Shown one piece after another: positions 1-62,811 of a DNA stretch of 62,811 bases. The stretch comes from Thermoplasmatales archaeon (lineage in GTDB: Archaea > Thermoplasmatota > E2 > DHVEG-1). Under the pieces are notes generated by a model. That model saw only the letters and a program-made list of their open reading frames with translations, had not been told where the DNA came from and made no database searches. Location: positions 1 to 62,811 of the forward strand of contig CP070712.1 in assembly GCA_020350365.1 (NCBI GenBank), read 5' to 3'. Each line of letters opens with the position of its first letter. Within the stretch, counting starts at the first letter, position 1. A program made the translations under genes and the position numbers.

Positions 1-579
1 AGTCATCTGCATGGCCATTACAACTTCCATTACCTCTTCTCCAGTAATAGGAGGTTTGTCACGTTTTCGAAGTTCATACAATTTCCTCATAAGACGTCTA
101 TTTTCATTGTAAACTTTTATTGATTTTTCTAGATCTTTTTCTGTAATTTTTTTACCAGTCCAGTCTTCAACTTCATTTTTGAAAGTACGTAATTCTTCAG
201 TTAAAAATTCATAAGAATGAGGACTTTGAACTTTATGCGGCATGCAAAGAAACTTCTCAAATTCCACAGGTCTATGTTTTATCCAACTTGTATATGCTTG
301 CCTAATATGAAGACAAGATTGAGCAATCATAAGACCATCCAAATACTTATATCTGTTTTTTAAGCCCTGTGCAAGACAATCACGACAGAATGGGCAAAAC
401 ATAGCAAAAATATGAGGTTCTGTAACATCCTGTGGTTCATGACTACCCAAAACTCTTACAGGTAAAACACCTGCAGCATACAATATTTCTTCAGGCACAT
501 ATGTACAAAAATAACCCATTACTTTTCCGCCTGTCTTATCCTTCCATTTTTTAGCATAATCATGTCGGTTTTTTTCCAT
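1..579 (-). CDS. 2-hydroxyacyl-CoA dehydratase / benzoyl-CoA reductase BcrB/C (BadD/E, HgdB) family subunit. Only the N-terminal 193 aa are present; the 3' end runs off the window.
   Basis: Not in the ORF track because there is no stop in the window. Manual reverse translation from the ATG at 579 gives MEKNRHDYAKKWKDKTGGKVMGYFCTYVPEEILYAAGVLPVRVLGSHEP...FCPFCRDCLAQG. The YFCTYVPEEI-AAG-PVR block is typical of this family. Confidence 0.7.
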   Translation of the reverse strand, partial: MEKNRHDYAKKWKDKTGGKVMGYFCTYVPEEILYAAGVLPVRVLGSHEPQDVTEPHIFAMFCPFCRDCLAQGLKNRYKYLDGLMIAQSCLHIRQAYTSWIKHRPVEFEKFLCMPHKVQSPHSYEFLTEELRTFKNEVEDWTGKKITEKDLEKSIKVYNENRRLMRKLYELRKRDKPPITGEEVMEVVMAMQMT

Positions 580-643
580 ATCCTTAAATTGTTCGATTAA
601 TTCTATTTTATTACCCCCTTTTTTTCCACATAAATAATCAATT

Positions 644-1087
644 TTACTTAAACTCAAGATTAATAAAACTACTTTTATCAAATCCAATGGATTTGAAAAA
701 TGCAATTAAATCTCCACTATCCCACTTAACTGTTGTATATACCTCATTTATACCTTCATTTTTAAAATATTTAATCAAAGCTTCACCTAGAGTTTTACCA
801 ATTCCTTTTCCCATAAATTTTGGATCTACTTCTATCATCTCAATCCAACCTGATCGCTCTAATCCAAATCCCCATTCCTTTATACAGCCAATTATAAAAC
901 CTGCAACTATTTTATCTTTATCAGCTACAAGGCATGTTTTAGGATATTTTTTAATAAAAGATGAAAAAAGGTCTTCAATTGGATATTCCATCACCTGACT
1001 TAGACCTTCTCTTACAACCTGTCTATGAATATCAGCTGCTTGTTTAATATCGTCTTCCTTCATAGATCTTATAGTAATTCTTGTCAA
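644..1087 (-). CDS. GNAT family N-acetyltransferase
   Basis: 147 aa. Acetyl-CoA binding block VDPKFMGKGIGKTLGEAL. TTG start a few nt after GAGGTG. Confidence 0.8.
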   Translation of the reverse strand: MTRITIRSMKEDDIKQAADIHRQVVREGLSQVMEYPIEDLFSSFIKKYPKTCLVADKDKIVAGFIIGCIKEWGFGLERSGWIEMIEVDPKFMGKGIGKTLGEALIKYFKNEGINEVYTTVKWDSGDLIAFFKSIGFDKSSFINLEFK

Positions 1088-1096
1088 ATCAACACC

Positions 1097-1234
1097 TCAA
1101 TCAATCCTGATAATTTTTACTTTTTTATCTATCCAATCTGGTGGGAGGTATATTCGACCACTATTACCACATTTCTTAACAATTTTTTCAAGCATCTCTT
1201 GACCATATACTTCAAATTTTGCTGGATTTACCAT
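1097..1234 (-). CDS. Small SpoVT/AbrB-like (DUF2080-like) protein, 45 aa
   Basis: Below the ORF-track cutoff. Manual translation: MVNPAKFEVYGQEMLEKIVKKCGNSGRIYLPPDWIDKKVKIIRID. The GNSGRIYLP..W..KKV motif is typical of AbrB-like swapped-hairpin proteins. The stop lies 9 nt before the GNAT start. Confidence 0.5.
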   Translation of the reverse strand: MVNPAKFEVYGQEMLEKIVKKCGNSGRIYLPPDWIDKKVKIIRID

Positions 1235-1300
1235 AAAAAACCCCACAGCTACAATATAGCTATATTTAAGCTATTTATAAATTTTTTTATGATTAAAAAA

Positions 1301-2536
1301 TTATCTATAATAATCTTGTTTGTCAAAAAGAAAAGTTCTACCTTGGGACTTATATTTTACACTATATCCTTCTTTTTTAAAGAAACTTTTTGCATATATC
1401 AACCTTTTGTTAATCTCATCCATAGGAATCTTTGGTTCGATACTTGCTGCTTCAGAACCTGATTTTGAAGAAAAAGGCATTAGTTGGCCAGCGCTGAATT
1501 TACAGTCTTTGATAAAGTCCAAGGTTTGTTTAAATTCCTCATCTGTTTCAGTTGGAAATCCTACAATAATATGAGTATGTAAAGATAGTTTTGGAAAAAC
1601 AGTTTTTAATCTAATAAGAGCATCCTTTATTTTTTCCTTATCATGAAAACGGTTCATAAGTTTTAAAATACGATTACTTCCAGATTGGACAGGAACGCCA
1701 ATACGAATTATTTTTTCTCTTTTCATTAAATCTTCCAGGTGATCAATATATTTTATAACCCATCTTGGACTTAAATTTGCAATTGAAATAAAATATTCAC
1801 CATCAATGCTTGTCATTTTATCTAATAATTCTGAGAAACTAGAACCTATATCCGTTCCGTAAGCACCTATATCATCAGCATTCATCATAAAATGCTTATG
1901 ACCATTTTTTAGTCCAAATTTAAATTCTTCTAAAACTTTTTCAAGGGGCTTGCTTTTGTGAGTACCAATCGCTTGTTTTATACCACAATAAGAACAATTA
2001 CTATTACATCCCCATGAAATCCTCATTCTATACATTGGTTCATCTACCATGATATTGTAGAAAAAGGAATTTTTACCATAAACACTTTTGAATATCTGGG
2101 TTTGAAAATTTACTAAGATTTTTTCTAACCATCCAATATTTCCCAAGAAATTCTTAACCGCTCCAACAAAATCTCCCTCATTTAAGTTAGAAAATGAGGC
2201 ATTTGCATCATCTACATCCCTAAATTTAACGATATTTTCTGGAAATAATTCATCCATCTTATCAGGGTCTTTATCCAGATCCTTTGTATTTATTGTTCTA
2301 CCCTGAAAAACAGAATTAAGTTTATCTTTTTCTATCTCAGGTAAACATCCACCAACAATTAACTCTGCTTCATATTTTTGAAATTCTTTGACCATGCGTA
2401 AAGATTCATCTGAAAGATGGTCAAATGCTCCACATGTTAAGAAAAATATAATATCAGCATCTTTTGGTTTGTTTACAATTTTGTAATTATTTCTTGCAAA
2501 GTATTTAGATATTCTAGTTGCATCAAGATATCTCAA
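1301..2536 (-). CDS. Radical SAM methylthiotransferase-like enzyme (MiaB/RimO/MtaB family). The true 5' end is probably at 2580 but is out of frame.
   Basis: CNSNCSYCGIK matches CxxxCxxC. MTTase N-domain cysteines are present (HTHSCKL in the upstream extension, FFLTCGAFD, VGGCLPE). See the frameshift finding. Confidence 0.75.
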   Translation of the reverse strand: MRYLDATRISKYFARNNYKIVNKPKDADIIFFLTCGAFDHLSDESLRMVKEFQKYEAELIVGGCLPEIEKDKLNSVFQGRTINTKDLDKDPDKMDELFPENIVKFRDVDDANASFSNLNEGDFVGAVKNFLGNIGWLEKILVNFQTQIFKSVYGKNSFFYNIMVDEPMYRMRISWGCNSNCSYCGIKQAIGTHKSKPLEKVLEEFKFGLKNGHKHFMMNADDIGAYGTDIGSSFSELLDKMTSIDGEYFISIANLSPRWVIKYIDHLEDLMKREKIIRIGVPVQSGSNRILKLMNRFHDKEKIKDALIRLKTVFPKLSLHTHIIVGFPTETDEEFKQTLDFIKDCKFSAGQLMPFSSKSGSEAASIEPKIPMDEINKRLIYAKSFFKKEGYSVKYKSQGRTFLFDKQDYYR

Positions 2537-2868
2537 TTTACATGAATGAGTATGGATGAATACCTTTTTCGTTTTTTCATGCCTCCCTATAATATAGATT
2601 TAGTAAAGCCCTAATTAGTATTTTTCATTTAAATGTTTGGTTAAAAATATAATTTTCATAAGAATCCAGTACTAATATAGGTATCTTTGTTTTTCCATTG
2701 GTTTTTTTATATTTTTAAAAAAAAATACGAAACATATCATAATTATATTAGTATGATAAAGAATCAAATAAATATCATCAAATCTTGATTTTCACCAAAA
2801 CATAAAATAATAGTTTAGCATACTATCAAAACTTAGTAATTACATATTCTTTAGATGGAGGAGCTTAA

Positions 2869-3612
2869 ATGCAATTCAAAGATAAATCTGCTATTATAAC
2901 AGGTGGAAGTATAGGAATAGGTGCAACTATTGCAGTAGAACTTGCACGTGAAGGTGCAAACGTAGCGATAAATTACCGCAAACATGATGCTGAAGCAAAA
3001 GAAGTTGCTAAAAAAATCGAGAAGTTAGGAAAAACATGTCTCATTGTAAAAGCAGATGTCAGCAATTATAATCATGCTGAAGGAATGTTTAAAAAAGTTA
3101 TTGAAGAATTTGGCAGATTAGACTTTCTTGTATGTAATGCAGGTATAAATAGAGACAGAGTTATTTGGAAGATGAGTGAAAATGATTGGGATAATGTTCT
3201 CAATGTGAATCTAAAGGGTTATTTCATTTATAATAAACTAGCTTCTGCACATTTTAAAGAGCAAAGATATGGCAAAATCGTTAACCTTACATCAATTAAT
3301 GGTCTAAGAGGAAAATTTGGACAGTGTAACTATTCAGCATCAAAAGGTGGAATTATCTCACTTACCAAAGCTCTTGCAAAAGAGGTTGGTAAATTCAATG
3401 TTAATGTAAACGCAGTTGCACCAGGAATGGTAATGACTGAAATGGCAAAAAACATACCGCCAGAATTCCTTCAAAAGGCAATAGATGAAACCGTTTTAGG
3501 TCGTATTGCTACAACAGAAGATATTGCAAATGTTGTAATTTTCTTATGCAGTGAAAAGGCTAAACATATAACAGGTGAGGTAATCAAGGTCGATGGAGGC
3601 CAATATATTTAA
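2869..3612 (+). CDS. Short-chain dehydrogenase/reductase, 3-oxoacyl/3-hydroxyacyl reductase type (FabG-like)
   Basis: TGGSIGIG, NAG and YSASKGG (YxxxK) motifs. GGAGGAG SD 5 nt upstream. Confidence 0.85.
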   Translation: MQFKDKSAIITGGSIGIGATIAVELAREGANVAINYRKHDAEAKEVAKKIEKLGKTCLIVKADVSNYNHAEGMFKKVIEEFGRLDFLVCNAGINRDRVIWKMSENDWDNVLNVNLKGYFIYNKLASAHFKEQRYGKIVNLTSINGLRGKFGQCNYSASKGGIISLTKALAKEVGKFNVNVNAVAPGMVMTEMAKNIPPEFLQKAIDETVLGRIATTEDIANVVIFLCSEKAKHITGEVIKVDGGQYI

Positions 3613-3627
3613 AAAGTTGGTGAAAAA

Positions 3628-4779
3628 GTGAAGGTAGGAATTGTTGGTATAGGTCATGGAAAATTTGGAAATCGGAGTGATGCAACAGTTCAAGAGCTAG
3701 CTTTTGAACCATTTAAAGAAGCAATAGAAGATGCAAATAATCTAAGAAGAGAAGATATCGATTCATTAATTGTCGGATCGGTTCCTGAATATCATATGCA
3801 GCGCTCACTTCCTGGAGTTGTTGCAGAATATGTAGGTATTAATCCAAAATCTACCTGGCTTACTGAAGCCGCTTGTGGGTCTGGAAGTGCTGCTATTAGA
3901 ACAGCTTATATGTCAATAAAATCAGGAATGCATGATATCGTTGCAGTAATTGGAGTACAAAAAATGAGGGAACTATCTACAGAGGAAATTTTAGCATTAA
4001 TGGGAAGAGTTGGAGATGTTCAATGGGAATCAATTTTTGGAACTACATTTCCTGGTTATTACGCTCTTTACGCAAATAGACACATGCATGAATTTGGAAC
4101 TACAAAAGAACAAATGGCCCTAGTTGCTGTGAAGAATCATTATTATGGTTCAATGAATCCATATGCATTTTTCCAAAAGGAAGTTACAAAAGAAAGAGTT
4201 TTAGGTTCAGAGGATGTGGCATTTCCAGTAAATGTCTTTGATTGTTGTGCTAATGCAGATGGTGCAGCATGCGTAATTATGACAAATGAAAAACTTGCAA
4301 AGAAATTCAATGACACCCCAGTATGGTTTGAAGGTCTTGGTTCAGCTTCAGCACAAATGTCTCTACTTAGAAGACCTAATCTTGTTGAAATTCCAAGTGC
4401 AGTTGAAGCAGCAAAGCAAGCATATAAACAGGCAAATGTAGAACCATCAAATATTTCAGTTGCAGATGTTCATGATTGTTTTACAATAGCAGAAATCATG
4501 GCATATGAAAACCTTGGTTTCTGTGAGAAGGGGAAAGGTGGAAAGTTCATTGAGGAAAAACAATCCTACATTGGTGGTAAAAATCCTGTAAATGTTGATG
4601 GTGGCCTTAAGGCAAAGGGCCATCCAGTTGGTGCAACAGGTGTCTCAATGACAACTGAAATTGTAAAACAATTAAGAGGAGAAGCTGGAAAAAGACAGGT
4701 ATCAGGTGCAGACATTGGACTTACTCACAATGTTGGTGGAATTGGCCAATATACATTTGTTCATATACTTAGGAGGTGA
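3628..4779 (+). CDS. Thiolase (archaeal/SCP-x-type acetyl-CoA C-acyltransferase)
   Basis: 383 aa. EAACGSGSAAI active-site Cys region, HDCF and NVDGGLKAKGHPVGATG blocks. GTG start. Confidence 0.85.
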   Translation: MKVGIVGIGHGKFGNRSDATVQELAFEPFKEAIEDANNLRREDIDSLIVGSVPEYHMQRSLPGVVAEYVGINPKSTWLTEAACGSGSAAIRTAYMSIKSGMHDIVAVIGVQKMRELSTEEILALMGRVGDVQWESIFGTTFPGYYALYANRHMHEFGTTKEQMALVAVKNHYYGSMNPYAFFQKEVTKERVLGSEDVAFPVNVFDCCANADGAACVIMTNEKLAKKFNDTPVWFEGLGSASAQMSLLRRPNLVEIPSAVEAAKQAYKQANVEPSNISVADVHDCFTIAEIMAYENLGFCEKGKGGKFIEEKQSYIGGKNPVNVDGGLKAKGHPVGATGVSMTTEIVKQLRGEAGKRQVSGADIGLTHNVGGIGQYTFVHILRR

Positions 4780-4784
4780 AAATA

Positions 4785-5204
4785 ATGCCATTCAAATATT
4801 TTGGAAAAATCAATTTTACTCCTTATACAAAGGTGGATAAATTTTCAGAGTATCTTCATAAAGGAAAACTAATGGGCAGCAGATGTAAGAATTGTGGCGA
4901 GATTTATTTCCCACCGAGAGCTGACTGCTTAAAATGTATGGATGATAAATTTGAATGGGTTGAGTATTCAGGAAAAGGCATACTTCATAGTTTTACAACA
5001 ATACATGCAGCTCCAAAGGGATTTGAAGATATTGCACCCTATACCTTGGGCATTGTTGACCTTGAAGAAGGGGGACGACTTATATCTTGGATTGGGGATA
5101 TCCCAGAAAAAGAAGTAAAAATAGGAATGAATGTAAAGGTTGTTCCGCGCATCTTTGAAGAAATACCTGAAATTAAATTATATTACACAATTGAAAAACC
5201 TTAG
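4785..5204 (+). CDS. DUF35 Zn-ribbon/OB-fold protein (thiolase-associated)
   Basis: CKNCGEIYFPPRADCLKC zinc ribbon followed by an OB-fold-like region. ATG 8 nt after AGGAGG. Immediately follows the thiolase; an alternative GTG start at 4776 would overlap its stop. Confidence 0.8.
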   Translation: MPFKYFGKINFTPYTKVDKFSEYLHKGKLMGSRCKNCGEIYFPPRADCLKCMDDKFEWVEYSGKGILHSFTTIHAAPKGFEDIAPYTLGIVDLEEGGRLISWIGDIPEKEVKIGMNVKVVPRIFEEIPEIKLYYTIEKP

Positions 5205-5206
5205 AT

Positions 5207-6343
5207 TTATTCTTTCTTTATTGGTTTTGGAAGTACTGCTTCTTTTAGTTTATCATCAAATGGATGACCCTCAGCAATAAGTTGACGATACTTAACAAAA
5301 TCAATTACATCCTTACCAGTAATTTTTTTATTGTTAAATGCATGAAATCCAAGAAATGCCTCAGTTGCCATATTTGTAGCAAGCCAATGACGGTTAGCAA
5401 GTTTTGTCTGATCCCAAAAGAATTTCTTCTTCATTCTGATGCCATCAATTGATTTTATTAAACAACCTGGCATGAGATTTGTATAAGTCCATACTATATC
5501 ATCAACAGCTTTATCCAAGAGTTTAAAATCGGTTGGAGTTGATTTTATAATCTCACGGGCTTTTTTGAATTCTTCCCCCTTTAAAAATTCTCCATAAACA
5601 ATTTCTCCATCCTCTACATACTTATCTATTATTACTGTTGGATTTCTAATGAATTTATTATCTTGTTTTAAAACAGGGACAACTTTGCTAATGAGACTTA
5701 ATCTCTTTGCTTTATATGCAGACCATAATTCACAAGAAATACAATTCCACATTGCATCCTCAATACAAAGCATCCAAGGCAGAAAATCAGTGGATCCACC
5801 ATCAGGTGCAGAACCATGACGTGGTCCAGCTTGACCATATATTGCTAAGTCTGACGATACTGCAATATCACAGGCCATACCTATTTCTTGGCCACCTGCA
5901 ACACGCATTCCATTGACTCTACAAATAGTAGGTTTTTTACAATTTAAAATTGAATCTACCATTGCATTAAATAAATCCATGTAAAGTCCATATTCATTTG
6001 GTTTACCACTATAATATTCTGCATATTCCTTAGTATTTCCCCCAGTACAAAATGCTTTATCTCCAACTGCAGTAAAAATTGCTGCAACAACACTTCTATC
6101 CATTGATGCTTTATGAAATCCTGCGATAACTCCCTTGACCATATCTGTAGTATAAGAATTATATTGTGCAGGATTATTAAGTGTAATCCATGCAGAATTC
6201 AATCCTTTTACTTTTTTTCCCTCATTGTCGATAACAGGTTTCAATTCATAAATTATACCTGGTGAATCACGACTAAAATATTCTTTTCCCCACAAATCAT
6301 GATTCTTTATTTCATTATCTTTTGGTAACCAATCTAATGACAT
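5207..6343 (-). CDS. bamA: 6-oxocyclohex-1-ene-1-carbonyl-CoA hydrolase (ring-cleaving crotonase, BamA/Oah)
   Basis: 378 aa, long for a crotonase. Contains NNPAQYNSYTTDMVKG, AFCTGGNTKEYAEYY, RVNGMRVAGGQEIGMACD and YGQAGPRHGSAPDGGSTDFLP. Confidence 0.8.
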   Translation of the reverse strand: MSLDWLPKDNEIKNHDLWGKEYFSRDSPGIIYELKPVIDNEGKKVKGLNSAWITLNNPAQYNSYTTDMVKGVIAGFHKASMDRSVVAAIFTAVGDKAFCTGGNTKEYAEYYSGKPNEYGLYMDLFNAMVDSILNCKKPTICRVNGMRVAGGQEIGMACDIAVSSDLAIYGQAGPRHGSAPDGGSTDFLPWMLCIEDAMWNCISCELWSAYKAKRLSLISKVVPVLKQDNKFIRNPTVIIDKYVEDGEIVYGEFLKGEEFKKAREIIKSTPTDFKLLDKAVDDIVWTYTNLMPGCLIKSIDGIRMKKKFFWDQTKLANRHWLATNMATEAFLGFHAFNNKKITGKDVIDFVKYRQLIAEGHPFDDKLKEAVLPKPIKKE

Positions 6344-6477
6344 TTTTATCCTCCCTTAAAGTAGAATAGTAGAGCAGAATGAGGATTACATTATTTATAT
6401 CTTTTTTAATTAAAAACTCCTTCAAATAAATAAGATTATATACCCTTCATCTTATGACAGAATAAGGGGAGAAAGTT

Positions 6478-7650
6478 ATGAAAGCTGCCGTTTTATATGG
6501 AAAGGAAGAGTTGAATATCGTTCCTGATTTTGAAGATCCTGTTATCAAAGAATCAGATGTTCTTGTAAAGTCAAAATACACTGGGTTATGCAGTACAGAT
6601 CGCACTCTGTATCGTGGTTTTGTTCCATTCAAACCACCACTAATTATTGGTCATGAAATCGCTGGTGTTGTCGAGGAACTTGGTAAATCTGCAAAAGGAC
6701 TTGATGTTGGTGATCATGTAATTATTCCACCAGTATTCCCTGGTTGTGAAGATGAAAATTGTCCAGCATGCAAAGAGGGACTTACTAACAGATGTAAAAA
6801 TTCTGTATTTATTGGTCATGGAGTTCATGGTGGAGATGCAGAATTAATTGCTGTTCCTTCAAAATATACATTCAAAATTAAAGACAGTGTCCCATTGGAG
6901 GAAGCATGTATTATTCCAGATGCAGTCTCAACTCCATTTCATGCATTAAAAAGTAGATCTGTTCCACCTCATATTATTAAAAACACTCTAAACTCAAGCA
7001 AGCTATTTGATCAAAAGACTCATTGGTTAAAAGGAAAAAATGTAGTGGTTTTTGGAGTTGGAGGAGTTGGTGGACCAACAGTAAACCTTGCTGCAAAATA
7101 TTTCCAAGCAAAAAATGTCCTTGCAGTTGACATTTTTGATAACAAGCTTGATTTTGCAAAAAAACTAGGTGCTACCCAAACTGTTAATTCAAAATCCTAT
7201 TTTGAAGAAAATAACATTAAATTTAATGAACTAACTGGACGAGATAAAGCAAAAGCAATATCTGGTCTGGCAAGACATATTAGTTCTCATTTTGCAGAAG
7301 ATAAATTCCAGGTCGATTGTGTACTTGATTGTTCTGGTGTTTCTGATACTTTTCCGATGGCAGTTGAAACTGTTAGCAAAAATCGAACTGTTATTCAAGT
7401 TGGTTGGCCACCAAAACCTGTTCAAGAATTTCTGAACCAGAAAATCATGGATAAATATCTATCAATAAATGGAACCTGGGCCTGTCCGATGAACGAGTTG
7501 GATGAAAATGTAAAAGCTGTAGAAGATGGAATTGTGGATTTAGATTTACTAGTGACTAACAAGGATTATAAGTTGGATAGTTTGGAAAATGCGATACATG
7601 ATCTTGAAGCAGGGAAAATTCTTGGGAGAGCAACAATTTGTATTGAATAA
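6478..7650 (+). CDS. Zn-dependent alcohol dehydrogenase family. Candidate 6-hydroxycyclohex-1-ene-1-carbonyl-CoA dehydrogenase (Had-like).
   Basis: GHEIAGVV catalytic Zn site, structural Zn cysteines CEDENCPACKEGLTNRC, GVGGVGG Rossmann motif. Divergent from bamA. Confidence 0.6.
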   Translation: MKAAVLYGKEELNIVPDFEDPVIKESDVLVKSKYTGLCSTDRTLYRGFVPFKPPLIIGHEIAGVVEELGKSAKGLDVGDHVIIPPVFPGCEDENCPACKEGLTNRCKNSVFIGHGVHGGDAELIAVPSKYTFKIKDSVPLEEACIIPDAVSTPFHALKSRSVPPHIIKNTLNSSKLFDQKTHWLKGKNVVVFGVGGVGGPTVNLAAKYFQAKNVLAVDIFDNKLDFAKKLGATQTVNSKSYFEENNIKFNELTGRDKAKAISGLARHISSHFAEDKFQVDCVLDCSGVSDTFPMAVETVSKNRTVIQVGWPPKPVQEFLNQKIMDKYLSINGTWACPMNELDENVKAVEDGIVDLDLLVTNKDYKLDSLENAIHDLEAGKILGRATICIE

Positions 7651-7666
7651 TTTGAGGTGTTTGATT

Positions 7667-8434
7667 ATGACATATAAAACAATAATTGTTGATGAAAAAG
7701 ATATGATTGGTAGAATTACATTCAATGTTCCGCCATTAAATATTCTAAATATCGAAATGATGGAGGAGATCAACCAGGCATTAAAGGAATTTCTAAAGAA
7801 GAATTTAAAAGTTTTAATTTTAGATGCGAAAGGTAAGGCATTCTCAGCAGGTGTTGATGTATCTGATCATACTAAAGAAAAAGTTGCTAAAATGATACAA
7901 GTCTTTCATGAAATTTTTACCAATCTTTACAAAATCAATGCACCAACCGTTGCACTTGTAAATGGGGCTGCTCTTGGTGGTGGTTGTGAGGTTGCAACAT
8001 TTTGTGACATTGTAATTGCTTCAGAAAAATCAAAGTTTGGACAACCTGAAATTAAAGTGGGAGTATTTCCGCCAATAGCTGCAGCAATATTTCCCAAGTT
8101 AATGTGGAGTAAAAAAGCACTTGAGCTTATTATTACAGGTGATGTAATAAGTGCAAATGAAGCAAAGGACCTTGGTCTTGTTAATCATGTTCTCCCTGTT
8201 GATAATTTTGAAATAGAATCTGAAAAACTAATTAATGAAAAACTTGCAAGCAACAGTGCAATTGTTCTTCAGCTTACAAAAAGGGCGTTTATAGAAGGAG
8301 CTAAAAATAATTATTCTGAATCTATCAAGATAATTGAAGATATTTACCTCAACAATCTTATGAAAACTAACGATGCAAATGAGGGACTTACTGCTTTTCT
8401 AGAAAAAAGACAACCCGTTTGGAAAAACAAATAA
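7667..8434 (+). CDS. Enoyl-CoA hydratase/crotonase. Candidate cyclohexa-1,5-diene-1-carbonyl-CoA hydratase (Dch-like).
   Basis: 255 aa from the ATG at 7667 (GAGGTG SD upstream). KAFSAGVDV and GAALGGGCE oxyanion-hole blocks. The track start at 7589 overlaps the upstream ADH. Confidence 0.6.
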   Translation: MTYKTIIVDEKDMIGRITFNVPPLNILNIEMMEEINQALKEFLKKNLKVLILDAKGKAFSAGVDVSDHTKEKVAKMIQVFHEIFTNLYKINAPTVALVNGAALGGGCEVATFCDIVIASEKSKFGQPEIKVGVFPPIAAAIFPKLMWSKKALELIITGDVISANEAKDLGLVNHVLPVDNFEIESEKLINEKLASNSAIVLQLTKRAFIEGAKNNYSESIKIIEDIYLNNLMKTNDANEGLTAFLEKRQPVWKNK

Positions 8435-8536
8435 TTTTTCTACCATAATTTTCTGTTACTTTTTTAAATAGTTTTAGCATAGTATTTATATATTGTTTAT
8501 TCTATAGTTATAATAATAAGATAGTGGAGTAATATA

Positions 8537-10093
8537 ATGCAACGTAATACCTTCATCATTAAATTGACTACTTTGATTATAATAGTTCTGTTTATAGGTG
8601 CAGATATTGTTCCATCAACAGGTAACATTTTAAATAAAAAAAATCAACCAACTGAACTCATTATTGAAGGCCCTATAGAGGGCAAAGTAGGAATTGCATA
8701 TGAATATACTTTCTTTTTAATTGATTCAGGAGAGTGCGAATTTTTTCTAAAAGTGAATTGGGGTGACGGAGAAATTACCGACTGGTTTGGTCCATACATA
8801 GAAGGAGAAAAAGCAACAGCCAGTCATGCTTGGGATAAAAGTGGCAAATATATTATCCAGGCGGAGGCTAGGTGTAATGAGTCTAACTATAATGCATCAT
8901 TATTAGTCACAATTACATCAGGTAACATCCTATATGTTGGTGGTGGTGGATCAAATAACTACACGAGTATTCAGGAAGCAATAGATGATGCAATTGATGG
9001 AGATACTGTATTTGTCTATGACGAATCATCACCTTATAATGAAAACATCTCTATTGTTAAATCTATATTTTTGATAGGGGAAAATAAAAATACTACAATT
9101 ATTGAAAATGTAGAAAATGATATTGTTATAATTAATGCCAATAACGTTAAGATGAGTGGTTTTACTATAAGATATGGCAGATATGCTATTAGGCTAATAT
9201 CATCGAATGGATGCTTAATTACAGAAAATATTGCTATAAATAATAGCTTAGAGGGGATTTATTTAGCTAATTCTTCTTATAATACCATTTCTAAAAATAT
9301 TGTTCAGGATAATTATTTTGGTATTGGTCTTCATTGGACCTTATCAGGTCCCGGGCCTTGTTTGTATAATAATATCCTCTATAATAAAATTTTAAACAGT
9401 AACCAAAGAGGACTACATATGAGCCTCTATCACAAATATAACAATATAATTGGAAATACAATAGCATATAACCAAAGATATGGCATTAAGATATGTTGTG
9501 ATTGTAATTTAAATATCATATATCATAATAATTTTATAGAAAACGCTCAAAATGCTGATGATTTATACAACAATACATGGGATAATGGTTATCCTGCAGG
9601 TGGTAATTATTGGAGTGATTACAATGGAACAGATGAAGATGGAGATGGTATTGGTGATACGCCATATAATATTCCTGGTGGAGGTAATAAGGATAATTAC
9701 CCACTAATGCAACCATTTGGTGAAAATAAGCCTCCATTCATAGAAATTAAAAATCCTAAAAAAGATTATTTCCATTTTTCAGGTATTCCTTTATTTTTAA
9801 AGCCCTTCAGTTTGATTGCTGATACAATGACAATTGGAGGTTTTAGATTAAGACCAATCTTAATTAATGCAATAGACGACTTTGATATGAGTGAGAGACT
9901 AACTGTAAAAGTTTTTCTAAATGGTGAAGAACAAGGGGACGCAATATATTGTAATGATTCAGAATTATATGAATGGTTTTGGACAGGACTTGCATTAGGA
10001 AATTATAATTTAACAATAACTGCTGAGGATTCTCTTGGGGAAATCGGAATTACAGAAATGAAGGTATGGAATTTTTGTTTTATACCCAAATAA
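8537..10093 (+). CDS. Secreted or surface protein: signal anchor, PKD-like WGDG domain and right-handed beta-helix (NosD-like) repeats
   Basis: N-terminal hydrophobic segment. VNWGDGEITDW. Repeated N-rich beta-helix turns. YNGTDEDGDGIGDTPYNIPGGGNKDNYPL. Confidence 0.6.
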   Translation: MQRNTFIIKLTTLIIIVLFIGADIVPSTGNILNKKNQPTELIIEGPIEGKVGIAYEYTFFLIDSGECEFFLKVNWGDGEITDWFGPYIEGEKATASHAWDKSGKYIIQAEARCNESNYNASLLVTITSGNILYVGGGGSNNYTSIQEAIDDAIDGDTVFVYDESSPYNENISIVKSIFLIGENKNTTIIENVENDIVIINANNVKMSGFTIRYGRYAIRLISSNGCLITENIAINNSLEGIYLANSSYNTISKNIVQDNYFGIGLHWTLSGPGPCLYNNILYNKILNSNQRGLHMSLYHKYNNIIGNTIAYNQRYGIKICCDCNLNIIYHNNFIENAQNADDLYNNTWDNGYPAGGNYWSDYNGTDEDGDGIGDTPYNIPGGGNKDNYPLMQPFGENKPPFIEIKNPKKDYFHFSGIPLFLKPFSLIADTMTIGGFRLRPILINAIDDFDMSERLTVKVFLNGEEQGDAIYCNDSELYEWFWTGLALGNYNLTITAEDSLGEIGITEMKVWNFCFIPK

Positions 10094-10181
10094 TGCTAAA
10101 AATCATGTCTTAATTATGATTTTTTTGAATTAATTGGACTAATTTCTCGATGATTATAAAAAGAAAAAATGAATTTAAGGC

Positions 10182-11132
10182 ATGTTCATGAATTGTCTAG
10201 TAACTGGTGCTACAGGATTTATTGGAAATGCAATTACTAAAAGACTTGCTAAAGAAGGAAATGTTGTTTATGCATTGATTCATAATAAAAAGCCTGAAAA
10301 ATATGAAAAAAATGTTGAGTACATAAAATGTGACTTAACCAAACCTTCAACTTTGAAGAAACTGCCAAAGAAAATTGATATAGTTATTCATTGTGCTGCA
10401 ATAGTCAAGGATTATGGTCCAAAGGACCTTTTTTACAACGTAAATGTTGAAGGAACAAAAAATCTAGTTAATGCGTGTAAAAAATACAAATTGAAACGTT
10501 TTTTATTTATTAGTCATATGGGATATGAATTAGAAAAAAAGTATAGCTATTATAATATTACAAAAAAAATAGCAGAAAAATATCTAAATGAAAAATACCA
10601 AAATGATGGTTTTCCAGTTGTAATAATTATTCCTGGAAATGTATATGGGCCTGGTGCGACAACATGGGTCTTAAGACCTTTGGAATCCATTAAAACAAAT
10701 AAGATAGCATTAATAAATAATGGGCAAGGTATTTTTTTACATACATATATTGATAATCTTATCGATGCCTTAATCACAGCCATTAATGAACCAAAAGCAA
10801 TTGGTCAAACTATTAATGTTACAGATGGAGATCATTCAATAACATGGGGCAAATATCTAAATGATCTTGCAAAAATAATGGGTAAAAAACCAATAAACAA
10901 GAATTTTTCAAAAAAAACAGGTATGATAATTGCAAAAACTATGATGTATCTATATAAAATTTTTAATTTTCAACCTTGGGTAACACCTTTAGTTGTAAGT
11001 ATATTTTCAAATGATAAAACTGTAAGTATCAAAAAAGCTGAAAAGATTTTAAATTATAAGCCGAAAATTAATTATGAAAAAGGAATGAAAGAAGTTGAAG
11101 AATGGATTAAACATAAGAGATTATCTTTTTAA
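10182..11132 (+). CDS. NAD-dependent epimerase/dehydratase (extended SDR)
   Basis: VTGATGFIGNAI Rossmann motif; 316 aa. Confidence 0.75.
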   Translation: MFMNCLVTGATGFIGNAITKRLAKEGNVVYALIHNKKPEKYEKNVEYIKCDLTKPSTLKKLPKKIDIVIHCAAIVKDYGPKDLFYNVNVEGTKNLVNACKKYKLKRFLFISHMGYELEKKYSYYNITKKIAEKYLNEKYQNDGFPVVIIIPGNVYGPGATTWVLRPLESIKTNKIALINNGQGIFLHTYIDNLIDALITAINEPKAIGQTINVTDGDHSITWGKYLNDLAKIMGKKPINKNFSKKTGMIIAKTMMYLYKIFNFQPWVTPLVVSIFSNDKTVSIKKAEKILNYKPKINYEKGMKEVEEWIKHKRLSF

Positions 11133-11157
11133 AAAAAATATTATAAAAAATAAAAAT

Positions 11158-13197
11158 CTATTCTCCCTTAAATGAAGGTCTTTGTCTTTTTATAATAGAA
11201 TTTAATCCTTCAATAGCATCCTTTGTTGAGAATATCTCTGAAAGATGGTTAAGCTCTATTTCCAGACCATCTTTAAGTTCAAGAGAGCTACCCTCATCTA
11301 TTATTTTGTTGGCAAGTTTTATAGCAATGGGTGCTTTGTAGGAAATTGTTTTTGAAATCTTTTGACCAATTTCGTTTAATTCACCCTTTCCAGATAGAAC
11401 GTATTCAATGTTTTCATCGGAGAAATATTTCTTTACCTTTTGAAAAAATTCAGGTAGTTCTATTTCTTTTTTTATTGATTTCTTAATCATTTTTCCTTTA
11501 GTAATAATTTCAATTATCTTTCTATCTATTTCATCCTGTGTAACAACATGTTCAATTAAACCTATCGAAGCAGCAGATTTTGCATCTAGGATTTTTCCAG
11601 TAAAAATTAGGTATTTTGCAAGTTCCTTTCCGATATATCTAGTAGTTCTTTGAGTTCCTCCCAAACCTGGATAAATACCAATCCCTGTTTCTGGAAAACC
11701 AATGCTTCCCTTATCAGTAGCAATTATTATATCAGCTGAAAGTGCAATCTCTGCACCTCCTCCCAATGCCAGACCATCAAGCTTTGCAATTACTGGTTTA
11801 TTGGATGCATCTATCTTATTTAGAACAGAATGTCCATATCTTGTAAAATTATAGATATCATCAATTTTGTTTTGCTCAATCTTTTTTATAAAGTATTGAA
11901 TATCTGCTCCTGCAACAAATGCCTTACCTGCACCCTCAAGGACAATTCCTTTTACCTTAGGATTGCTATTTGCCTCAGTAAATTTTTCATCTAGTTGAGA
12001 AATAACTTCTTCGTTAATCGAATTCATCGCCTCAGGTCTATTTATAAGAATTCTTGCAATATTTTCAACTATTTTAAGATCTACATAGCTGAAGCTCCAA
12101 GGTTTTTTATTTTCGTATTGAGCCTTTAAAATTGAAGGTGTCTTCATCATCGGATATTTATCAACGAGTTTTGTAACAATTTCATAAGAGCGTTTAATTC
12201 CATATCTATTCATTAATTCAAATGGACCACTTCGCCATCTTAGACCTATTTTTGCTCCCCTATCAATATCTTCTATTTTTGAAATACTTTCTTCTGCAAT
12301 ATCACAAGCAACTAAGAAAACCGTACCAAGTAAACGCTCTTCTATTTCAGCAGCCTTTGAGGGTTCAATCTCTCCACTCATATCCCATTGCTCTTTTTTC
12401 TCAAATTGTTGTCTAAGACAATTACTTGGCTTGTAAAAATCACCTAATTTTTCTCCAAGACTTATAGTTGAGTGATATGCAATTGGAACACCTGTTAAGT
12501 TCATTAACTCAAAAGGTCCAATTGGTATTTTAAAAACCTTTTTTGCAATTTCATCTATTGTAGGAATATTTGCAACTTCCTCTTCCAACAGTCGAGTAGA
12601 TTCGTTTAACCATGGTACAAAAAACCTATTAACAACAAATCCTGGAGCATCTAATGCATTAATACCTGTTTTACCTATCATTTTTGAAAAAACTTCAGCT
12701 AAAGAAATTGTATTCTTACTTGTTTTTTCACCAGGAATTATTTCTAATAAACGATTCTTTGCAGGATGATAAAAAAAATGAAGTCCAATAAACTTTTCCT
12801 GTCTTTTTACTACCTTTGCCAGTTCTGCTATTGAAAATGAAGAAGTATTAGAGGCAAAAATAGTTGAATCCTTACAAACACTATCTAAATATTTGAAAAG
12901 ATCTTTTTTTACATCTAAATCTTCAAATACTGCCTCAATAATGATATCAGCATCTTTTAACTCATCTTTATTTGTCGTTCCAGTTACAAGATTTAAAATA
13001 TCTTTTGTTTGTTCTTCTGTAAGTATTTTCCGTTCAATTGCTTCGGATAGAGTTTTTTTAATGCTGTTTAATCCATTTTGTACAAATTTTTCATCAACAT
13101 CTACCATTACTACATGAATTCCTTCTTGAGCTATCTTTTGGGCAATTCCACTACCCATATTACCTGCACCAATAACTCCTATTTTTTGGATTTTCAT
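11158..13197 (-). CDS. Bifunctional 3-hydroxyacyl-CoA dehydrogenase (N-terminal) / enoyl-CoA hydratase (C-terminal)
   Basis: IGVIGAGNMGSGIA at the N-terminus. C-terminal crotonase blocks KAFVAGADI and GLALGGGAEIAL. ATG at 13197 follows AGGTG; the track start at 13230 overlaps the thiolase stop. Confidence 0.85.
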   Translation of the reverse strand: MKIQKIGVIGAGNMGSGIAQKIAQEGIHVVMVDVDEKFVQNGLNSIKKTLSEAIERKILTEEQTKDILNLVTGTTNKDELKDADIIIEAVFEDLDVKKDLFKYLDSVCKDSTIFASNTSSFSIAELAKVVKRQEKFIGLHFFYHPAKNRLLEIIPGEKTSKNTISLAEVFSKMIGKTGINALDAPGFVVNRFFVPWLNESTRLLEEEVANIPTIDEIAKKVFKIPIGPFELMNLTGVPIAYHSTISLGEKLGDFYKPSNCLRQQFEKKEQWDMSGEIEPSKAAEIEERLLGTVFLVACDIAEESISKIEDIDRGAKIGLRWRSGPFELMNRYGIKRSYEIVTKLVDKYPMMKTPSILKAQYENKKPWSFSYVDLKIVENIARILINRPEAMNSINEEVISQLDEKFTEANSNPKVKGIVLEGAGKAFVAGADIQYFIKKIEQNKIDDIYNFTRYGHSVLNKIDASNKPVIAKLDGLALGGGAEIALSADIIIATDKGSIGFPETGIGIYPGLGGTQRTTRYIGKELAKYLIFTGKILDAKSAASIGLIEHVVTQDEIDRKIIEIITKGKMIKKSIKKEIELPEFFQKVKKYFSDENIEYVLSGKGELNEIGQKISKTISYKAPIAIKLANKIIDEGSSLELKDGLEIELNHLSEIFSTKDAIEGLNSIIKRQRPSFKGE

Positions 13198-13226
13198 AAT
13201 TTTACACCTTTTTTTAAAAAAAAGTA

Positions 13227-14435
13227 TCAATCAATACTAACCTTTAAAATTATAGCAGCACCTGTATCTCCAGCTGCACAACCATCAAAAAGTCCATAGC
13301 CCCCTCCTTTTAATACCAACTCTTCGATAAGCTCAATAATCAATCTAGCTCCAGTAGGAGCCTGTGGATGACCATAAATAAGAGATGAACCATAATTGTT
13401 CATTTCATTCCATTCTATGTCCATTTCCCTACAAAAATAGATATCGTTAACTGCAAATGGATTATGTGTTTTTATAGCATTTATATCTTCAATTGATAAA
13501 TTTGCCTGTTTAAGTGCCATTTTGGCTGCAGGGATAATTGCCATTGCCATATAGCCCTTTTTCGCCCGACCTTCACCATAGGACAATACTTGGATTTCAA
13601 TTATTTTATCCTTGCTTAACTGTTTTGCCTTATCACGAGTAGTAACAATAATACCACAATTACCATCTGCTGGATGAGTTTGTGTGCCAAATGTAACCGT
13701 TCCATTTGGTATTACTGGCCTTAGTTTTTCAAGTCCTTCAGGTGTGGTTGGATAAATTCCCTCATCTCCCTCTACTGTTGCTAGAACCTTTCGACCTTTT
13801 CTATCTTTTACCTCAATAGGACTAATCATATATTTTTTTTGAAAAGCCCTGTTGTTTGTTATTGAATCCTGATACTGTTTGTAACGTAAAAATGTAATTT
13901 TATCTTGCTCTTCTTTAGGTATATCTGCTTCTTTTGCTACATTTTCAGCAGTCTCTACCATTGCATTTTTAGCAAAGGGATCATAACCGAAGTTATCCCA
14001 AACCCAACTCTCTCTATCTTGGGTCGCACCAGGAGCTTGTGGATTTGGATAAACAAGAAGAGGACCATTAGAACACCTGTCTGCGTATATTACAAGAATA
14101 TTTTTACGCAATCCAGTCTCAATTCCAATTGTGGCTAATTCAACCCCTCTTGCACCAGTTGCACAAGCTTGACCAATCATTGGACCGGTGATATGTTCAG
14201 CTCCAATCATACCTGCTAACCATGGAGTTCCATAAAATTGAGAAGGTTGAGGTATTGTAATACCAAAAATCAATTCGTCAAACTCTTTTGGATTTATTTT
14301 TTTTTCCTGCAGAAATCTTGCACCAATATCAGCTGCAAACTTGATTGAATGAAGATTTTGAAAACTTTTTTGCCAAGCACAAAAAGGTGTGCTCCAATAT
14401 CCACCATATGGTATGTATGTATTTTTAAAAACCAT
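13227..14435 (-). CDS. Acetyl-CoA acetyltransferase (thiolase)
   Basis: 402 aa. GQACATGARG active-site Cys, NPFAVND, and C-terminal GCAAGDTGAA. Confidence 0.85.
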   Translation of the reverse strand: MVFKNTYIPYGGYWSTPFCAWQKSFQNLHSIKFAADIGARFLQEKKINPKEFDELIFGITIPQPSQFYGTPWLAGMIGAEHITGPMIGQACATGARGVELATIGIETGLRKNILVIYADRCSNGPLLVYPNPQAPGATQDRESWVWDNFGYDPFAKNAMVETAENVAKEADIPKEEQDKITFLRYKQYQDSITNNRAFQKKYMISPIEVKDRKGRKVLATVEGDEGIYPTTPEGLEKLRPVIPNGTVTFGTQTHPADGNCGIIVTTRDKAKQLSKDKIIEIQVLSYGEGRAKKGYMAMAIIPAAKMALKQANLSIEDINAIKTHNPFAVNDIYFCREMDIEWNEMNNYGSSLIYGHPQAPTGARLIIELIEELVLKGGGYGLFDGCAAGDTGAAIILKVSID

Positions 14436-14711
14436 AATTTCTCCCTGCCCAGGTATAATATTAATTGTATTAATAGATTCCTAGATTTGAATAAATAAAG
14501 GGTTTTTTCTAGTAATAAATTAATAAAATCATTAAAATTGAGAGACAACTCAATTGCGAGGTATATATATTCTCCATCTGACTTTGAAGATTAATAATAG
14601 ATGCATTTAAAAGATATCATTACAACTCTTTATTTTAACACAACTTGATCATTGTAACATTTAAATATCCAATAAAGAATTATAATAAATATTTTGAGGG
14701 AGGAAAACCAT

Positions 14712-15470
14712 ATGAACAAAAAAATAACAGGTACTTTTGTTTGTATACTTTTGATTGTAACTGCTTTATCAGCTGCAGGAGCAACAAATGTTCAAACTAT
14801 AAGATATCTAATTGAAAATAACAAATTAGAACCATGTACAATTACTCCGATTGATTCTAATGGTAATATTGCTATTAAAATCGTTGGTAAGATCACAAAT
14901 GTAAATGATCCAGATAATCTTCTAGGTGGTACGATTCTTATTGGAGATAGAATTACAGGGAAATATAATTATGATTCTGGAACACCGGATTCAGTTGCCG
15001 ATCCAAAGATAGGTGCATATGAATACACTACATCCAATTATGGAATTGAACTTAAAGCTGGTGGATTTGTCTTTAAAACAGATCCAAATGATGTTGACTA
15101 TTCAATTCATATTTGCGATGGTCATTATTTTTGTGATTATTGGGATGAGTATCGTATTTATAGTGATAGTAATTTGCAACTCTCAAATGGAATAGATGTA
15201 GATAGAATTATATGGTTTCTCACTGATTCAACAGGTAATGCTTTATCTAGTGATGCTTTACCAACTATTCCTCCGATTCTATCAGATTGGGATGAAAATA
15301 GATTAGCAATCATGGGTTATCATCCAATGTTCGTAATAAGGGCTACAGTTACAAGGGCCACCTTAAGCAGGGGTAATACAAGAGACGAGTACTTTAATAT
15401 GCAACCCAATTTATTTTGGCTGTTGGAACATTTCCCAATGCTGGAAAGACTACTGAATCTTATAAGATAA
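14712..15470 (+). CDS. Secreted hypothetical protein with a conserved C-terminal LLEHFPMLERLL motif
   Basis: Signal-like N-terminus MNKKITGTFVCILLIVTALSAAGA. GAGGGAGG SD. The C-terminal 30 aa are shared with the CDS at 44948..46609. Confidence 0.6.
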   Translation: MNKKITGTFVCILLIVTALSAAGATNVQTIRYLIENNKLEPCTITPIDSNGNIAIKIVGKITNVNDPDNLLGGTILIGDRITGKYNYDSGTPDSVADPKIGAYEYTTSNYGIELKAGGFVFKTDPNDVDYSIHICDGHYFCDYWDEYRIYSDSNLQLSNGIDVDRIIWFLTDSTGNALSSDALPTIPPILSDWDENRLAIMGYHPMFVIRATVTRATLSRGNTRDEYFNMQPNLFWLLEHFPMLERLLNLIR

Positions 15471-15513
15471 TTATATATAGATATAAGTTGATAAATAAAT
15501 TAAGGAAAAGTTT

Positions 15514-15558
15514 GTGGAAAAATATTTTATACAAAAAAAACCTCAAGTTTTTTTCCAC
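15514..15558. terminator. Candidate bidirectional terminator region between convergent genes
   Basis: GTGGAAAAA / TTTTTCCAC inverted repeat (9 bp). It flanks an A8 run (T8 on the minus strand) and a T7 run. Confidence 0.3.
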
Positions 15559-15705
15559 ATTCTACTCCTTACTTATTCTTTATTTTATTACTTTTACAGG
15601 TAAATTCGATTTGTTGGAATCTCTCAAGTTCGTACAAAATGTTTTGTTGGTATATATATTAAAAAAAATTTATATCTTAAAATAGACAACAGATATTTTC
15701 TATAA

Positions 15706-16908
15706 TCAATTCTTACAAAGATTCTTTTTAAGTTCTTCATTCAAAGCTGGTATAATTTCATTCAAATCTCCAATAATCCCACAATCGGCTATATCAAAAA
15801 TTGGAGCCTCACGGTCAGTATTAATGGCAATTATAGTATCAGAGCTCTTCATCCCTACCTGATGCTGAATTTTTCCAGAGATACCACATGCAATATATAT
15901 CTTTGGTGATACAGTCTTTCCACTTTGACCTACTTGGTTTGTACGTGGTCTCCAACCAGCATCAACAGCTGCTCTTGATGCCCCGACCACACCATTAATG
16001 GTTTTTGCAAGATCTTCCAAAATTTTAAAATTCTCAGCAGATCCCATACCTCTACCACCAGATATGATAATATCTGCTTCATCTAGACTCTTAACACCAG
16101 CCTTAGTTGTTTTAACAACTTCTTTTATAATAATCTTCAAAGCTTTAGGATCTAATTCTATAGGGATAGAAATAATTTCAGCTTTTCTAGAATGATCTGG
16201 TTTTTGTATCTTCATAACATTTGGCCGGGTTGTAGCCATTTGAGGACGAACATTTGGAGAAATAATATCTGCCATAATATTACCTCCAAAAGCAGGTCTA
16301 GTTTGTAATAGTAGGCCATCTTTAATAGATAAACCAGTGCAATCAGCTGTAAGACCAACTTCTAAACTCGCAGCAACCCGTGGAGCTAAATCTCTACCCA
16401 AATGAGTTGCTGGGAAAAGTACAATGTTAGGTTTATATTTTAGTATTAAACCGGTTAAAATCCCTGTATAGTTACTAGTGTTATATTCACTAAGATTTTT
16501 ATTTTCTACAATATAAGCTATATCAACTCCATAAGCTGCGATTTCATCGCATAGATGCTTTGCTTTCTCTCCAAGTATTACTGCTCCTACTTTCTCACCT
16601 AAGGTATCTGCAATTTCTCTAGCTTTACTAGCAAGTTCTAAGCTTACCTTTTTTAGTTCATTTTCTCGAATTTCTACAAAAATCCATACATTCTTATATT
16701 CAGATAAATTTTTATCACTAAGTTTTGGCCTCTCAATAACAATTGCATCAAATTTACAAACTTCCAAACAAGATCCGCAAAGTGTACAATTGGCTTCGAT
16801 TTCAGCTTTCTTATTCAAGATTTTAACTGCAGCAAACGGGCATACCTTTACACAAAGTCCACACCCTGTACATTTATCTAAAATAATTTCTATTCCCAAA
16901 ATCTTCAC
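15706..16908 (-). CDS. etfA: Electron transfer flavoprotein alpha subunit with an N-terminal 2x[4Fe-4S] ferredoxin domain
   Basis: CTGCGLCVKVCP and CTLCGSCLEVC motifs, followed by the EtfA FAD-binding region (SGGRGMGS, VGASRAAVDAGW, QVGQSGKTVSPK). Confidence 0.85.
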   Translation of the reverse strand: MKILGIEIILDKCTGCGLCVKVCPFAAVKILNKKAEIEANCTLCGSCLEVCKFDAIVIERPKLSDKNLSEYKNVWIFVEIRENELKKVSLELASKAREIADTLGEKVGAVILGEKAKHLCDEIAAYGVDIAYIVENKNLSEYNTSNYTGILTGLILKYKPNIVLFPATHLGRDLAPRVAASLEVGLTADCTGLSIKDGLLLQTRPAFGGNIMADIISPNVRPQMATTRPNVMKIQKPDHSRKAEIISIPIELDPKALKIIIKEVVKTTKAGVKSLDEADIIISGGRGMGSAENFKILEDLAKTINGVVGASRAAVDAGWRPRTNQVGQSGKTVSPKIYIACGISGKIQHQVGMKSSDTIIAINTDREAPIFDIADCGIIGDLNEIIPALNEELKKNLCKN

Positions 16909-17705
16909 CTTTTAGTTAGAGCTTCATTTTTGCATAGAATCTTGCTTAATTTTTTTGCAGCTTCTTTTGGATTATCTTCAATAAGCTCACATTCGCCACG
17001 TTTTGGTGGAGTATATGTTTTAATTACCTGTGTAAAAGAGCCATCTAAACCAAATCTAGATTTATCTCCCCCTAGGGTTTCTACATCCCATATATTAAAA
17101 GGTTTTCTTTTTGCCTTTAATATGCTACTCATAGGTGGATGTTCAGGTTGAAATGATGTTGGTGGGAGAAGGGTCAATAAGAGGGGCAGTTTTGCCTCAA
17201 GAATCTGATAGCCATCCTCTGTCTGTTTATTAATAGTAAGTTTGTTTTTATTATCAATCTCAATTTTTTCAACATAGGTTACCTGAGGAATGCCAAGTTG
17301 TTGTGCTAGTTCAGGTCCTACCTGTGCAGTATCACCATCTATAGCCTGCTGTCCACAAAAAACTATATCAAAAAACCCAATTTTTTTAATCGCTAGTGAA
17401 AGAGTATATGCGGTTGCCCAGGTATCAGATCCTGCAAATGCTTTGTCAGATATTAAAATTGCCTCATCTGCCCCAAGGGCCAAGCATCTCATCAATGCAC
17501 TTCGTGCTTGTGGTGGACCCATTGTGAGAACTGAGACACTGCAATCACCAATTTGATCCCTTATTCTTACACATTCTTCAATTGCGAATTGATCATAAGG
17601 ATTCAAAATACTTGGTACTCCATCTCTAATTAATGTGTGGGTTTTGGGATCAACTTTGACTTCTGTAGTATCAGGAACTTGCTTTATACAAGCAATCAGT
17701 TTCAT
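16905..17705 (-). CDS. etfB: Electron transfer flavoprotein beta subunit
   Basis: MKLIACIKQVPDT, CGQQAIDGDTAQVGP. Overlaps etfA by 4 nt. Confidence 0.85.
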   Translation of the reverse strand: MKLIACIKQVPDTTEVKVDPKTHTLIRDGVPSILNPYDQFAIEECVRIRDQIGDCSVSVLTMGPPQARSALMRCLALGADEAILISDKAFAGSDTWATAYTLSLAIKKIGFFDIVFCGQQAIDGDTAQVGPELAQQLGIPQVTYVEKIEIDNKNKLTINKQTEDGYQILEAKLPLLLTLLPPTSFQPEHPPMSSILKAKRKPFNIWDVETLGGDKSRFGLDGSFTQVIKTYTPPKRGECELIEDNPKEAAKKLSKILCKNEALTKR

Positions 17706-17723
17706 TTCTATTCCTACAAGTAA

Positions 17724-18932
17724 TTATCGATACGCCAAAAACTCTTTACCAAGTAATTCTCTAGCAATAATTAACTTCATTATCTCAGTAGAACCCTCAG
17801 CAAGGGTAAATGAACGTACAGCACGCCAGGCTTTCTGATCTTCACATTCCTTCGTATATCCAAAAGCTCCCTGCCATTGCATAACATCGTTTATTGCTTC
17901 AGATGCCCAAATTGAAGCAACAGATTTTGCCATAGCAATTGCCATGCTAACATCAAATCTAGAAGCTTTTCCTTGTATTTCTTGGTCATATGTCCAAAGA
18001 GCTTTGTAACCTAGTTCACGAAGTGCTTGTATACGGACGTGGTTTTCAGCTAGTTTGAATTGAATACCTTCATATTTACCAATATGCCTGCCAAAAGCCT
18101 TACGCTCTTTAATATACGCAATACCATTCTCAAGAGCTTTTGATGCAGCACCTGCACATACAAGGGCTATTAGTCCACGTGCAAGCTCATATCCCTCATG
18201 AACACAGTAAAATCCCTTATTTTCCTCACCAAGAAGATAATGCTTTGGAATCTCAACATTGTTAATGTCAAAACCTCCACATGAGATTGCCTCTCTACCA
18301 ATATCTTCAACATAGGTAGGTGTAATACCTTTTGTATCTTTCAAAGGAAGGTAAAACAAACACATACCTCTTGTTCCTTTATCAGGAGTCATCTTAGCAA
18401 GAGTAACATGACCTCCGCCATATTCCATTGCTTCAGCAACACCGCTAATGTACATTTTCTCTCCATTAATTATGTATTTATCTCCCTTTTTGCTAATCTT
18501 AGTTTTCATAGAACCTAGGTCTGATCCGATATCTGATTCAGTAGTAGCAATACCAATAATCTGTTCACCATTTATTGCTTTAGGAAGAATCTCTTTTTTT
18601 GCCTCTTCAGTACCATATTTATCTATCACATGACCCCATGAGGTTCCCACAAGAAATAATACAGGTATTGAACAGCTGGGATCTGCCCTGGCTAATTCTT
18701 CAGCTGCAATTCCAGCAGTTATAACATCTGTTCCTAATCCGCCATATTCGGGATCTATAATCAAACCAAGAAGTTCAAATTTTGCTAATGCTTTTATTAT
18801 TTCCTTTGGCATTCTTCTTACTTCAGTTAATTTTTCTGTTTTTGGAACAATTTCACTTGCGCAAAATTCTTTCATACTTTCTCTAAAAAGTTCTTGTTCC
18901 TCCGTAAATCTATAATCTACCATCTTAGCCAC
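17724..18932 (-). CDS. Acyl-CoA dehydrogenase
   Basis: 402 aa. ACAD N, middle and C domains; C-terminal TLAEGSTEIMK. Confidence 0.8.
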   Translation of the reverse strand: MAKMVDYRFTEEQELFRESMKEFCASEIVPKTEKLTEVRRMPKEIIKALAKFELLGLIIDPEYGGLGTDVITAGIAAEELARADPSCSIPVLFLVGTSWGHVIDKYGTEEAKKEILPKAINGEQIIGIATTESDIGSDLGSMKTKISKKGDKYIINGEKMYISGVAEAMEYGGGHVTLAKMTPDKGTRGMCLFYLPLKDTKGITPTYVEDIGREAISCGGFDINNVEIPKHYLLGEENKGFYCVHEGYELARGLIALVCAGAASKALENGIAYIKERKAFGRHIGKYEGIQFKLAENHVRIQALRELGYKALWTYDQEIQGKASRFDVSMAIAMAKSVASIWASEAINDVMQWQGAFGYTKECEDQKAWRAVRSFTLAEGSTEIMKLIIARELLGKEFLAYR

Positions 18933-19070
18933 CCACCATATCTAAATAAGGTTATTGGGAATGATTGGTACGGTATAATAATTTTATTATAATCTAAGCT
19001 ATAAACTAGTTTTTATCAATTAAATTAATAACAACGTAAAATAAAGTGTAATAAATCAAAAAGCATTTTT

Positions 19071-20210
19071 TTATAAACCTAATCTTTTTGATATTACAAT
19101 CCTCTGAACTTCTGAAGTACCTTCACCAATCTGACATAGTTTAATATCTCTGAAATATCTTTCAACAGGATATTCACGAAGATAGCCCAATCCACCAAAA
19201 ATTTGTATTGCTTTATTTGTTGCTCTCATTGCAATTTCAGATGCAAATAACTTAGCCATTGCAGCTTCTTTAGAATAAGGTAATTTTTTATCTTCTAAAA
19301 AAGCAGCTCTATAAACAAGTAATCTTGCAGCATCCAAATCAGTTGCCATATCTGCAATCATCCATCGAATAGCTTGAAATTTACCAATCGGTCTTCCAAA
19401 CTGTTGCCGTTGATTTGCATATTCAAGACTGTCTTCAAGTGCTCCCCGGGCAATTCCAACAGACATTGCACCAACTGCTGTACGACCTCGATCAAGAGTA
19501 TCCATAACCCCATAGAAACCTTCATTTTCTTCACCAAGAAGATTTTCCTTTGGTACTCGACAATCTTCAAAAATAAGTTCAGCGGTTCTACTTCCACGGA
19601 GTCCAAGTTTATCTTCTAATTGACCAACTTTAAAACCCTTTGTATCCTTTTCAACAAGTATAGCAGATATTCCCTTCGCACCTTTATCCTTATCAGTCTT
19701 TGCCATCACAATGGTAACACCTGCAATATCACCACTTGTTATGAATTGTTTTGTACCATTTATAACCCATTCATCCTTTTCTAGAACTGCAGTAGTTTGA
19801 AGCCCAGCAACATCTGATCCTGCATTTGGTTCAGTAATTGCTAATGCTGCAAAATTTTCACCATTTGTATAATTTGGAAGATATTTCTCTCGTTGTTCTT
19901 CAGATCCATGTTCATATATATACCCACAACCAAGAGTATTATGTGCTTCAACAGTAAGACCTGTGGATCCACAATATCTAGAAATCTCCTCAAGCGCAAT
20001 CATATAACTTACTTTATCAATTCCTGCTCCACCATACTTTTGTGGAACAGTCATTCCCATTAAACTCATCTTTCCCATTTTTTTATATAGGTCAAATGGA
20101 AAATATTCTTCTTTATCAATTTTTGGAGCTATTGGTTTTAATTCTTTTACACAAAATTCTCTAATAACTTTCTGAAATTGTTTCTGTTGTTCTGAGAGAT
20201 TAAAATCCAA
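19071..20210 (-). CDS. Acyl-CoA dehydrogenase (butyryl-CoA dehydrogenase-like)
   Basis: 379 aa. ITEPNAGSD, QIFGGLGY, QIGEGTSEVQR. Confidence 0.85.
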   Translation of the reverse strand: MDFNLSEQQKQFQKVIREFCVKELKPIAPKIDKEEYFPFDLYKKMGKMSLMGMTVPQKYGGAGIDKVSYMIALEEISRYCGSTGLTVEAHNTLGCGYIYEHGSEEQREKYLPNYTNGENFAALAITEPNAGSDVAGLQTTAVLEKDEWVINGTKQFITSGDIAGVTIVMAKTDKDKGAKGISAILVEKDTKGFKVGQLEDKLGLRGSRTAELIFEDCRVPKENLLGEENEGFYGVMDTLDRGRTAVGAMSVGIARGALEDSLEYANQRQQFGRPIGKFQAIRWMIADMATDLDAARLLVYRAAFLEDKKLPYSKEAAMAKLFASEIAMRATNKAIQIFGGLGYLREYPVERYFRDIKLCQIGEGTSEVQRIVISKRLGL

Positions 20211-20285
20211 TTAAATCACCAAATCCGTGATATGCTAATCCTCTAAAAACCTTTAGGTATAAACTATAGCTAGATGAATTCTTAT

Positions 20286-21359
20286 TTAAAGAAATAAATT
20301 GAATATATATGATAGAATCAGTATCTGAGGAATGGTAAGAATAGGTATCCATAAAGCTGCCTTTTTCCCAATGTTTTGCCATATAAGACCTATCTCTGTG
20401 TAATCGGTTGCTACTCCCGCCATTAAAAAAGTAAAACTATTTCCAAAAGCACCTGTTTTATTAAATATTTCAAAAGCAAGAGGAGAACTTCCCTCGGAAC
20501 ATACTTCAATAATTGTTGCTAAAAACAATGTTACAAATAATCCTAATAAAGATGGCCCCATGTATGTCATAAAGAGATGTTGTGGAATAAATGCATTTGC
20601 GAGAGCTGCAAGAGTCATTCCAATAAGAATCCACCATAGAATCATCTTCGCAAGGTTCCATGAACCTTTAATTGTCCCCTTAAATGCATCTTTTAAATTC
20701 TTTTTTGTAAATTTATATTCCTTTGTTCTTTTTTTAATATCTTGGATAATAGAAAAATCTTCATGTAAAGGTGTATCCTCCCCATTCTCACATTTATCAC
20801 ACTCAACCAAACCTCTTTTTTCAAGTTTTAAAAATATAACCCCAGTAATAAATGCAATAATTAAAGCAGATATTATAATTAGTATAGCTTTTGTTCCAAA
20901 GAATCCGAAAAGTAGTATGGTTATTGGTAGATTAGCCCAGGGAGATGCAAGAAGAAAAGCAACAATTGCTGAGGTACTCGCTCCTTTTTTATATAATTCA
21001 ATTGCAATTGCTAAAATCCCGTGACAACAAGCAGTCATTAGAAAACCAAAAATAATTGAATAAATAATCGTTCTTTTTCTATGACGTGATAGATATTTTT
21101 CTATGTATTCTTTTGGTATAAAATAATCAATTATTCCTCCAACTAGAAATCCTACTAATACAGGTATCCACATTATAAAAAAATATATTTTAAATGAGTT
21201 GAAGAATGGATTCAATTCAACAATAAAATAACTAATTGCTACAAAAAAAATCAATATTGCTCCCACAATAAAAAGTCTTTCTTTATACCATTTTTTTGGT
21301 GTAGAGCAACATGAGCTACAAACTGGTTGATTATCTTTGGGTTTTATTCTTTGTTTCAA
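20286..21359 (-). CDS. Predicted permease (DUF318/COG0701-type) with a Cys-rich N-terminus
   Basis: Multi-TM protein. N-terminal CSSCCSTP. Lies 4 nt downstream of the arsR-family gene. TTG start. Confidence 0.6.
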   Translation of the reverse strand: MKQRIKPKDNQPVCSSCCSTPKKWYKERLFIVGAILIFFVAISYFIVELNPFFNSFKIYFFIMWIPVLVGFLVGGIIDYFIPKEYIEKYLSRHRKRTIIYSIIFGFLMTACCHGILAIAIELYKKGASTSAIVAFLLASPWANLPITILLFGFFGTKAILIIISALIIAFITGVIFLKLEKRGLVECDKCENGEDTPLHEDFSIIQDIKKRTKEYKFTKKNLKDAFKGTIKGSWNLAKMILWWILIGMTLAALANAFIPQHLFMTYMGPSLLGLFVTLFLATIIEVCSEGSSPLAFEIFNKTGAFGNSFTFLMAGVATDYTEIGLIWQNIGKKAALWIPILTIPQILILSYIFNLFL

Positions 21360-21363
21360 AAAA

Positions 21364-21717
21364 TCACTCTATTAGATGGTCATACGCCATTTTTATAAGT
21401 TGAACTACATGTTCGTCGTCTAGTGAGTAATAGACAGATTTTCCTTCTTTTCTAAATTTCACTAATTTTTTATCTCTAAGTAACCGTAATTGATGTGAAA
21501 CTAGTGATATACTCATATTTACAACAGCAGACAGATCACATACACATAATTCCTGTTTTGATAATGCATAGAGAATTTCCAATCGTGTTTTGTCTGAAAT
21601 TGTTTTAAATGTGTCTGATAAACTTTGAAATTTGTTGTCATCTATCATTTGTTTTTTAACTCGCTCAACCTTATCCTTGTTAATAATTTTTAATTGACAA
21701 ACATCCTCATGATTCAT
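21364..21717 (-). CDS. ArsR/SmtB family metalloregulator
   Basis: ELCVCDLSAVVNMSISLVSHQLRLLRDKKLV winged HTH with a CVC metal-sensing motif. Confidence 0.85.
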   Translation of the reverse strand: MNHEDVCQLKIINKDKVERVKKQMIDDNKFQSLSDTFKTISDKTRLEILYALSKQELCVCDLSAVVNMSISLVSHQLRLLRDKKLVKFRKEGKSVYYSLDDEHVVQLIKMAYDHLIE

Positions 21718-21734
21718 CTAGCATCACATAATAT

Positions 21735-21758
21735 TTGAACATTTATTCAAATGTTCAA
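21735..21758. promoter_or_regulatory. Candidate ArsR/SmtB operator (perfect 10-4-10 inverted repeat)
   Basis: TTGAACATTT-ATTC-AAATGTTCAA, 18 nt upstream of the arsR start, in the divergent arsR/ZIP intergenic region. Resembles TGAACA-N-TGTTCA type ArsR/SmtB operators. Confidence 0.55.
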
Positions 21759-21856
21759 TTAAGTATAAATAGTTTTCTTTATTTACAGTTGAGAAAAATA
21801 TAAATATGAAACCAATTATAGTTATAAGAATATTATAAAAATTAGGAATAAAAATA

Positions 21857-22606
21857 ATGATAGAACTTATATATGCAATTCTAGCAGGCCTCACAATCTC
21901 TTTAATATCACTTGCCTTAGTGTTACTAGTTTCCTTAAGAGAAAAAATATTAGATGATATATTACTCCCATTAGTAGCTTTATCTGCAGGTGCAGTAATT
22001 GGAGGTGCATTTCTTCATTTATTACCAGAAGCAATTGAGCTGACTGAAGAAGAATTGATTTTTCCAACAATACTTATTGGATTTATAGTCTTTTATATCT
22101 TAGAAAAAAGTTTACACCATCATCATGTAAACAAAAAGGGGGAGCATGCCCATACTTTTCATTATATGACTATAATAGGAGCATCGATCCATAGTATTCT
22201 TGATGGAATAATTATTGTTGCAAGTTTTGTTGTATCAATTCCAATTGGAATTGCTACATTTATAATGGTTGCATCTCACGAAATCCCAAAGAAAGTGGGA
22301 GATTTTGGTGTTTTAGTATATGGAGGAATTAATAAGAAAAGAGCAATAATAATTAATTTTATTTTATCTCTTGGATTAGTAATCGGTGCGATTGTTGGTT
22401 TTATCATTTCAAGAAATACTGAAAAAGCAACTGAGATTTTATTGCCATTAGCCGCTGGCGGATTCATCTATATAGGAGCAGCAGATTTACTACCAGAATT
22501 TAGAAAAGAAATTGATCTAAGAAAATCAATTATTGTATTTGAATTCTTTATCCTTGGAATATTGATAATGTGGTTGATAAATATTGTATTTCATCATGTG
22601 CATTAA
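21857..22606 (+). CDS. ZIP family metal (zinc) transporter
   Basis: His-rich loop HHHHVNKKGEHAH. HEIPKKVGDFGVL signature. Multi-TM. Confidence 0.8.
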   Translation: MIELIYAILAGLTISLISLALVLLVSLREKILDDILLPLVALSAGAVIGGAFLHLLPEAIELTEEELIFPTILIGFIVFYILEKSLHHHHVNKKGEHAHTFHYMTIIGASIHSILDGIIIVASFVVSIPIGIATFIMVASHEIPKKVGDFGVLVYGGINKKRAIIINFILSLGLVIGAIVGFIISRNTEKATEILLPLAAGGFIYIGAADLLPEFRKEIDLRKSIIVFEFFILGILIMWLINIVFHHVH

Positions 22607-22613
22607 ATGAAAA

Positions 22614-23252
22614 TTACTTCAATATTTTCCCTGTTTCAAGGTACCAAAGATACAAGTCAAGTTCAGCTAGAGTAAGATTTGTTTTTTTTGCTAGTGTTTT
22701 CAATAAATTTTCTATTTCAAAATATTTCTTTTTTGTTATAGTTTTAGGTTTTTTTATCAGATCATAATCTGTTAATATATCAATAATATGAAAATCTATT
22801 ATCGCATAATCATCAAAACCTACATTTCTTAAAAAATGACTAGCCTCTTTATAACCAAGGCCCTTAATATTATCAACAATCCAATCTCTTAAAGCCTTTT
22901 TGTTCGTAATTTGAATAATTTCTTCTAATTTATCTTTACATTTTAATGATTCAAAGATATATTCTGCTCTTGCGTTTGGGAATCTATGGCCATAATCCCT
23001 TAGTTTTTCTGAAATTTCTTTTTTAGAATCTGTTAAAAAACATTCTCCGATTTCATTCTGAATTTTTATACATTTTTCAGCATTATAATTTGCTGTCAGT
23101 ATACAAAAGCATATTTCCTTAAACAGTTCATCGTTTGATTTTTTATTTATATTCTTAAAAATCTTTATCTTTTGTTCTACTGATTTTGCAATATCACTAT
23201 TTTTTAAAGTTTCAATTTTATTTATCAGTTCATTCATAAAAAACATCTTCAT
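22614..23252 (-). CDS. ogg: N-glycosylase/DNA lyase (archaeal Ogg2-type 8-oxoguanine glycosylase)
   Basis: HhH-GPD block GLGYKEASHFLRNVGFDDYAIIDFHI. About 207 aa if it starts at the internal Met. Confidence 0.8.
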   Translation of the reverse strand: MKMFFMNELINKIETLKNSDIAKSVEQKIKIFKNINKKSNDELFKEICFCILTANYNAEKCIKIQNEIGECFLTDSKKEISEKLRDYGHRFPNARAEYIFESLKCKDKLEEIIQITNKKALRDWIVDNIKGLGYKEASHFLRNVGFDDYAIIDFHIIDILTDYDLIKKPKTITKKKYFEIENLLKTLAKKTNLTLAELDLYLWYLETGKILK

Positions 23253-23290
23253 TGGTTTGTATTATGTAACATTTGTTTTTTTAAAAAAAA

Positions 23291-23400
23291 GATGGAGAGG
23301 GTTAAGAAAGCAGGGGAGGGTCTCAAAATATAGTTTTGAGGAGAGGAGGAAAGGATGGGATATAAAAGATGGGTTCACCCTGCCTTTTTCACCCCCAAGT
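23291..23400 (+). other. GC/purine-rich structured intergenic element, copy A (candidate ncRNA or repeat)
   Basis: Local GC island in AT-rich DNA. Perfect hairpin CTCAAAA-TATAG-TTTTGAG. Long-range GCAGGG/CCCTGC pairing. Colinear by eye with 48364..48460. Confidence 0.35.
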
Positions 23401-23684
23401 TCCATCAGCCTGAATGATAATTTTTTTAATCCTCATATCTTTTATAACCAAGAGTTTTTTTACCCCATTAAGCCTCTGATTAACAATTGTTAATATATAT
23501 TGAGTATATAAAAGTTTCGGTGATTTTCGGCATTGAAATTTAAAAAATATGAAAAGGATAAGGACTAAATAATATATATTTATAACAAGAGTAACAATAA
23601 TTAACGTGCCCGAGATATATAATTCGCAACATATGTAACATATTAATAAACAATCGTTAATTATAAGTACACAGAATAATATTC

Positions 23685-24023
23685 ATGTATATGAAACGAA
23701 CTACCTGCGAATACATGATGTGGAATGGATTGCCTGTCATTAGAAAAGAAATAGCGGAAAGCATGATAAAGGATTTTGGTTTAAGTCAAAAAGATACTGC
23801 AGAAAAGCTAGGAATCACACCTGCTGCAGTTTGTCAATATGTATCAAGAAAACGTGGTAGGATAAATATTGTGGATGATATAATTCTTAGTGAAATCAAA
23901 ACATCTGCACAAAATATAATCGATAATGGAAATGGATCTGTAATACCAGAAACCTGCAGGATTTGTAAAATCTTAAGAAAAAGTCCAGAATTTTCTTTAT
24001 TTTGCAGAGCATGTGATGAGTAG
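23685..24023 (+). CDS. HTH transcriptional regulator with a C-terminal CxxC...CxxC cluster
   Basis: LSQKDTAEKLGITPAAVCQYVSRKRG HTH. C-terminal CRICK...CRACDE. Confidence 0.6.
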   Translation: MYMKRTTCEYMMWNGLPVIRKEIAESMIKDFGLSQKDTAEKLGITPAAVCQYVSRKRGRINIVDDIILSEIKTSAQNIIDNGNGSVIPETCRICKILRKSPEFSLFCRACDE

Positions 24024-24044
24024 AATTGAAATTGATATCTTAAA

Positions 24045-24959
24045 TCAAATGCTGTTTTTCGTTACATTAAAGATTTCTATCATATAATGAGGCCTATATG
24101 ACATTTTAGCTTTCCTTAAACCTGGTAAATCCATGTCAGATTCTCGATTGATAAACTTAAAATCTTTTTGAAGTATTTTTGCAGTTTCCTGATTAACAAT
24201 TTTATATATTCCATCAAAATCAGGTGAACCTTTTTCATAATGAACCACTGCGGTATCCTTATCCATAGCTTCAAAAACTGCTATTGCCTCAATTGCATCT
24301 TCAATACGAATTAAAATACCTGATAATCCTAGTTCAAAATAATGATTCATTGAATATAGTATTGCTTTTTTCTCATTTTCAAGTAAGGGATCAGACTCAC
24401 AATCCTTCCAAAGACACCATCTTTTTAAAAATTCTTGAATCTCACTCATGTTTTCTTTTGAAATATTTTCAACACTATAGCTATAATTTCTTTTGAATTT
24501 ATTTACTCTATTTCTAATCTTACTATACGCAGAGCCAGGTAATTCAGCAAGATTAGAAGCAAGGTAAACATAATCATAGTATTCTCTTTTTGGAATAAAC
24601 TCTAAATTTGGATAATTTTTTAATAGCCATTCCTTTGTTTTACTATCAATAACACCAAGTGGATATTCAGTATCTTGTTCTTTTGCAAGCATCAAAACTT
24701 GGTCAAATAATTTTTTATTCCTTTCACCAGAAGGAGGTCTTAATTGAATTTGATTTTTTATGTTGCTCATAATTATAATATTATCCTCAATATAGACATA
24801 TTTGTATTTACTGTATTCCAACCAACTAATTAATGTTGTAAAATTATTATCACTATGAAGTGGTGGATATTTTTTATAATGTTTATCAAATAACTCCTTA
24901 TCATCAAGTGAAATCAATTTGAAATCATCCATTGAAAGCATATCAATCATCTTTTTCAT
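24045..24959 (-). CDS. DUF2156-type protein (lysyl-phosphatidylglycerol synthase C-terminal-like, GNAT/Fem fold)
   Basis: 304 aa. The layout and C-terminal RKAKMSYRP-type block are consistent with DUF2156. Overlaps the upstream GNAT by 17 nt. Confidence 0.5.
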   Translation of the reverse strand: MKKMIDMLSMDDFKLISLDDKELFDKHYKKYPPLHSDNNFTTLISWLEYSKYKYVYIEDNIIIMSNIKNQIQLRPPSGERNKKLFDQVLMLAKEQDTEYPLGVIDSKTKEWLLKNYPNLEFIPKREYYDYVYLASNLAELPGSAYSKIRNRVNKFKRNYSYSVENISKENMSEIQEFLKRWCLWKDCESDPLLENEKKAILYSMNHYFELGLSGILIRIEDAIEAIAVFEAMDKDTAVVHYEKGSPDFDGIYKIVNQETAKILQKDFKFINRESDMDLPGLRKAKMSYRPHYMIEIFNVTKNSI

Positions 24960-25377
24960 ATTTCATAGGAGTATAATTTTTTAATGTTTTAAATCCAAAA
25001 TTTTCATAGAAGCCATATTGACCAGGTTCTGCTATGAGACCTATCCAAGTCAATTTTTTTGACAAACAATAATCCAAAAGTGTTTCTACAAGCATTCGAC
25101 CTATACCACTATCACGATATTTTGGCAAAACTACTAAATCTTGAATATACCCATCTGATACCCTATCAGAGATGACACGTCCCATACCTATTGCTTTATT
25201 TGAGGTTTTATCAACTGCTATTGCAAAAGCAAAACTACCTCTTATTAAATATTTCAGTTTCGATGGATCATAATTATCCTTCCACCAACCTGCAGCTTTA
25301 TAAAGGGTTACAATCTCATTTTCAGGCCATGAATCTACAATTTTTATTTGGATTTTTTCTACTTTCTTTTTTTCCAT
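24943..25377 (-). CDS. GNAT family N-acetyltransferase
   Basis: VLPKYRDSGIGRMLVETLL acetyl-CoA binding motif. Confidence 0.8.
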   Translation of the reverse strand: MEKKKVEKIQIKIVDSWPENEIVTLYKAAGWWKDNYDPSKLKYLIRGSFAFAIAVDKTSNKAIGMGRVISDRVSDGYIQDLVVLPKYRDSGIGRMLVETLLDYCLSKKLTWIGLIAEPGQYGFYENFGFKTLKNYTPMKYEKDD

Positions 25378-25491
25378 CCTACCATATCTTAATAAATTGA
25401 TTCTATAATACTATTTTGAAAATATCGCTTCTACTTTAGTAAGATATAAAATATATAAAATCATTTCTGGAAATGGGAGATACAACTAAAA

Positions 25492-25938
25492 ATGAATAAA
25501 TCAATCAATATTTTTAAATTAATGGTTAAAAATCACCGTAAAATCGAAGATTTATTGAATGATCTTGAAGAAAAAAACAATCAAGATTTCAATACAATGT
25601 ATAATGCATTTAGTAAATTTGAATGGGAACTTGAAAAACATATTTTTACTGAAGAAAAAGCAATATTTACCTCTTACAATCCAGATGACAAAACTGAAGG
25701 ATATAAGATGCTACCTGAACTTACTAAACAGCATAACTTTATCCTTAACAAATTAAATAATTGGAGGAAAGACATTAGAAACAAAAGTAATATATCTGAT
25801 TTTTATAGTTTCAAGGTTTATTTGACCAGACATAAAACCTTTGAAGAAGAAAAAGTCTATCCAATACTTGATCAATCAATAACTGATGATGAAAAAATAA
25901 AAATTGCTGTAAAAATTAATGAAATCGTACAAAAATAG
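25492..25938 (+). CDS. Hemerythrin-like (HHE cation-binding) domain protein
   Basis: H/E ligand pattern: NHRKIEDLL, ELEKHIFTEE, QHNFIL, RHKTFEEEKV. Confidence 0.65.
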   Translation: MNKSINIFKLMVKNHRKIEDLLNDLEEKNNQDFNTMYNAFSKFEWELEKHIFTEEKAIFTSYNPDDKTEGYKMLPELTKQHNFILNKLNNWRKDIRNKSNISDFYSFKVYLTRHKTFEEEKVYPILDQSITDDEKIKIAVKINEIVQK

Positions 25939-25947
25939 GTGAGATTT

Positions 25948-26133
25948 ATGATAGATACCTATAAATGTAAAGAATGTGGGAAAACAATTAAAATAATTGA
26001 TGAAGAAGTACCCGAATGTTGTGGTAAGGTTATGACAAAAGTTCCTCTGGATATTTGTACTCAACCAGCACATGCAGAACATGCAAGACCGATGGATGAT
26101 GAAAATGCATGTGATGATGGAAGAGCAGGATAG
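25948..26133 (+). CDS. Small desulforedoxin-like (CxxC...CC) metal-binding protein
   Basis: MIDTYKCKECGKTIKIIDEEVPECCGKVM resembles the Dx domain. AGGTGA SD. The track ORF starts at an upstream GTG. Confidence 0.5.
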   Translation: MIDTYKCKECGKTIKIIDEEVPECCGKVMTKVPLDICTQPAHAEHARPMDDENACDDGRAG

Positions 26134-26135
26134 CT

Positions 26136-26639
26136 TTATATAAATATTTCAAATCGTTCTTTTTTTGCTTTACAAATGGGGCAAACCTCAGGAGGAGAGT
26201 CTTTTCCACAAAGATAACCACATACCTTACATCTCCAAACAGGTTTTGATAATGAGATAATATTATTTTTTATTGATTTTTCTTTTATCTGTCTTTTTTC
26301 ATCTTTTTGATGTCTGCGTTCTGGAATTGAACCTAATTTTTTCTTCCCATTTAAAATATCTTTTGAAACATAAAGAGCACAATAACATGAACCATATTCA
26401 TTTAAATCATCATCACGATAATCACACGGACAAATAATGTCCAAGTCTCTGCTTTTTTCACCTGTTGCTAGCCTGCATGGACAAGCCAAATAACCATATC
26501 TTTTTTCATTTACTAAAAGCCCCTTAATAAGATCCTTTGTCATATCAATATCTGAATTTAAATGATATCCAAATGATTCAGCTTCTGAATCTAATTTTTT
26601 ATATAGATTTTCAATTTCCTCTGATTTAACTTCACTCAT
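26136..26639 (-). CDS. Ferredoxin:thioredoxin-reductase catalytic-subunit-like protein fused to a rubredoxin domain (FDR type)
   Basis: ACPCR...ICPCDY...CYCALY (FTR-B CPC/CPC/CxC pattern), plus a C-terminal WRCKVCGY...CPICKA. Confidence 0.75.
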   Translation of the reverse strand: MSEVKSEEIENLYKKLDSEAESFGYHLNSDIDMTKDLIKGLLVNEKRYGYLACPCRLATGEKSRDLDIICPCDYRDDDLNEYGSCYCALYVSKDILNGKKKLGSIPERRHQKDEKRQIKEKSIKNNIISLSKPVWRCKVCGYLCGKDSPPEVCPICKAKKERFEIFI

Positions 26640-26917
26640 TTACCAAGAACCTCTCGAATCTCATCTTCATTATAACCAACTATGCATTCCTTGTCATTAA
26701 TTACAATTGTAGGATAGGAATTTCGTGGATTAAATTTCCTTACTTCTTTAATTACTTTATCTTTTTCGCTATCATCAACTAAATCCACATAAATATATGA
26801 ATATTCTACACCAAGTTTACTTAAGAACTCTTTTGTTTTTCTACACCAGCCACATGTACTGAGAGCATATAGTAAAATCTTGCCTCTATTCTCACCATCA
26901 ACATGTTCAATTTTCAT
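26636..26917 (-). CDS. Glutaredoxin-like protein (CGWC active site)
   Basis: 93 aa. STCGWCRKTKEFL. Thioredoxin fold. 4-nt overlap with the downstream gene. Confidence 0.75.
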   Translation of the reverse strand: MKIEHVDGENRGKILLYALSTCGWCRKTKEFLSKLGVEYSYIYVDLVDDSEKDKVIKEVRKFNPRNSYPTIVINDKECIVGYNEDEIREVLGK

Positions 26918-26923
26918 AAATAA

Positions 26924-27487
26924 TCACTTCCTTTCAATATATCTATTTATATATACAAATTCATCTATAGGAATTCTTTCCGGTCGTTTTTTTTCTGCTT
27001 CAGCCTGCTTTTCTGAGAGAACTGGATCGATTTTATCAGAATGTTTTCCAACAATTACTAACGCAATAACATCTATATCTTCTGGAATACCGAGAACTTC
27101 CCGAGTTTTTTTAGGGCTATAACCTGCTATAGGATGAGCAACTAGGCCTAACTCAGTTGCTCTTAGAATAATTGCTTCAGTAGCCATTCCAATATCAAAT
27201 CTATAGTATACTCGATCTCTTATTACACAATCATCTTCCTTTTTACCAAGAACAACGATAATCATTGATGCTTTTTTAGCCCATTCATTACCTGAGGATA
27301 AAGCATCATGCATCTTTATTAACATGTCTTGATCATGAACAAATACATATCTCCAGGGCTGATTATTAAAACATGATGCAGTAATTTGAATGCATTCTGC
27401 AAAATCATTGATTAGGTCATCTGATATCTTAATTGGAATTAAAGAACGAAACGCTCTTCTTTTTCTGATTGCTTCCTTCACATCCAT
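26924..27487 (-). CDS. Nitroreductase family protein
   Basis: IRKRRAFRS N-terminal motif and nitroreductase fold length. Confidence 0.7.
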   Translation of the reverse strand: MDVKEAIRKRRAFRSLIPIKISDDLINDFAECIQITASCFNNQPWRYVFVHDQDMLIKMHDALSSGNEWAKKASMIIVVLGKKEDDCVIRDRVYYRFDIGMATEAIILRATELGLVAHPIAGYSPKKTREVLGIPEDIDVIALVIVGKHSDKIDPVLSEKQAEAEKKRPERIPIDEFVYINRYIERK

Positions 27488-27501
27488 TTTTTTAAACTCC
27501 G

Positions 27502-27906
27502 CTAAGCGTATCCAGAAATACTAGAATCCACCCAAGTTGTTTTTTCAGCACATTGCGAACCATGTTCAAGTGTAATCTCAATCGTTTTCTTTATAATCGT
27601 GGGATAAATTGCTCCAACAAGTTCATTTATAGGTTTACCCTTACAGAAAAATTTGAACGTAGGTGTCCCCATAACACCATATCTTGCTGCAATGGTTTGA
27701 CTTATTGATATATCAACTTCTGCAAAGATAATCTTATCTTTATATTCTTTAGCATAATCCTCAAAATATGGCCTCATCTGTCTACAATAAGGGCAAGTTG
27801 GACTTGAAAACATTACAACTACGGGGTTTTTTCCTTCTTCTACTATCTTTTCCCAAGTTTTATCATTTAACTCGATAATAATATCAGAACTCATTAAATC
27901 CTCCAC
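27502..27906 (-). CDS. trx: Thioredoxin
   Basis: SPTCPYCRQM (CxxC), GVMGTPTFKFF. Confidence 0.8.
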   Translation of the reverse strand: MEDLMSSDIIIELNDKTWEKIVEEGKNPVVVMFSSPTCPYCRQMRPYFEDYAKEYKDKIIFAEVDISISQTIAARYGVMGTPTFKFFCKGKPINELVGAIYPTIIKKTIEITLEHGSQCAEKTTWVDSSISGYA

Positions 27907-27952
27907 CTCTCAAAGTATTAATAAATAATCTAGATTTATTATTTACTATTAA

Positions 27953-28678
27953 CTACAAATTACCAACTACACTCATATAGATAACACTTTCACTTTTACC
28001 ATCAACACCAATAATCTCATTTATTTCATCATCATATAATGCTGCGATTTGACAATTTCCCAAACCTAAACCAGTTGAAACGAGTGCAAAATTTTCAGCA
28101 ATATGACCTGCATCCAGATAGATATATCTGTAGGCTCGCTCACCGTATTTCCATTTTGATCTATTAAAAATAGCAGTCCAGATAAAAACAGCTGCAGCTT
28201 TATTACACATATCTTGATCTAAAGCAGCTCTTGAGATATCAACTCCAAAATCACCAATTTTCAATTCTTCTAAAAGATTATCTTTTATTGAATAATGATA
28301 AATACCTTTTGGAATATCTTTTACTCTATTAATTACTAAATATGTTTCTATTGGATAAAGAGCTCCAGCAGATGGAGCTGTTCTAAATTCAAATCCAAGT
28401 TCTTTTCTTTGGATTCCAGTTGAAGCCCACAATAAGCTGGAAAGTTGTTGTTTAGTTATTGGTTTTTCAGAAAAATTACGAATACTTCTACGATTTTTCA
28501 ATACTTTATCTAAGGATATCTTTGATAAATCTTTAGGCAAATCAAGACTTATTTTCTTACTGTTTGGGTAACTCTTGTACTGTTCAGGAGGATTTCTTAA
28601 GTTGAATCCCCCAAAATCCATTAAGTAACGAGAATATTTTGTTTCCTTTTGAAATCTGTCCCCTATATCGCTGTTCAT
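27953..28678 (-). CDS. SagB-type dehydrogenase / nitroreductase-superfamily protein
   Basis: FQKETKYSR N-terminus, NRRSIRNF, PSAGALYP. Confidence 0.7.
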   Translation of the reverse strand: MNSDIGDRFQKETKYSRYLMDFGGFNLRNPPEQYKSYPNSKKISLDLPKDLSKISLDKVLKNRRSIRNFSEKPITKQQLSSLLWASTGIQRKELGFEFRTAPSAGALYPIETYLVINRVKDIPKGIYHYSIKDNLLEELKIGDFGVDISRAALDQDMCNKAAAVFIWTAIFNRSKWKYGERAYRYIYLDAGHIAENFALVSTGLGLGNCQIAALYDDEINEIIGVDGKSESVIYMSVVGNL

Positions 28679-29142
28679 AATTCTCTAAGAAAAGTTATGA
28701 TTTCATTAATATCTGGTAATTTCCCGATTTCATATATTCGAACAAATTCAATTTCTTGATCTTCATTTACAATCACATTTGCTCTCTCAGAAAAACCTTG
28801 CTTTTCTCTGAATAAATGATACAATTCTGATACCTTTCCATGAGGCCAAAAATCAGAAAGTAGTCTTGTATTTTTCAAACCAAGACTATCTGCCCAAGCT
28901 TTTTTTGATGGAATTGAATCAACATTTATTCCGATAGCAACAGTATTTAACTCTTCAAAATCATTAAAATGATTTTCTAAAGATTTCATCTGTTCAGAAC
29001 AAACTCCTGTCCAAGCAAGAGGATGAAATGATAGTAGAACTCTTTTACCTTTGAAATCAGATAGTTTGAATTCTTTTTCATTATGGTCAAATAAAGAAAA
29101 ATCAGGTGCTTTTTCTCCAGCTTTAAAGCATTTTTTCTGCAT
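28675..29142 (-). CDS. Peroxiredoxin (AhpC/TSA-Bcp type)
   Basis: FHPLAWTGVCSEQ peroxidatic Cys motif. Confidence 0.8.
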   Translation of the reverse strand: MQKKCFKAGEKAPDFSLFDHNEKEFKLSDFKGKRVLLSFHPLAWTGVCSEQMKSLENHFNDFEELNTVAIGINVDSIPSKKAWADSLGLKNTRLLSDFWPHGKVSELYHLFREKQGFSERANVIVNEDQEIEFVRIYEIGKLPDINEIITFLREL

Positions 29143-29154
29143 TTAACTTACCTC

Positions 29155-30003
29155 TTATACCCATTCTTCCTTCAAAATGTCTCCTTTAATTCCAACAACT
29201 ACTGATTTTATTGGAATTTTCCTTGAGGCTTTTTCAGCTGCTCTTTTTGCAAGGTGTAATAAACCGCTACAACAAGGTACTTCCATTGTCATTACTGTTA
29301 GTGTATTTATTTTAGCACCATCAATTAATTTAATCAATTTATCCTGATAGATTTCTTGATTTGTATCTAATTTTGGACATGCAATAGAAATGCTTCTCCC
29401 TTTTAGATAATCTTTGTGAAAATCACCAATGGAATAACCAACACAATCAGCAACTAGCAACACATCTTTGCCTTGAAAATATGGAGCAAATGGTGGTACA
29501 AGATGAAGTTGAATTGGCCATTGCTTAAGATGTGAGCTTCTGGATCCACTTTCATCAGTAGTTTCTTTCTTTTCATCTGAGAACTCCTTCATTTGTGATC
29601 CAGGACATGATTGGTAAGGCTCATGAGAACAAACACTTTCTTCATTATCTATTTTAATTTCAATACCTTGTTCTTCTAGATATTCCTGGGCTTGTCTAAG
29701 ATATTCAGTTTCTCCATGATCTTTCAAATGTTTAAGATGAGCAATAATTGTGTTTTTACCAGCTTTTACAATGTTTACCATGGTCTTTTTTTCATCGTAG
29801 GGTTCTGCTTCTCTTTCTTCTGTTGAAATTGCTCCTTCGGGACAGTGTCCAAGACATGCACCAAGTCCATCACAAAAAATATCACTAATAAGTCTTGCCT
29901 TTCCATCTATGATTTGAATAGCACCTTCAGGACAATTTGGAATACACAGCCCACAACCAGTACACTTTTCCTCATCAATTTTTACAATCTTTCTTTTTGA
30001 CAT
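29155..30003 (-). CDS. 4Fe-4S dicluster domain protein (possible Hcp redox partner)
   Basis: CTGCGLCIPNCP and CDGLGACLGHCP. ATG at 30003 lies 10 nt after the hcp stop. Confidence 0.6.
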   Translation of the reverse strand: MSKRKIVKIDEEKCTGCGLCIPNCPEGAIQIIDGKARLISDIFCDGLGACLGHCPEGAISTEEREAEPYDEKKTMVNIVKAGKNTIIAHLKHLKDHGETEYLRQAQEYLEEQGIEIKIDNEESVCSHEPYQSCPGSQMKEFSDEKKETTDESGSRSSHLKQWPIQLHLVPPFAPYFQGKDVLLVADCVGYSIGDFHKDYLKGRSISIACPKLDTNQEIYQDKLIKLIDGAKINTLTVMTMEVPCCSGLLHLAKRAAEKASRKIPIKSVVVGIKGDILKEEWV

Positions 30004-30013
30004 ATAAATCAGT

Positions 30014-31627
30014 CTATGCAACTATCTTCAATGTTGGAAGGTCATTTTCAACATTTGTATTTGGTTGTATATTGAATTTTTCAACCAAAACTTTTAACAC
30101 ATTTGGTGAAACAAAGGCAGGTAATGTTGGTCCAAGCATTATGTTTTTTACACCAAGTGATAAAAGTGAAAGAAGTACAAGAACTGCTTTTTGTTCATAC
30201 CAAGCGATATTGAAAGATATCGGCAGTTCATTTAATTCTACACCAAAAACTTCTGCAAGTTTCTGGGCAATTACCACAAGTGAATAAGAATCATTGCATT
30301 GACCAGCGTCAATTACTCTAGGAATACCATCTATATCTCCAAGTCCAAGTTTATTATATCTATACTTTGCACATCCAGCAGTAAGAATTGCTGTATCATT
30401 TGAGAGGGCATTTGCAAAATCAGTATAATATTGTCTATCTGGTCTTCGGCCATCACAACCAGCCATAACAACAAATCGTTTTATTTTACCAGATTTTACA
30501 GCATCAACTATTTTATCAGCAACACTTAATGTTGCGTTATGGGCAAAACCAATTGTTATTTCACCATCATCGATTTTTTCAGGTGGAGAACTTCTTTTTG
30601 CATGTTCAATTATTTCTGAAAAATCCTTTGGGTCTCCTTCTGGTATATGTCTCAATCCTTCAAATCCAACAATACCTGTTGTGTATACCCTTTCCTTATA
30701 GGAATCTCTTGGAGGTACAAGACAGTTCGTTGTCATTAGAATTGGGCCATTGAATTTTTCAAATTCTTCTTTTTGTTTCCACCAGGAGCTACCGTAGTTT
30801 CCAACCAAGTGAGAATATTTTTTAAATGCAGGGTAAGCATTTGCAGGTAGCATCTCACCGTGTGTATAAACATCCACACCAGTTCCCTCAGTTTGTTTTA
30901 GAAGTTGTTCTAAATCCTTTAAATCATGACCACTTATTAGAATCCCTGGATTATTTCTCACTCCAATGTTTACATTTGTTATTTCAGGATTACCATAAGT
31001 ACTAGTGTTTGCTTTATCAAGCAATGCTATAGTTTTTACACCCATCTCACCACATTTTAAAACCAAATTAACTAGTTCGTCTACAGGTAAATCGTTTGTA
31101 GTACTAGCAAGACCCTCTTGCATGAACTTAAAGATTTCATCATCCTTATTACCAATAACATATGCATGATGAGAATAAGCAGCTATTCCCTTTATCCCAT
31201 AGGTAAGTAGCCAACGAAGTGATCTAATATCCTCATTTTCAGTACTCAATATTCCAATTTTTTCAGATTTTTCAAAAATCTCATCTTCACTATCAGACTG
31301 CCATTTTACTGAATCATGTTGGGAGTCTACTGAGACATTCTGTTTAATATTTTCCCGTAATTTTATTGCTTCCTGAATTTTATCTAAAAAATATTTTTTA
31401 TCAAAATTTGCATTAGTAATTGTTGCAAATAAATTGTCCATTATGAATTTGTCTGTTTCCTCAGTGTTTTTACCTTGTTTTCTTGCTTCAATATTACATA
31501 TTGATATCCCTTTCATTAAGTAGATAAGAAGATCTTGTAAATTTGCTACTTCCCCTTTTTTACCACATGCACCATTTATTGTGCAGCCTTTATTGTTTAT
31601 TGTTTCTTCACATTGATAACAAAACAT
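30014..31627 (-). CDS. hcp: Hybrid cluster protein (hydroxylamine reductase)
   Basis: [24 protein letters not shown]-terminal cluster motif; 537 aa. Confidence 0.9.
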
Positions 31628-31657
31628 TTTATTTCACCTTTTTAGCCTAAAAAGATT

Positions 31658-32035
31658 TTAAGATTTCCACAAACCATGAACATTACAATATTCACGAGCG
31701 GAAATTTCAGTTGTGGTTATTGAAAATTTTGCCTGTGGCTTATCTCCTGGTTTTAAAAACTTTCTATAAGATACACCATCTGCAATTATCTGTATCCATT
31801 CAATGTAGTGTTTCTCTTCCATTGGATGATCCTGATTTTGACCAACTTTTACAAGAAAACCTTCATCTGTTTTTTCAATATAAGGAACGTGTTTTTCAAT
31901 AGATGAGTCTTCAGTTTTTTCATCCATTAATTCCATTGGTTCCCCACAACATACCAATTCACCAACACCAGCATGTAACATTTCTACAATATTTCCACAT
32001 ATATTACATTTATATATCTCTCTTACTTTTGTCAT
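31658..32035 (-). CDS. dfx: Desulfoferrodoxin (2Fe superoxide reductase)
   Basis: [27 protein letters not shown] Dx domain plus the SOR domain ([19 protein letters not shown]). Start at 32035 after GGGGG. Confidence 0.85.
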
Positions 32036-32057
32036 AACCTTACTACCCCCAAAATTT

Positions 32058-32411
32058 TTATTTCTTTTTTTTCTTCTTATAATCATCAATAGCTGCATGC
32101 AGTGCATCGGCAGCTAAATTAGAGCAATGCATCTTTTGAGGTGGCAGGCCATCGAGTTCATTTGCCACATCATTTCTAGTAATTTTTAATGCTTCATCAA
32201 CTGTTTTTCCAATTGCAAGTTCTGTAACCATAGAGCTTGTTGCAATAGCCGAGCCACAACCAAATGTTTTGAATTTTATATCTTTAATAACATCATTTTC
32301 AACTTTTATGTACATCTCCATTAAATCTCCACAAACAGGATTCCCGACTTTTCCATAACCATCAGGATTTTCAATTACACCTACATTTCTTGGATTTGTA
32401 AAATGATCCAT
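32058..32411 (-). CDS. iscU: Fe-S cluster scaffold IscU/NifU-like
   Basis: [28 protein letters not shown]. Confidence 0.9.
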
Positions 32412-32444
32412 TACCTTTTTACTATATATCGGAATTTTATCACC

Positions 32445-33599
32445 TCATTTAATTAATGGTGAAAGTTTTCTTAATCTACTTACAGTTTCACCAACTGCTT
32501 TTACAATTTTTTGTACTTGTTTCATATTATTTGAACGACCTAGGGTTATCACCATAGATCCATGTGCTTCCTCATGCTTAAGACCAATTGCCAATAGTAC
32601 ATGTGATGGTTCAAGCGTTTTTGATGAACAAGCTGAACCTGTTGCGATTTGAATCCCATACATATCCATATTTAAAAGAATGCTTTCTCCTTCAATGTGA
32701 TTAAATCTAAAACTTGCATGATGAGGTAAGCGCTTTTTTGGATGGCCAGTTAAATAAGTTTCATCAATTTTTGTAATTTCAGATATCAATTTGTCTCTGA
32801 TTTTTTGTAATCGCTTACTTTCAATATTCATTTCTTTCTTTGCAATTTTTGCCGCCTCACCCATACCAGTTATTGCAAATATGTTTTCAGTTCCTGATCT
32901 CAGTCCTCTTTCTTGTCCTCCACCTGGCATTACGGATTGGATTTTTAATCCAGGTTTTACATATAATACTCCAGCGCCTCTAGGCCCGTATAAGTCGTTA
33001 GATGATAATGTTAAAAGGTCAATACCATCTTTTTGTACATCTATAGGCACTCTTCCTGCAGCAGCTGTTGCATCTACATGTAAATATTTTCCTTTTTCAT
33101 GAACAATTTCAGAAATTTCTTTTATAGGTTCAATTGTTCCAATCTCATTATTTGCATACATTACAGATGTAAGAATTGTATTTTTTGATAATATTTTTTT
33201 AAGTTTGGATAAATCAATAATACCATAATTATCTACAGGTATTGTATTAAAAATCCATCCATTTTTTTGAAGGTCTTTCATTGGATTAATAACTGAAATA
33301 TGCTCAATAGCACTTGAAAGGACCTCTTTACCTTCTTTTATATTTCTAAATGCCAGTCCTCTTATCGCAATATTATTTGACTCTGTAGCACTACCTGTAA
33401 ATATTATTGTTTTTTCATTTTCTGCATTTATTAAATCAACAATTTTGGTCCTTGCTTTTTCAATTACTTCTTTAGATTCTTGTCCAAATTCGTATAAAGA
33501 TGACGGATTACCTACATCAAGTAAATATGGCTTAGCATATTCAAATACCCTCGAATCAATGGGCATTGCGGATGCATGATCTAAGTATATTCTTTCCAT
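32445..33599 (-). CDS. iscS: Cysteine desulfurase (NifS/IscS)
   Basis: Class V aminotransferase. SSNDLYGPRG PLP-Lys-region equivalent and the catalytic loop SGSACSS. Confidence 0.85.
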   Translation of the reverse strand: MERIYLDHASAMPIDSRVFEYAKPYLLDVGNPSSLYEFGQESKEVIEKARTKIVDLINAENEKTIIFTGSATESNNIAIRGLAFRNIKEGKEVLSSAIEHISVINPMKDLQKNGWIFNTIPVDNYGIIDLSKLKKILSKNTILTSVMYANNEIGTIEPIKEISEIVHEKGKYLHVDATAAAGRVPIDVQKDGIDLLTLSSNDLYGPRGAGVLYVKPGLKIQSVMPGGGQERGLRSGTENIFAITGMGEAAKIAKKEMNIESKRLQKIRDKLISEITKIDETYLTGHPKKRLPHHASFRFNHIEGESILLNMDMYGIQIATGSACSSKTLEPSHVLLAIGLKHEEAHGSMVITLGRSNNMKQVQKIVKAVGETVSRLRKLSPLIK

Positions 33600-33608
33600 T
33601 TTATCTCT

Positions 33609-33971
33609 CTAAAACCACATGGTTGCTCCAGCATCTAGAGCAAGGTCGTTAAGTGTTCCTGCTCCAACAATTTTAACACCTGGAATAAGTTCAACTTTTT
33701 CCCATCCAAGCATCTGTTTAGAAGCCTCACAAACATAGATTTCTATACCCATATCAAGAGTTTTTTTGATCATCTCAGCAACACTTGGAAAACTACCAAG
33801 TTTTATTTTTTCAGCCTCACCAGGTTTTAAAATCTTGAGTCCCGTCCCAAGATAATATACCATTGGTTTTAAATCCATCATTTTTGCTGTTTGAGCTAAA
33901 ACCAATGGCGAATATTGTTTATCAGGTGAGTCAGTGGTTTGCACATATAATATGGAATTTTCATCTTTCAT
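33609..33971 (-). CDS. DsrE/DsrF-like sulfur-relay family protein
   Basis: 120 aa. DsrE-fold pattern with a conserved Cys in IYVCEAS. Confidence 0.6.
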   Translation of the reverse strand: MKDENSILYVQTTDSPDKQYSPLVLAQTAKMMDLKPMVYYLGTGLKILKPGEAEKIKLGSFPSVAEMIKKTLDMGIEIYVCEASKQMLGWEKVELIPGVKIVGAGTLNDLALDAGATMWF

Positions 33972-33982
33972 ATTTTTTCACC

Positions 33983-34168
33983 TTATTTCATTTTTTTAAT
34001 AAAGAAAGTTAAAATTGTACCTTCTTTTTCAAATTTTAATATCTCATGACCAGTTCGTTTTGCCCAACGTTTAATATCTTCTTCTGCGGCAGGGTCATCT
34101 GCTTCAACTTTTAAGACTTGTCCAATCTCTATCTTATCTATCTCTTCCTTGGTCATAGCAATAGGCAT
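33983..34168 (-). CDS. tusA: TusA-like sulfurtransferase. The annotated ORF lacks the catalytic Cys-Pro motif, which lies just upstream in frame with no start codon.
   Basis: The in-frame upstream extension reads AELDCVGYFCPMPI (TusA CPxP). The body reads VLKVEADDPAAEEDIKRWAKRTGHEI. See finding. Confidence 0.65.
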   Translation of the reverse strand: MPIAMTKEEIDKIEIGQVLKVEADDPAAEEDIKRWAKRTGHEILKFEKEGTILTFFIKKMK

Positions 34169-34221
34169 TGGGCAAAAGTAACCAACACAATCAAGTTCAG
34201 CATCGGATTTTATTTCATCGC

Positions 34222-34740
34222 TCAGAAATTTTGCCCCCCTAAATAATCAAATTCAAACCAATAACCGGTTGAATTGATGTGACTGAACTCTTTTTCAAGT
34301 AACGAATAATGATTTTTTTCTTGTTCGATTATTTCATTGATAACATTTTTTAACTCTTGGTTTTCAAGATTTTCCAAAATATCACTGTAATAATCAATTG
34401 CTTCCTTTTCACTATCCATTGCCATTCTTAAGGCATCAATCTCAGTACTATCTGAATCCATACCAGGAGCATCTTTAAGGTCGGTTGGAAATATTGGTAT
34501 ATTTGCATATTTTTTACTAGAATTTACTAAATCATTCCATTCTGACTGACCAACTCTGTCTTCAAACATCTTTTGAAAAACGTCAAGATGTCTTTGCTCA
34601 TCAGCTGCAAGACTCTCAAAAATGGTTCGCCCCATATCACTTCCTGTTTGGCCAGCAGCTTTTGTATAAAATGCATAGCCATCTTTTTCCATTTGAATAG
34701 CAGTTAGAATTGCATCCTTTACATTTTCAATATTTGTCAA
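34222..34740 (-). CDS. Ferritin-like diiron protein (rubrerythrin family, no rubredoxin domain)
   Basis: ExxH pairs: EKDGYAFY, ADEQRHL, EKEAIDYY, EQEKNHY. Confidence 0.7.
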   Translation of the reverse strand: MTNIENVKDAILTAIQMEKDGYAFYTKAAGQTGSDMGRTIFESLAADEQRHLDVFQKMFEDRVGQSEWNDLVNSSKKYANIPIFPTDLKDAPGMDSDSTEIDALRMAMDSEKEAIDYYSDILENLENQELKNVINEIIEQEKNHYSLLEKEFSHINSTGYWFEFDYLGGQNF

Positions 34741-34759
34741 ATTGTTTCCCCCTTAATTT

Positions 34760-35335
34760 TTAATAAGATTCTACCCAAATCTCATAGTAGCTTTGTGGAT
34801 GTTGACAAGCAGGACAGACATCAGGTGCTTCTTTTCCGTCATGTACATATCCACAGTTTCGGCATTTCCATTTTTTTATATTATCTTTTTTGAATACTTG
34901 TTTTTTCTTAATATTTTCAAGTAATTTTCTAAATCTTCTTTCATGATATGCTTCTACTTCTGCAATCTTTTTGAAGCTATGTGCAACCATTGGAAATCCC
35001 TCTTTTTCAGCCGTTTCTGTAAAATCTGGATAAAGTGAGCCCCATTCCATCTTTTCACCTTCAGCAGCTGCAAGAAGATTTTGAGATGTATCTCCAATAA
35101 TACCAGCGGGATATTCAGCAGTTATTTCGACATCTCCTCCTTGCAGATGTTTAAAGAAAACCTCAGCATGTTCTTTTTCATTTTCAGCTGTTTCTTGAAA
35201 TATTGCTGCGATTTGTTCATAGCCTTCTTTTTTTGCTTTTGATGCAAAAAAGACATATCGGTTTCTAGCTTGTGACTCTCCTGCAAATGCTGCAAGAAGA
35301 TTTTTTTCAGTTTGTGTTCCTTTTATATTTTTCAT
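34760..35335 (-). CDS. rbr: Rubrerythrin
   Basis: Diiron ferritin-like domain plus a C-terminal WKCRNCGY...CPACQHP rubredoxin-like site. Confidence 0.9.
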   Translation of the reverse strand: MKNIKGTQTEKNLLAAFAGESQARNRYVFFASKAKKEGYEQIAAIFQETAENEKEHAEVFFKHLQGGDVEITAEYPAGIIGDTSQNLLAAAEGEKMEWGSLYPDFTETAEKEGFPMVAHSFKKIAEVEAYHERRFRKLLENIKKKQVFKKDNIKKWKCRNCGYVHDGKEAPDVCPACQHPQSYYEIWVESY

Positions 35336-35358
35336 TACTTATCCTCCTTAATTTTAAT

Positions 35359-35850
35359 CTATGGCCCAACGTGTACCATGGGCCAGTAAATGTCACCTTC
35401 CTCAAAACGTTCCATGCTTTCTTTCTCAGTTTCAAGAAGCTTATAATGACCTTTTTCCATATCTGAGAAGTATAACAAGGTGTTGTTTAATTTAGTCCCT
35501 TCCTCAAACCGACCTGCTAGTAACCTATAGAAATCACTTGCAGATTGTTCTGCATTCATTGCTTCTTTTAATAAAATGCTCAAAGGTAGGTCTTCGGATA
35601 TATTTACTTCAGGAAGTGGAACAGGTGAATCCCTTGGTAAAACTATTTTATTTTCAGGGTAATGATTCTTATAAATATCCTCGACAAATATTCTGTGTTT
35701 TTCTTCTTCATTTGCCAGAAATTTAAGTTTATCCTCTAATAGTCCGTTTTTAGTTTTTTTAGACATTTTTAAATAAAGTTTATTACTCTCAATTTCACTC
35801 TTTATTGCTGCTAGTAATAATTCTTCCAGGTCAAAACCACTCAAATCCAT
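35359..35850 (-). CDS. Ferritin-like/rubrerythrin-family diiron protein
   Basis: SEIESNKLY, EEEKHRIF, AEQSASDFY, MEKGHYKLL. Confidence 0.6.
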   Translation of the reverse strand: MDLSGFDLEELLLAAIKSEIESNKLYLKMSKKTKNGLLEDKLKFLANEEEKHRIFVEDIYKNHYPENKIVLPRDSPVPLPEVNISEDLPLSILLKEAMNAEQSASDFYRLLAGRFEEGTKLNNTLLYFSDMEKGHYKLLETEKESMERFEEGDIYWPMVHVGP

Positions 35851-35859
35851 TTTTTCACC

Positions 35860-36396
35860 CTATTTAAGATAATCAGCATGCAAATCCAGATGGTCTTTTT
35901 CTATCTCAACAAGTGCACCAAAGAACTCCTTTAGTCTTGGTTCTGTAGCTTCATCTCTAAACTTTGAATAGGCTTTTATTGCACGGCCTTCCCGTTCCCA
36001 ACCTTCTTTTGAATTTGCTTTTGAATCCTTATTACATGCTTGTTTCATTAAGTCAGGACTTGATATCTTCAAGAATTTTGATATTGCTGATGCATGTTCT
36101 TTTTCAACTTTCATAAGAGCCTTAAATTTAGCTAAACTGTAATCATCACCTGCTTTGTCAGCTATATTTTTTGCACAATCATAGAATGCTGCATTATCTA
36201 ACTCTAGTTGTAATGCTGCTTCAAGATTTTTTTTAGAGATTTCACTTAATGTTACATTAAATTCATCTGGATTCCAATCTTTTGCTTCGACAAAGTATTT
36301 CTGATTTGCACCACAAAATGGACACTGCATTGGAGCCTCCGAACCTATATATGGATCACCACAAATTCTACACCTAAAAACTTTTATCTTCGTCAT
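35860..36396 (-). CDS. Reverse rubrerythrin-like protein (N-terminal rubredoxin-like site plus ferritin-like domain)
   Basis: FRCRICGD...CPFCGA at the N-terminus. ExxH motifs: VEKEHASAI, IEKDHLDLH. Confidence 0.7.
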   Translation of the reverse strand: MTKIKVFRCRICGDPYIGSEAPMQCPFCGANQKYFVEAKDWNPDEFNVTLSEISKKNLEAALQLELDNAAFYDCAKNIADKAGDDYSLAKFKALMKVEKEHASAISKFLKISSPDLMKQACNKDSKANSKEGWEREGRAIKAYSKFRDEATEPRLKEFFGALVEIEKDHLDLHADYLK

Positions 36397-36424
36397 AACA
36401 CTAACCTTCTTTTCAAATATCTCA

Positions 36425-36973
36425 CTATTTAACTGGTATATTTCTACCTCTACCAGTTGTAGGTGTTTTCTTTTTTACCAATATTTCTAATATACCATTA
36501 TTTAACGTTGCATCTGCTTTATCTGGATTTACTTCTTCTGGAAATGCCATTGTTCTGCATATTGTTGAATAACTACGTTCTCGCCTTACCCAACCTTCAT
36601 CTTTTTCATCTGTTTCAATTTTTATTTCTCCACAAATACTAATATTATTTGTTGTAATATTTACTTCAACATCTTTTTTATTAACACCGGGCATTTCAGC
36701 TTTTATTTTGTATTCTTTTCCAGTATCTATCATATCAATAGCAGTAATTTTTTTATCAGTGTCAAACCATTGATCTACTAATTTTTCAGCTGGCGTAAGA
36801 CCACTCCATCTTCTTCGCCAAATAGGAACCCAAGGATCTTCCCAAAACCATCTATCCGTTCTATCCATTAAATCCCATGGATTCCAAACAGTAGGAGTTG
36901 TCATCCTTTCAGGTGGTGTAATCTTACCTTTTTTTGTTTTAATATTTATCTTCTTTTCTTTCTTTTTCACCAT
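36425..36973 (-). CDS. Small heat shock protein (Hsp20/alpha-crystallin)
   Basis: Alpha-crystallin domain: YKIKAEMPGVNKKDVEVNI, LNNGILEILV. Confidence 0.85.
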   Translation of the reverse strand: MVKKKEKKINIKTKKGKITPPERMTTPTVWNPWDLMDRTDRWFWEDPWVPIWRRRWSGLTPAEKLVDQWFDTDKKITAIDMIDTGKEYKIKAEMPGVNKKDVEVNITTNNISICGEIKIETDEKDEGWVRRERSYSTICRTMAFPEEVNPDKADATLNNGILEILVKKKTPTTGRGRNIPVK

Positions 36974-37015
36974 AATTTATCTAACTCCTTTTTGTAAAAT
37001 TCTTACTTTTTTAAT

Positions 37016-37171
37016 TTATTTAATTCTCTTCATTGGTTCGCCACAACAATATGGTATAGACTTTGGTTCCTCATCAAACTCTATTATGCCACAACTGCAT
37101 TCATCCATTGAGCATTGGCATTCATATTGTACTGGCTTATTGGATTCTTTACAACCACAACTTTTACACAT
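37016..37171 (-). CDS. Cys-rich small metal-binding protein, 51 aa (not in the ORF track)
   Basis: Manual translation: MCKSCGCKESNKPVQYECQCSMDECSCGIIEFDEEPKSIPYCCGEPMKRIK. 9 Cys. GGAGGT SD 7 nt upstream. The CCGEPM tail matches the Dx motif in dfx. Confidence 0.6.
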   Translation of the reverse strand: MCKSCGCKESNKPVQYECQCSMDECSCGIIEFDEEPKSIPYCCGEPMKRIK

Positions 37172-37192
37172 TTTTTTACCTCCATTTTTTTC

Positions 37193-38377
37193 TTATTTTT
37201 TGGTTTTTATTAAATTCTTACCAATTTTTTTAGCATTATTCAAATCATCTTCATTAGGAATGTAATTAATATTAATCGATTCTTCAGGTAGTTCCCAATG
37301 AAGCTCCTTTAATATTTTTTCAATTTCACCTACCGCCTGACCTCCCCAACCATAGGAACCAAATACAAATCCAATGCGATTCCTTGGTCTAAGACCTTTA
37401 AGATAAGTTAGAAATCCTCCCATTGAGGGTAGCATTGTGTTATTGATTGTTGGTGATCCAAGAAGAATATATTTTGATGATATTACATCTGTAATTATAT
37501 CTGATATATCTGTGCTTTTTAAATTTCTAATAATTATTGGGATTCCTGTCTCTTCAATTCCTTCAGCAATAGCAAACGCTATTTTTTCTGTTGATCCCCA
37601 CATCGAATCATAAACAATTAAAGCTTTATTCTCGGTTTCGTAATTCGCCCATTTTGTATATTCTTTTAATATATCTGGAATTAAAGAGCGCCAAACTATT
37701 CCATGGCTTGGAGCTATCATATCTATATCAAGACCACTTACTGCATCCAATGCCTTTTTTACTTGATCTCCATAGGGCATAACGATATTTGCATAATATT
37801 TAGTTGCTTCTTCCTTTAAAATCCCCCATTCAATCTCATCGTCAAACCTCTCTATTGTAGCTATATGTTGACCAAATGCATCATTTGGAAGTAATAGTTT
37901 ATCACTAGGAATATATGTGACCATTGAGTCTGGCCAATGAACCATTGGTATATGTACAAAATGAAGAGTTCTTTTTCCAATATTTAGAGTATCACCAGAT
38001 TTTACAACCTTAAAATTTAAATCTTTTTTATAATGTAAACGCAATCCCTTTTCTCCGCGTGTTGATGTAATAACAGTTGCATTTGGGCAATGTTCAAGCA
38101 TCTTTAAAATTGAACCGGAGTGGTCCATCTCAACATGATTTGAAACGATATAGTCAATATTTAATGGATCAACAATTTCCTTAATTCTAGCAAGCATCTC
38201 ATCAAATAGATAATGTTTGACCGTATCAACTAGAGTAATTTTCTTGTCAATTATTAAATAAGCATTGTAAGAAGTTCCTCTTTTTGTGGAATATCCATGA
38301 AAATTTCTAAGATTCCAATCAATTCCACCAACCCAATAAATATCAGGTTTTATCTGAATTTTTTTCAGTATTATCAC
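37193..38377 (-). CDS. fprA: Flavodiiron protein (FprA/ROO-type O2/NO reductase)
   Basis: Metallo-beta-lactamase-like diiron domain ([10 protein letters not shown]) plus a C-terminal flavodoxin domain ([10 protein letters not shown]). GTG start overlapping the upstream stop. Confidence 0.85.
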
Positions 38378-39066
38378 TCCTTACTAAATGATGTCTTTGG
38401 TGCGCCACAAACAGGACAGACCCAATCATTTGGAATATCTTCAAACTTGGTTCCAGGTTGAACTCCATTGTCTGGATCTCCTTTCTCAGGGTCATATACA
38501 TAACCACATACATCACAAACATATTTGTCCATTTTTTTCTCCTCCTTAATTTTTTTATCAACTGCACGGAAATAGGTTGGTGCAGTTTTTGGTGAATAAC
38601 CACCTTTTACCTCATGATAATATTCATATGTCATTGGATTTTCTTCGCTTAGGATATCTGCATCTAGAACATTAGCGCAAAAAATTGTATGAGTACCTAT
38701 ATCAATATTATCAATTAAACTACATTCAATAAAACCCAATGAGTTATCCAGAATAATTGGTGCTTTTGTTTTTCCTATTTTGTAATTTATGCCATTAAAT
38801 TTATCAATATCTCTTCCAGATTTAAAACCAAATGTTCCTATGAATTTCATCGGTGTATTTTCAGGTAGAATAGATATTGTAAAAACCTTACTTTTGAGAA
38901 TGAAGTCATGTGTTAGATTCTGTTTATTTATTGAAACTGCAACTGTAGGTGGTTCTGATGTAACTTGAAATATTGCGTTTGCAATTTGACCATTTTTTTT
39001 ATTGCTATTAATTGATGAAACAACATAAAGTCCATATGAGATTTTATGAAGTGTCTTGCGATTCAT
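38374..39066 (-). CDS. hrb: High-molecular-weight rubredoxin (flavin reductase-like domain fused to rubredoxin)
   Basis: Flavin-reductase fold at the N-terminus. C-terminal [43 protein letters not shown]. Confidence 0.8.
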
Positions 39067-39070
39067 TTTT

Positions 39071-39481
39071 TTACCTTCTCTTTTTTAAACAGGTTTTACA
39101 AATTCCTTTTAAATATCCATGGATTTCTTCAATTTGATGTCCATATTTTTTCATTTTTTCAATATTTGAACATTTTAATTCCACATCAACAACACATCCA
39201 CAATTTTTACAGTAAAAATGATGATGCATACCATGATTTAAATCATATCTCAATTCATTTCCAGAAATTGTAAGTGATTGTATAATTCTATGTTTGTTTA
39301 ATGTCTCTAGTGCATTATATACAGTTGTTTTTGATAACGATGGATGTTTCTTTTTTAGGTATGAATAAATCTCATCAGCTGTTGGATGTGTACAATTCTT
39401 ATCCAAATACTCCAATACAATTAGCCTTTGTGGAGTAATTTTTATATGGTTATTTTTTAATACTTTTACATATTTATCCAA
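39071..39481 (-). CDS. perR: Fur family regulator, PerR-like
   Basis: [27 protein letters not shown]. Sits at the upstream end of the ROS-defence cluster. Confidence 0.75.
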
Positions 39482-39512
39482 TCATTTCACCCATCATTGT
39501 GTAATAATTACT

Positions 39513-39533
39513 AAATTGTAATCATTACAATTT
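39513..39533. promoter_or_regulatory. Candidate Fur/PerR box (perfect 10-1-10 palindrome)
   Basis: AAATTGTAAT-C-ATTACAATTT, 32 nt upstream of the Fur-family start codon. The TTGTAATCATTACAA core resembles 7-1-7 Fur/PerR boxes. Confidence 0.55.
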
Positions 39534-39591
39534 AACACGTAATACAAAATGGTTATTTAAAGTTTTCGATTATTAATTATGATGAAAACCA

Positions 39592-39801
39592 CTAACAAGA
39601 ACTATGCTCAACTGCTTCATTAGGACATGAACTTACACATGCACAGCATTCAATACATTCCCCAATGTTCTTACATACTGCTTTGCCATCTTTTAATTCA
39701 AATATCTCAACTGGACAAGCAGTAATACATTCGCCAGCACCAGTACATTTGTCCAGATCAATGATAATTTTAATATCTCCTTCCTCATATTCTTTTTTCA
39801 T
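39592..39801 (-). CDS. 2x[4Fe-4S] ferredoxin
   Basis: 69 aa from the ATG at 39801. CTGAGECITACP and CIECCACVSSCP. Confidence 0.75.
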   Translation of the reverse strand: MKKEYEEGDIKIIIDLDKCTGAGECITACPVEIFELKDGKAVCKNIGECIECCACVSSCPNEAVEHSSC

Positions 39802-39955
39802 TGTAATACAACCCCCATTTTGACAAATTACCATAAATAAAAAGAAGTATTTTAGGGTTACGAATTTAAGTAAAAATAAATATTTTTTAGGCAATTATTT
39901 ATATTATAAAAAAAATGGTTAAAGTTTAAACACTCATCATATATTTCTATTTTAG

Positions 39956-40969
39956 ATGGACTTTGTTTCGGGAGAAATTTTAACAAAAGATGGGTTAAGA
40001 AAAGGTTATATTGCTTTTGAAAAAAGAAAAATATTAGAAATAGGTAAAGGAAGACCTTTAAAGAAGCCAGTATGTAAGGGTTTAATCATTCCATCTATTG
40101 TTAACTCTCATACGCATATCGGAGATTCTTTTATAAAACAAAAAAAGATAAAATTACCAAAAAACGTAGAAAAACTTGTTGCACCACCTGAAGGTTTAAA
40201 ACATAAATTATTAAGAAAGGCATCAGACAATGATATCATAAAAGGAATGGAAAAATCAATTGATATGATGATAAAAAATGGAACAAAATATTTTTGTGAT
40301 TTTAGAGAAAATGGAATCTTAGGTATAAACCAATTAAAAACTGCTTTACATTTATTAAAAATAAAATGTTTAATCTTATCAAGACCAAACTCGCTTGAAT
40401 ATGATAAGAAAGAATTAGATTTATTATTAAAAGATTCCAATGGAATTGCTCTTAGCAGTATTTCTGATTGGGATTATTCAGAATTAAAAAAAGTGGTGAA
40501 AGACACAAAGGATAAAAAAAAGATTTTTGCACTTCATGCAAGTGAAATCATAAGAGAAAACATTGATGATATTCTTGATTTAAAACCAAATTTTTTAGTC
40601 CATATGATTAAAGCTTCTGAATCTGATCTTACTAGAGTAAAAGAAATGAACATCCCAATTGTAATATGTCCCAGAGCTAATTCATTTTTTGGATTAAGGC
40701 CTGATTATAAATTATTAAAGAAAGTAAAAAATGATATTTTGATTGGAACTGATAATGCAATGATAAATTCTCCAATTATTTTAGAGGAAATTAAATATAT
40801 TAGATCTGTTACAAAAGAATTTTCAATATTAAATCTTTTGTATATTGTAACATATAATGCAAGGAAAGCTTTAAATCTAGATTGTGACATTCTCTGTCCC
40901 AATTCTAAGGCTGACTTTATTGTATTGAATAAAAAATCATTAAAGCCTTTGTATGTTTCCGATTGGTGA
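39956..40969 (+). CDS. Amidohydrolase-family metal-dependent hydrolase
   Basis: SHTHIGDS (HxH) motif, HASE, and a GTDN-type C-terminal Asp region. Confidence 0.6.
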   Translation: MDFVSGEILTKDGLRKGYIAFEKRKILEIGKGRPLKKPVCKGLIIPSIVNSHTHIGDSFIKQKKIKLPKNVEKLVAPPEGLKHKLLRKASDNDIIKGMEKSIDMMIKNGTKYFCDFRENGILGINQLKTALHLLKIKCLILSRPNSLEYDKKELDLLLKDSNGIALSSISDWDYSELKKVVKDTKDKKKIFALHASEIIRENIDDILDLKPNFLVHMIKASESDLTRVKEMNIPIVICPRANSFFGLRPDYKLLKKVKNDILIGTDNAMINSPIILEEIKYIRSVTKEFSILNLLYIVTYNARKALNLDCDILCPNSKADFIVLNKKSLKPLYVSDW

Positions 40970-40984
40970 TATAGGGGGATATGT

Positions 40985-41824
40985 GTGAAAGTAGAAGAGG
41001 TAATGTCTGAAGATTTGATAGTTGGGTATGTTCCAGGAACAGTTAAGGATGCATTAAAGATACTTGCTAAGCATAACGTTTCAGGTATGCCTATTTTAAA
41101 GAAAGATACTAAGGTTGTTGTCGGGGTTTTAACAAGAACTGATATTTTTAGAAATCCTGAGGAAGATCAAATCGCTTTGATTATGAGTGACGACTTTCAT
41201 TATGTTGAAAAGGATAATGACATAAAAGATGCTGCAAAGCTTCTATACAACCATAGAATCCATGGCTTACCAGTAATTAACAATAGAAAGCACCTTATAG
41301 GTATTATAAGTCCAACAGATTTATTAAAAAATATTAATGATGGTATAACTGATAATATTGCTCAATATTTTACAAATTTAGTAGTTCCTATTTATCAGGA
41401 TACACCAATAAATATTGTGATGGAAATAGTAAATATTACACATGAAAACGCTCTTCCAGTTCTAGATGATGATCGAAAATTATCTGGAATTGTTACAGAT
41501 GGTGATTTATTTAAATTGAGTCATATTCGTGAAAGTGTTTCACAAACAAATCTAGGAATGGGTGGAGATGAAGATGCTTGGACATGGGAAGGAATAAGAG
41601 ATACTGTAAGACTTCATTATTCAACTCTTGAGGTATCATTACCACCAGTTCCTGTTAAAGAGATTATGATTTCAAATGTTGTAAAAGCTTACAAAAATAC
41701 TCCAGTTAATGAAGTTGCAGATAAAATGATAAAAAATCAAATTAGCCATATACCTGTTGTTGATGCAAACGATAGACTTCTTGGGATGGTTACTGATATT
41801 GATCTTATGGCCTGTATGATTTAA
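40985..41824 (+). CDS. CBS domain protein (four CBS motifs)
   Basis: Repeated V.D.M....V........A...L......G.PV.D patterns. Confidence 0.75.
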   Translation: MKVEEVMSEDLIVGYVPGTVKDALKILAKHNVSGMPILKKDTKVVVGVLTRTDIFRNPEEDQIALIMSDDFHYVEKDNDIKDAAKLLYNHRIHGLPVINNRKHLIGIISPTDLLKNINDGITDNIAQYFTNLVVPIYQDTPINIVMEIVNITHENALPVLDDDRKLSGIVTDGDLFKLSHIRESVSQTNLGMGGDEDAWTWEGIRDTVRLHYSTLEVSLPPVPVKEIMISNVVKAYKNTPVNEVADKMIKNQISHIPVVDANDRLLGMVTDIDLMACMI

Positions 41825-41875
41825 ATCCCATAATTTCATTTAACTTTTCAGTTTAGGAGTTGGAGACTTTAATTT

Positions 41876-43525
41876 ATGCCGTTGGATACTTATGATAAAA
41901 TAATGATGCTTGCTAAAAGAAGAGGTTTTATCTATCCTTCATTTGAAATTTATGGAGGTGTCGCAGGTTTTTATGATTATGGACCATTAGGTTCACGTTT
42001 AAAATTGAACATCGAAAACCTTTGGCGTAGCTTCTATATTTTAAAGGATAACTGTATTGAGATTAGTACTCCAACTATCACACTGTATGAAGTATTAAAT
42101 GCCTCTGGTCATGTTGATGAATTTACCGATCTTACTGTTGACTGTAAAAAATGTAATCAATCATATAAAGTTGAAGATATCATTAACAATATTAGTGTTG
42201 ATGAGGCAATAAAGGAAAATAAAATAAAATGTCCAAATTGTAAAACAAATCTAAAAGATGCATATCCTATTAATTTAATGTTTTCAACAAAAATTGGATT
42301 TGGAAAAGTCAGAGATGCATTTCTCAGACCTGAAACAGCTCAAGGAATCTTTATTGATTTTCATCTCTTATATAGATATGTAAGAGAGAAACTACCTTTT
42401 GGTGTTATACAGGTGGGAAGAGGCTATAGAAATGAGGTTTCGCCCAGACAGGGTATCATTAGACTTAGAGAATTTTCTATGGCTGAAGCTGAAGTATTTA
42501 TAGATCCAGAAAATAAAACCCATCCAAATTTTAACAAGATAAAAAATTTGGAAATAAAACTTTTTGATAATATAAAAGAAATGAAAATATCTGTTGAAAA
42601 AGCAGTTGATAAAAATGTCATAAATAATCAGGCTCTAGCCTATTATATGATTCTTACTCAGGAATTTCTTTATTCTGCAGGAGTCGATCCTGAAAAGTTC
42701 AGATTTAGAAAACATTCAGATAATGAACTAGCCCACTATGCAACTGAATGTTGGGATGCAGAGCTTTTTAGTGAAAGGTTTGGGTGGATTGAGTGTGTTG
42801 GTATAGCAGATAGATCTGCTTATGATTTGCAATCTCATATAGATTCTTCAGGAAAAGACATGTATGCATTGAGAAAATATGAAGAACCAAAAATTGTTGA
42901 CGTGAAGAAAATAATCCCAAAAATGAATGAACTTGGTCCTCTTTTTAAGGGAAATGCTGGAAAAATAAAATCTATTCTTGAAAACCTGGAAATGGAAGAT
43001 TCAAAAAAGATAACTATTAATTTTGATGGTAAAGAAGTAGAAATTCCTAATAATTGTTATGAGATAGTTGAAACAAAAGAAAAGAAAATTGGCGATAAAT
43101 TCGTTCCGCACGTGATTGAACCATCTTATGGAATTGATCGGATTTTGTATTGTATAATTGAACACAGCTTTTTTGAAGGAAAAGAAAAAGATGAAGAATA
43201 TAAAATTTTAAAATTAAATCCGAAAATTGCCCCTATAAAAGTAGGCGTTCTTCCTTTAACAAATGATGACAGGCTTGTTAGTATTGCTTGTGAATTAGAT
43301 GACAATTTAAGAAATGCTGGAATTGAGACATATTATGATGATGGAGGTTCAATTGGTAGACGATATGCAAGAATGGATGAGGTCGGAACACCATTTTGCA
43401 TTACAATTGATCATGATTCTATTAAAGATAATTCTGTAACAATTAGAGATCGTGATACAACAAAACAAATAAGAAAAAAAATTGATGAACTTATTCCTTT
43501 TTTAAAAGAGAAAATTGATAACTAA
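41876..43525 (+). CDS. glyS: Glycine--tRNA ligase (archaeal/eukaryal-type class II)
   Basis: RRGFIYPSFEIYGGVAGFYDYGPLG, FRPETAQG, GRGYRNEVSPR, IEPSYGIDR. Confidence 0.9.
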   Translation: MPLDTYDKIMMLAKRRGFIYPSFEIYGGVAGFYDYGPLGSRLKLNIENLWRSFYILKDNCIEISTPTITLYEVLNASGHVDEFTDLTVDCKKCNQSYKVEDIINNISVDEAIKENKIKCPNCKTNLKDAYPINLMFSTKIGFGKVRDAFLRPETAQGIFIDFHLLYRYVREKLPFGVIQVGRGYRNEVSPRQGIIRLREFSMAEAEVFIDPENKTHPNFNKIKNLEIKLFDNIKEMKISVEKAVDKNVINNQALAYYMILTQEFLYSAGVDPEKFRFRKHSDNELAHYATECWDAELFSERFGWIECVGIADRSAYDLQSHIDSSGKDMYALRKYEEPKIVDVKKIIPKMNELGPLFKGNAGKIKSILENLEMEDSKKITINFDGKEVEIPNNCYEIVETKEKKIGDKFVPHVIEPSYGIDRILYCIIEHSFFEGKEKDEEYKILKLNPKIAPIKVGVLPLTNDDRLVSIACELDDNLRNAGIETYYDDGGSIGRRYARMDEVGTPFCITIDHDSIKDNSVTIRDRDTTKQIRKKIDELIPFLKEKIDN

Positions 43526-44853
43526 AAATCCTTTAGAGTCTTATCAATAATATTAATTGCTTCATCTATTTCATCTGAAGAGATTATTAGTGGTGGTCTG
43601 AATCTAATAGTTATTGCTCCACATCCAAGAACAATCAATCCATTTTGATATAATTTTTTTACAAGCTCGTCTCTTTTTTCAGGAGTAGTGCAGTCAAATG
43701 CACACATTAGACCAATTCCGCGAGCATTTGATATTTTTTCTGAATATTTTTGTGAAAGATTAATAATACCCTCCAACAGTCGTTTTCCTTGGGTTTCAGC
43801 ATTCTTTATCAGATTTTCTTCATCTATTACTTCCAGATACTTTTGACATCTAACCATATCAACAAGATTTCCACCCCAGGTGGAATTAAGCCTGCTTGAT
43901 ACAGTAAACACATTATCTTTGACTTCGTCAACAATGTCTCCGACCATAATTCCACAAACTTGTGTCTTTTTTCCAAAAGCAATAATGTCAGGCTTGAAAT
44001 CAAAATGTTGATATGCCCACATTTTTCCAGTAAGTCCTACTCCAGTTTGTATCTCATCTAAAATAAACATAATGTCATTATCATCACACAATCTTCTAAG
44101 TTCTTGGAAGAATTCTTTTCTAAAATGATTGTCACCACCCTCTGCTTGAATTGGTTCAATTATTATACCTGCAATATCATTTGGATTTTTTGAAAAAGCT
44201 TGTTCAATTTCTGTTACAGCTTTTTTTTCAAGCTTCTTCACTTTATCTAGATTTTCGTTAGTTAATGGAAATGTGATTTTTGGATTTGTTATTCGTGGCC
44301 AATTGAATTTTGTAAAGTATTTTATTTTATTTTGATTAAATGTATTTGTCATAGAAATTGTATAACCGGTTCTTCCATGAAATGCTTCTTTGAAATGAAT
44401 TATCTGTTTACCTTTTTCTTCACTTATTCCATTTGAAATATTTTTTCTTACTTTCCAGTCAAATGCAGTTTTTAAGGCATTTTCTATTGCAAGTGCTCCA
44501 CCGCTAACAAAAAAAAGGTGTTTGAAATATTTTGGCATTGCAATTTTTGCAAAACTATCAACAAACTCTGCCATCTCTATTGTATAAACATCTGAATTTG
44601 TAGGTTTGTTTATTGCAACTTCACCAATTTTTTTAATAAAATCAGGTGTATTGAGTTTAGGATGATTACAGCCTAGAGGAGATGTAGCAAAAAATGAAAA
44701 ACAATCAAGAAAATGTTTATTAAATCTTGAATCGTAGATCTTGCAACCATTACTTTTTTTTAAATCAAGTACGAGATCTAACCCATCAACAATCAAGTAT
44801 TTTGATAACGTTTCATGTACTTTTGAAGGTTCAATCGTCATAAATTTGTCCAC
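43522..44853 (-). CDS. lat: L-lysine 6-aminotransferase (class III aminotransferase)
   Basis: VHETLSKYLIVDGLDLVLDLKKSNG, KPTNSDVYT, FDWPRI, EPIQAEGGDNHF, DEIQTG, FGKKTQVCG and RLNSTWGGNLVDMVR match my recollection of actinobacterial LAT. Confidence 0.75.
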   Translation of the reverse strand: MDKFMTIEPSKVHETLSKYLIVDGLDLVLDLKKSNGCKIYDSRFNKHFLDCFSFFATSPLGCNHPKLNTPDFIKKIGEVAINKPTNSDVYTIEMAEFVDSFAKIAMPKYFKHLFFVSGGALAIENALKTAFDWKVRKNISNGISEEKGKQIIHFKEAFHGRTGYTISMTNTFNQNKIKYFTKFNWPRITNPKITFPLTNENLDKVKKLEKKAVTEIEQAFSKNPNDIAGIIIEPIQAEGGDNHFRKEFFQELRRLCDDNDIMFILDEIQTGVGLTGKMWAYQHFDFKPDIIAFGKKTQVCGIMVGDIVDEVKDNVFTVSSRLNSTWGGNLVDMVRCQKYLEVIDEENLIKNAETQGKRLLEGIINLSQKYSEKISNARGIGLMCAFDCTTPEKRDELVKKLYQNGLIVLGCGAITIRFRPPLIISSDEIDEAINIIDKTLKDF

Positions 44854-44947
44854 ATAAACTTTATTTTTAATCCTGTTAGAGCGGTATCTATACTAATTAT
44901 AAAATGATATCGGTATTCGTTATAATAAATAAGTTCAATAAATGATG

Positions 44948-46609
44948 TCAGAAAACTTTGATTAATAATAGTATTCGCTCCAGTATTGGAAAATGCTCAA
45001 GCAACAATTGTAACAATGTATTAAATATTGCTCTGTTTCTCGGAATAATTACCTCGAATTCACTCCAATTGCTTTCAAGATCATATTCATCAATGGCTTT
45101 AGCTTTAATCAAATAAGTTCCTTCTTCATTCCAAGTATGATTCAATGTTACTACTTTACCTGATAAAAAGTGTTTAGTCTCTGTAATTTTTCCATCACCC
45201 CAATCTACATAATACTTAATAGTCTGATTATCTGGATCAGTTGAAACAAATGTGAATTCGTAATCAATACCTTGTCTTCCACTAGAAGGACCATCAATCT
45301 CTGGATCAGTTGGAGGTGGATTAATCCCTGTTGAAAAAGTCCATTCAGGACTTGAATTTGATGCACCATGATTATCCCAAGCAACAACCCTCCAATAAAA
45401 ATCCTCAAATATTGGTAGTTCACCATAAGGATCATAACATGTGTAAGTCTGATGAGAAGAAACAAGAGGTGGATCTGGATTTGGTCCAAAATAAACATCA
45501 TAGACTACGTTATCGCAAATATCAGGATCGCCTCCGGTCCAGCATAGTACCTCGGTTACTGGTACATTTGTATCTCCATCAAAAGGATGAGGGTTACTAG
45601 GAGAATATGGTGGATGGTTTAGCATTGTAACATTCAATTGAGATGACCAATTACTCTTCTCTTCTAATGTATTCTTTGCCATTACACTAATACTATATTC
45701 ATCAGGATTACTCCAATTATGAGCTATTACACAAGTTTCATTAGAATTGTACCAATCGGTCCATTCGTCAACTTCAAAATCACCATTCCAATCCCAGCCA
45801 TATGATACATTTAAACCATTTGGATCAGCAGTTGATGTTGAGTAATTATGATCAATACAAATATATCCAGAAGTATTGCCAGATGGTTTAGAGGGTACAT
45901 CTGGTGGATTATAATTTGTGGGGGTGTACCATACAATATATGCCTTATCACTATCAAATACATAAGCACCATCAAGTTCTCCATTTATATAGCTGCGTGG
46001 ATTAAAATGTGAATAATGAAACGCCTCATCTCCATCATTATCAAAATCTTCATACCATTCAATCCATAAACAATCTAAGTATAATATTTCAAATAAAATA
46101 ACTCCAGTACAGTTTTCACTGAGATTATTCCAAATTATTTCCCATTCATAATAAAACCCACATCTTCGATAAAAAGATTGAGCATCAGGATTGCTACAGT
46201 TCATTCCATTAATATGTAATTCAAAATTATTCAAATCCCATGTATGGTTAGTATTGTCTGTTGCAAGAAGTCTGAACTGGTTAATCGTTCCATTGAAATA
46301 TTCATTATTATATTCCCATTCAAGCTCTCTGGGGGGATATAAAAAATATACATAATCACAACCATAAGGATAACTACCAAAAGATTTTTGGGAGTTATCA
46401 ATTGTTTCATAATATTTCCCTGCTGGTTGAGAATTTAAAATATTATTTTCTTCAATATCAGTATTTAGAGAAATCGAATTATTTATCCTTTTATCTCCAT
46501 ATATAACTGGAGTGAAACTCATAGTAATAAAAAGAATTATTATCAACACTATCAGAGTTTTACAAAACAAACCTCTCTTTTTGTCCATTATTTTCTTTGC
46601 CTCCCTCAT
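44948..46609 (-). CDS. Secreted protein: Fn3-like and PKD-like (WGDG) domains plus a C-terminal LLEHFPILERIL motif
   Basis: Signal anchor LIVLIIILFITMSF. YYVDWGDGKITETK. C-terminus RNRAIFNTLLQLLLEHFPILERILLLIKVF. Confidence 0.6.
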   Translation of the reverse strand: MREAKKIMDKKRGLFCKTLIVLIIILFITMSFTPVIYGDKRINNSISLNTDIEENNILNSQPAGKYYETIDNSQKSFGSYPYGCDYVYFLYPPRELEWEYNNEYFNGTINQFRLLATDNTNHTWDLNNFELHINGMNCSNPDAQSFYRRCGFYYEWEIIWNNLSENCTGVILFEILYLDCLWIEWYEDFDNDGDEAFHYSHFNPRSYINGELDGAYVFDSDKAYIVWYTPTNYNPPDVPSKPSGNTSGYICIDHNYSTSTADPNGLNVSYGWDWNGDFEVDEWTDWYNSNETCVIAHNWSNPDEYSISVMAKNTLEEKSNWSSQLNVTMLNHPPYSPSNPHPFDGDTNVPVTEVLCWTGGDPDICDNVVYDVYFGPNPDPPLVSSHQTYTCYDPYGELPIFEDFYWRVVAWDNHGASNSSPEWTFSTGINPPPTDPEIDGPSSGRQGIDYEFTFVSTDPDNQTIKYYVDWGDGKITETKHFLSGKVVTLNHTWNEEGTYLIKAKAIDEYDLESNWSEFEVIIPRNRAIFNTLLQLLLEHFPILERILLLIKVF

Positions 46610-46771
46610 ATTTTACATTGAATTGGAAATATATAAGTGTTTCAGCTAAACTGAAATAAATCTAACATTCAGAAAAAATAGTAAAAATAAGGAAATTAAA
46701 AAGTCATATCTTTCTTACTCAATGGTTAATTTTATCTTTGATTGGTTATCTTTTTAAATTACTAACTTAAT

Positions 46772-48220
46772 TTACCCACCAATTTTCACATGGACATAAA
46801 TCAATATAACAAATCCGCCTCGACTTTCTGTAACAAAAGATTCAGGTATATCGGCTGTTATAGTTAACTTAGTTGGCCCCAATCCAAATATAAAATTTGA
46901 ATTAATTGTAACATTTCCACCTGCAGGAATATTTGTTACACCAGTTGTTTCTTTGCCTATAAATGCACCTCCATCAAGAGTTATCTTCCAATTTACATCA
47001 ATTGCCTCTAAACCACCAATGTTATTAATTTGAGTACTGATCCTAAATAATCCACCCTTGATTGAGTCTATCTTAAGTTCTGCTAATCCAAGAATATCAA
47101 TTAAAAAAATATCAGACCATTCACTAGTCAAACCATAAATATCCTTTGCTTTTGCTTTGATTTCATATAGTCCTTTTTCAGACCATGTATGATTTATAGT
47201 TACCTCTTCACCATTAGAATATGGACCTACCCATCCACTAGTACTATTATCACCCCAATCAATGTAATAATATATATCATCCCAATTAGGATCAGAAGAA
47301 ACAACAGTAAAATTATAATCTTGGTTTATTACTCCAGTATCTGGACCTGAAATTGTTGGAGTTTCAGGAGGAAGAGGAATCCATGTGCAATTATTAGGAA
47401 TCATACAACATGTAACTTCGATTCCATAGCCAATGTTACCAATAAGAGTATATTCCCCCGTATCCAAATCTAATACATACAATTGTCCAGTAGTTGTATA
47501 TGCAGTTATATATAAGAGATTTGTTTCTCTGCAAAAGTCACCATCTGTTAAATAATGGATTGGGAAACCAATTGGATAAGGCGTTGCCTCACCTGTTTCT
47601 GTATCAATTGTGTAAAGGTTACCCAGTTGATCCCAACCATATAATACACCATCTCCATTAAAAGACATCCAAACCATAGACATAACATCACCTCCGAAAG
47701 GACCAATTTGTTCTTGTTCACCTGTAAATTGATCAATTTTATAGAGATGATTGTCTTCTGAACTACCATACATTTTATGATTTTTAGGGTTATATGCTAT
47801 ATCTAGGATATCTACGCCACCACCACCAATCAACCACATCTCACATGTAAAAATATCTAGACAATATAATATACCATTCTCGACTGTAAAATACCATATA
47901 CCGTCACAACCAAAAGTGTTACTACTAGATATAAAATTAGAGAGATTTAAACATAAATAGTTTACTTCTCCAGGATCAGCAAGAGGAAAAAAAATAATTC
48001 CTTCTGGACCAGGATATGCATTAAACCCATACATATATTCACAATCTTCAACAATTGATGGTTGCTTAAAAGCAATGGATTTATCGTCAATTAATATGCC
48101 ATTATTCGTGCTTTTCATTGCAGTTACATATGAAAATTTTTCCTCTATTATAAAACATCCATTAAGAACAAAAGCCAAAAATATAACAGCCAATACAATT
48201 ATTTTAATTTGATTTTTCAT
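46772..48220 (-). CDS. Secreted protein or lipoprotein: four LY.ID..TGE beta-propeller-like repeats, a PKD-like WGD domain and a CARDB-like C-terminal domain
   Basis: Signal with LNGC (lipobox-like). Repeats HLYKIDQFTGE, NLYTIDTETGE, QLYVLDLDTGE. YYYIDWGDNSTSGW. Confidence 0.6.
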   Translation of the reverse strand: MKNQIKIIVLAVIFLAFVLNGCFIIEEKFSYVTAMKSTNNGILIDDKSIAFKQPSIVEDCEYMYGFNAYPGPEGIIFFPLADPGEVNYLCLNLSNFISSSNTFGCDGIWYFTVENGILYCLDIFTCEMWLIGGGGVDILDIAYNPKNHKMYGSSEDNHLYKIDQFTGEQEQIGPFGGDVMSMVWMSFNGDGVLYGWDQLGNLYTIDTETGEATPYPIGFPIHYLTDGDFCRETNLLYITAYTTTGQLYVLDLDTGEYTLIGNIGYGIEVTCCMIPNNCTWIPLPPETPTISGPDTGVINQDYNFTVVSSDPNWDDIYYYIDWGDNSTSGWVGPYSNGEEVTINHTWSEKGLYEIKAKAKDIYGLTSEWSDIFLIDILGLAELKIDSIKGGLFRISTQINNIGGLEAIDVNWKITLDGGAFIGKETTGVTNIPAGGNVTINSNFIFGLGPTKLTITADIPESFVTESRGGFVILIYVHVKIGG

Positions 48221-48363
48221 TTTTTTCCTCCCTCAAAAATATAACCATTAGCTAATATTTAAATGTTATAGAAAACCTAAATAAAATAAAACTTACTAAA
48301 AAATATCTAATTAACATGATTTAGAAAGCTAATCTATCATAGTCCATAATCAGAAATAAATTT

Positions 48364-48460
48364 AAAAGAGAGAGGGGTTGTGGAGGTTAATTATATAGAA
48401 GAGGGAGTAAATGGAATGGGATGCGTCCCCTCTCTCATTTACGGCTGTTTTTACCACTCC
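48364..48460 (+). other. GC/purine-rich structured intergenic element, copy B
   Basis: Perfect 10-bp stem GAGAGAGGGG (48368-48377) / CCCCTCTCTC (48427-48436). Colinear blocks shared with 23287..23400. Confidence 0.35.
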
Positions 48461-48694
48461 TATATTTTTTATAGTATAAATCCTAAAGATTAAATGATTT
48501 AATTATACTATATTACGACAGGCTGAATATTAACAGTATAAACGAAGCTTACGATAATTATTACTGTTGCACATAATCTCTTTTGTAAATTTCTGAAATT
48601 CATTAATTCACTGTTTTCTAATTATATCCATCATGATTTATATATAGTTGGAAAACGTTCGGGAAAAACCAAACAAAAAGTAAAAACCTAATAA

Positions 48695-50020
48695 TTATAA
48701 GACATCCTTTTTCTCTTTAAATTTGATACCCAATTCCTTCAATTCGTTCAAAATTGGATTATAAATTTCTGGTATTACTGGAATATGGACTCCAGATTGA
48801 TTAATCAATCCATTTAGAATCATTTTTACAGCAATTGCTGCAGGTAGAGCAACAGTTCGAGAAATTGAAGAATCTCCATTAGGGATGCCATAATCTACCA
48901 GCGTAGAAGTAATATACTCCTTTTTTGTGGGATACTTAGCGATAAACTCATGAACCATAACTATCATGTCACGCTCTTTTTTATCAAGATACATTTTATC
49001 ATATGTCAGAACATTGAGATAATCTAGTGGACTGTCTTTTCCTTCTGGAAGTTTTAGATCGCTAAAAAGACCTAACCACCCAAGTCTTTTTATTACTGTA
49101 GAATACGTTTCAATTTTTAGAAATTCAGCAGTTTTTTCTATTAATTTTTCATTTTCTTTTGCATTTATCAAAAACCTTGTAAGATCACCATATGACTTAC
49201 CTTTAAATCCATTAACAGGCTTATCATTAAGCCATCCTAAAGCAACAATTTTTCTTAAAGTCTCACACCAACCAGTGAATCTAAATGTTCCCCTATAAAC
49301 AGTTTTTGCATCCTTTAGACCATATATATCTTTGTATGGTATTGAATCCCTATTGGGGTAATTTTCAAAGGTTCCAACACCTTGAACGTCTTGAATATAA
49401 TAATTTTCAAAAAGTTTTTCACCAGGGATAGAAACCTCTTTTCTGTTCTCAAGCCATTTTGCATCATTTCGTGATGCAAGAAGAACGCCTCTTGGTGACC
49501 ATGAGAATTTATAGCCAAATGGATTGTTATTTGCTTCAAAAGAAGGTAATGCACCAGTTGTAGATTTAAAACTAATAATTTTTCCATCATTTTCTTCAAT
49601 CTCATGAATAATTCTCATCGCAGACATATGATCAATTCCGGGGTCAAGACCACACTCATTGAGAAGAATTATACCTACATCCTTTGCTTCTTTATCTAAG
49701 GATTTCATTTCTTTACTAACATAGGAGGTTGTAACCAAATGTTTTTTATGCTTTATACAAAGATTAGCTACCTTTACATGATAATTATATGGAAGAAGAC
49801 TGACAGTTAGATCTGACTCTGATACCAACTTTTCCAAGAAGACATTATCTTTAACATTGAGCGCAACAGCTGTTCCAAATTTATGACCATTGATAATCTT
49901 TTCAGCTTTGCTTACAGTTCTGCTCGCCATTGTAACAGAAAAATTAGGCTGATCAAGTAGATATCTAACTAATGGTTTTGATACCAAACCTGCTCCAAGA
50001 ACCAACACATTATTAGACAT
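48695..50020 (-). CDS. Saccharopine dehydrogenase (L-glutamate-forming; LYS9 / AASS C-terminal-domain type)
   Basis: VLVLGAGLVSKPLVRYL Rossmann motif, GLDPGIDHM, and a Sacchrp_dh C-terminal-like region. Confidence 0.75.
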   Translation of the reverse strand: MSNNVLVLGAGLVSKPLVRYLLDQPNFSVTMASRTVSKAEKIINGHKFGTAVALNVKDNVFLEKLVSESDLTVSLLPYNYHVKVANLCIKHKKHLVTTSYVSKEMKSLDKEAKDVGIILLNECGLDPGIDHMSAMRIIHEIEENDGKIISFKSTTGALPSFEANNNPFGYKFSWSPRGVLLASRNDAKWLENRKEVSIPGEKLFENYYIQDVQGVGTFENYPNRDSIPYKDIYGLKDAKTVYRGTFRFTGWCETLRKIVALGWLNDKPVNGFKGKSYGDLTRFLINAKENEKLIEKTAEFLKIETYSTVIKRLGWLGLFSDLKLPEGKDSPLDYLNVLTYDKMYLDKKERDMIVMVHEFIAKYPTKKEYITSTLVDYGIPNGDSSISRTVALPAAIAVKMILNGLINQSGVHIPVIPEIYNPILNELKELGIKFKEKKDVL

Positions 50021-50067
50021 AAATAAATGCCTCCATAGGAAAGAAATAACCAGCGAAGTGAACTACC

Positions 50068-51363
50068 CTATAAATATTTATTGATATAAGAATAATCAGG
50101 CGTGAGAATACCCTGATATAAAATAACTGCTTTTTTTATCTCAGAAGGTAAATTGAGTTTCTCAAAATCTACTGAAAAATCAGCTCTAACAATGGATGGA
50201 ATAAAGCTCATAAGAGAATTACTGAATTCAATTGAAGATTCCTTAGGGAGTTCACAAGGAAGATTATCAACTGCTATTACAGCAATGCCATCTCCTTTGT
50301 ACCCATCAATAATATCCTCATTAAATGGATTATATACAAAAACAGGATTATCTGGTGTTGTGGCTATTTTGGTAAATTCTATTGCTCCATTAATGTCTAT
50401 ACTAATATCTCCTATTACTTGTAATTTGAATTGATTACTGTAGTTCTTTTTTACAAATTCTTCTGTAATAAGTCTAGGGTATTTATTGCTCCAATAAATA
50501 CAATTCATAAGAATGGAAAGATGTTCTAGATAGCTATGAAAAATGGATTGATACAAATGAGGATTATTATAATAATCCTGTAAATCAAACTTTTTATTTT
50601 CTTTAATGGGTTCAACTATATCTTCCTCCTTAAAAACGACTTTATAAATTACCTTATTTGAGGGATTTTTTTCTATAGTATTAATTTTTTTAGGAGCGAT
50701 CTCTTTTACTGGTAATATATCTAAAATTTCTTGAGCACCCATAGAAACATTTCCATATCCTGCAAATCCAACAACAAGAGGAGAAATTGATTCAGAAATT
50801 CCTTCTTTTTTAATTTTTTCTGCAATTCTATTAAAATGATCCCTTGTATCATCCAAATTTCTATAATCAATTGTTCTCTTAATTTCAGAAATTGGACTTT
50901 TAATTCCTTTCCATTTCATTCTTTGACCATATGCCCAAAGAGTATCAATCATACCTGCATATCCTGCATATTTTCCAAAAAATATCAAACGACGTCCTTT
51001 TTCATCTGAAACCTTTTCATAATCAATTAAATTACACCCTAATTCCATCATTTTCTTTAACATTGGCATGTTATACTTCTGACCTTTAATTGTATGTGAA
51101 AAAAACACATAAGTCTTCCCTGGTTCAAAAAAATCAAGAGGAATTTCTTTAACAGCAAAAATTACTGGAGCAGATATTCTTTCTTTAACTTGTGCCCCAG
51201 CTTTTTTATAATCATCATCTGTAAAAATTCTAATTTTTGAAGGTTGTATTATAGTTTCAATATTATGTTTATTTTTTAATTCAGTAATATGTTTAGGAGT
51301 AATTGGAACTCTTCGTTCCCATTTATTTTTGTCTTCTCTCCGAATACCCAGCGAAAAACTCAT
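50068..51363 (-). CDS. Lysine-ketoglutarate reductase-like (AlaDH/PNT family; AASS N-terminal-domain type)
   Basis: GIRREDKNKWERRVPITPKHI N-terminus, as in the LKR domain of AASS. VGFAGYGNVSMGA dinucleotide site. Confidence 0.7.
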   Translation of the reverse strand: MSFSLGIRREDKNKWERRVPITPKHITELKNKHNIETIIQPSKIRIFTDDDYKKAGAQVKERISAPVIFAVKEIPLDFFEPGKTYVFFSHTIKGQKYNMPMLKKMMELGCNLIDYEKVSDEKGRRLIFFGKYAGYAGMIDTLWAYGQRMKWKGIKSPISEIKRTIDYRNLDDTRDHFNRIAEKIKKEGISESISPLVVGFAGYGNVSMGAQEILDILPVKEIAPKKINTIEKNPSNKVIYKVVFKEEDIVEPIKENKKFDLQDYYNNPHLYQSIFHSYLEHLSILMNCIYWSNKYPRLITEEFVKKNYSNQFKLQVIGDISIDINGAIEFTKIATTPDNPVFVYNPFNEDIIDGYKGDGIAVIAVDNLPCELPKESSIEFSNSLMSFIPSIVRADFSVDFEKLNLPSEIKKAVILYQGILTPDYSYINKYL

Positions 51364-51423
51364 AGATAATACCCAAAAGCACCCATCTTATATCATTTTA
51401 AAAATATTGTGAGAAAATTTTCA

Positions 51424-52506
51424 TTATTTAAATCTTAAAATCGCACCAACATGGCCAAGGTTTGCGATTTCATCACCCTCTGTAAATTCAATATTTGCAT
51501 TTGTTCTTTCTGCAAATTCAATTATTTCTTCTATGATATCAACTTCTGAAGTCTTATTATTACAATAAGGACATGATTTTTTAACTCCCTGTTCAACCAT
51601 CTGACAGCTTTCACAAATCCATCCGCGGATTTTATAGTCCTTTTCTATTATTAATAAATCGACCTGCCCATTTTTTACAGCTTGTAAAGTTTCAACAATT
51701 CCATAGGTTGCTAAACCATCCTTCAATATTTCTTGTTTTAAAAGCTGAACTGCCTTATTACTTTCTATTTTTTCTTTCTCAGCAATTAACTTAAAGGATT
51801 CTTTCAATAATTTTTGTTCGTCTTCTATGCTAATATCAATAACGTCTACAATTTTATCCCTAATCTTCTTTGATAGTATATCCAAAAATTGATTTTTAAT
51901 GGTACCTGGTCCTGCTACTATTATAGAATCATCCGAAAGTTTTTGAAGAGCCTCTGCAACTTCTGACAAAAATGCTTTAATTGCTCCCCTCCTTAATCTA
52001 TTGAATCTAGCTTGGGACCATCCACCCTTCTTATGTTTGTTTATAATATCTGTTGAAAGTTTTTTTATATCTTCAACTTTTCCAGTGGATACAGAAAATA
52101 TCTTAGCAAAATTTGAACTAATCAATAGCAATGTAAATGATTCCCATTCATCTTGGATCCTTGCCAATGGACGAATATAAGGGGATGAATCTACAGTTAG
52201 AAGATTCTGTAATTTCATTGATAATGATATATATCTAATAAAGTCATATTTATGAGAAGCAAAAATAACAATACTACCTGAAGAAATATTTCTAATTTTA
52301 TTTTCAATTTCTTCAATTGTTTTATCAAAATTCTTTAAAATATCTCCTTTTAAAATATATCTACAAGCTTTTATTCTATGATCAATGAATTTTTTATATG
52401 TATTCTTATTAGCATATAAACTTATGAAAGTATCCTCACTATCTGAATCATATATCTCTGATAGATCTTTGATTAATTTCTTTATTTCATCTGTCATTGT
52501 AAACAA
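51424..52506 (-). CDS. eRF1-fold protein (release-factor paralog; baeRF/Vms1-like) with a GGWSQ loop and a C-terminal Zn ribbon
   Basis: HKKGGWSQARFNRLRRG sits where aRF1 has GGQ. There is no NIKS-type N-domain. An eRF1 domain-3-like C-terminus carries a CESC...CPYC insertion. Confidence 0.6.
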   Translation of the reverse strand: MFTMTDEIKKLIKDLSEIYDSDSEDTFISLYANKNTYKKFIDHRIKACRYILKGDILKNFDKTIEEIENKIRNISSGSIVIFASHKYDFIRYISLSMKLQNLLTVDSSPYIRPLARIQDEWESFTLLLISSNFAKIFSVSTGKVEDIKKLSTDIINKHKKGGWSQARFNRLRRGAIKAFLSEVAEALQKLSDDSIIVAGPGTIKNQFLDILSKKIRDKIVDVIDISIEDEQKLLKESFKLIAEKEKIESNKAVQLLKQEILKDGLATYGIVETLQAVKNGQVDLLIIEKDYKIRGWICESCQMVEQGVKKSCPYCNNKTSEVDIIEEIIEFAERTNANIEFTEGDEIANLGHVGAILRFK

Positions 52507-52611
52507 CCAATGAAAATAAACATTGTATATAATTTCTTTTAATCAATATTTATACTTTCAATAAACCCTGATTAAAGAATAAAAAAGGAAAATTATATCA
52601 TATGAAATAAA

Positions 52612-53420
52612 ATGAAGCAAACAAAAGGTCCTAGTTTACCAAGTTCAGATGTTATAAAAGCTTCTGAAATAGGTCAATATTGTTATTGTTCAATTGCATG
52701 GTATCTTCAAAAATGTGGATTTAAACCAAAATCTCAATTACTTGAAAAAGGAGTCAAAAAACATGAAGAGTTGGGTAGTATAATTGAATTTACTAAAAAA
52801 AGTGATAATAAATCAAAATCTTTTGAAATAGCTGGGTATTTAACTTTAATTCTAGGAACTCTTATCTTTATTTTTGGGGTGATTTTATAGATTTTCAAAT
52901 TTGGATTGGACTTCTATTAATCCTTCTCTCATTTTTACTTTTAATCATATCAAAATTATTACATAAAAAAGTTGAAAAAATTAAAAAGAAACATCAAATC
53001 CAAAGTGGAAAAATAACATATCAGGATTTAAATATACCTGCAAAACCATTTTTTTCAAATCGATATAGAATCACAGGTAAACCAGATTATGTTATTAAAA
53101 ATAAAAATTTCTTTATTCCAATTGAGGTAAAAAGTGGATATTATGATACTCCACAAAAAAGCCATATTTTACAACTTGCTGCATATTGTCAATTATTAGA
53201 AGAAAATTATGAACGATTTGTACCATATGGTTTTATTGTTTATTCAAATAAATCTAAATTTAAAATTGCATTTGATCCAAAAATTAGATTTGAATTTGAA
53301 TCAACTGTTAAGGAAATTAGAAATAAGATGAAAACTGGAACAATAAAAAGAAATCACAATGCTTCATTTAAATGTAAAAACTGCTCAATGCGATTGAATT
53401 GTGATTTTAAATTATTATAA
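52612..53420 (+). pseudogene. Cas4-like PD-(D/E)XK nuclease with an inserted TM hairpin, interrupted by a frameshift at the T5G4 run (52871-52879)
   Basis: Part 1 (52612-52890): ASEIGQYCYCSIAWYL...GVKKHEE. Part 2 (frame 3, no start codon): GKPDYVI..IPIEVKSG..HILQLAAYCQLLEE..CKNCSMRLNCD. The stop is at 53418-53420. Confidence 0.65.
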
Positions 53421-53478
53421 TACTATTTTTAAAAAAATTTATAAATAATTTTTTCATTTATCTATTGGGGAGTGACGA

Positions 53479-53694
53479 ATGAAAAAACAACTAACCTTTG
53501 AAGATGGAGTTTTGCTTTGCAAACACATTTATCAAAGCGCTATTGAAAAAATTCTAAGAGGCGTAATTGAGCAAGAGCAAATCTTCTATAGAACACATAA
53601 AATGCTAAACAAATTGGAAATTAAATCCAATAACAAAAGATTAGAAGAACTTCTATTCATACTAAACATTGAAAATATATATTCAATAATTTAA
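53479..53694 (+). CDS. Hypothetical small protein (71 aa)
   Basis: GGGGAG SD 6 nt upstream. I recognise no family. Confidence 0.4.
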   Translation: MKKQLTFEDGVLLCKHIYQSAIEKILRGVIEQEQIFYRTHKMLNKLEIKSNNKRLEELLFILNIENIYSII

Positions 53695-53737
53695 AAAAGA
53701 GGGTAAAATTATAAATAAAATTCAAGAAAAAAAATGT

Positions 53738-53950
53738 TTATTTCTTCCTTAGAACCAAATCAAATGCTTCATTTAGAAACTCTCTTTCCTCTTTTGTTGG
53801 TAGCCAACTAAAGCCATTTTCATCTTTAACAAAATTAGGTGCATTTGGGTCAAACCTTGTCATAAGATTCAAATGACCAGTATTTGGATCTCTATTTATT
53901 TCAAGCTTTATGTGAATATTTTCATTTTTATCCATGGTATCCTCATCCAC
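53738..53950 (-). CDS. Hypothetical small acidic protein (70 aa)
   Basis: ORF divergent from ABCE1. Non-repetitive sequence. I recognise no family. Confidence 0.4.
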   Translation of the reverse strand: MDEDTMDKNENIHIKLEINRDPNTGHLNLMTRFDPNAPNFVKDENGFSWLPTKEEREFLNEAFDLVLRKK

Positions 53951-54043
53951 TATTTTTACAGTATATATTTTTGTATCTTATACTTTTCTTTCTTTTTATA
54001 ATAAAAAACCTTTTAATGAATATTAACTTCTCACTTTTAAATT

Positions 54044-55816
54044 ATGAGGATAGCTGTACTTATTAAGGATAGATGTAAATCTAAAAATTGCTCTAGAGAA
54101 TGCATAAAATTTTGTCCAAGGGTTAGAGCTGGTGATGAAACCATTTTTATGGGTGAAAACGGAAAACCAATAATTTCAGAGCAGCTATGTGTTGGATGTG
54201 GAATCTGTATACATAAATGTCCTTTTGATGCAATAAAGATAATTGGTCTTGCTGAAGAGCTTGAAACAGATCTTGTTCATCAATTTGGAAAAAATGGTTT
54301 TAGACTATTTAAACTTCCAGTTCCAAAAATGGGTACCTGCATTGGAATTCTTGGACCAAATGGTATAGGTAAAACAACAGCAATTAGGCTTCTTTCTGGA
54401 CAGATTTTACCAAATCTTGGTGATTACGATGAAACGGTTACATGGGAAGATATTGTATATTACTATTCTGGAACAGAATTACATGAACATTTTAGAAAAC
54501 TGGCAAATAATGAAATATCAAGTGTAGTAAAACCACAATATGTAGATAGATTACCAAAAATTATGAAGGGTAAAATTGGAGATGTACTAAAAAAAATAGA
54601 TAACTCAGAAAATTTTGAAAATATTGTTGATAAACTTGGAATAAAAAATATTCTAAACAAATATATTGAAAAAAGAGAAATCTCTGGTGGTGAGCTTCAA
54701 CTTGTTGCAGTTGCAGCAGCCCTTTTAAAGGATGTAGATTTATATTTTTTTGATGAACCTTCTTCTTATCTTGATATCCATCAAAGACTAAAGGTGGCCA
54801 GAATAATTAAGGAATTATCTGAAAAGAAAAAAGTAATTGTTATAGAACATGATTTAGCAGTTCTTGATTTTCTTTGTGATAACGTTCACCTTGTATATGG
54901 AGACGAAGGAGCATATGGAGTAATAACAAATGCTCGTGGTGTTAGACATGCAATAAATACCTATCTATCAGGATATCTTAAAGAAGAAAACATTAGATTT
55001 GGGGAAAAGATAGAGTTTTTTGAACATCCCCCAAAGCAAAGACAGCAAATGAACATTCTAATTTCTTATGCAGATCTGACCAAAGATTTTGAGGAATTCT
55101 CCCTTGAAATCGAAAAAGGTATTATTAGAGGAGGAGAAATAATAGGAATTGTTGGACCAAATGCTATAGGTAAAACAACTTTTGTTAAAATTCTTGCAGG
55201 GACAATAAAACCAACTGCTGGAAAAGTAGAATATGATATAAAGGTCAGTTATAAACCTCAATACATAACACCAGATTACAAAGGAAGTGTAAGAGAATTT
55301 TTAGAGTCAAACTCCCAACAAATATTTACATCCTCATTTTATAAAGCAGAAATATTTGACGCATTTAACCTAAAATATCTTCTGGATAAACAAATCGAAA
55401 CGCTATCTGGTGGAGAATTACAAAGAGTTGCAACAGCAAACTGTCTTGTTCAAGAAGCTGATATATATCTTATAGATGAGCCCTCCGCCTATCTTGATTC
55501 TGAACAAAGAATGATTACTTCAAGAACTGTAAGAAGGGTTATTGAAAAGGTAGGAAAATCAGCATTAGTAGTTGATCATGATGTTTATTTCATTGATATG
55601 ATAAGTGACGCGTTAATTGTCTTTGAAGGTGAACCGGGAAAAAATGGAAAAGGATGTGGACCTTATAGTTTGCATGAGGGCATGAACCGTTTTCTAAAAG
55701 ATGTAGACATAACATTCAGGAGGGATGAGGAGACCCATAGACCACGGGTGAACAAACCAGATTCATTTATGGATAGAAAACAAAGAAAAGAAGGAGAATA
55801 CTATTATAGTATTTGA
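54044..55816 (+). CDS. abce1: ABCE1 (RNase L inhibitor homolog; ribosome recycling ATPase)
   Basis: N-terminal Fe-S domain (CKSKNC..CIKFCP, CVGCGICIHKCP) plus two ABC cassettes (GPNGIGKTT x2, LSGGELQ x2). Confidence 0.95.
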   Translation: MRIAVLIKDRCKSKNCSRECIKFCPRVRAGDETIFMGENGKPIISEQLCVGCGICIHKCPFDAIKIIGLAEELETDLVHQFGKNGFRLFKLPVPKMGTCIGILGPNGIGKTTAIRLLSGQILPNLGDYDETVTWEDIVYYYSGTELHEHFRKLANNEISSVVKPQYVDRLPKIMKGKIGDVLKKIDNSENFENIVDKLGIKNILNKYIEKREISGGELQLVAVAAALLKDVDLYFFDEPSSYLDIHQRLKVARIIKELSEKKKVIVIEHDLAVLDFLCDNVHLVYGDEGAYGVITNARGVRHAINTYLSGYLKEENIRFGEKIEFFEHPPKQRQQMNILISYADLTKDFEEFSLEIEKGIIRGGEIIGIVGPNAIGKTTFVKILAGTIKPTAGKVEYDIKVSYKPQYITPDYKGSVREFLESNSQQIFTSSFYKAEIFDAFNLKYLLDKQIETLSGGELQRVATANCLVQEADIYLIDEPSAYLDSEQRMITSRTVRRVIEKVGKSALVVDHDVYFIDMISDALIVFEGEPGKNGKGCGPYSLHEGMNRFLKDVDITFRRDEETHRPRVNKPDSFMDRKQRKEGEYYYSI

Positions 55817-55865
55817 ATTAGTAAAAATCATAATAATTAAATTACCTAGTTTTATTCCGTAATCA

Positions 55866-56444
55866 ATGCCAAGATGTGGGAGGATAAGAAATTTTATTAA
55901 AGAATACAAAGAATCTCCTAGAACTGAAAAGATATCTTTTATCCCACCCTTTCTAATACTTACAATTGAGGCAGTACTAATTATACATGCAATAATTGTA
56001 AATGAAATATATGTAATAATTCTAACAGCAATACTGCTAGTAATCTCCACAATTGAAATAGTAATTGTTTCCTATGAAATACATGAACATTATACAAAAA
56101 TTAATTTTGACAAAAAACTAACAATTAGACTAGATGATTTTATAACAGAAAAAAAAGAAAAAAATGTGAAAAAGATTGTAACAGATTTTATTGATCAATA
56201 CTCTGAATATGAAAAGCACAGAAATGAAATATATCATACAACCTGTCAAATTTTAGAAACACACAAAGAAGAAGAAATTGAAAAAGAAATTACTCTTAAA
56301 ATTATAAAATATATTAGTAAAAGGAAAATTACAACTGTTGATGAAATTGTTTCTTCATTTATTAAAAAATTTCCAAAATACAGAAAATACAGAGGTGAAA
56401 TATATATAATATCTGCACACATCCTAGCAGAAAAATCTAATTAA
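55866..56444 (+). CDS. Membrane protein with two TM helices and a duplicated cytoplasmic module
   Basis: Internal repeat VKKIVTDFIDQYSEYEKHRNEIYHTTCQILE / VDEIVSSFIKKFPKYRKYRGEIYIISAHILAE. Confidence 0.5.
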   Translation: MPRCGRIRNFIKEYKESPRTEKISFIPPFLILTIEAVLIIHAIIVNEIYVIILTAILLVISTIEIVIVSYEIHEHYTKINFDKKLTIRLDDFITEKKEKNVKKIVTDFIDQYSEYEKHRNEIYHTTCQILETHKEEEIEKEITLKIIKYISKRKITTVDEIVSSFIKKFPKYRKYRGEIYIISAHILAEKSN

Positions 56445-56447
56445 AAA

Positions 56448-58325
56448 TTATAAGGATTTACGTTTTCTGAAGGCTTTTAAGAAAATGTCTCTAAGTTCTT
56501 CATCATCCTTTGCATTTATCCATTCTTTTTCAAAATCAGCTTCCTCTGCGATTTGAATAATCCACATCAATGTATGAAGATAAAGGCTCTTCTTATCAGG
56601 TGAAGAAATAATTATAAAAAATGCATGAATAGGATTTATGTCATCAGAAAGAATAATTCCTTTTTTACTTCTTACAATAATTATTTCAAATTTGTCTCTA
56701 CCTTTTATCATATGAGAAACAATTGCAATACCCGGATGAACTACAATATTTGAATCCTTTTCTCTTTTCTTTAAAAGGCTAAAAATCTTTTTTTCACTAA
56801 GATTCAAACGATTAGAAAGTTTTTCAGCAAGAAGCATTGAAAATTTATCAGTTGGTAAATATTTGTAAATATCAATTATATCACAATCTCTAATAAGATC
56901 TTCAAATCGTTCTTCTTCTAATTCATCTCTTTTTATTAGAATTTCTCTTAATTCTTCATCAACAAGATATCCTGTAGATTTTTCACCTGTTACTCTTTCA
57001 ATTATATGTAATAAAGAATATTCACGCCATATTTTATCACGAGCAAATAAAAGATACCAAGAAAATCCAAAAAGAAAGAACCATCCCACAAAGAGCATTG
57101 GAATAATACCCATTTCAAATATAAGAAATAAAAGACCCAATATTCCTAATATCTGAATATATGGATAAAGTGGAGATTTAAACTTAGGATTGTAATTTCT
57201 TATCCTACTTTCTCGCATGATAATAAGGGACAAAATAACAAATAGAAAAAGCAATATCTTTAGTAGTGATGCAGTTTTAACAAGGTTTTCAATATCTAAA
57301 AACAAAATCACAAAAATCATGAATCCAGATGTAAATATAATTGAAAATGTTGGAGTGCCCTGTTTGGATACATGGGCAAATGATTGGGGTAGAAGTTGAT
57401 CCTTTCCCATTGCCATAGGATCGCGTGATGCTGCTAGAAGTCCCGCATTGGCTGTTGTAATAAATGCTAGTATTGCAGCAATTGCCATAACTATTCCACC
57501 AATTCCACCAAGAATTGGTATTGAATCCGCACCGAGTGAGATTGGTGTAAGCGATGTTTCAAGTTGAGAAGGATTAGAAACCCCAATTGTAACAAAAATG
57601 ACAAGCAAGTAAATCAAAGAGATAATTCCCCAGGCAAAAAACATACCTAGAGGAATATTACGACCTGGTCTCTTACATTCTTCTGCAACACTACAAACTT
57701 TAGTCAATCCTCCAAATGAAACAAAAATAAGACCAGCAGTTGAAAATATTGATCCATATCCATATCGTGTAAAATTATCGAAATTAGAAGGTTGAATAAA
57801 GAATAATCCTGCAATAACATAGAAAACAAGAATAGATAAAAGTCCAACAACTAATACTATCTGTGTTTTTCCTGTTCGTCCTACTCCAACAATATTTATT
57901 ATTGTGAATACTATACAAAAGAAAACAGCAATCATCTTCATTTGAATCTCAGAAAAACCAGGATTTAATAAAATTGCAAAAACTCCTATTCCAACTAATG
58001 CAAATGCACTTTTAAATGCTAGAGAGAACCAAGCCGCAAAACCTCCAATGGTTCCCATCATAGGTCCCATACTTCTATCTATAAAAAAATATGTTCCTCC
58101 AGCTTTTGGCATGGCTGTTGCAAGTTCAGCCTTTGAAAGCATTGCAGGAATAACTAAAAGACTTGCAATACCATAGGATATAAGAATAGCAGGGCCTGCT
58201 TTAGCAAAGGCTAACCCAGGTAATACAAATAATCCAGAACTAATCATAGCACCAGATGCAATACAAAAAATTTCAAGGAGCCCAAGCTCTTTTCTTAAAC
58301 TTCTGTTCTCCTCAGAATTACCCAT
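56448..58325 (-). CDS. APC-superfamily amino acid permease fused to a C-terminal PTS-EIIA(type 2)-like domain
   Basis: About 12 TM helices over an N-terminal 440 aa. The C-terminus (HPGIAIVSH, IHAFFIIISS, LYLHTLMWI) resembles the EIIA-2/PtsN fold. Confidence 0.7.
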   Translation of the reverse strand: MGNSEENRSLRKELGLLEIFCIASGAMISSGLFVLPGLAFAKAGPAILISYGIASLLVIPAMLSKAELATAMPKAGGTYFFIDRSMGPMMGTIGGFAAWFSLAFKSAFALVGIGVFAILLNPGFSEIQMKMIAVFFCIVFTIINIVGVGRTGKTQIVLVVGLLSILVFYVIAGLFFIQPSNFDNFTRYGYGSIFSTAGLIFVSFGGLTKVCSVAEECKRPGRNIPLGMFFAWGIISLIYLLVIFVTIGVSNPSQLETSLTPISLGADSIPILGGIGGIVMAIAAILAFITTANAGLLAASRDPMAMGKDQLLPQSFAHVSKQGTPTFSIIFTSGFMIFVILFLDIENLVKTASLLKILLFLFVILSLIIMRESRIRNYNPKFKSPLYPYIQILGILGLLFLIFEMGIIPMLFVGWFFLFGFSWYLLFARDKIWREYSLLHIIERVTGEKSTGYLVDEELREILIKRDELEEERFEDLIRDCDIIDIYKYLPTDKFSMLLAEKLSNRLNLSEKKIFSLLKKREKDSNIVVHPGIAIVSHMIKGRDKFEIIIVRSKKGIILSDDINPIHAFFIIISSPDKKSLYLHTLMWIIQIAEEADFEKEWINAKDDEELRDIFLKAFRKRKSL

Positions 58326-58356
58326 CTATTCATGGGGATGGGATACTACCTATTTT

Positions 58357-59592
58357 TTAATTTCGTTGTTTATCTATTACAATTTTCCCTTTCTTAATTA
58401 CACTTTTTACCAAATTAATCCCGAAATGATAAGGTATAAACATGTGATTAGGGCAATCAAGGATGATAATATCAGCTTGCTTTCCTTTTTCAAGACTACC
58501 AATAATATTTTCTAGTCCAATAGCACATGCTGCGTTGTATGTTGCAGCAGTAATCGCCTCTGCTGGTGTTAATTTCATGTTAAAACAGGCAAGTTGAATT
58601 ATAATTTGCATATTTTCTGTCCAACAGTTGGGATTCAAATCAGTTGCCAATGCTATAGGAATTCCCATATCAATCATTTTTCTTGCTGAAGGATAATTCT
58701 TCATCATCAATGAAAATGGAGTCCCTGGAAGCATAACACCAATTACTCCCTTTTTTACCATTTGTTTTAAACCATTATCATTTGACATAAGAAGATGATC
58801 TGCACTAATTGCACCAACATCTGCAGCAAGAGATGCCCCACCAGTGTCAACAATTTCATCTGCATGAATCTTAGGAATTAATCCTTGAGACTTACCAGCT
58901 TCAAGTATTTTCTTTGATTGATCTACTGTGAAAACTCCCTCTTCACAAAATACATCACAAAAAGTTGATAAATCTTTGATCTTTGGAATCATATCATTGA
59001 TGATTATATCAACATAATCTCTAGTTTCATAATCTTGTGGAACAGCATGTGCACCTAAAAAGGTTGGAACAATATCCATAGGATGAGTTTCATTTAATTT
59101 CTTTTGAACCTTTAATATTTTTAATTCTGTTTCTATATTAAGACCATATCCACTTTTTCCTTCACATGTTGTGGTTCCATATTTAAGCATGTTGTCAAGG
59201 CGAGTTTTACTTTGTTCTAATAAATCTTTTTCTGTTGCTTTCCTTGTTTGATTAACAGTATAAACTATACCTCCACCTTTTTTCAAAATGTCCATGTATG
59301 TAAGACCTTTTAGCTTCATATCAAGTTCAAATTCCCTTGAACCAGCAAATACAAGATGAGTATGTGGATCAATAAAACCAGGCATCACTGTCTTACCCTT
59401 TGCATCTATTACTTTTTCAGAATTATATTTAAGATTTTTACCAATGTCAACGATTTTTCCATCATTAATTGCAATAGAACTATTATTTAGAACCCCTAAA
59501 TTATTCATTTCACTTTTTTTTCTTGGATTATTCTGACCTTTTAAAGTAACTAGCTCATTTGCATTTTTTATTAGGATATCTACTGTTTTCAT
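58357..59592 (-). CDS. hutI: Imidazolonepropionase
   Basis: PGFIDPHTHLVFAGSR, EGKSGYGL, HADE, SADHL, ATDLNP. Confidence 0.9.
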   Translation of the reverse strand: MKTVDILIKNANELVTLKGQNNPRKKSEMNNLGVLNNSSIAINDGKIVDIGKNLKYNSEKVIDAKGKTVMPGFIDPHTHLVFAGSREFELDMKLKGLTYMDILKKGGGIVYTVNQTRKATEKDLLEQSKTRLDNMLKYGTTTCEGKSGYGLNIETELKILKVQKKLNETHPMDIVPTFLGAHAVPQDYETRDYVDIIINDMIPKIKDLSTFCDVFCEEGVFTVDQSKKILEAGKSQGLIPKIHADEIVDTGGASLAADVGAISADHLLMSNDNGLKQMVKKGVIGVMLPGTPFSLMMKNYPSARKMIDMGIPIALATDLNPNCWTENMQIIIQLACFNMKLTPAEAITAATYNAACAIGLENIIGSLEKGKQADIIILDCPNHMFIPYHFGINLVKSVIKKGKIVIDKQRN

Positions 59593-59650
59593 ATTGATAA
59601 TCCCAAACAGTTAAAAGAAAAACTAAGATTAAGGGTTTCGGTGTAAAAAT

Positions 59651-61312
59651 ATGGATAAGATTGTTGAATGTGTCCCAAACTTCAGCGAAGGAAAGGATAA
59701 ATCGATAATTAATGCAATATCAGCAGCTATTGAGTCAGTTGATGGAGTAAAATTGCTTAATGTAGATCCTGGAGAGGATTTCAATAGAACTGTCTATACA
59801 TTTGTTGGTGAACCTAAATCTGTTCTAGAGGGAGCAGTTAAGGCAGCAAAGATAGGTATTGCTCTCATTGATATGACAAAACATAAAGGAGAGCATGCAA
59901 GAATGGGTGCTCTTGATGTATGCCCTTTTATTCCGATTAAAGGTGTCGTGGTCAATGATTGTATTGATATTTCAAAAAAATTTGGTGAACGTTTAGCAAA
60001 TGAAATTGGGATTCCAGTATTTCTTTATGCAAAATCTGCTGTAAAACCGGAGAGAGTAAAACTACCAGATATACGAAAAGGAGAATATGAAGCTCTCGAA
60101 GAGAAATTCAAAGATCCATCATTCAATCCAGATTATGGTAAACCATTATTTATTCCTAAAAGTGGAGCAACTGCTACAGGTTGCAGGGATATCCTTCTTG
60201 CTTATAATATAAATTTGGATACCAATGATAAATCAATTGCATCAAAAATTGCTGGTAAGATTAGAACAAGCGGAGTTATTAAAAAAGATAAAGATGGAAA
60301 TAAAATTTTAGATTCTAATGGAAAAGCAGTAAGAATCCCTGGAAGATTTAAAGGTGTTCAAGCTGGGGGAATGATGTATGATGAAAATATTGCACAGGTT
60401 TCTATGAATCTTCTTAATTATCGTGATGTTAATTTACACGATGTTTTTGAGGCCGTTCAAGAAGAAGCTGAAAAATTAGGCTCAAAAGCAACTGGAAGTG
60501 AAATAGTAGGACTAGTACCAAAGGATTCTCTTATCTTAGCAGGAAAATTTTATTCTAAAAAAGATGGTCTAAATGTTACTGATGAGGAGGAGCTAGTAAG
60601 TATTTCGATTGATAAATTAGGGCTCTCTGAACTTTATCCATTTAAGGTTGAAGAAAAAGTAATTGAGTATATGGTAGAAGAAACAGGTCCTCTTGCATCA
60701 ATGAAAATTAATAATTTTCTTTCAGAACTTGCTTCTTCATCTCCTGCTCCAGGTGGTGGCAGTGTTGCTGCACTTGCTGGAGGTCTTGGAGCAGCATTAT
60801 CATCAATGGTTTGTAATCTTACGATAGGCAAAGAAAAATATTCTGAAGTTCAAAACATTATTAAAGATACTTTAAAGAAAAGTGAAAAAATAAGAAAGGA
60901 TCTAACTCGTTTGATTGATGAAGATACCGAAGCATTTAATGATGTTATGAAAGCATTTAAAATGCCAAAGGAAACAGAAGAACAAAAAGAAAAAAGAAGT
61001 AAGGCAATACAAGAAGGCTATAAAACTGCAGCAAAGGTACCTCTTGAAACAGCAAAAACCTGTGAAAGAATTCTTGATATAGCTCGAATTGTTGCTGAAA
61101 AAGGAAACCAAAACTCAATAACAGACTCAGCAGTATCTGCTCTAATGGCCCAAGTTGGAGTTGAATCAGCAATTTTAAATGTAACTATAAATCTTGGCTC
61201 TATAAAGGATGAAAAATTTGTAAATAGCATATCAATTGAAATTAAAAAACTAAAAAATAATGCTAATAAAAAAGCTAAAGAGATTATAAATATCGTTATT
61301 AGTAAGATTTAA
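59651..61312 (+). CDS. ftcD: Bifunctional glutamate formimidoyltransferase / formimidoyl-THF cyclodeaminase (FTCD)
   Basis: IVECVPNFSEGKD N-terminus (FT domain). C-terminal cyclodeaminase block SSSPAPGGGSVAALAGGLGAALSSMV. 553 aa. Confidence 0.9.
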   Translation: MDKIVECVPNFSEGKDKSIINAISAAIESVDGVKLLNVDPGEDFNRTVYTFVGEPKSVLEGAVKAAKIGIALIDMTKHKGEHARMGALDVCPFIPIKGVVVNDCIDISKKFGERLANEIGIPVFLYAKSAVKPERVKLPDIRKGEYEALEEKFKDPSFNPDYGKPLFIPKSGATATGCRDILLAYNINLDTNDKSIASKIAGKIRTSGVIKKDKDGNKILDSNGKAVRIPGRFKGVQAGGMMYDENIAQVSMNLLNYRDVNLHDVFEAVQEEAEKLGSKATGSEIVGLVPKDSLILAGKFYSKKDGLNVTDEEELVSISIDKLGLSELYPFKVEEKVIEYMVEETGPLASMKINNFLSELASSSPAPGGGSVAALAGGLGAALSSMVCNLTIGKEKYSEVQNIIKDTLKKSEKIRKDLTRLIDEDTEAFNDVMKAFKMPKETEEQKEKRSKAIQEGYKTAAKVPLETAKTCERILDIARIVAEKGNQNSITDSAVSALMAQVGVESAILNVTINLGSIKDEKFVNSISIEIKKLKNNANKKAKEIINIVISKI

Positions 61313-61357
61313 TTTGAAAATATATAAGTACATGTTGTTTGCTCTTGGTTTTAAGTT

Positions 61358-62811
61358 ATGAAATCAGATATTGAAATTGCAAAATCAGCAAAATTAGAAG
61401 ATATCTACTCTATAGCAAATAAAGCAGGAATTAATGAAAATGAAATAATTCCGTGGGGTACTTATAAAGCAAAAATATCACTAAATATTCTAAATAGGAT
61501 CTCAGACAGGAAGGATGGAAAACTAATTCTTGTTACAACCATTAATCCAACTCCAGAAGGAGAGGGAAAGACTACAATTACTATTGGACTTGCTCAAGCA
61601 CTAGCAAAACTTGATAAAAAAACTATTCTTTGTATAAGGGAGCCATCACTTGGTCCAATAATGGGACTTAAGGGTGGTGCAGCAGGTGGAGGTTTTTCTC
61701 AAGTTTTACCAATGGAAGATATTAATCTTCATTTTACTGGCGATATGCATGCAATAACTAGTGCTCATAATTTACTAGCAAGTCTTCTTGATAATCATAT
61801 TCATCATGGGGATGAATTTCATATTGATCCAAGATACATTGTTTGGCCTCGGGTACTGGATATTAGCGATAGGGCTCTTAGAAAAGTTGTGGTTGGTTTA
61901 GGTGGCCCAAAGGATGGAGTACCTCATGAGGAGGAGTTTGCAATTACTCCTGCCTCAGAAATTATGGCAATATTATGTCTATCTAAAGATCTTGAAGATT
62001 TAAAAATGAGACTTGGAAGAATTATTGTTGCATACACTTATGATAATAAACCAATCACAGCAAGTGATCTTAAGGCAGTGGGTGCTATGGCAGTCTTGCT
62101 TAAAGATGCTCTTCAACCTAATCTTGTTCAGACCTTAGAGGGTGTTCCAGCTTTCATTCATGGTGGACCATTTGCAAATATTGCACATGGAACTAATAGT
62201 CTTATTGCTACAAAAATGGCCTTGAAACTTGCAGATTATACTGTTACAGAAGCAGGATTTGGCTCAGAACTGGGTGCTGAAAAGTTTTTCAACATTGTTT
62301 GTAGAATAGGTGAACTACATCCTGATGCAGTTGTTCTTGTTGTAAGTGTGAAAGCATTAAAAAGAAATGGATATGGAGATATTAAAAAAGGTCTTAATAA
62401 TCTTGAGAAACATCTTGAAAATATATCCTTTTATGGTGTACCTGTAATTGTTGCAATAAATCATTTCTTAGATGATACTGACGAAGAAATTGAAATTATT
62501 GAAAACTTTTGCAATATTAAAAATATCCCAGTTGCAGTAGCAGATATTTGGAACCAAGGTGGTGAGGGCGGAATAGAACTTGCAGGAAAACTGGTAAATC
62601 TTATTCATAATACTCAATCAAATTTGCATTATTTATATGACCTAAATAAACCGGTTAAGGAAAAAATAGAAACTATTGCAAAGAAAATGTATGGGGCAGG
62701 ATCAGTTATATATACTGTTGCTGCTGAGCAAGATATTAAACTTTGTGAAAAGCTAGATTTGGATAAACTTCCGATATGCATAGCAAAAACGCAGTATTCT
62801 CTTTCAGATGA
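61358..62811 (+). CDS. fhs: Formate--tetrahydrofolate ligase; the 3' end runs off the window
   Basis: Not in the ORF track (no stop). Manual translation: [16 protein letters not shown]..., [11 protein letters not shown]-loop, and EPSLGP and GGGFSQV blocks read from the sequence. Confidence 0.9.

Follow-up and report, generated by a model that had tools for sequence, protein, structure and literature searches.

A probable anaerobic benzoyl-CoA degradation island in a Thermoplasmata archaeon, opening with a bzd-type reductase gene

The obligate anaerobes Geobacter and Syntrophus use an ATP-independent class II reductase (BamB-I), and their bam lower pathway consists of BamR, BamQ and BamA. The bzd cluster of Azoarcus/Aromatoleum sp. 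CIB (bzdNOPQ-M-V-W-X-Y) encodes a class I enzyme, in whose BzdNO structure (8S02) the double-cubane [8Fe-9S] cluster of BzdN is held by Cys36/73/100/263/293/327 and Ser44 of BzdO lies near C3 of the substrate (PMC11971306). Among archaea, Ferroglobus placidus is the only one reported with enzyme-level evidence for a benzoyl-CoA pathway (Schmid et al. 2015/2016, cited in PMC6500515). Genome-based predictions reach further: Bcr-Dch-Had-Oah genes have been predicted in Thermoplasmata and Bathyarchaeota MAGs (Dong et al. 2019, PMC6472368), the same prediction has been made for the Asgard groups Hermodarchaeota and Lokiarchaeota (Zhang et al. 2021, PMC8163825), and Liu et al. (2020, Environ Microbiol 22:329, cited in PMC10581246) reported for Thermoprofundales that aromatics are degraded through a BCR.

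Here, we analyzed a stretch of 62,811 nucleotides from a Thermoplasmatales archaeon (GCA_020350365.1, CP070712.1:1-62811), referred to as the window, which probably opens inside an anaerobic benzoyl-CoA degradation island of a strictly anaerobic member of the Thermoplasmata. The host is an uncultured sediment archaeon close to the Thermoprofundales/MBG-D MAGs SG8-52-3, SG8-52-4 and SM1-50, and the closest public contigs are at most 92% identical to the window. A sequence-only reading of the window had taken its housekeeping genes to indicate an archaeal genome, and this is borne out by genes for ABCE1/RLI (54044-55816) and an aRF1/Pelota-family protein (51424-52506), as well as by the source name in NCBI. 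A large island of oxygen-defence genes, as is typical of strict anaerobes, likewise lies in the window and is consistent with an anaerobic lifestyle. Every gene that the sequence-only reading had named was found where it had placed it and in the family it had given. The ring-degradation island extends to ~20.2 kb, past the span of 1-8434 proposed by that reading, through a block at 11158-20210 that adds, on the same theme, a FadB-like gene, a thiolase, EtfAB and two acyl-CoA dehydrogenases.

A bzd-type reductase gene at the left edge and its operon in relatives

The window begins within a reverse-strand gene (1-579), cut by the left edge, of which the N-terminal 193 residues are encoded (PF06050, HGD-D). 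The sequence-only reading had seen here the N-terminus of a BcrB/C/HgdB-family subunit, and the comparison with individual families now places it as a bzd-type BzdN. The fragment scored 226.7 bits against TIGR03190 (bzdN) over positions 13-201 of the 377-position model, the cut-off of 453.8 being meant for the full protein, and the rival HadC, BcrC and double-cubane models reached 103-106 bits, about half of that score. Relative to the crystallised BzdN (PDB 8s02_B; 218 bits, 52% identity over 189 residues), the structures of MbdN (95 bits) and HadC (3o3m_B, 89 bits) were weaker matches. Cys25/62/89 of the fragment align with the [8Fe-9S] ligands Cys36/73/100; these are the three of the six cluster cysteines that fall inside the window, and all six are kept in each of the nine orthologues examined. 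A full-length orthologue 91% identical to the fragment (in locus L002) scored 479.4 bits against TIGR03190, above the cut-off. By its sequence, the left-edge gene is assigned as BzdN, the predicted electron-storage subunit of a class I bzd-type benzoyl-CoA reductase.

The window holds the first half of BzdN, and BzdO, BzdP and BzdQ fall outside it. These subunits were traced in relatives whose BzdN is at least 70% identical. Where the available sequence reaches far enough, BzdO is present in all 46 of 46 such loci, and BzdP together with BzdQ in 42 of 42. These operons encode BzdO, two ATPase subunits (BzdP-like and BzdQ), a ferredoxin and a large Fe-S flavoprotein; in L002, BzdO scored 621.8 bits against a cut-off of 448.6 and BzdQ 433.6 against 380.2. 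The orthologous BzdO is ~61% identical to the Aromatoleum enzyme and retains Cys95/128/380, Trp46, Glu65, Tyr97, His131, Gln274 and Tyr298. It has an insertion of ~15 residues, and the sole differing position among those compared is Ser44, replaced by Gly in all sediment-type orthologues. By analogy with these operons, BzdOPQ, a ferredoxin and an NAD(P)H-linked Fe-S flavoprotein of ~840 residues would be expected just left of the window. Genes for BamB-I were seen neither in the window nor in the related loci.

The surroundings of bzdN are also kept, and the clustering is not due to chance. Of the 34 loci with at least 6 kb of upstream sequence and a BzdN at least 70% identical, 23 contain BamA, 24 the SDR, 25 the thiolase and 24 the DUF35 protein. 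Two loci, L008 and L010, have a gene order identical to that of the window, followed by bzdOPQ and the Fe-S flavoprotein; L082 has the ferredoxin in addition. In other phyla, too, the crotonase and the SDR have orthologues linked to BamA or bzd genes, and Asgard clusters have a BadI/MenB-like crotonase in place of BamA.

The ring hydrolase and the genes around it

The product of the reverse-strand gene at 5207-6343, ~4.6 kb from bzdN, is a crotonase-superfamily protein of 378 residues that belongs to the BamA/Oah family. It scored 573.6 bits against the TIGR03200 equivalog model (cut-off 464.45), with residues 12-371 aligned to the whole model (1-360 of 360), including the C-terminal extension past the crotonase core; the second-best family, BadI, scored 103.9 bits. 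Its sequence is 100% identical to that of an NCBI protein named BamA/Oah-type hydrolase from a Thermoplasmatales MAG. The profile search thus places the protein inside the family to which the sequence-only reading had assigned it, and ring-hydrolase activity is predicted.

Divergent from this gene, across a spacer of 134 bp, lies a forward-strand gene (6478-7650) for a Zn-dependent alcohol-dehydrogenase-family protein of 390 residues (PF08240, PF00107), directly followed by a crotonase gene; L003, L007, L008, L009, L010, L012 and L082 have the same arrangement. The proposal that this protein is Had stands as far as the Zn-ADH family and the position beside hydratase and hydrolase are concerned, but its score of 118.4 bits against TIGR03201 missed the Had cut-off of 338.65, with the family ranking fourth and the match falling in two stretches. 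Among structures, a generic ADH (1rjw, 102 bits) matched better than the solved Had (7qul, 76 bits). Identities to the homologues among the matches listed span 71-92%, and those that carry a name all come from Thermoplasmata/Thermoplasmatota MAGs; among 1.84 billion representatives there is one full-length cluster, the next being at most 40% identical. The nearest relatives outside the clade are sub-threshold Had-like proteins mixed with TDH/IolM-like ADHs. The zinc ligands Cys38, His59, Glu60 and Cys90/95/98/106 do not vary across 26 orthologues, nor do most glycines in the dinucleotide-binding motif, the glycine-rich G193-V-G-G-V-G-G199; the clade has insertions. We regard the protein as an isolated, lineage-restricted ADH clade and, by its position, as a candidate for the Had function.

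The crotonase downstream (7667-8434, forward strand, PF00378) has 255 residues; the start at 7667 was chosen over that of a longer ORF from 7589 because the orthologues also have 255 residues. It was proposed as Dch, the cyclohexa-1,5-diene-1-carbonyl-CoA hydratase, yet it scored 163.7 bits against TIGR03189 (cut-off 292.5), third behind generic short-chain enoyl-CoA hydratase models. What sustains the proposal is linkage across phyla. In Asgard loci, orthologues 54-56% identical sit immediately upstream of bzdN, flanked by a ring-hydrolase-like crotonase and a Had-like ADH, and have Dch as their top model, though sub-threshold. In Latescibacteria, a 57%-identical orthologue is part of the BamA operon, beside BamA-SDR-thiolase. 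This conserved linkage makes the protein a candidate Dch.

On the other side of the ring hydrolase, the trio of SDR, thiolase and DUF35 genes described in the sequence-only reading is present on the forward strand. The FabG-like SDR (2869-3612, PF13561/PF00106), a candidate 3-hydroxypimelyl-CoA dehydrogenase, is kept beside BamA in Thermoplasmata relatives and shares 61% identity with the SDR that immediately follows BamA in Latescibacteria DG_63. The thiolase (3628-4779), of archaeal/SCP-x type and a candidate 3-oxopimelyl-CoA thiolase, scored 500.4 bits against NF004720 (cut-off 420) and 198.8 against BbsB (cut-off 750). Its partner, a DUF35/ChsH2-type zinc-ribbon and OB-fold protein (4776-5204, PF12172 and PF01796), has a start that overlaps the thiolase stop by 4 bp. 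Between bzdN and this trio lie two unrelated reverse-strand genes absent from the sequence-only reading. One encodes a GNAT acetyltransferase (644-1087, PF00583), found immediately upstream of bzdN in 32 of the 34 related loci with enough upstream sequence. The other (1301-2536) encodes a MiaB/RimO-family radical-SAM methylthiotransferase-like protein (TIGR00089, 220 bits, cut-off of 251 not reached) and probably stands outside the pathway; it occupies this position in L008 and L010 only, and in L002, L004 and L005 an AMP-forming acyl-CoA ligase of 595-632 residues replaces it.

The beta-oxidation block at 11158-20210 lies entirely on the reverse strand. It contains a FadB-like fusion of 3-hydroxyacyl-CoA dehydrogenase and enoyl-CoA hydratase with reversed domain order (11158-13230; PF02737, PF00725, PF00378), assigned to lower beta-oxidation and at the same position in L082, L007 and L012, and an acetyl-CoA C-acyltransferase of thiolase II type (13227-14435; TIGR01930, 190 bits, cut-off of 240.55 not reached) that is 70-73% identical to a thiolase within Asgard bzd clusters. 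EtfA, with an N-terminal 2x[4Fe-4S] ferredoxin domain (15706-16908, AcrA-like model), and EtfB (16905-17705, EtfB model), both below cut-off, have homologues of 55-60% identity in the bzd loci L030, L053 and L075. Two acyl-CoA dehydrogenases (17724-18932 and 19071-20210) are candidates for glutaryl-CoA/butyryl-CoA dehydrogenase; their best models are AcrC, glutaryl-CoA dehydrogenase (Acd) and cyclohexanecarboxyl-CoA dehydrogenase, none reaching its cut-off.

The predicted pathway and competing explanations

A candidate gene for each step to acetyl-CoA is present within 20 kb, and the gene set is coherent and supports the interpretation given in the sequence-only reading. In the proposed route, an ATP-dependent class I bzd-type reductase would convert benzoyl-CoA to cyclohexa-1,5-diene-1-carbonyl-CoA, the 255-residue crotonase would hydrate the diene, and the 390-residue Zn-ADH would oxidise the 6-hydroxy product with NAD+. 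BamA/Oah would then add water and cleave the ring to 3-hydroxypimelyl-CoA, which the SDR and the thiolase/DUF35 pair may convert to glutaryl-CoA and acetyl-CoA; glutaryl-CoA may be taken on to acetyl-CoA by the acyl-CoA dehydrogenases, working with EtfAB, together with the FadB-like fusion and the second thiolase. We infer the substrates of the crotonase, the ADH, the SDR, both thiolases and the acyl-CoA dehydrogenases, as well as the physiological direction of the pathway and the source of its substrate.

The left-edge gene shares its Pfam family, PF06050, with the 2-hydroxyacyl-CoA dehydratases of amino-acid fermentation (HgdAB/FldBC/HadBC), and the same organism carries amino-acid catabolic genes, so that the gene might be such a dehydratase and its neighbours generic beta-oxidation. 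This explanation is effectively refuted, and we leave it next to no probability. An HgdB/HadC/FldC dehydratase beta subunit was rejected on the HadC model (103.1 bits, cut-off 700) against 226.7 for BzdN, the structural matches (89 against 218 bits) point the same way, and a specific ring hydrolase lies ~5 kb from the gene. Instead of the HgdAB/FldBC operon raised as an alternative in the sequence-only reading, the orthologous loci hold two ATPase subunits and a BzdO above its equivalog cut-off with the benzoyl-CoA-binding residues kept. It is also conceivable that BamA and the SDR/thiolase serve a non-aromatic substrate (pimelate, a dicarboxylate or cyclohexanecarboxylate) and lie near the reductase incidentally. 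BamA by itself is no proof of aromatic-ring reduction, because homologues 76-77% identical occur, after a MarR regulator, in Latescibacteria DG_63 and an Eiseniibacteriota genome, with no bzd genes within 10 kb. Genes of 2-oxoacid-elongation type likewise precede BamA there, HMGL-like and aconitase small subunit genes in both genomes and the aconitase large subunit and Iso_dh in DG_63 only. Against this, BzdN is present in 22 of the 26 Thermoplasmata-lineage loci that have a BamA orthologue, and the order BamA-trio-GNAT-bzdNOPQ is retained across species as BzdN identity falls to 70%; we consider an incidental association quite improbable.

A further explanation keeps the reductase and the downstream enzymes together but gives them a different substrate, either another aryl-CoA, such as a substituted benzoyl-CoA, or an alicyclic CoA ester. 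If this were true, the unlikeness of the dehydrogenase to canonical Had would be explained, and the isolated ADH clade with its insertions, the Ser44 to Gly exchange and the ~15-residue insertion in BzdO all speak for it, as does an Amidohydro_2 protein that adjoins BamA in relatives, from a family that includes aromatic-acid decarboxylases. It is nevertheless unlikely: the remaining substrate-contacting residues of BzdO are all kept at ~61% identity to the Aromatoleum enzyme, MbdN of the 3-methylbenzoyl-CoA reductase is a much weaker match (139 against 458 bits), and BamA passes an equivalog model built on the unsubstituted pathway.

Relation to described systems

Compared to the bam systems of Geobacter and Syntrophus, the window has a ring hydrolase of the same BamA family (TIGR03200), whereas the reductase partner of BamA in this lineage is class I and not class II. 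The bzd cluster of strain CIB has the same reductase type: its BzdN shares 52% identity with the fragment, the orthologous BzdO keeps the cluster ligands and active-site residues, and downstream in relatives come a ferredoxin and an Fe-S flavoprotein linked to NAD(P)H. A hydratase, a dehydrogenase and a ring hydrolase are encoded in that cluster as well. Unlike it, the present island has an archaeal host, divergent units, GNAT and radical-SAM insertions, and a dehydrogenase that is not canonical Had/BzdX-type by HMM score; the orthologous BzdO differs by the Ser44 to Gly exchange and the insertion, and the window contains neither a CoA ligase nor a BzdR-type regulator.

F. placidus is also an archaeon, and although a strict anaerobe it has an ATP-dependent class I reductase (Ferp_1184-1187) followed by benzoyl-CoA degradation enzymes (PMC6500515), but it is a hyperthermophile that belongs to the Archaeoglobi and respires Fe(III), and its enzymes have been assayed. 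The host of the window, in contrast, is an uncultured sediment archaeon, presumably fermentative and mesophilic, known from sequence alone. The sequence-only reading had noted that aromatic-ring catabolism is documented in very few archaea; this holds for biochemistry only, since genome predictions have been published for Thermoplasmata/Thermoprofundales, Bathyarchaeia and Asgard. Those predictions were made from comparable data, in part for this very lineage, draw the same inference of class I Bcr with Dch-Had-Oah, and also take up the question why fermenters or acetogens would have a reductase that consumes ATP. The finding is sound yet not new, because the pathway had already been predicted from genomes of the lineage. 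Beyond these predictions, our analysis adds residue-level support from the 2025 BzdNO structure, a quantified synteny analysis, a lineage-restricted, non-canonical ADH as the candidate dehydrogenase, and the replacement of BamA by a BadI/MenB-like crotonase in Asgard clusters.

Gene content of the region and its host

The sequence-only reading had proposed an anaerobic benzoyl-CoA gene set at 1–8434, and ORF listing together with profile searches found all of its gene coordinates and family calls in this region to be correct. From the left edge, the minus strand encodes the N-terminal 193 aa of a protein of the HGD-D/BcrBC family, truncated by the edge (1–579), a GNAT acetyltransferase (644–1087) and a MiaB-like radical-SAM protein (1301–2536). 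The plus strand encodes a FabG-like SDR (2869–3612), a thiolase (3628–4779) and, translationally coupled to the thiolase, a DUF35/ChsH2 OB-fold protein (4776–5204). A 378-aa crotonase-superfamily protein on the minus strand (5207–6343) is divergent, over 134 bp, from a 390-aa Zn-dependent alcohol dehydrogenase (Zn-ADH; 6478–7650, plus strand), and a 255-aa crotonase comes next (7667–8434, plus strand). Absent from the earlier account were the GNAT and radical-SAM genes, two probably unrelated genes that sit between the left-edge gene and the SDR-thiolase-DUF35 trio, and also the continuation of the benzoyl-CoA theme at 11158–20210, where a FadB-like fusion of hydroxyacyl-CoA dehydrogenase and hydratase is found with a second thiolase, EtfAB with a ferredoxin domain on EtfA, and two acyl-CoA dehydrogenases. 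On the opposite strand, between the thiolase and Etf genes of this beta-oxidation block, lies a 258-aa ORF (14694–15470, plus strand) with neither a Pfam nor an NCBIfam match; a 192-aa ORF (55866–56444, plus strand) had no match in a Pfam search. An Rfam search of the full 62.8 kb gave no tRNA, rRNA, riboswitch or other family at its gathering score.

The window has a G+C content of 29–36%. It encodes ABCE1/RLI and an aRF1/Pelota-family protein, in agreement with the archaeal genome proposed before. Among the nearest genomes that share its gene order are SG8-52-3 and SM1-50, which are Thermoprofundales (MBG-D) MAGs in the list of Zhou et al., 2019 (PMC6461988); the host is therefore an uncultured benthic Thermoplasmata archaeon within or close to this group.

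Elsewhere in the window, genes for defence against oxygen and oxidative stress form a 14-kb island, almost entirely on the minus strand (25492–39481). It contains a hemerythrin, an FTR-like protein with a rubredoxin domain, two nitroreductases, a thioredoxin, an AhpC/TSA peroxiredoxin, a cysteine desulfurase, DsrE, Hsp20 and a flavin-reductase-rubredoxin fusion, together with a ferredoxin and hybrid-cluster protein (30014–31627), a desulfoferrodoxin (31658–32107), four rubrerythrin-family genes (34222–36396), a flavodiiron protein (37193–38377) and a Fur/PerR-family regulator (39071–39481). The island fits a strict anaerobe that shields oxygen-labile enzymes, e.g., a class I reductase. Genes for amino-acid catabolism are found at 48695–51363 and 58357–61312: a saccharopine dehydrogenase with an AlaDH/PNT-family dehydrogenase, and an amidohydrolase adjoining a formiminotransferase-cyclodeaminase (histidine or formimino-glutamate route). 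They fit the protein-degrading lifestyle proposed for the lineage, and suggest a possible amino-acid origin of the aromatic acids.

Reductase type and ring hydrolase

The left-edge fragment could in principle belong either to a benzoyl-CoA reductase or to an Hgd/Fld-type dehydratase operon. It scored 226.7 bits over half the length of the model for the bzd-type subunit N, against 103–106 bits for the BcrC, double-cubane and HadC dehydratase models (HadC ~103). Solved structures gave the same ranking, with Aromatoleum BzdN at 218 bits, MbdN at 95 and the HadC dehydratase subunit at 89, and the dehydratase reading was rejected. Compared to crystallised BzdN, the fragment is 52% identical over 189 aa, and of the six cysteines reported to bind the [8Fe-9S] cluster of BzdN (PMC11971306), Cys36, Cys73 and Cys100 have their aligned counterparts in Cys25, Cys62 and Cys89 of the fragment. 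The left-edge gene is therefore of the reductase type, and its expected partners were judged from the operons of relatives. Among 75 public loci with BzdN at least 70% identical, BzdO is encoded in all 46 that reach far enough and both ATPase subunits in all 42 that extend further. Two of the numbered loci, L008 and L010, have exactly the gene order of the window, radical-SAM gene included, followed by bzdO, a bzdP-like gene, bzdQ and a gene for an ~840-aa Fe-S flavoprotein; a 95-aa ferredoxin is additionally present in L082. In L002 three subunits score above their equivalog cut-offs, with 479.4 vs. 453.8 bits for BzdN, 621.8 vs. 448.6 for BzdO and 433.6 vs. 380.2 for BzdQ. Nine orthologous BzdN/BzdO pairs keep all six BzdN cluster cysteines as well as Cys95/128/380, Trp46, Glu65, Tyr97, His131, Gln274 and Tyr298 of BzdO, where the sole difference is Ser44 to Gly. 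As far as these tests reach, the reductase belongs to the class I, bzd-type group.

Leftward extension of the contig itself was also attempted. Look-ups with the GNAT and radical-SAM genes returned a single 2.25-kb Logan contig (L001), ending inside bzdN, and a look-up of the exact BamA protein gave no record. Identity to the fragment reached at most 91% in contigs from one genome per species and at most 92% in a metagenome scan, and so the parent genome is absent from both public collections. Among the matches listed (40 of 266 cluster members), no BzdO came from the contig that carries the 100%-identical BamA described below.

The 378-aa protein lies inside the BamA/Oah family, as proposed: the TIGR03200 BamA/Oah equivalog scored 573.6 bits vs. 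a cut-off of 464.45, with the entire 360-position model aligned, and it is 100% identical to a protein that NCBI already names as BamA in a "Thermoplasmatales archaeon" MAG. Among PDB sequence matches there was no BamA/Oah structure, the nearest solved proteins being MenB-type crotonases at ~85 bits. A Rhodopseudomonas-type BadK/BadH/BadI route would place BadI at this step; BadI was the second-best family, but it scored only 103.9 vs. 467.6 bits, and since the hydrolase is BamA this route was rejected. Likewise, the SDR, thiolase and DUF35 genes could have formed a Bbs-type benzylsuccinate module; the BbsB and BbsA models scored 198.8 and 52.6 bits vs. cut-offs of 750 and 250, respectively, no BbsEFGH-like genes are present, and this reading was also rejected.

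Candidates for the Dch, Had and lower-pathway steps

The benzoyl-CoA interpretation is thus supported, with the Had and Dch assignments downgraded to context-based candidates. The Dch model scored the 255-aa crotonase at 163.7 bits vs. a cut-off of 292.5, slightly under generic enoyl-CoA hydratase models, and so the curated label was not retained; by inspection, it retains GGGCE and QPE, the two motifs that hold the catalytic glutamates in true hydratases. Asgard orthologues (54–56% identical), for which Dch is the top though sub-threshold model, are immediately flanked by a hydrolase-like crotonase on one side and a Had-like ADH on the other, upstream of bzdNOPQ, and in Latescibacteria bacterium DG_63 a 57%-identical orthologue ends a BamA-SDR-thiolase-crotonase operon. 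Because of this linkage, the crotonase likely has the Dch function.

For the Had step, the 390-aa Zn-ADH is a weaker candidate. It scored 118.4 bits with the Had model (cut-off 338.65), which ranked fourth and matched in two stretches, and the solved Had 7QUL gave 76 bits vs. 102 bits for a generic Bacillus ADH. Among the matches listed, its homologues are nearly all 390 aa long and 71–92% identical; all that are named belong to Thermoplasmata/Thermoplasmatota MAGs, and Had does not occur among the names. The clade is strikingly isolated, as one full-length cluster plus fragments make it up among the 1.84 billion representatives of a 50%-identity library; beyond it, scores fall from 792 to 186 bits and full-length identity is at most ~40%, the closest outsiders being partly sub-threshold Had-like and partly TDH/IolM-like enzymes. 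The zinc ligands are kept, and so is the glycine-rich dinucleotide motif. Alignments to ordinary ADHs of ~340 aa break into two or three stretches, and an AlphaFold2 model built with 26 close homologues was too poor for use (mean pLDDT 49.5). The curated Had label did not hold. In at least eight related genomes the enzyme lies next to BamA and the crotonase, at the place of a Had. From its position, the enzyme may perform the Had function, and we give slightly less than an even chance to an archaeal Had step catalyzed by a non-canonical dehydrogenase, i.e., this 390-aa Zn-ADH clade with insertions. If so, HMM-based surveys would under-count complete benzoyl-CoA pathways in an abundant sediment lineage, and the island would by itself allow a fermentative archaeon to convert benzoyl-CoA into acetyl-CoA.

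In archaeal relatives, the SDR and the thiolase/DUF35 pair travel with BamA, and the window SDR is 61% identical to the one after BamA in Latescibacteria. Their families match the oxidation and thiolysis expected for 3-hydroxypimelyl-CoA. The second thiolase is 70–73% identical to the thiolase inside Asgard bzd clusters, and the ACAD-EtfAB set has homologues of 55–60% identity in other bzd loci; assigning thiolases and dehydrogenases to particular steps is beyond what sequence can decide. In three related loci (L002, L004 and L005), a 275-aa Amidohydro_2 protein (PF04909; 2249–3076 in L002) directly follows BamA, and an AMP-forming acyl-CoA ligase of 595–632 aa (7361–9148 in L002) occupies the radical-SAM position. 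The window lacks both (the corresponding sites are the 5204/5207 junction and 1301–2536), and the island is therefore without a nearby substrate-activating ligase.

Related clusters and known systems

In Asgard bzd clusters (6950–9872 in the Promethearchaeota locus L021; L018 and L048 alike), a 321-aa BadI/MenB-like crotonase upstream of bzdN replaces the BamA-type hydrolase (BadI 208 bits; Oah 183 bits, N-terminal half only), so that the Asgard and Thermoplasmata versions of the cluster differ in their ring-opening enzyme. It is followed by a Dch-like crotonase and a Had-like ADH, for which these models are top-scoring but sub-threshold. Bacterial BamA neighbourhoods differ again. DG_63 (LJNC01000013.1; L084/L085, locus 10001–21131) carries an operon-like run of BamA, 77% identical to that of the window, SDR, thiolase and Dch-like crotonase, followed on the same strand by NifB (350 bits vs. 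a cut-off of 343.65), two NifH/CfbC-like ATPases that do not reach the NifH cut-off, two NifD/NifE-like proteins of very high divergence (~100 bits vs. cut-offs of 486–505) and a Zn-ADH. Within 10 kb there is no bzdNOPQ. The Nif-like genes could be an unrelated neighbouring operon, or could encode a nitrogenase-like reductase, driven by ATP and linked to the ring-cleavage genes. Upstream of BamA in DG_63 (5116–9950) and in Eiseniibacteriota (L086; CP070702.1, 7687–10011) are a MarR regulator and, preceding BamA, genes of the 2-oxoacid chain-elongation type (aconitase small subunit and HMGL-like synthase), with an aconitase large subunit and an Iso_dh gene additionally in DG_63; in L086 neither a reductase nor an SDR/thiolase follows the BamA homologue. 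BamA-family genes thus also occur in contexts without an obvious tie to aromatic-ring reduction, and for this reason bamA alone needs caution as a marker.

Our finding is a correct recognition of a known system type in a lineage where it had already been predicted, given that NCBI already names this BamA protein and that earlier reports exist. Class I bcr genes with dch, had and oah were described in 12 MAGs, Thermoplasmata among them, together with a discussion of the energetic puzzle of how anaerobes living by acetogenesis or fermentation could run an ATP-dependent reductase (Dong et al., 2019; PMC6472368). The same cluster type was reported in Hermodarchaeota (Zhang et al., 2021; PMC8163825), and aromatic degradation by phenylacetate-CoA ligase and BCR was reported for Thermoprofundales (Liu et al., 2020, as cited in PMC10581246 and PMC9493321). 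The genomic prediction of the pathway is thus already published, and the present analysis, at the level of sequence, confirms that prediction; it adds support at the level of single residues, based on the 2025 BzdNO structure, together with a defined gene set and an unannotated candidate Had. Thermoprofundales/MBG-D rank among the commonest archaea of marine and estuarine sediments, and with a working pathway they would take part in the anaerobic turnover of aromatics that derive from lignin, protein and petroleum. They would then also be the second archaeal lineage, after Ferroglobus placidus, with ATP-consuming Birch-type ring reduction under energy limitation. As predicted, the system would work like the bzd pathway of Azoarcus/Aromatoleum and like the pathway of F. 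placidus.

Follow-up and report, generated by a model that had tools for sequence, protein, structure and literature searches.

Oah (6-oxocyclohex-1-ene-1-carbonyl-CoA hydrolase, also referred to as BamA or BzdY) opens the ring in the oxygen-free breakdown of benzoate-type aromatics. The Oah of Thauera aromatica and the BamA proteins of Geobacter metallireducens and Syntrophus aciditrophicus have reportedly been characterized biochemically. In Geobacter and Syntrophus, BamA is paired with a class II (BamB-I) reductase, while Bzd-type class I reductases are made up of four subunits, namely the HGD-D-type subunits N and O and the BcrAD/BadFG ATPase-type subunits P and Q. Gene sets combining Bcr, Dch, Had and Oah have been reported earlier in MAGs of Thermoplasmata and Bathyarchaeota (PMC6472368, PMC9239135, PMC8329499), and the energetically unexpected presence of an ATP-dependent reductase in a strict fermenter has already been discussed (PMC6472368). 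One survey assigned bcr to 'other Thermoplasmatota', with MBG-D excluded (PMC8329499).

The window analyzed here is a stretch of 62,811 nucleotides (62.8 kb) from a 64%-complete MAG of an uncultured Thermoplasmata archaeon. Its oah very likely encodes a true BzdY-type Oah located within a horizontally acquired, Azoarcus/Aromatoleum-like bzd cluster (Table 1). As the Bcr-Dch-Had-Oah combination is already known from Thermoplasmata, the finding is sound but ordinary. No tRNA genes or Rfam families were found within the 62.8-kb window.

Table 1 Features of the window around oah, in order of position.
Feature	Position	Strand	Remarks
bzdN, N-terminal half (Bzd-type class I benzoyl-CoA reductase subunit)	1-705	minus	TIGR03190 model 3-201 of 377, 234.5 bits; runs off contig start
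GNAT acetyltransferase	644-1087	minus	PF00583; just upstream of bzdN, same place in L007-L009
SDR, BzdZ-like, candidate 3-hydroxypimeloyl-CoA dehydrogenase	2869-3612	plus	NCBIfam FabG/acetoacetyl-CoA-reductase-type matches
Thiolase-domain protein, candidate 3-oxopimeloyl-CoA thiolase with DUF35 partner	3628-4779	plus	NF004720, 500 bits
DUF35/ChsH2 OB-fold protein	4776-5204	plus	PF01796 and PF12172
oah/bamA (bzdY-like)	5207-6343	minus	378 aa, ATG start; predicted 6-oxocyclohex-1-ene-1-carbonyl-CoA hydrolase
GGQEIGM codons (aa 150-156)	5876-5896	minus	ASP1 primer target; includes invariant E153; 3/18 bases differ from primer
QYNSYTT codons (aa 60-66)	6146-6166	minus	SP9 primer target; 6/22 bases differ from primer
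Zn-dependent MDR alcohol dehydrogenase, candidate Had	6478-7650	plus	Divergent from oah
Crotonase, 255 aa, BzdW-like candidate dienoyl-CoA hydratase (Dch)	7667-8434	plus	46% to Aromatoleum BzdW
3-hydroxyacyl-CoA dehydrogenase/enoyl-CoA hydratase fusion	11158-13230	minus	NCBIfam FadB/FadJ-type; candidate lower beta-oxidation
Thiolase	13227-14435	minus	NCBIfam thiolase matches; candidate lower beta-oxidation
EtfA with N-terminal ferredoxin domain, EtfB, two acyl-CoA dehydrogenases	15706-20210	minus	Candidate glutaryl-CoA/acyl-CoA oxidation

The window locus most resembles the bzd clusters of Azoarcus and Aromatoleum. It shares with them an Oah of the same major clade that is 68% identical to BzdY over 374-375 aa, an NOPQ-type reductase, a BzdW-like hydratase (46%) and a BzdZ-like SDR (38-40%). 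Differences concern the host, an archaeon with 32% GC, as well as gene order and strands, with oah oriented divergently from the alcohol dehydrogenase and crotonase genes. Further, the window encodes a distant Zn-dependent alcohol dehydrogenase (27% identity) in place of an orthologue of BzdX (Had), adds a thiolase/DUF35 pair and a GNAT protein, and has no bzdA-type ligase nearby. Thauera Oah and the Geobacter and Syntrophus BamA proteins share with the window protein the NCBIfam equivalog, the primer-target peptides and the length class, with identities measured via proxies. Unlike in Geobacter and Syntrophus, a class II reductase is absent from the 64%-complete window genome, where the best candidate, an aldehyde:ferredoxin oxidoreductase 29% identical to a putative BamB-like ORF adjacent to Geotalea bamA, is classified by NCBIfam as a generic AOR. 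Ferroglobus placidus and the gene sets of Thermoplasmata and Bathyarchaeota MAGs are similar in combining an archaeal host with an ATP-dependent class I reductase and Oah; the window lineage is mesophilic-looking, low-GC and uncultured.

Judged by its sequence, the product of the oah ORF truly belongs to the Oah/BamA family. It scores 573.6 bits against the NCBIfam equivalog model for Oah (TIGR03200, cut-off 464.45), with residues 12-371 covering positions 1-360 of the 360-position model, and the positive controls Azoarcus sp. Aa7 BzdY and Thauera aminoaromatica Oah reach 646 and 724 bits, respectively. Compared with same-genus or same-family proxies of T. aromatica K172, G. metallireducens and S. 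aciditrophicus, it is 53% identical to T. aminoaromatica Oah over 347 aa, about 50% identical overall to Geotalea toluenoxydans BamA (54% and 41% over two pieces) and 69-71% identical to proteins of Syntrophales/Syntrophaceae MAGs. The cultured proxies (T. aminoaromatica, Aromatoleum spp., Azoarcus sp. Aa7 and G. toluenoxydans) were found through a DNA pattern scan with the primer pair, whereas the protein-similarity locus search for Oah relatives yielded MAGs only. Close homologues of the window protein already carry the name Oah in public databases, among them one from Thermoplasmatales archaeon SG8-52-4 with 86% identity. The model for BadI (2-ketocyclohexanecarboxyl-CoA hydrolase; TIGR03210) matches only core residues 50-231 with 103.9 bits, far below its cut-off of 467.6, and the MenB models TIGR01929 and NF005637 give 81.9 and 93.6 bits against cut-offs of 342.7 and 380, respectively.

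A phylogenetic tree, computed with a 'quick' search, containing long outgroup branches and leaving out both BadI sequences and the Geotalea bamA, interrupted by a frameshift in its draft genome, separates 88 Oah rows from MenB, Dch (BzdW) and other crotonases with 99% branch support. The window protein falls into a Thermoplasmatota clade (99%) that is itself part of an Azoarcus/obligate-anaerobe clade (100%), with Thauera-type proteins forming the other major Oah clade. The preliminary description had assigned the gene to BamA/Oah, naming low full-length identity to Oah, or a better match to BadI or another crotonase subfamily, as outcomes that would speak against it. The end-to-end model match, the proxy identities and the position in the tree all bear the assignment out. 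The nearest homologues beyond Thermoplasmata are bacterial (65-77% identity) and the Oah sequences of archaea form a polyphyletic set in the tree, as might be expected if bacterial DNA including oah had contaminated the bin, or if oah encoded another type of crotonase (BadI, MenB or a generic enoyl-CoA hydratase) with a chance resemblance to Oah. Either is almost certainly wrong and can be rejected on these sequence data: oah lies on a 62.8-kb contig together with an archaeal ABCE1/RLI gene, its GC content of 31.6% matches that of the genome (31.7%), syntenic copies are present in several independent Thermoplasmata assemblies, and the Oah score exceeds those for BadI and MenB 4-6-fold.

With 378 aa, the window protein belongs to the Oah size class (about 360-380 aa, resulting from additions to a crotonase core of about 260 aa) and exceeds crotonases of 255-285 aa by about 120 aa. 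It had been proposed that a long C-terminal extension sets Oah apart from crotonases. The greater length holds, but the extra residues relative to MenB, BzdW and other crotonases are spread over four places, specifically, an N-terminal part of about 35 aa, inserts at residues 225-239 and 292-323, and a C-terminal tail at 355-376. An AlphaFold model of the protein displays the crotonase fold (pLDDT 89) and agrees with this placement, with Foldseek TM-scores of about 0.55 on the query and up to 0.89 on the targets. A solved Oah structure was not found among the PDB matches, the best of which was MenB with 85.6 bits. BadI and MenB (about 260-285 aa) resemble Oah in having the crotonase fold and the GQxGPxxGS loop and in carrying out similar chemistry of the retro-Claisen or Dieckmann type; however, the N-terminal part, both inserts and the tail are specific to Oah and missing from BadI and MenB.

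When the entire 1.82-Mb assembly is translated in six frames, the peptides QYNSYTT and GGQEIGM are each present a single time, both within oah. Their earlier identification as the blocks targeted by bamA primers proved correct. The primers, printed as SP9 (5'-CAGTACAAYTCCTACACVACBG) and ASP1 (5'-CMATGCCGATYTCCTGRC) (PMC3579730, PMC3794298), translate to Q-Y-N-S-Y-T-T and (G)-Q-E-I-G-M, respectively, and the 292-bp spacing of the two sites in the window gene fits the published amplicon of about 300 bp. Exact QYNSYTT is present in 65 and exact GGQEIGM in 78 of 80 homologues picked by protein similarity alone. In an alignment of 65 sequences, motif residues are mostly invariant, and both E153 within GGQEIGM and a MenB/BadI-like GQAGPxHGS loop are strictly so.

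A predicted complete Bzd-type ATP-dependent benzoyl-CoA reductase adjoins oah. The window starts within bzdN and overlaps by 123 nt, with 4 mismatches suggesting a strain mixture, with another contig of this MAG, 4.46 kb in length (G000 1524072-1528532), that carries the remainder of bzdN followed by bzdO, bzdP, bzdQ and a ferredoxin gene. When joined across both contigs, BzdN scores 469.2 bits (cut-off 453.8), compared with 485.4 for the intact homologue of locus L007, and BzdO and BzdQ reach 608.8 (cut-off 448.6) and 438 bits (cut-off 380.2), respectively. For BzdP, the sole match is to the generic activase domain TIGR00241 (209.6 bits), as no model for this subunit came up. In the related Thermoplasmata contigs L007 and L008, oah-DUF35-thiolase-SDR-GNAT-bzdN-O-P-Q-fd forms one unbroken run. 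Oah and BzdO exceed their cut-offs in the identical 10 of 81 related genomes and are encoded on one contig, 4-9 kb apart, in 8 of these. The preliminary description had regarded its reading of an aromatic pathway as hanging mostly on oah; because a complete Bzd-type reductase adjoins this gene, the pathway reading is no longer a single-gene one. The key marker gene behind the 'anaerobic aromatic degradation' reading of the window is thus reliable, and since uncultured members of the Thermoplasmata occur widely in sediments free of oxygen, earlier metagenomic claims of their role in aromatic breakdown are supported.

This strict co-occurrence of Oah with BzdO, together with the direct proximity to bzdNOPQ, makes it very improbable that Oah functions without dearomatization, either in the breakdown of cyclohexanecarboxylate or cyclohexene-carboxylate or by running backwards in a fermentation like that of Syntrophus, supplied by the acyl-CoA dehydrogenase/Etf genes. 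Such a role could be suspected from the two acyl-CoA dehydrogenases encoded with a ferredoxin-domain Etf 10-14 kb away, which partially match cyclohexane(-ene)carbonyl-CoA dehydrogenase models. These matches are well under the cut-offs (344 vs 650 and 233 vs 575 bits), acryloyl/butyryl-CoA-type models fit better, and the two proteins were rejected as dehydrogenases of the cyclohexanecarboxylate route. In this gene group (15706-20210), NCBIfam models for AcrABC, Etf, glutaryl-CoA dehydrogenase and cyclohexanecarbonyl-CoA dehydrogenase were matched, all below cut-off.

The remaining genes near oah point to further steps of a bzd-type pathway. The crotonase encoded at 7667-8434 is the best match of BzdW in the genome. 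It scores 163.2 bits against the Dch model TIGR03189 (cut-off 292.5), and because a true BzdW, that of Aromatoleum, also remains below the cut-off with only 172.2 bits, this model is uninformative for Bzd-type Dch. The listed crotonase ORF begins at 7589, with translation probably starting at 7667. The SDR shares 38-40% identity with the bzdY-adjacent SDR of Aromatoleum and also adjoins oah in the bacterial loci L010 and L012. The thiolase/DUF35 pair is kept beside oah in L006-L009 and L012 and is located near it in L073, and the dehydrogenase/hydratase fusion and thiolase at 11158-14435 adjoin the cluster in L008 and L009.

The Zn-dependent alcohol dehydrogenase, 27% identical to BzdX, is the only protein that BzdX matches in the genome and is kept beside oah in L006-L009 with 77-86% identity. 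It scores 118.4 bits against the Had model TIGR03201 (cut-off 338.65), compared with 621.6 bits for a true BzdX, which places it outside this family. The enzyme is not an orthologue of known Had proteins but may nonetheless carry out the Had reaction. A benzoate-CoA ligase was not found in the 64%-complete MAG, the best TIGR02262 score being 222 bits against a cut-off of 375; the candidates are an acetyl-CoA synthetase and generic fatty-acyl ligases. Paralogous, bzd-like methylbenzoate clusters are present in Azoarcus and Magnetospirillum. Together with the non-orthologous enzyme at the Had position, the missing ligase orthologue and an Oah score below the 646-724 bits of cultured controls, they would fit an Oah-family enzyme in a cluster whose substrate carries a substituted ring, for instance 3- or 4-methylbenzoyl-CoA or a hydroxybenzoyl-CoA, rather than being benzoyl-CoA. 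We consider this improbable, as BzdN, BzdO and BzdQ all exceed equivalog cut-offs built on benzoyl-CoA reductases and the window protein shares 68% identity with BzdY, in a comparison made without methylbenzoate-cluster references.

For the preferred BzdY-type cluster, the data show that Oah, BzdN, BzdO and BzdQ belong to their families, that the genes are physically linked and that they co-occur across genomes, and we infer substrates, the enzyme at the Had step, flux direction and benzoyl-CoA source as part of the following pathway. In an ATP-driven reduction by BzdNOPQ and ferredoxin, benzoyl-CoA or a closely related compound with a substituted ring would yield the dienoyl-CoA. It should be noted that HMM scores cannot distinguish benzoyl-CoA from methyl- or hydroxy-substituted analogues. 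The BzdW-like crotonase would then hydrate the dienoyl-CoA, followed by oxidation of the 6-hydroxyl group by a dehydrogenase, probably the adjacent divergent Zn-dependent alcohol dehydrogenase. Oah is predicted to add water to 6-oxocyclohex-1-ene-1-carbonyl-CoA with subsequent cleavage of a ring C-C bond, yielding 3-hydroxypimeloyl-CoA. The resulting C7 chain could be converted to acetyl-CoA via the SDR, the thiolase/DUF35 pair and the nearby beta-oxidation and Etf genes.

We tentatively extend this to a broader scenario, whose likelihood falls slightly short of an even chance: one family of Thermoplasmata abundant in sediments may have taken up a whole bacterial bzd island, the canonical Had may have been swapped for an unrelated lineage-specific Zn-dehydrogenase, resulting in an archaeal form of the pathway in which one step is non-orthologous, and PCR surveys of anaerobic aromatic degraders may have missed such bamA genes systematically. 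As low-GC archaeal bamA departs from SP9 at 6 of 22 bases and from ASP1 at 3 of 18, standard bamA primers probably miss archaeal genes of this type.

The preliminary description had assigned the oah product to the Oah/BamA family from two peptide motifs, an assignment now borne out over its full length. The NCBIfam equivalog model TIGR03200 (dearomat_oah, cut-off 464.45 bits) matches residues 12-371 with 573.6 bits, covering model positions 1-360 of 360. As positive controls, Azoarcus sp. Aa7 BzdY and Thauera aminoaromatica Oah reach 646 and 724 bits, and homologues from Bathyarchaeia and Hodarchaeota 531 and 570 bits, respectively. BadI or MenB identity was rejected, the BadI model giving 103.9 bits against a cut-off of 467.6 and MenB models 93.6 and 81.9 bits, all confined to the Oah core (residues ~50-235). 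Pfam returned only a generic ECH_1 domain, and a PDB sequence search found no solved Oah structure, the top match being E. coli MenB (85.6 bits). Identity is 69-71% to Syntrophales/Syntrophaceae MAG proteins, 68% over 374-375 aa to BzdY of Aromatoleum toluvorans, A. toluolicum, A. tolulyticum and Azoarcus sp. Aa7, 53% over 347 aa to T. aminoaromatica Oah, and 54% and 41%, in two pieces, to BamA of Geotalea toluenoxydans. The draft genome of the latter carries a frame change inside bamA (locus L151, 5287-5293), which may be an assembly error or a pseudogene. A maximum-likelihood tree of 88 Oah-family rows, E. coli MenB, Aromatoleum BzdW, the BzdW-like crotonase of the window and two other crotonases of the host genome agrees with the HMM scores, splitting the Oah family from the outgroups at 99% support (quick search, long outgroup branches). 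The family contains a Thauera-type clade and an Azoarcus/obligate-anaerobe clade (the latter at 100%), and the window protein falls in the latter, inside a Thermoplasmatota clade (99%). Judged from sequence, the gene very probably encodes a functional Oah that serves a pathway of the benzoyl-CoA type.

Features of the oah region and of associated contigs (window positions unless stated otherwise)
Feature	Location	Strand	Remarks
BzdN, N-terminal half	1-705, left edge	-	model positions 3-201
MiaB/RimO-type methylthiotransferase	1301-2536		radical SAM
SDR	2869-3612		BzdZ-like, 38-40% identity
oah/bamA	5207-6343	-	378 aa, ATG start
QYNSYTT	Oah residues 60-66		
GGQEIGM	Oah residues 150-156		
Oah addition 1	N-terminal part		~35 aa, including insert 36-44
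Oah addition 2	Oah residues 225-239		insert
Oah addition 3	Oah residues 292-323		insert
Oah addition 4	Oah residues 355-376		tail
Zn-ADH	6478-7650		Had position; Zn-ligand and GxGxxG motifs read from sequence
BzdW-like crotonase	7667-8434		Dch candidate; 46% to Aromatoleum BzdW
ABCE1/RLI	54044-55816		archaeal/eukaryotic marker
Folate gene pair	59651-62809, right end		
BzdO	contig 107		NCBIfam 608.8 bits, cut-off 448.6
BzdQ	contig 107		NCBIfam 438 bits, cut-off 380.2
Second activase-type ATPase	contig 107		BzdP position; generic match only
4Fe-4S ferredoxin	contig 107		
BzdN, C-terminal half	contig 107		model positions 174-377
2Fe-2S-like protein	contig 107		truncated
AOR-family protein	assembly 1351118-1353199		
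HGD-D-type protein and ligase	assembly 1621166-1623924		small contig
Third activase-type ATPase	assembly 1136851-1137642		stand-alone

Across the entire 1.82-Mb assembly, translated in all six frames, QYNSYTT and GGQEIGM each occur once, both in oah, and in an alignment of 65 sequences they are mostly invariant residue by residue. E153 within GGQEIGM occupies the general acid/base position of crotonases and is invariant, as is the loop G170-Q-A-G-x-x-H-G-S178, which resembles the MenB loop and differs from the second-glutamate loop of simple hydratases. The preliminary description was right that both blocks are targets of bamA primers. Primers SP9 (CAGTACAAYTCCTACACVACBG) and ASP1 (CMATGCCGATYTCCTGRC), with a stated product of ~300 bp (PMC3579730, PMC3794298), translate to QYNSYTT and (G)QEIGM, and their sites in oah lie 292 bp apart, fitting that product. 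The encoded peptides are identical, but the oah DNA (5876-6166) mismatches SP9 at 6 of 22 and ASP1 at 3 of 18 positions, so that PCR with this pair would probably miss this low-GC gene; PCR surveys likely under-count low-GC archaeal bamA genes. The oah copy of a 'Methanobacteriota' MAG matches the primers exactly. Upstream, GGGAGG lies a few bases 5' of the oah ATG, and the adjoining divergent intergenic region (134 bp) is A+T-rich with TATA-like words.

A long C-terminal extension had also been adduced for the assignment. The size argument holds, but the ~120 extra residues do not form one extension; when Oah is aligned by L-INS-i to MenB, BzdW and further crotonases, they are spread over four places. 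An AlphaFold2 model built on the 65-row alignment (mean pLDDT 89.3, pTM 0.88) predicts short strands past residue 225 and a single long helix at 292-324. Foldseek searches with this model returned only crotonases of ~235-285 aa, the TM-scores being ~0.55 for the query and reaching 0.89 for the targets.

The pathway reading, most of which was previously thought to hang on oah alone, no longer does so, since bzdNOPQ adjoins the window and Oah and BzdO score above cut-off in the identical 10 of 81 related genomes. In the assembly of the host MAG (64% complete), 100-N spacers link 216 contigs, the longest of which is the window. Searches with PF06050 and PF01869, followed by NCBIfam naming, located the reductase gene set on contig 107 (4,461 bp; assembly positions 1524072-1528532), whose end shares 123 nt (4 mismatches) with the start of the window, an overlap seen at no other contig end of the MAG. 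BzdN joined across the two contigs scores 469.2 bits against a cut-off of 453.8, and the assembly probably broke here owing to strain variation. In independent Thermoplasmata/Thermoplasmatota assemblies the order oah-DUF35-thiolase-SDR-GNAT-bzdN-bzdO-bzdP-bzdQ-ferredoxin is unbroken on 70-76-kb contigs, with bzdN intact as a single gene (485.4 bits in L007, a related Thermoplasmata contig). Oah and BzdO share a contig, 4-9 kb apart, in 8 of the 10 genomes having both; the chance of such overlap among the 81 genomes is ~5e-13, uncorrected for phylogeny. Both occur in all four genomes of the genus and, across the family, in just 7 of the 40 genera sampled; none of the 81 genomes lying outside the family has both. 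The bzdO gene of a related Thermoplasmata genome contains an in-frame TAA (G034:C55:40019-41341), which may be an assembly error or mark a pseudogene. The MiaB/RimO-type gene, located between SDR and GNAT/bzdN, has no counterpart between SDR and GNAT in L007 or in L008, a further related contig.

The BzdW-like crotonase is the top match of BzdW in the MAG and scores 163 bits with the Dch model TIGR03189; true BzdW itself (172 bits) falls below the cut-off of 292.5, hence this model does not cover Bzd-type hydratases. The Zn-ADH, which adjoins oah in relatives too, is the sole BzdX match in the MAG (27% identity). It was rejected as a known Had-family member, scoring 118 bits with the Had model against a cut-off of 338.65 and 621.6 for true BzdX. 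From gene position we infer that it performs the Had step, and it may be a non-orthologous replacement. The SDR, a thiolase/DUF35 pair, a HAD-ECH fusion, a second thiolase, a ferredoxin-domain Etf and two acyl-CoA dehydrogenases are plausible lower-pathway candidates, none passing a pathway-specific cut-off. No class II reductase was found in the host MAG; a member of the aldehyde:ferredoxin-oxidoreductase family that is unusually long (~690 aa, interrupted by a contig gap, only weak NCBIfam matches) is not BamB-like. A benzoate-CoA ligase was not found either, a weak negative at 64% completeness. Elsewhere, another protein of the HGD-D type (resembling HadB/BcrB but scoring below cut-offs) lies beside a fatty-acyl-CoA-type ligase and, with the stand-alone ATPase, may form a separate 2-hydroxyacyl-CoA-dehydratase-like system.

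The benzoyl-CoA pathway has been biochemically characterised in the archaeon Ferroglobus placidus (as cited in PMC6472368). The window Oah is a correctly annotated, known enzyme in a lineage from which it was already described, because class I bcr with oah, dch and had was described in Thermoplasmata and Bathyarchaeota MAGs by Dong et al. 2019, who discussed an ATP-dependent reductase in fermenters as an energetic oddity (PMC6472368). Further reports concern bcrABCD in 'Ca. Yaplasmales' (Zheng et al. 2022, PMC9239135) and bcr in Bathyarchaeia and 'other Thermoplasmatota' in an estuarine survey (PMC8329499). Three points are mildly new, namely that the two contigs are explicitly joined, that the Had candidate is non-orthologous and that the primers mismatch oah.

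The archaeal nature of the contig is confirmed by ABCE1/RLI, and the GC content of the contig (31.6%) matches that of the assembly (31.7%). The nearest Oah relatives are Thermoplasmatales/Thermoplasmata MAG proteins (85-97% identity), some of which public entries already label 6-oxocyclohex-1-ene-1-carbonyl-CoA hydratase; bacterial proteins follow at 65-77%. Archaeal Oah is polyphyletic in the tree (loci L073, L080, L017, L185), Bathyarchaeia sequences grouping with Desulfobacterales and the Hodarchaeota row with Bacillota. This polyphyly suggests several independent transfers from bacteria into archaea and, combined with the patchy occurrence across the family, points to a bacterial origin of oah. 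Genes for formiminotransferase-cyclodeaminase and formate-tetrahydrofolate ligase are neighbours at the window's right end, suggesting a histidine or C1-folate link.

Follow-up and report, generated by a model that had tools for sequence, protein, structure and literature searches.

A conserved C-terminal tail on exported proteins of Marine Benthic Group D archaea and its possible role in surface retention or sorting

Two exported proteins with a common C-terminal tail

The stretch of DNA that was analysed (the window) comprises the first 62.8 kb of a single contig of 1.82 Mb, with a G+C content of 31%, from a genome that is 64% complete by marker genes. There are two genes in the window whose products end in closely similar sequences. 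The first (14712..15470, plus strand, from the list of open reading frames) encodes an exported protein of 252 amino acids, which comprises a signal peptide, a β-rich cargo domain, a linker and the tail. The second (44948..46609, minus strand, delineated from the list of open reading frames, Pfam and orthologues) encodes an exported protein of 553 amino acids, which comprises a signal anchor or signal peptide, an N-domain, an Ig-like region, a PKD domain and the tail. A scan of the window against Rfam gave no matches.

The 252-amino acid protein begins with the signal-peptide-like sequence MNKKITGTFVCILLIVTALSAAGA (14712..14783, plus strand), recognised by reading the sequence and by a hydrophobicity test, with a putative cleavage site. 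The β-rich cargo domain (residues 53–218; 14868..15365, plus strand) is predicted by AlphaFold2 with a pLDDT of 94–98 and is of an unassigned family: the full protein had no match in Pfam and no relevant match in NCBIfam at E≤1, and a fold search of the PDB with the cargo domain found no relative. The protein collection contains an identical copy of this protein, together with 95 homologues. The cargo domain is followed by a flexible junction, SRGNTRDEYFNMQ (residues 219–231; 15366..15404, plus strand; pLDDT ~44), which is basic but does not have the usual P-R-x-R. Residues 232–252 (15405..15467, plus strand), delineated by AlphaFold2 and by profile, form the tail in its short variant, i.e., a helix (PNLFWLLEH), an F-P kink and a further helix (MLERLLNLIR), and the stop codon lies at 15468–15470. 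The C-terminus of this reading frame reads ...SRGNTRDEYFNMQPNLFWLLEHFPMLERLLNLIR, and the tail-only profile matches it at 15396–15461 with a per-genome E of 9e-8.

The 553-amino acid protein has a C-terminal PKD domain (residues 434–522; 45044..45310, minus strand), assigned by Pfam (PF00801/PF18911) and predicted by AlphaFold2 with a pLDDT of 97–98; the Pfam match (residues 434–520) scores 37.7 bits against a cut-off of 23.5 and the domain has the PKD fold. When the full protein was compared with Pfam, the PKD domain alone was found, and NCBIfam gave nothing relevant at E≤1. The PKD domain is followed directly by the junction P-R-N-R and a short-variant tail, together PRNRAIFNTLLQLLLEHFPILERILLLIKVF (residues 523–553; 44951..45043, minus strand; from profile and AlphaFold2). 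The tail-only profile matches at 44966–45043 (per-genome E = 4e-9), the C-terminus of the reading frame reads ...IIPRNRAIFNTLLQLLLEHFPILERILLLIKVF, and orthologues of the protein carry the same tail.

The original prediction held that two otherwise unrelated secreted proteins, each with an N-terminal signal anchor, share a C-terminal module. Both proteins indeed begin with a basic n-region and then a hydrophobic stretch, both have the described tails with the common core LLEHFP[MI]LER[LI]L.LI[RK], and their mature parts are unlike (an unnamed β-rich domain in the one, an unnamed N-domain and a PKD domain in the other).

Recurrence and distribution of the tail

The number of proteins carrying the module has to be corrected upwards: rather than belonging to two proteins, the cassette is common to about 100 proteins of the genome. 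A motif-seeded profile that included the preceding strand found 118 open reading frames with the tail at most 25 residues from the stop codon; a profile of the tail only (from alignment A1) found 96 places at a per-genome E≤0.01 and, in a stricter database-wide test at E≤1e-3, 78 open reading frames of this genome. Of these 78 matches, 77 end at most 12 residues from the stop codon and the last one ends at 13 residues, whereas reversed-sequence decoys gave no matches. The similarity of the two tails is not due to chance, and the motif recurs genome-wide and almost exclusively at C-termini, rather than internally.

In a crude gene set of proteins of at least 150 amino acids, the tail is present on 109 of 1283 (~8%). 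A signal-peptide-like N-terminus was found in 88 of the 109 carriers, compared with 272 of 1144 other open reading frames (odds ratio 13, p = 3e-32), so the predicted enrichment on proteins with signal peptides is confirmed; conversely, approximately one quarter of all open reading frames with such an N-terminus bear the tail. The cargo proteins are diverse. By Pfam, the cargo regions of ten carriers chosen at random were an M14 carboxypeptidase, C25 peptidases of the gingipain type (two), an S12/β-lactamase-type domain, an InhA-like MAM domain, a LanC-like domain, an arylsulfotransferase (ASST)-like propeller, FG-GAP repeats and two regions without a Pfam match. This sample fits the extracellular peptidase families that have been reported for the lineage (Thermoprofundales, also called MBG-D, for Marine Benthic Group D), which encodes clostripain- and gingipain-type peptidases (PMC6461988).

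Beyond this genome, the tail-only profile was applied to a sample of 401 genomes from the phylum: it matched 36 of the 53 genomes of the window's family and none of the 4 genomes of the sister family, and in the rest of the sample it gave three weak matches alone (E ~5e-3). The exact DNA pattern for ERFPNAFP[IVM][LF], searched in one genome each of 185,579 species, was found in 108 stretches, and the 80 of these that were listed all belong to metagenome-assembled genomes labelled Thermoplasmatota or Thermoplasmatales, including SG8-52-3 and SM1-50, which are listed as Thermoprofundales (PMC6461988). The idea that the same motif occurs in Asgard archaea was therefore set aside. A search of 1.84 billion representative proteins gave 554 clusters that match the tail at E≤0.001; of the best 150 of these matches, 146 end at most 5 residues from the C-terminus. 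Among the exceptions in the best 150 are a false positive with TPR repeats and what looks like two tail genes fused into one. Thus, the tail is restricted to one lineage, MBG-D (Thermoprofundales-type Thermoplasmatota). Its boundary at the level of the family is soft: two family genomes negative by profile (G084 and G183) bear divergent tails (...DKFPMIAKILMI; ...DQHPRLSSLLQQILSYSK), and a genome of the sister family (G458) has a clear short-type tail, which makes presence/absence profiling within the family unreliable. In some other genomes of the family, PKD proteins end in a CARDB-like domain.

The short variant, to which both tails of the window belong, is found mainly in the window's genus (g1), where it has expanded. 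The DNA pattern for this variant gave 17, 9, 57 and 32 matches in the four genomes of the genus and 0–6 matches in each of the other 104 genomes of the family; a backwards control pattern gave 0–3 matches in the same four genomes. Across tails in general, the arginine of E-R-F-P is encoded by six codons and the last 84 nucleotides of unrelated genes are no more than 80% identical, so conservation acts on the protein, and recent copying of a cassette is ruled out as the whole explanation. Within the short variant, codon choice is unusual: CTG accounts for 13 of 24 leucines at one position (genome share 4%) and TTC for 17 of 27 phenylalanines (genome share 18%), which hints at the spread of one cassette or at selection acting on the nucleotides.

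The tail might be taken for no signal at all, but for the last, conserved part of a PKD-type domain or for a repeated DNA element, given that a PKD domain lies directly before the tail in most carriers and that the short variant has this odd shared codon choice. This explanation is hardly tenable. The tail also exists without a PKD domain, e.g., in the 252-amino acid protein, synonymous codons vary, and the module is C-terminal on proteins with signal peptides. In addition, the PKD domain is complete without it. In the PDB, the sole solved relative is 4XED, which shows the PKD domain of a peptidase of M14-like type, encoded by the single-cell genome SCGC AB-540-F20 of an MBG-D archaeon. The PKD domain of the 553-amino acid protein is closely similar to it (phmmer E = 2.6e-24; Foldseek TM 0.96 to the chain). 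The 4XED construct ends ...EVTMPK, right at the junction, and therefore no solved structure contains the tail. A further argument against this explanation is that in relatives the tail is replaced by PEP-CTERM or PGF-CTERM, as described below.

Anatomy of the tail and comparison with known signals

The tail has a fixed length of ~29–31 residues, counted from the proline after the last strand of the preceding domain. In order, it comprises a junction, three to four polar residues, an aromatic/hydrophobic stretch of ~12 residues, the E-R-F-P kink and an ending. In the window's genome, the junction is mostly P-R-x-[RK]. The ending of the long variant is N-A-F-P-I-L-R-x-L-L-G-L and that of the short variant is [LMI]-L-E-[RK]-L-L-x-L-I; in alignment, the short variant corresponds to the long variant minus four residues, i.e., without NAFP. 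A paralogue of the 252-amino acid protein (595034..595861) bears the long variant, and since both variants thus occur on the same cargo, they are interchangeable. The conserved residues include polar and small ones (E, R, N, A and the terminal G-L), at a fixed distance from the C-terminus.

For both proteins of the window, AlphaFold2 predicts a helix, a kink and a second helix, and did so from two independent alignments. Behind the PKD domain of the 553-amino acid protein, the helices span residues 528–539 and 541–552 (pLDDT 74–88); behind the cargo domain of the 252-amino acid protein they span residues 232–240 and 242–251 (pLDDT 57–70), after the linker with a pLDDT of ~44. The confidence of the prediction within the tail is moderate. 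The helical hydrophobic moments of the two helices (0.46 and 0.56) exceed those of shuffled sequences (0.30 and 0.37) and are above the value for β-periodicity. In each of the 78 tails tested, the most favourable window of 19 residues has an insertion energy of +5 to +13 kcal/mol (the lowest being +5.2), whereas the signal peptides of the same carrier proteins average −0.4. At these energies, the tail is not a membrane-spanning anchor. There are approximately four charged residues per tail and 8–12 residues after the kink, and a terminal basic cluster is absent from the tails, which end ...LLGL, ...LLNLI(R) or ...LIKVF. The module is therefore, as had been proposed, amphipathic with a Phe-Pro kink and distinct from the classic transmembrane segment followed by a basic tail.

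The junction varies between genera (PRxR, PKNK, P[FY]SYEPP). It is basic in 93 of the best 150 global matches. Entire genera have P-[FY]-S-Y-E-P-P instead, so a basic junction cannot be a cleavage site common to all tails. These observations bear on the proposal that the tail is a removable pro-segment that would have no role in localisation and would keep the enzymes inactive, or competent for folding, until an Arg/Lys-specific cut at P-R-x-[RK]. Such a role would suit the dibasic-like junction in most copies of the genome and in those 93 matches, as well as the clostripain- and gingipain-type peptidases that the lineage encodes (PMC6461988) and the C25 peptidases among the cargo itself. However, the cargo proteins are catalytically unrelated and partly non-enzymatic (FG-GAP repeats, proteins with PKD domains only), which makes one inhibitory mechanism for all of them unlikely; the tail is kept apart from the catalytic domain by a flexible linker or an entire PKD domain; and in whole genera the junction is not basic. 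We regard a pro-segment as very improbable.

In several respects, the tail resembles the tripartite CTERM signals, i.e., PGF-CTERM (with archaeosortase A), PEP-, PEF-, VPXXXP- and Loki-/Heimdall-CTERM. Like these, it lies at the extreme C-terminus of proteins with signal peptides, and it consists of a short signature (the core E-R-F-P(-N-A-F-P)-[IL]-L) that is present on many unrelated paralogous substrates per genome (78–118 open reading frames in this one) and is specific to a lineage. Unlike these, it has neither a membrane-spanning helix nor a terminal basic cluster. Archaeosortase, which is near-universal in the family, does not discriminate between genomes with and without a detected tail. 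Nor does the tail match a known CTERM model, as the original prediction had thought conceivable: 50 tails compared with NCBIfam release 20 at E≤10 matched no family, including TIGR04126, TIGR02595 and the VPXXXP-, PEF-, Loki- and Heimdall-CTERM families. A Pfam scan of the tails matched no model, and a sequence search of the PDB returned chance fragments alone (FoxN3 'LEHFP' and ProQ 'ENFPNAF', both at E>0.06), which were rejected. Searches of the literature with motif strings found unrelated papers only, and the MBG-D genome paper is silent on the tail. Thus, the tail has no match in curated libraries or in the searchable literature.

The C-terminal in-plane anchors of the PBP5/PBP6 type in Escherichia coli are a second point of comparison. 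As far as the structural predictions go, the tail resembles them, being amphipathic, helical, terminal, seemingly uncleaved and not membrane-spanning, on Sec-exported proteins. PBP5/PBP6-type anchors are single helices without a conserved motif and occur on few proteins; the tail differs from these in having two helices, joined by an E-R-F-P(-N-A-F-P) kink whose sequence is strongly conserved, and in its occurrence on about 100 proteins per genome. A third system is the C-terminal domain (CTD) of Type IX secretion in Bacteroidota, which operates with the PorU sortase. This CTD is a β-sandwich of ~80 residues, requires an outer membrane, and is the common C-terminal module by which gingipain-type (C25) and other secreted hydrolases become attached to the cell surface. 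The tail is likewise a common C-terminal module on C25 peptidases and other secreted hydrolases, but it has ~25 helical residues and is found in an archaeon, and TIGR04183-type matches were found neither for the tails nor for the full proteins.

The strongest clue to the function of the tail comes from natural swaps with known signals. Within the family of the 252-amino acid cargo (the query and its 95 homologues), 79 of 96 members have the tail. Seven short homologues of ~200 amino acids instead end in a PEP-CTERM-type sequence (...HVTSAVPEPATIMLVGIGALFLTKRR) directly after the same last strand, and four of the five such homologues that were scanned pass the cut-off of TIGR02595. These seven are probably bacterial; the sole organism label in the group is that of a truncated relative from Sedimentisphaerales. 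In alignment, their PEP-CTERM begins at the junction of the 252-amino acid protein (residues 219–231). Some archaeal homologues of the cargo carry a fragment of the last strand of a PKD domain together with the tail, as if the cassette had been picked up whole. PGF-CTERM comes straight after the PKD domain in proteins of the sister family (...EEKKTPGFEFFSVVLAVMICFVVLRKRG), and metagenomic relatives of the 553-amino acid protein end in PGF-CTERM or in transmembrane-plus-basic anchors. The tail therefore has precisely the place that known sorting and anchoring signals take.

Possible functions and possible readers of the tail

The original prediction, that the module is a sorting, anchoring or processing signal, is thus partly supported. 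It holds in its general form, given the recurrence of the module, its C-terminal position, its enrichment on proteins with signal peptides and the position it has in common with PEP-CTERM and PGF-CTERM; the link to an archaeosortase, exosortase or rhombosortase that had been suggested was not seen. Neither TIGR04178 nor PF09721 was found in the window's genome (64% complete), yet TIGR04178 is present in 99 of the 108 genomes of the family, including all three congeners and genomes in which the tail was not detected. The main copy in the family is archaeosortase A (TIGR04125, 116–127 bits). Since it is near-universal in the family and its absence here is from an incomplete genome, archaeosortase is uninformative about the tail. 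The usual substrates of archaeosortase A are present, in the form of ~8 PGF-CTERM proteins in the window's genome, and these are a class separate from the carriers of the tail. Some genomes have a small orphan paralogue of archaeosortase, which was considered as the tail enzyme and rejected, being missing from tail-rich closed genomes. A search for readers of free C-termini found no S41 peptidase and a single ordinary PDZ protein.

It is on balance probable, if only slightly so, that the tail is a lineage-specific tag for the surface retention or sorting of Sec-exported proteins of MBG-D; the retention itself is suggested by the position of the tail and by its physical chemistry. After export, each carrier would present a flexible, often basic junction, an aromatic amphipathic helix, the E-R-F-P(-N-A-F-P) kink and a second short terminal helix, and this module would keep the enzyme at the cell surface. 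To do so, the module might lie in the membrane interface or dock to a surface partner that is conserved; neither a membrane-spanning segment nor an archaeosortase would be involved. At junctions of the form P-R-x-[RK], a cut by Arg/Lys-specific exopeptidases of the cell itself could release the enzyme later. The two tails of the window would represent a short allele, without NAFP, that expanded in the window's genus.

The basic junction of most copies would also fit a cleavage signal, which is against pure retention.

The conservation of polar and small residues and the fixed distance from the C-terminus exceed the needs of a generic anchor, which points to a specific partner or enzyme; none that reads the tail was found. 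One candidate for such a reader would be a dedicated processing enzyme (other than an exosortase or archaeosortase, or else a PorU-like C25 transpeptidase), for which the tail would be the recognition signal: the tail would be cut off and the cargo joined covalently to a lipid, a glycan or a component of the S-layer. The sequence-specific motif at a fixed distance from the C-terminus, the dozens to ~100 substrates per genome (as in the PEP-CTERM and PGF-CTERM families), the positional equivalence to sortase-type signals and the abundance of C25 peptidases among the cargo are all consistent with processing, and the genus-specific consensus (9–57 copies of the short variant in g1 genomes vs 0–6 in the other 104) is what would be expected of a signal that coevolves with one reader. 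Nevertheless, we consider such an enzyme unlikely, as no candidate for it was found: archaeosortase A occurs irrespective of whether the tail was detected and is typed as PGF-CTERM-specific, and the orphan paralogue has the distribution described above. Furthermore, there is no transmembrane helix to hold the substrate beside an intramembrane enzyme, and the junction is not conserved across genera.

Docking in a wider sense has also to be considered, i.e., that the tail is an oligomerisation module by which exoenzymes would bundle with one another or on a scaffold, following a logic similar to that of the cellulosome. The two short helices of the tail are amphipathic and have a broad hydrophobic face, the module recurs on many catalytically different enzymes, its conserved polar positions suggest protein–protein contacts, and some related metagenomic PKD proteins have matches to cohesin/dockerin Pfam models, all of which could be understood in this way. 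No scaffold with matching repeats was found, however, and dockerins are much longer than the tail and have Ca-binding repeats that it lacks, which renders an arrangement of this type improbable.

Several features argue that something reads the tail: its kink is sequence-specific, polar positions are conserved, the distance to the free C-terminus is fixed, and one allele extends through a whole genus. A bolder reading is that the tail serves as an address label in an archaeal pathway of surface attachment that is wholly new, in which a receptor or transpeptidase unrelated to sortases, exosortases and archaeosortases would read the E-R-F-P kink and the free C-terminus and would coevolve with the tail genus by genus. 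We put this forward tentatively, as a minority possibility. If true, most of the machinery with which one of the most abundant archaeal groups of marine sediments degrades protein outside the cell would be organised by this pathway, and the window's genus would have undergone a sweep of the short allele.

MBG-D archaea are among the commonest archaea of sediments, where detrital protein is believed to sustain them by means of exported peptidases. If one and the same tag closes about 100 exported proteins per genome, the C25 and M14 peptidases among them, then that tag decides whether the enzymes remain on the cell or diffuse away, a central matter for the economics of digestion outside the cell in sediment. 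Moreover, the curated libraries searched have no example of a C-terminal signal for sorting or retention that, as this tag would, does without a transmembrane segment and without a sortase-type enzyme. For annotators, it provides a simple marker of the surface proteome of the lineage, together with a short peptide that is directly testable.

Cargo and alternative C-termini

In the 252-aa protein, the cargo domain (14868..15365, plus strand) is predicted to adopt a beta-rich fold, with pLDDT values of 94-98. Neither Pfam nor NCBIfam has a family for it, and a fold comparison with the PDB found no match (the best Foldseek hit had E = 0.017 and a TM score below 0.3). Homologues of this cargo domain that are presumably of bacterial origin carry PEP-CTERM, and one truncated homologue is labelled Sedimentisphaerales.

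A neighbour within the window, a 482-aa secreted protein with DUF4394/beta-propeller and PKD domains (46772..48220, minus strand), lacks the tail, i.e., the C-terminal helix-kink-helix module; its C-terminus is instead formed by a beta domain resembling CARDB (...GGFVILIYVHVKIGG). The same type of C-terminus is present on PKD proteins of genomes G223 and G013, in neither of which the tail profile has a match. The CARDB-like domain may be an alternative C-terminal module to the tail.

Sorting signals and sortase relatives

Classical PGF-CTERM (TPGFE, a hydrophobic helix, and RKR) terminates about eight proteins of the window's genome, including those at 82125..83555, 249721..251130, 462704..463255, and 1382282..1385947, and further at 1399836..1400471, 1459260..1459766, and 1736168..1736683. 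No archaeosortase gene was found in this 64%-complete assembly, and archaeosortase A is present in all three congeners (3/3).

Some genomes of the family, including that of one congener, encode an orphan archaeosortase-family member of about 175 aa, which scores above cut-off only for the signature model TIGR04178 and for no named subfamily (L140, G442:C66; L141, G187:C74; L142, G451:C13; L144, G167:C9). One archaeal MAG of the family also encodes a bacterial-type, XrtA-like exosortase (an EpsH protein with eight TM segments; TIGR02602, 148 bits) at L119 (G125:C9:7719-11000), which reflects either horizontal transfer or contamination of the bin.

Unusual copies and codons of the tail

Internal occurrences of the tail are very few. 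One is in P0203, a metagenomic protein of 693 aa in which another cargo, a PKD domain and a further tail come after an internal copy; this looks like a fusion of two adjacent tail genes through loss of a stop codon. The window's genome also has tail-only mini-ORFs at 171003..171122 (minus strand) and 1037685..1037792 (plus strand), of which MWTIWSTKRNIPRTRASTSYHLLLERFPLLERLLNLLR is an example sequence; these are probably relics of broken tail genes.

The core of the short variant, the tail form without NAFP, is spelled in codons that are rare in the window's genome, which has 31% G+C: TTC CCA ATG CTG GAA AGA CTG CT (for example, window positions 15432..15454, plus strand; also in genomes G443 and G444). 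Across three species of the genus, unrelated genes share this string in near-identical form, and they number in the dozens. The pattern points to the spread of a cassette by recombination or to selection acting at the nucleotide level.

Follow-up and report, generated by a model that had tools for sequence, protein, structure and literature searches.

In Moorella thermoacetica, a rubrerythrin-FprA-Hrb and Rbo-rubredoxin set of five genes is reportedly arranged as two divergent operons, with no regulator among them. The strict anaerobe C. difficile has a four-gene operon, rbr-perR-sor-CD0828, in which perR is autoregulated (PMC11980386; PMC7482061). Among archaea, the targets of the experimentally studied PerR of Saccharolobus islandicus (SisPerR) are dps, nirD, mntH and VIT1, with no ROS-scavenging enzymes among them, and PerR homologues are scarce in Euryarchaeota beyond two methanogen classes (PMC11724291). 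In Fe-S assembly, the minimal system 'MIS' has no extra components (PMC13066941). Here, we analyzed a 62,811-nt stretch of DNA (the window), in which a single block from an uncultured, widespread sediment archaeon combines nearly all genes for the detoxification of O2, peroxide, superoxide and NO with an unusual Fe-S assembly module; at its head stands a predicted peroxide sensor of bacterial type. Among the PerR-linked oxidative-stress operons of anaerobes, the block is a new archaeal form of large size.

An ORF check recovered all 23 consecutive minus-strand genes of the preliminary description, in an unbroken series from 39801 to 26136 (about 14 kb), and found no credible plus-strand gene between them. 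The ferredoxin start had been placed at 39894; the ATG at 39801, preceded by a GGGGG ribosome-binding site, is most likely the start instead. Each of the earlier domain calls was reproduced by Pfam, NCBIfam and PDB searches, including both members of the opposite-strand hemerythrin and desulforedoxin-like pair, which converges on the block end. From the block head onward, the features are:

39592..39801, minus strand: ferredoxin, 69 aa, block head (Pfam Fer4_10 and others)
39554..39568, minus strand: archaeal BRE/TATA-like element of the perR promoter, CGAAAACTTTAAATA (read from the sequence)
39499..39533, no strand: predicted PerR-type operator (palindrome and neighbouring weaker box)
39071..39481, minus strand: PerR-like regulator of the Fur family, 136 aa from a TTG start (Pfam FUR 3e-26)
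38374..39066, minus strand: Hrb, flavin reductase-rubredoxin fusion (Pfam Flavin_Reduct and Rubredoxin)
37193..38377, minus strand: FprA, flavodiiron O2/NO reductase (Pfam ODP and Flavodoxin_1)
37016..37171, minus strand: Cys51, Cys-rich desulforedoxin-like protein, 51 aa (motif and AF2 fold match)
36425..36973, minus strand: Hsp20 small heat-shock protein, variable module (Pfam HSP20 1e-19)
35860..36396, minus strand: reverse rubrerythrin (Pfam RUBY_RBDX, residues 7-35; Rubrerythrin, 56-172)
35359..35850, minus strand: rubrerythrin-family diiron protein without rubredoxin domain (Pfam Rubrerythrin 1.6e-14)
34760..35335, minus strand: classical rubrerythrin, rubredoxin domain C-terminal (Pfam Rubrerythrin 2.5e-30 and RUBY_RBDX)
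34222..34740, minus strand: rubrerythrin/ferritin-like protein (Pfam Rubrerythrin 1e-16)
33983..34225, minus strand: TusA sulfur carrier, about 80 aa, proposed CTG start (Pfam TusA)
33609..33971, minus strand: DsrE-family sulfur-transfer protein (Pfam DsrE, DrsE_2)
32445..33599, minus strand: IscS/NifS-like protein, A. fulgidus IscS2 type (PDB 4EB5/4EB7/4HVK, E=3e-130)
32058..32411, minus strand: IscU scaffold (Pfam NifU_N 1.5e-49)
31658..32035, minus strand: desulfoferrodoxin (Dfx; 2Fe superoxide reductase), 125 aa (Pfam Desulfoferrod_N and Desulfoferrodox)
30014..31627, minus strand: Hcp, hybrid-cluster protein (Pfam Prismane 1e-178)
29155..30003, minus strand: 2x[4Fe-4S] protein, AF_0155-type C-terminal domain (Pfam Fer4 families)
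28675..29142, minus strand: AhpC/TSA (BCP-like) peroxiredoxin (Pfam AhpC-TSA 5e-31)
27953..28678, minus strand: SagB-type nitroreductase-fold dehydrogenase, variable module (Pfam Nitroreductase; NCBIfam TIGR03605)
27502..27906, minus strand: thioredoxin, CPYC motif (Pfam Thioredoxin 2e-23)
26924..27487, minus strand: nitroreductase-family flavoprotein (Pfam Nitroreductase)
26636..26917, minus strand: glutaredoxin-like protein (Pfam Glutaredoxin)
26136..26639, minus strand: FTR catalytic subunit (FTR-beta)-rubredoxin fusion (Pfam FeThRed_B and RUBY_RBDX)
25939..26133, plus strand: convergent desulforedoxin-like protein Dx64, 64 aa (weak Pfam Desulfoferrod_N, 0.0085)
25492..25938, plus strand: convergent hemerythrin (HHE) domain protein (Pfam Hemerythrin 2e-14)

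With refined starts, the gaps from ferredoxin to the TusA ATG are 110, 4, -4, 21, 42, 28, 9, 23, 19 and 53 nt, and those from TusA to FTR are 11, 9, 33, 22, 30, 10, 12, -4, 46, 14, 6 and -4 nt; the dfx start, refined from its ribosome-binding site, is most likely 32035. The earlier statement that gaps are at most 46 nt, bar one of 110 nt, breaks down at the 53 nt before the TusA ATG and holds with a conserved CTG start (-4). That CTG, at 34225, overlaps the stop of the preceding rubrerythrin/ferritin-like gene (CTGA), lies 8 nt 3' of a Shine-Dalgarno-like GGGGGG, and gives TusA back its active-site CPxP Cys; the added frame (ELDCVGYFCP) is conserved, with six synonymous and no non-synonymous codon changes relative to one related locus (L002), and in another (L081) a TTG is aligned with the CTG. 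We propose the conserved CTG as the TusA start. Stop/start overlaps of 4 nt thereby number four in the block, and ribosome-binding sites precede nearly all internal genes. An Rfam search found no Rfam element, and no excess of intrinsic terminators was found in the block by a scan whose model is bacterial, the host being archaeal.

Rather than a clostridium, the host is a Thermoprofundales (MBG-D)-type archaeon, and sigma-70 logic is therefore not applicable. The nearest relatives of the window's NifS are from Thermoplasmatota MAGs; UCF49936.1 ('Thermoplasmatales archaeon') is 100% identical, and an orthologue 89% identical was found in SG8-52-3, a Thermoprofundales MAG (PMC6461988 Table 1). 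The window also holds ABCE1 and an aRF1/Pelota-like gene. Nearby genes include a ZIP transporter and an ArsR/permease pair.

The BRE/TATA-like element of perR has no second exact copy in the window and is conserved in a five-locus alignment. Just 3' of it, over the predicted perR transcription start, lies the operator, in which the palindrome noticed earlier at 39513-39533 is real: AAATTGTAATGATTACAATTT is a perfect 10-1-10 palindrome with a Fur-type 7-1-7 core at 39516-39530, and a second, weaker box (39499-39513) adjoins it. From the usual archaeal TATA spacing, we infer that the pair covers about +2 to +33 of the perR transcript. The spacer upstream of perR is variable, with the BRE/TATA and palindrome as its conserved island, and the Fur-type operator recurs at the perR promoter in eight relatives. 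There, exact TTRTAATNATTAYAA is found in L002, L004, L081, L082, L083, L084 and L087, its central N varying among G, A, C and T, and the L086 copy differs by two symmetric substitutions (TTGTAAC-A-GTTACAA). About 78 other loci lack the exact sequence, and in L083 an extra exact copy lies within an unrelated gene. Consistent with the earlier PerR-like assignment, the top PDB match of the regulator is B. subtilis PerR (2FE3, E=3e-23; Fur, 1e-16), and all nine metal ligands of that protein are kept, five at the regulatory site (H37, D85, H91, H93, D104) and four Zn Cys (the CxxC pairs). Asp at the D104 position is diagnostic of PerR. A scan of the island for further copies of the operator palindrome revealed none besides that at 39513-39533. 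With a single operator region in 14 kb, PerR control of distal genes would need read-through; to cover the 13 kb 3' of perR, the transcript would have to be unusually long, unless internal promoters have gone unrecognised. The ferredoxin gene has a conserved upstream region of its own; it lies immediately 5' of perR in L002, L081, L082, L084, L086 and L087 and is missing in L004, L083 and L005.

Whether the genes are linked or scattered in relatives had been left to comparison, and the linkage proved to be kept at 50-99% protein identity, with the block conserved as exchangeable modules in at least 11 related loci. The order is identical in L082 as far as the locus end at FeS288 and in L081 as far as the locus end at NifS. 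It is near-identical in L084 (with an added CMD gene) and L002 (with two inserted genes), both without Hsp20 and SagB, and the block is partial or rearranged in L086, L087, L088, L004, L005, L001 and L003. Relative to these, 73 outgroup NifS-IscU loci, with flanks of up to 10 kb, contain almost none of the block genes. The conserved order in relatives and the lack of these neighbours in the outgroup indicate that the clustering exceeds chance. L087 has the nitroreductase-Grx-FTR-hemerythrin module at a distance of about 7 kb, with no operator box within two mismatches, and in this relative the thiol module is thus separable. Three junctions, 3' of cys51, of dfx and of the gene for the Fe-S partner of Hcp, look like unit boundaries, since relatives differ there in gene content. 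Versions of the block in relatives also include ferritins and EncFtn-like genes, and a PAS-domain gene in L083, L086 and L087.

The N-terminal domain of Hrb matches 1I0R and its C-terminal domain matches rubredoxins in the PDB. The hrb stop and fprA start overlap, and Hrb would be the electron donor of FprA, whose top PDB match is 1YCF (named 'Nitric oxide reductase' by its depositor; E=1e-119), ahead of the F420H2 oxidases 2OHH and 6FRM. In the clade, the hrb-fprA pair is always followed by cys51. Cys51 has no Pfam or NCBIfam match and is restricted to the clade (27 protein clusters in total, among 5.8 billion proteins), with eight invariant Cys and an invariant PYCCGxPMK motif; the best six fold matches of its AF2 model (pLDDT 79.5) are desulforedoxin or the Dfx N-domain. 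The Hsp20 gene is present in L081, L082 and L086 and absent from L002, L084 and L004. Reverse rubrerythrin, with its rubredoxin domain N-terminal, is the first of four rubrerythrin-family proteins. Orthologues of the 2x[4Fe-4S] protein in L084 and L088 have PF27217 recorded, and L088 has the gene without hcp, which indicates that this protein is not strictly coupled to Hcp. The SagB-type protein scores 160 bits against the TIGR03605 cut-off of 78, and its gene is present in L086 and L088 and absent from L002 and L084. The FTR-rubredoxin fusion aligns over its full length with 4TPU (E=1e-64); in L002 and L083 the protein has lost its rubredoxin tail. Beyond it, Dx64 has a YKCxxCG...CCGxxM motif read from its sequence, and its slot holds a gene for 57-64 aa in L002, L083, L084, L086 and L088. 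The hemerythrin gene keeps its own position in L002, L083, L086 and L088 and accompanies the FTR module in L087.

The protein first described as NifS is indeed an aminotransferase-V homologue, but of the A. fulgidus IscS2 type: it has Asp (SSND) in place of the PLP-binding Lys, while the loop Cys is retained. This Lys is missing in 11 of 11 IscS-like sequences of the clade (Asp in 10, Ala in L005) and kept in all 73 outgroup loci; 4R5F, a variant chain of A. fulgidus IscS2, has Lys at the site (SSNK). Judged from these residues, the protein is probably not an active desulfurase. Throughout the clade DsrE directly follows TusA, and the two genes always lie directly 5' of the IscS-like gene. In L083, SufC-SufB/D takes the slot of TusA-DsrE-IscS-IscU, which indicates that Fe-S assembly is a selected part of the block and not a passenger. 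Of the 'Fe-S repair' proposed earlier, the encoded assembly scaffold stands, and the repair role is what we infer from it.

Taken together, the domain identities, the gene order, the operator, the conservation of both and the ligand residues make it likely that the block is a lineage-conserved oxidative/nitrosative-stress island of exchangeable modules under PerR control, in an anaerobic, heterotrophic Thermoprofundales (MBG-D)-type sediment archaeon. Its control module would be the ferredoxin gene followed by an autoregulated perR. As a repression mechanism, a metal-loaded PerR dimer would, under reducing conditions, occupy the 7-1-7 palindrome, which, about 20 nt 3' of the BRE/TATA, would begin where transcription does, and block RNA polymerase recruitment; peroxide would oxidise the His ligands and PerR would leave the DNA. 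Transcription would then enter hrb-fprA-cys51, with read-through probably extending much further. Electrons would pass from NAD(P)H through Hrb to FprA for reduction of O2 or NO, and from ferredoxin through FTR-rubredoxin to the thioredoxin and glutaredoxin-like proteins, feeding peroxiredoxin and thiol repair. The peroxiredoxin and four rubrerythrin-family proteins would remove H2O2, desulfoferrodoxin would remove superoxide, Hcp and its Fe-S partner would handle NO or hydroxylamine, and Hsp20 would hold damaged proteins. The PLP-lysine-less IscS with IscU may be a minimal scaffold, its sulfur likely fed by TusA-DsrE, that rebuilds the oxygen-labile clusters needed by the block enzymes and the cell's ferredoxin-based metabolism.

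A serious contender, to which we give somewhat less than an even chance, is a mosaic of separately promoted operons, adjacent by history or weak selection, in which PerR governs only perR-hrb-fprA-cys51, while the rubrerythrins with the Fe-S module and dfx, hcp, and the thiol module are under other, unseen regulators. Just one operator region was found, the sites of insertions and deletions coincide exactly with junctions between modules, the detached thiol module of L087 is box-less, a T5 run follows dfx, a palindrome lies within the 46-nt gap 5' of trx, and the PAS-domain gene hints at a second sensor. Set against these are the very short gaps, the stop/start overlaps (including one that bridges the rubrerythrin and TusA modules), the failure to find in the window a further BRE/TATA like that of perR, and a linkage that holds across the whole range of protein identity.

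It is improbable that the regulator is instead a Fur- or Zur-type metal sensor and that the block serves mainly iron economy or Fe-S homeostasis. PerR, not Fur, is the best solved homologue, and all five regulatory-site ligands, including the D104-position Asp, are kept; repression by plentiful iron of iron-using detoxification enzymes makes no physiological sense, and iron-uptake genes are absent. What speaks for a metal sensor is that nearly all products are iron proteins, that the regulator is a Fur-family protein, and that the half-site TTGTAAT is intermediate among the consensus boxes of Fur, PerR and Zur in B. subtilis; the ferritins and EncFtn-like genes of relatives, the ZIP transporter and ArsR/permease pair, and the control of metal genes by SisPerR (PMC11724291) point the same way. 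A recent bacterial island from a clostridial or deltaproteobacterial donor, carried passively, is very unlikely. FprA and PerR do have bacterial closest solved relatives, a bacterial origin has been suggested for non-crenarchaeal PerRs (PMC11724291), and an upstream synteny breakpoint falls exactly at the ferredoxin promoter. Yet the GC content of the block (0.323) matches that of the remaining window (0.314) and no tRNA genes were found, which argues against a recent island; the window ORFs that were scanned held no integrase or transposase domain, the promoter architecture is archaeal BRE/TATA, and the closest structures are archaeal for IscS, the FTR fusion and the Hrb N-terminal domain. 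Since many diverged clade members share the block, any transfer would be ancient and piecemeal.

The PerR-controlled island that we favour resembles the Moorella thermoacetica set in its adjacent, overlapping hrb-fprA with rubrerythrin and superoxide reductase nearby, in the same flavin-reductase-rubredoxin fusion of Hrb, and in FprA, to which the Moorella structure 1YCF is closest; in the archaeon, however, hrb-fprA is one module of a 14-kb block, followed by a clade-specific gene. As in the C. difficile operon, perR lies among rubrerythrin and superoxide reductase genes, and Rbr, revRbr, FDP and Bcp-type peroxiredoxin are enzyme families shared with clostridial PerR regulons (PMC11980386; PMC7482061). 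The archaeal block has 23 genes against four, and includes Fe-S assembly, Hcp, FTR/Trx and Hsp20 genes, all lacking from the clostridial operons; its promoter has archaeal BRE/TATA elements and an operator that covers the predicted transcription start, whereas clostridial promoters are bacterial-type. In clostridia, the other ROS genes are scattered, with sigma-B and OseR also in control (PMC11980386; PMC7482061). SisPerR is likewise an archaeal Fur-family peroxide-sensor homologue, autoregulated and repressive (PMC11724291), whereas the perR of the block heads scavenging genes, as in Firmicutes. The A. fulgidus IscS2-IscU pair has the same Lys-to-Asp change at the PLP site, the loop Cys and an adjacent IscU, whereas the pair described here always follows TusA-DsrE, within a ROS-defence block and translationally coupled to a rubrerythrin-like gene. 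Finally, 4TPU, presumably the Methanosarcina acetivorans ferredoxin:disulfide reductase, shares with the FTR of the block the CPC...CPC...CYC motifs and a C-terminal rubredoxin tail; here, in contrast, FTR closes a co-directional Prx-Trx-nitroreductase-Grx string, with a ferredoxin gene at the block head.

The preliminary description placed a run of oxidative-stress and Fe-S genes on one strand, and the ORF listing and Pfam scans bore this out: 23 genes lie back to back on the minus strand, from a ferredoxin to a fusion of ferredoxin:thioredoxin reductase (FTR) with rubredoxin (26136-26639). Pfam and NCBIfam searches of the window ORFs also reproduced every family name assigned earlier. By Pfam, the block starts with Fer4, FUR, Flavin_Reduct+Rubredoxin (Hrb) and ODP+Flavodoxin (the flavodiiron protein FprA), then a 51-aa Cys-rich peptide (Cys51) and HSP20. 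Of four rubrerythrin-family proteins, the rubredoxin domain is N-terminal in one and C-terminal in another; the other two lack it. The sulfur and Fe-S genes are TusA, DsrE, Aminotran_5 and NifU_N, and the middle of the block holds Desulfoferrodoxin (Dfx, both domains), Prismane (the hybrid-cluster protein, Hcp) and a 2x[4Fe-4S] protein. The distal genes are AhpC-TSA, a SagB-type nitroreductase (NCBIfam TIGR03605, 160 bits), Thioredoxin, Nitroreductase, Glutaredoxin and FeThRed_B+rubredoxin. Two genes on the opposite strand converge on the end of the block:

25492-25938, plus strand: hemerythrin
25939-26133, plus strand: 64-aa CxxC...CCGxxM protein (Dx64, desulforedoxin-like)

The longest ferredoxin ORF spans 39592-39894, but translation almost certainly begins at 39801, at an ATG preceded by GGGGG. 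With starts refined in this way, the single 110-nt gap described earlier, between ferredoxin and perR, stood, but the proposed ceiling of 46 nt for the remaining gaps did not, as these range from -4 to 53 nt. An Rfam scan of the whole window returned no element. An AT-rich near-palindrome, AATAAATAATCTAGATTTATTATT (27920-27943), takes up the 46 nt that separate the SagB-type gene from trx; it may act as an operator, form a weak hairpin or be a scar left by insertion of sagB.

Linkage in relatives, named in the preliminary description as a check, was compared by searching fetched loci with the window proteins (tblastn) and by precomputed Pfam tables of further contigs. A metagenome scan with PerR yielded only two loci, and further relatives were found via Cys51 and NifS homologues. 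The linkage is kept in these relatives, in full or in modified form, and the genes are not scattered:

L082, L081: order as in the window, Hsp20 and the amidohydrolase-CBS(-ProRS) genes of the upstream flank also present; L082 is also 75-99% identical; the loci end at FeS288 (L082) and NifS (L081)
L084: full block, with a CMD/AhpD-like gene preceding hcp
L002 (closed 1.79-Mb MAG): full order without Hsp20 and SagB; insertion of two unrelated genes behind the Fe-S partner
L086: lacks hcp, the hcp partner and prx; PAS-domain gene added
L088: Fe-S partner present without hcp
L004, L005, L001, L003: shorter or reshuffled, with extra ferritin, EncFtn, 1-Cys Prx, DJ-1, ExoIII and NifU-C
L087: nitroreductase-Grx-FTR-hemerythrin module ~7 kb away
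L083 (13383-15054): SufC-SufB/D in the exact slot of TusA-DsrE-IscS-IscU, a non-orthologous exchange within the PerR-headed block

Almost none of the block's genes occur at 73 outgroup IscS-IscU loci that served as a control, flanks of up to 10 kb included. At the more distant Thermoplasmatota locus L007 (50% identity), TusA-DsrE-IscS stands by itself, surrounded by unrelated genes. The block is thus a feature of the clade. Judged from these arrangements, it grew by addition of genes to an older sulfur/Fe-S core, and the sites of gain and loss define its modules:

Module 1: ferredoxin
Module 2: perR-hrb-fprA-cys51
Module 3: hsp20 or other variable genes
Module 4: four rubrerythrin-family genes, TusA-DsrE-IscS-IscU and dfx
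Module 5: hcp and partner
Module 6: prx(-sagB)-trx-ntr-grx-ftr, with the convergent hemerythrin-Dx64 pair

That Fe-S assembly is a function under selection in the block is argued most strongly by the replacement of IscSU by SufCB in L083. The 2x[4Fe-4S] protein had been introduced as a partner of Hcp; the domain assignment held, but the tie to Hcp is not strict: L088 (3804-4652) carries the AF_0155-domain gene without hcp, and the protein may serve another enzyme of the block. Taken together, we consider it probable that the locus forms a conserved oxidative-stress/Fe-S block of coherent function, with an autoregulated PerR at its head.

Two further observations were made in the relatives. Three of them (L083, 11412-11816; L086, 7332-7736; L087, 7308-7712) encode a 134-aa PAS-domain protein that the window lacks; its gene lies amid those of the rubrerythrin family, immediately upstream of Rbr2, and the protein may be a second sensor (redox or O2). 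Locus L005 (JAFGGQ010000106.1), from a Zodletone MAG labelled 'bacterium', carries the TusA-DsrE-lysine-less-IscS-IscU core at 68-84% identity, flanked by PerR, Hrb-FprA, Dfx and Rbr, and probably belongs to this archaeal group as an unclassified member.

The assignment of the regulator as PerR-like held up: the protein has the Fur-family winged helix and dimerisation domain (Pfam PF01475, 3e-26), and in a PDB search its closest solved relative is B. subtilis PerR (2FE3, E=3e-23), with the best Fur at E=1e-16. In the 2FE3 alignment, where the paired segments are HPTADEIY/HPTADDIY, RYD/RFD, HHHFYC/DHYHAIC and CGCVVD/CGKIVD, it keeps H37, D85, H91, H93 and D104 (B. subtilis numbering), the published ligand list of the PerR regulatory site (PMC11724291). 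The structural Zn site is kept as well, CKNC and CKTC aligning with C96/C99 and C136/C139. Histidine oxidation driven by H2O2 would release such a PerR from DNA.

The palindrome AAATTGTAATGATTACAATTT noted in the preliminary description was found as an exact match at 39513-39533, and its surroundings have the anatomy of an archaeal promoter:

39568-39554: BRE/TATA-like element CGAAAACTTTAAATA, upstream of the perR TTG start (39481)
39530-39516: 7-1-7 operator core TTGTAAT-G-ATTACAA, at ~+2 to +16 of the inferred transcript
39513-39499: weaker second box, at ~+19 to +33 of the inferred transcript

Archaeal TATA elements are centred near -26/-27, and by this usual spacing perR transcription would start near 39531. 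The operator TTGTAAT-N-ATTACAA, with its core at 39516-39530, lies 18 nt upstream of the perR start codon (39481). Archaeal repressors that keep the polymerase from being recruited classically bind over the start site, and from this anatomy we infer that PerR would act in the same way here. In a five-locus alignment, the stretch from BRE/TATA to palindrome is a conserved island in an otherwise variable spacer. The 7-1-7 operator is conserved in eight relatives: the exact TTRTAATNATTAYAA stands at the perR promoter of L002, L004, L081, L082, L083, L084 and L087, with the central base varying among loci (G, A, C or T), and in L086 (3632-3646) a symmetric double substitution, TTGTAAC-A-GTTACAA, preserves the palindrome, as expected for a site bound by a dimer. 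Among 82 loci scanned, exact TTRTAATNATTAYAA is confined to clade loci with perR; the motif was not found at the perR promoter of L005, and a second exact copy in L083 sits inside an unrelated transporter gene.

How far PerR control extends is a separate matter. The preliminary description proposed scanning the island for further operator copies, and none was found at 0-1 mismatch elsewhere in the window. Matches at two mismatches are all intragenic, one at 27804 in trx and three beyond the island (9610, 11499 and 55951), and were set aside as chance. Further copies of the perR BRE/TATA element did not exceed chance in the window either. PerR control is well supported for perR-hrb-fprA-cys51, and PerR probably controls at least these four genes; with no further operator in the island, the remaining ~11.7 kb would need read-through. 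Read-through is favoured by the 4-nt overlaps, by ribosome-binding sites before internal genes and by the lack of obvious terminators, and disfavoured by the module junctions, which are indel hot spots among relatives; in L087 the thiol module is detached, and no PerR box was found before it. On this balance, we lean against a single PerR-controlled transcript spanning the whole 14 kb, while still giving it appreciable weight. Scans for sigma-70 promoters and intrinsic terminators gave counts at or below shuffled expectation; these are bacterial models and the host is archaeal, so the scans were dropped as evidence.

We further analyzed the 'NifS' protein (32445-33599). Its placement in the IscS/NifS-like family was upheld, but the hallmark of an active class-I cysteine desulfurase was missing: the PLP-binding Lys of the S-x-H-K motif is replaced in SSND. 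The closest structures in the PDB are the A. fulgidus 'cysteine desulfurase 2' chains 4EB5, 4EB7 and 4HVK (E=3e-130); 4EB5 has Asp at this position as does the window protein, and the variant chain 4R5F reads SSNK. Asp is also found in nine of the ten clade homologues compared (L001-L007, L081, L082, L084), the other, L005, having Ala (SSNA), whereas all 73 outgroup homologues have Lys. The catalytic loop cysteine is kept as GSACSS in the window and the clade (motif GSAC[ST]S). The lysine-less IscS has TusA-DsrE upstream in 11 of 11 cases, compared with none of the 73 lysine-containing outgroup loci. In gene order, the IscS-like gene adjoins a single-domain IscU-like scaffold, without chaperones or carrier. 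A. fulgidus IscS2 reportedly bound no PLP and had no desulfurase activity, its loop cysteine being said to contribute to the cluster on IscU. The window resembles this A. fulgidus-type IscS2-IscU 'minimal' Fe-S system (MIS) in its IscS-IscU pair and differs from it in the added TusA-DsrE pair (PMC13066941). We hypothesize that a TusA-DsrE relay feeds the lysine-less IscS-IscU scaffold; literature searches found no prior statement linking a lysine-less IscS with TusA/DsrE.

The start of TusA bears on this module. An ATG start at 34168 would cost the protein the cysteine of its active-site CPxP. The frame upstream of this ATG reads ...ELDCVGYFCP-M, and its last ten codons show 6 synonymous and 0 non-synonymous codon differences from L002. 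Nineteen codons upstream of the ATG lies a CTG in the window, L082, L002 and L084 and a TTG in L081, with a GGGGGG or GAGGTG element 6-8 nt before this proposed start. In the window (34222-34225, minus strand), L082 and L002, this CTG shares bases with the TGA that ends the rubrerythrin-like gene before it (ttCTGA); with this start, the 53-nt gap before the window ATG becomes a 4-nt overlap. TusA thus likely has a non-canonical CTG start, translationally coupled to the preceding gene, and the GTG chosen by the gene caller in L084 probably belongs to the ribosome-binding site.

The Hrb protein is a 1I0R-like flavin reductase fused to rubredoxin, and FprA is closest to 1YCF (E=1e-119), methanogen F420H2 oxidases being further away (both PDB). 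The hrb gene adjoins the class-A flavodiiron gene with a 4-nt overlap, and the two proteins match the pairing of the Moorella Hrb-FprA O2/NO reductase; by analogy they would reduce O2 or NO with NADH. Over its whole length, the FTR fusion can be aligned with 4TPU (E=1e-64), and it retains the CPC...CPC...CYC motifs; a route from ferredoxin through FTR and Trx/Grx-like proteins to peroxiredoxin would be plausible, given that a ferredoxin heads the block.

Cys51 follows fprA in most loci with an hrb-fprA pair; in L087 an 82-aa EncFtn-like gene takes its place, and L005 has no match. Its family comprises 27 clusters among 5.8 billion proteins, all of 30-60 aa (26 of them 49-60 aa). The protein has no Pfam or NCBIfam match, and no Pfam domain is recorded for any of the 27 clusters. 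The invariant positions are eight cysteines and PYCCGxPMK, CCGxPM included, and the first cysteine pair is CxC, not CxxC. The AlphaFold (AF2) model has a pLDDT of 79.5, and its six best PDB folds are desulforedoxin (1DXG) and Dfx N-domains (probability 0.6-0.97), with weak E-values (0.15-1.2) attributable to the tiny domain.

The low GC content (~31%) had suggested a clostridial origin. This idea was rejected on the nearest NifS relatives and on archaeal marker genes: in a genome-collection scan, the nearest NifS-like relatives are Thermoplasmatota MAGs (50-81% identity), followed by bacteria and methanogens (40-47%), and the window encodes ABCE1/RLI and an aRF1/Pelota-like factor. The NifS-like protein is 100% identical to UCF49936.1 and has an 89% identical orthologue, KYK33986.1, in SG8-52-3, which Zhou et al. 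list among Thermoprofundales (MBG-D) MAGs (PMC6461988, Table 1). A genomic island acquired by recent horizontal transfer was likewise rejected, as GC is 0.323 in the block versus 0.314 elsewhere in the window, tRNA genes are absent and the flanking genes are metabolic. Outside the block, the window codes for enzymes of beta-oxidation and amino-acid catabolism and for an ETF with a ferredoxin domain, which fits the picture of the Thermoprofundales lineage as anaerobic heterotrophs.

Upstream of the block, positions 1-20210 hold a dense fatty-acid/acyl-CoA beta-oxidation set:

1-20210: thiolases, enoyl-CoA hydratases, a 3-hydroxyacyl-CoA dehydrogenase fusion and two acyl-CoA dehydrogenases

The set includes an ETF alpha with an N-terminal ferredoxin domain. 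The gene products of this set would rely on chemistry of ferredoxins and flavins that is sensitive to oxygen and that the block would protect. The downstream neighbours (22614-23252, Ogg; 23685-24023; 24045-25377) keep synteny with the block in L086, L087 and L088, where GNAT, an LPG-synthase-C-domain protein, an unknown ~110-aa protein and 8-oxoguanine DNA glycosylase are found. Synteny of the glycosylase places oxidative DNA-damage repair near the block too, though on separate strands or in separate units.

A reading that joins these results is that, in Thermoprofundales-type archaea, a bacterial-type PerR switches on a self-contained emergency Fe-S assembly line together with ROS scavengers; that the PLP-less IscS-IscU, unable to mobilise cysteine sulfur, is fed by a dedicated TusA-DsrE persulfide relay, with TusA translated from a CTG coupled to the rubrerythrin-like stop; and that this module is functionally interchangeable with SufCB. 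As a whole we regard this reading as speculative and rather unlikely to hold in every part. If true, it would supply the missing sulfur donor of the 'minimal' archaeal system and an instance of stress-inducible Fe-S biogenesis in archaea. The sulfur source of such systems is named as an open question in a 2026 review, and the strict co-occurrence of lysine-less IscS with TusA-DsrE and the SufCB swap bear on it (PMC13066941). Thermoprofundales are described as being among the most frequent and abundant sediment archaea worldwide and as degrading protein and organic matter anaerobically; the ROS-enzyme terms looked for are absent from the main texts of two genome papers on the group (PMC6461988, PMC9585477). 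For these uncultured anaerobes, a compact, conserved block of ~23 genes offers a testable genetic basis for surviving oxygen pulses at redox interfaces and a marker set for metatranscriptomes.

Literature searches found no description of the block. ROS genes of anaerobes typically occur in units of 3-5 genes. Such units reportedly include a five-gene cluster in Moorella, the sor-rub-roo operon of Desulfovibrio and the MsvR-controlled fpaA operon of Methanothermobacter. The rbr-perR-sor-CD0828 operon of C. difficile is controlled by PerR (PMC11980386). PerR homologues are scarce in Euryarchaeota outside Methanobacteria and Methanomicrobia, and PerR of Saccharolobus islandicus regulates metal-homeostasis genes, not scavengers (PMC11724291). 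In contrast to that regulator, the window PerR heads scavenging enzymes, and the block thus offers a second, contrasting archaeal case, with the operator placed as expected for start-site repression in archaea. Every component family is already known, and the PerR-linked defence logic is familiar. New features are the size of the block, its promoter and operator of archaeal architecture, the lysine-less IscS/TusA/DsrE module embedded in it, for which SufCB is an alternative, and a clade-specific, putatively desulforedoxin-like partner of FprA.
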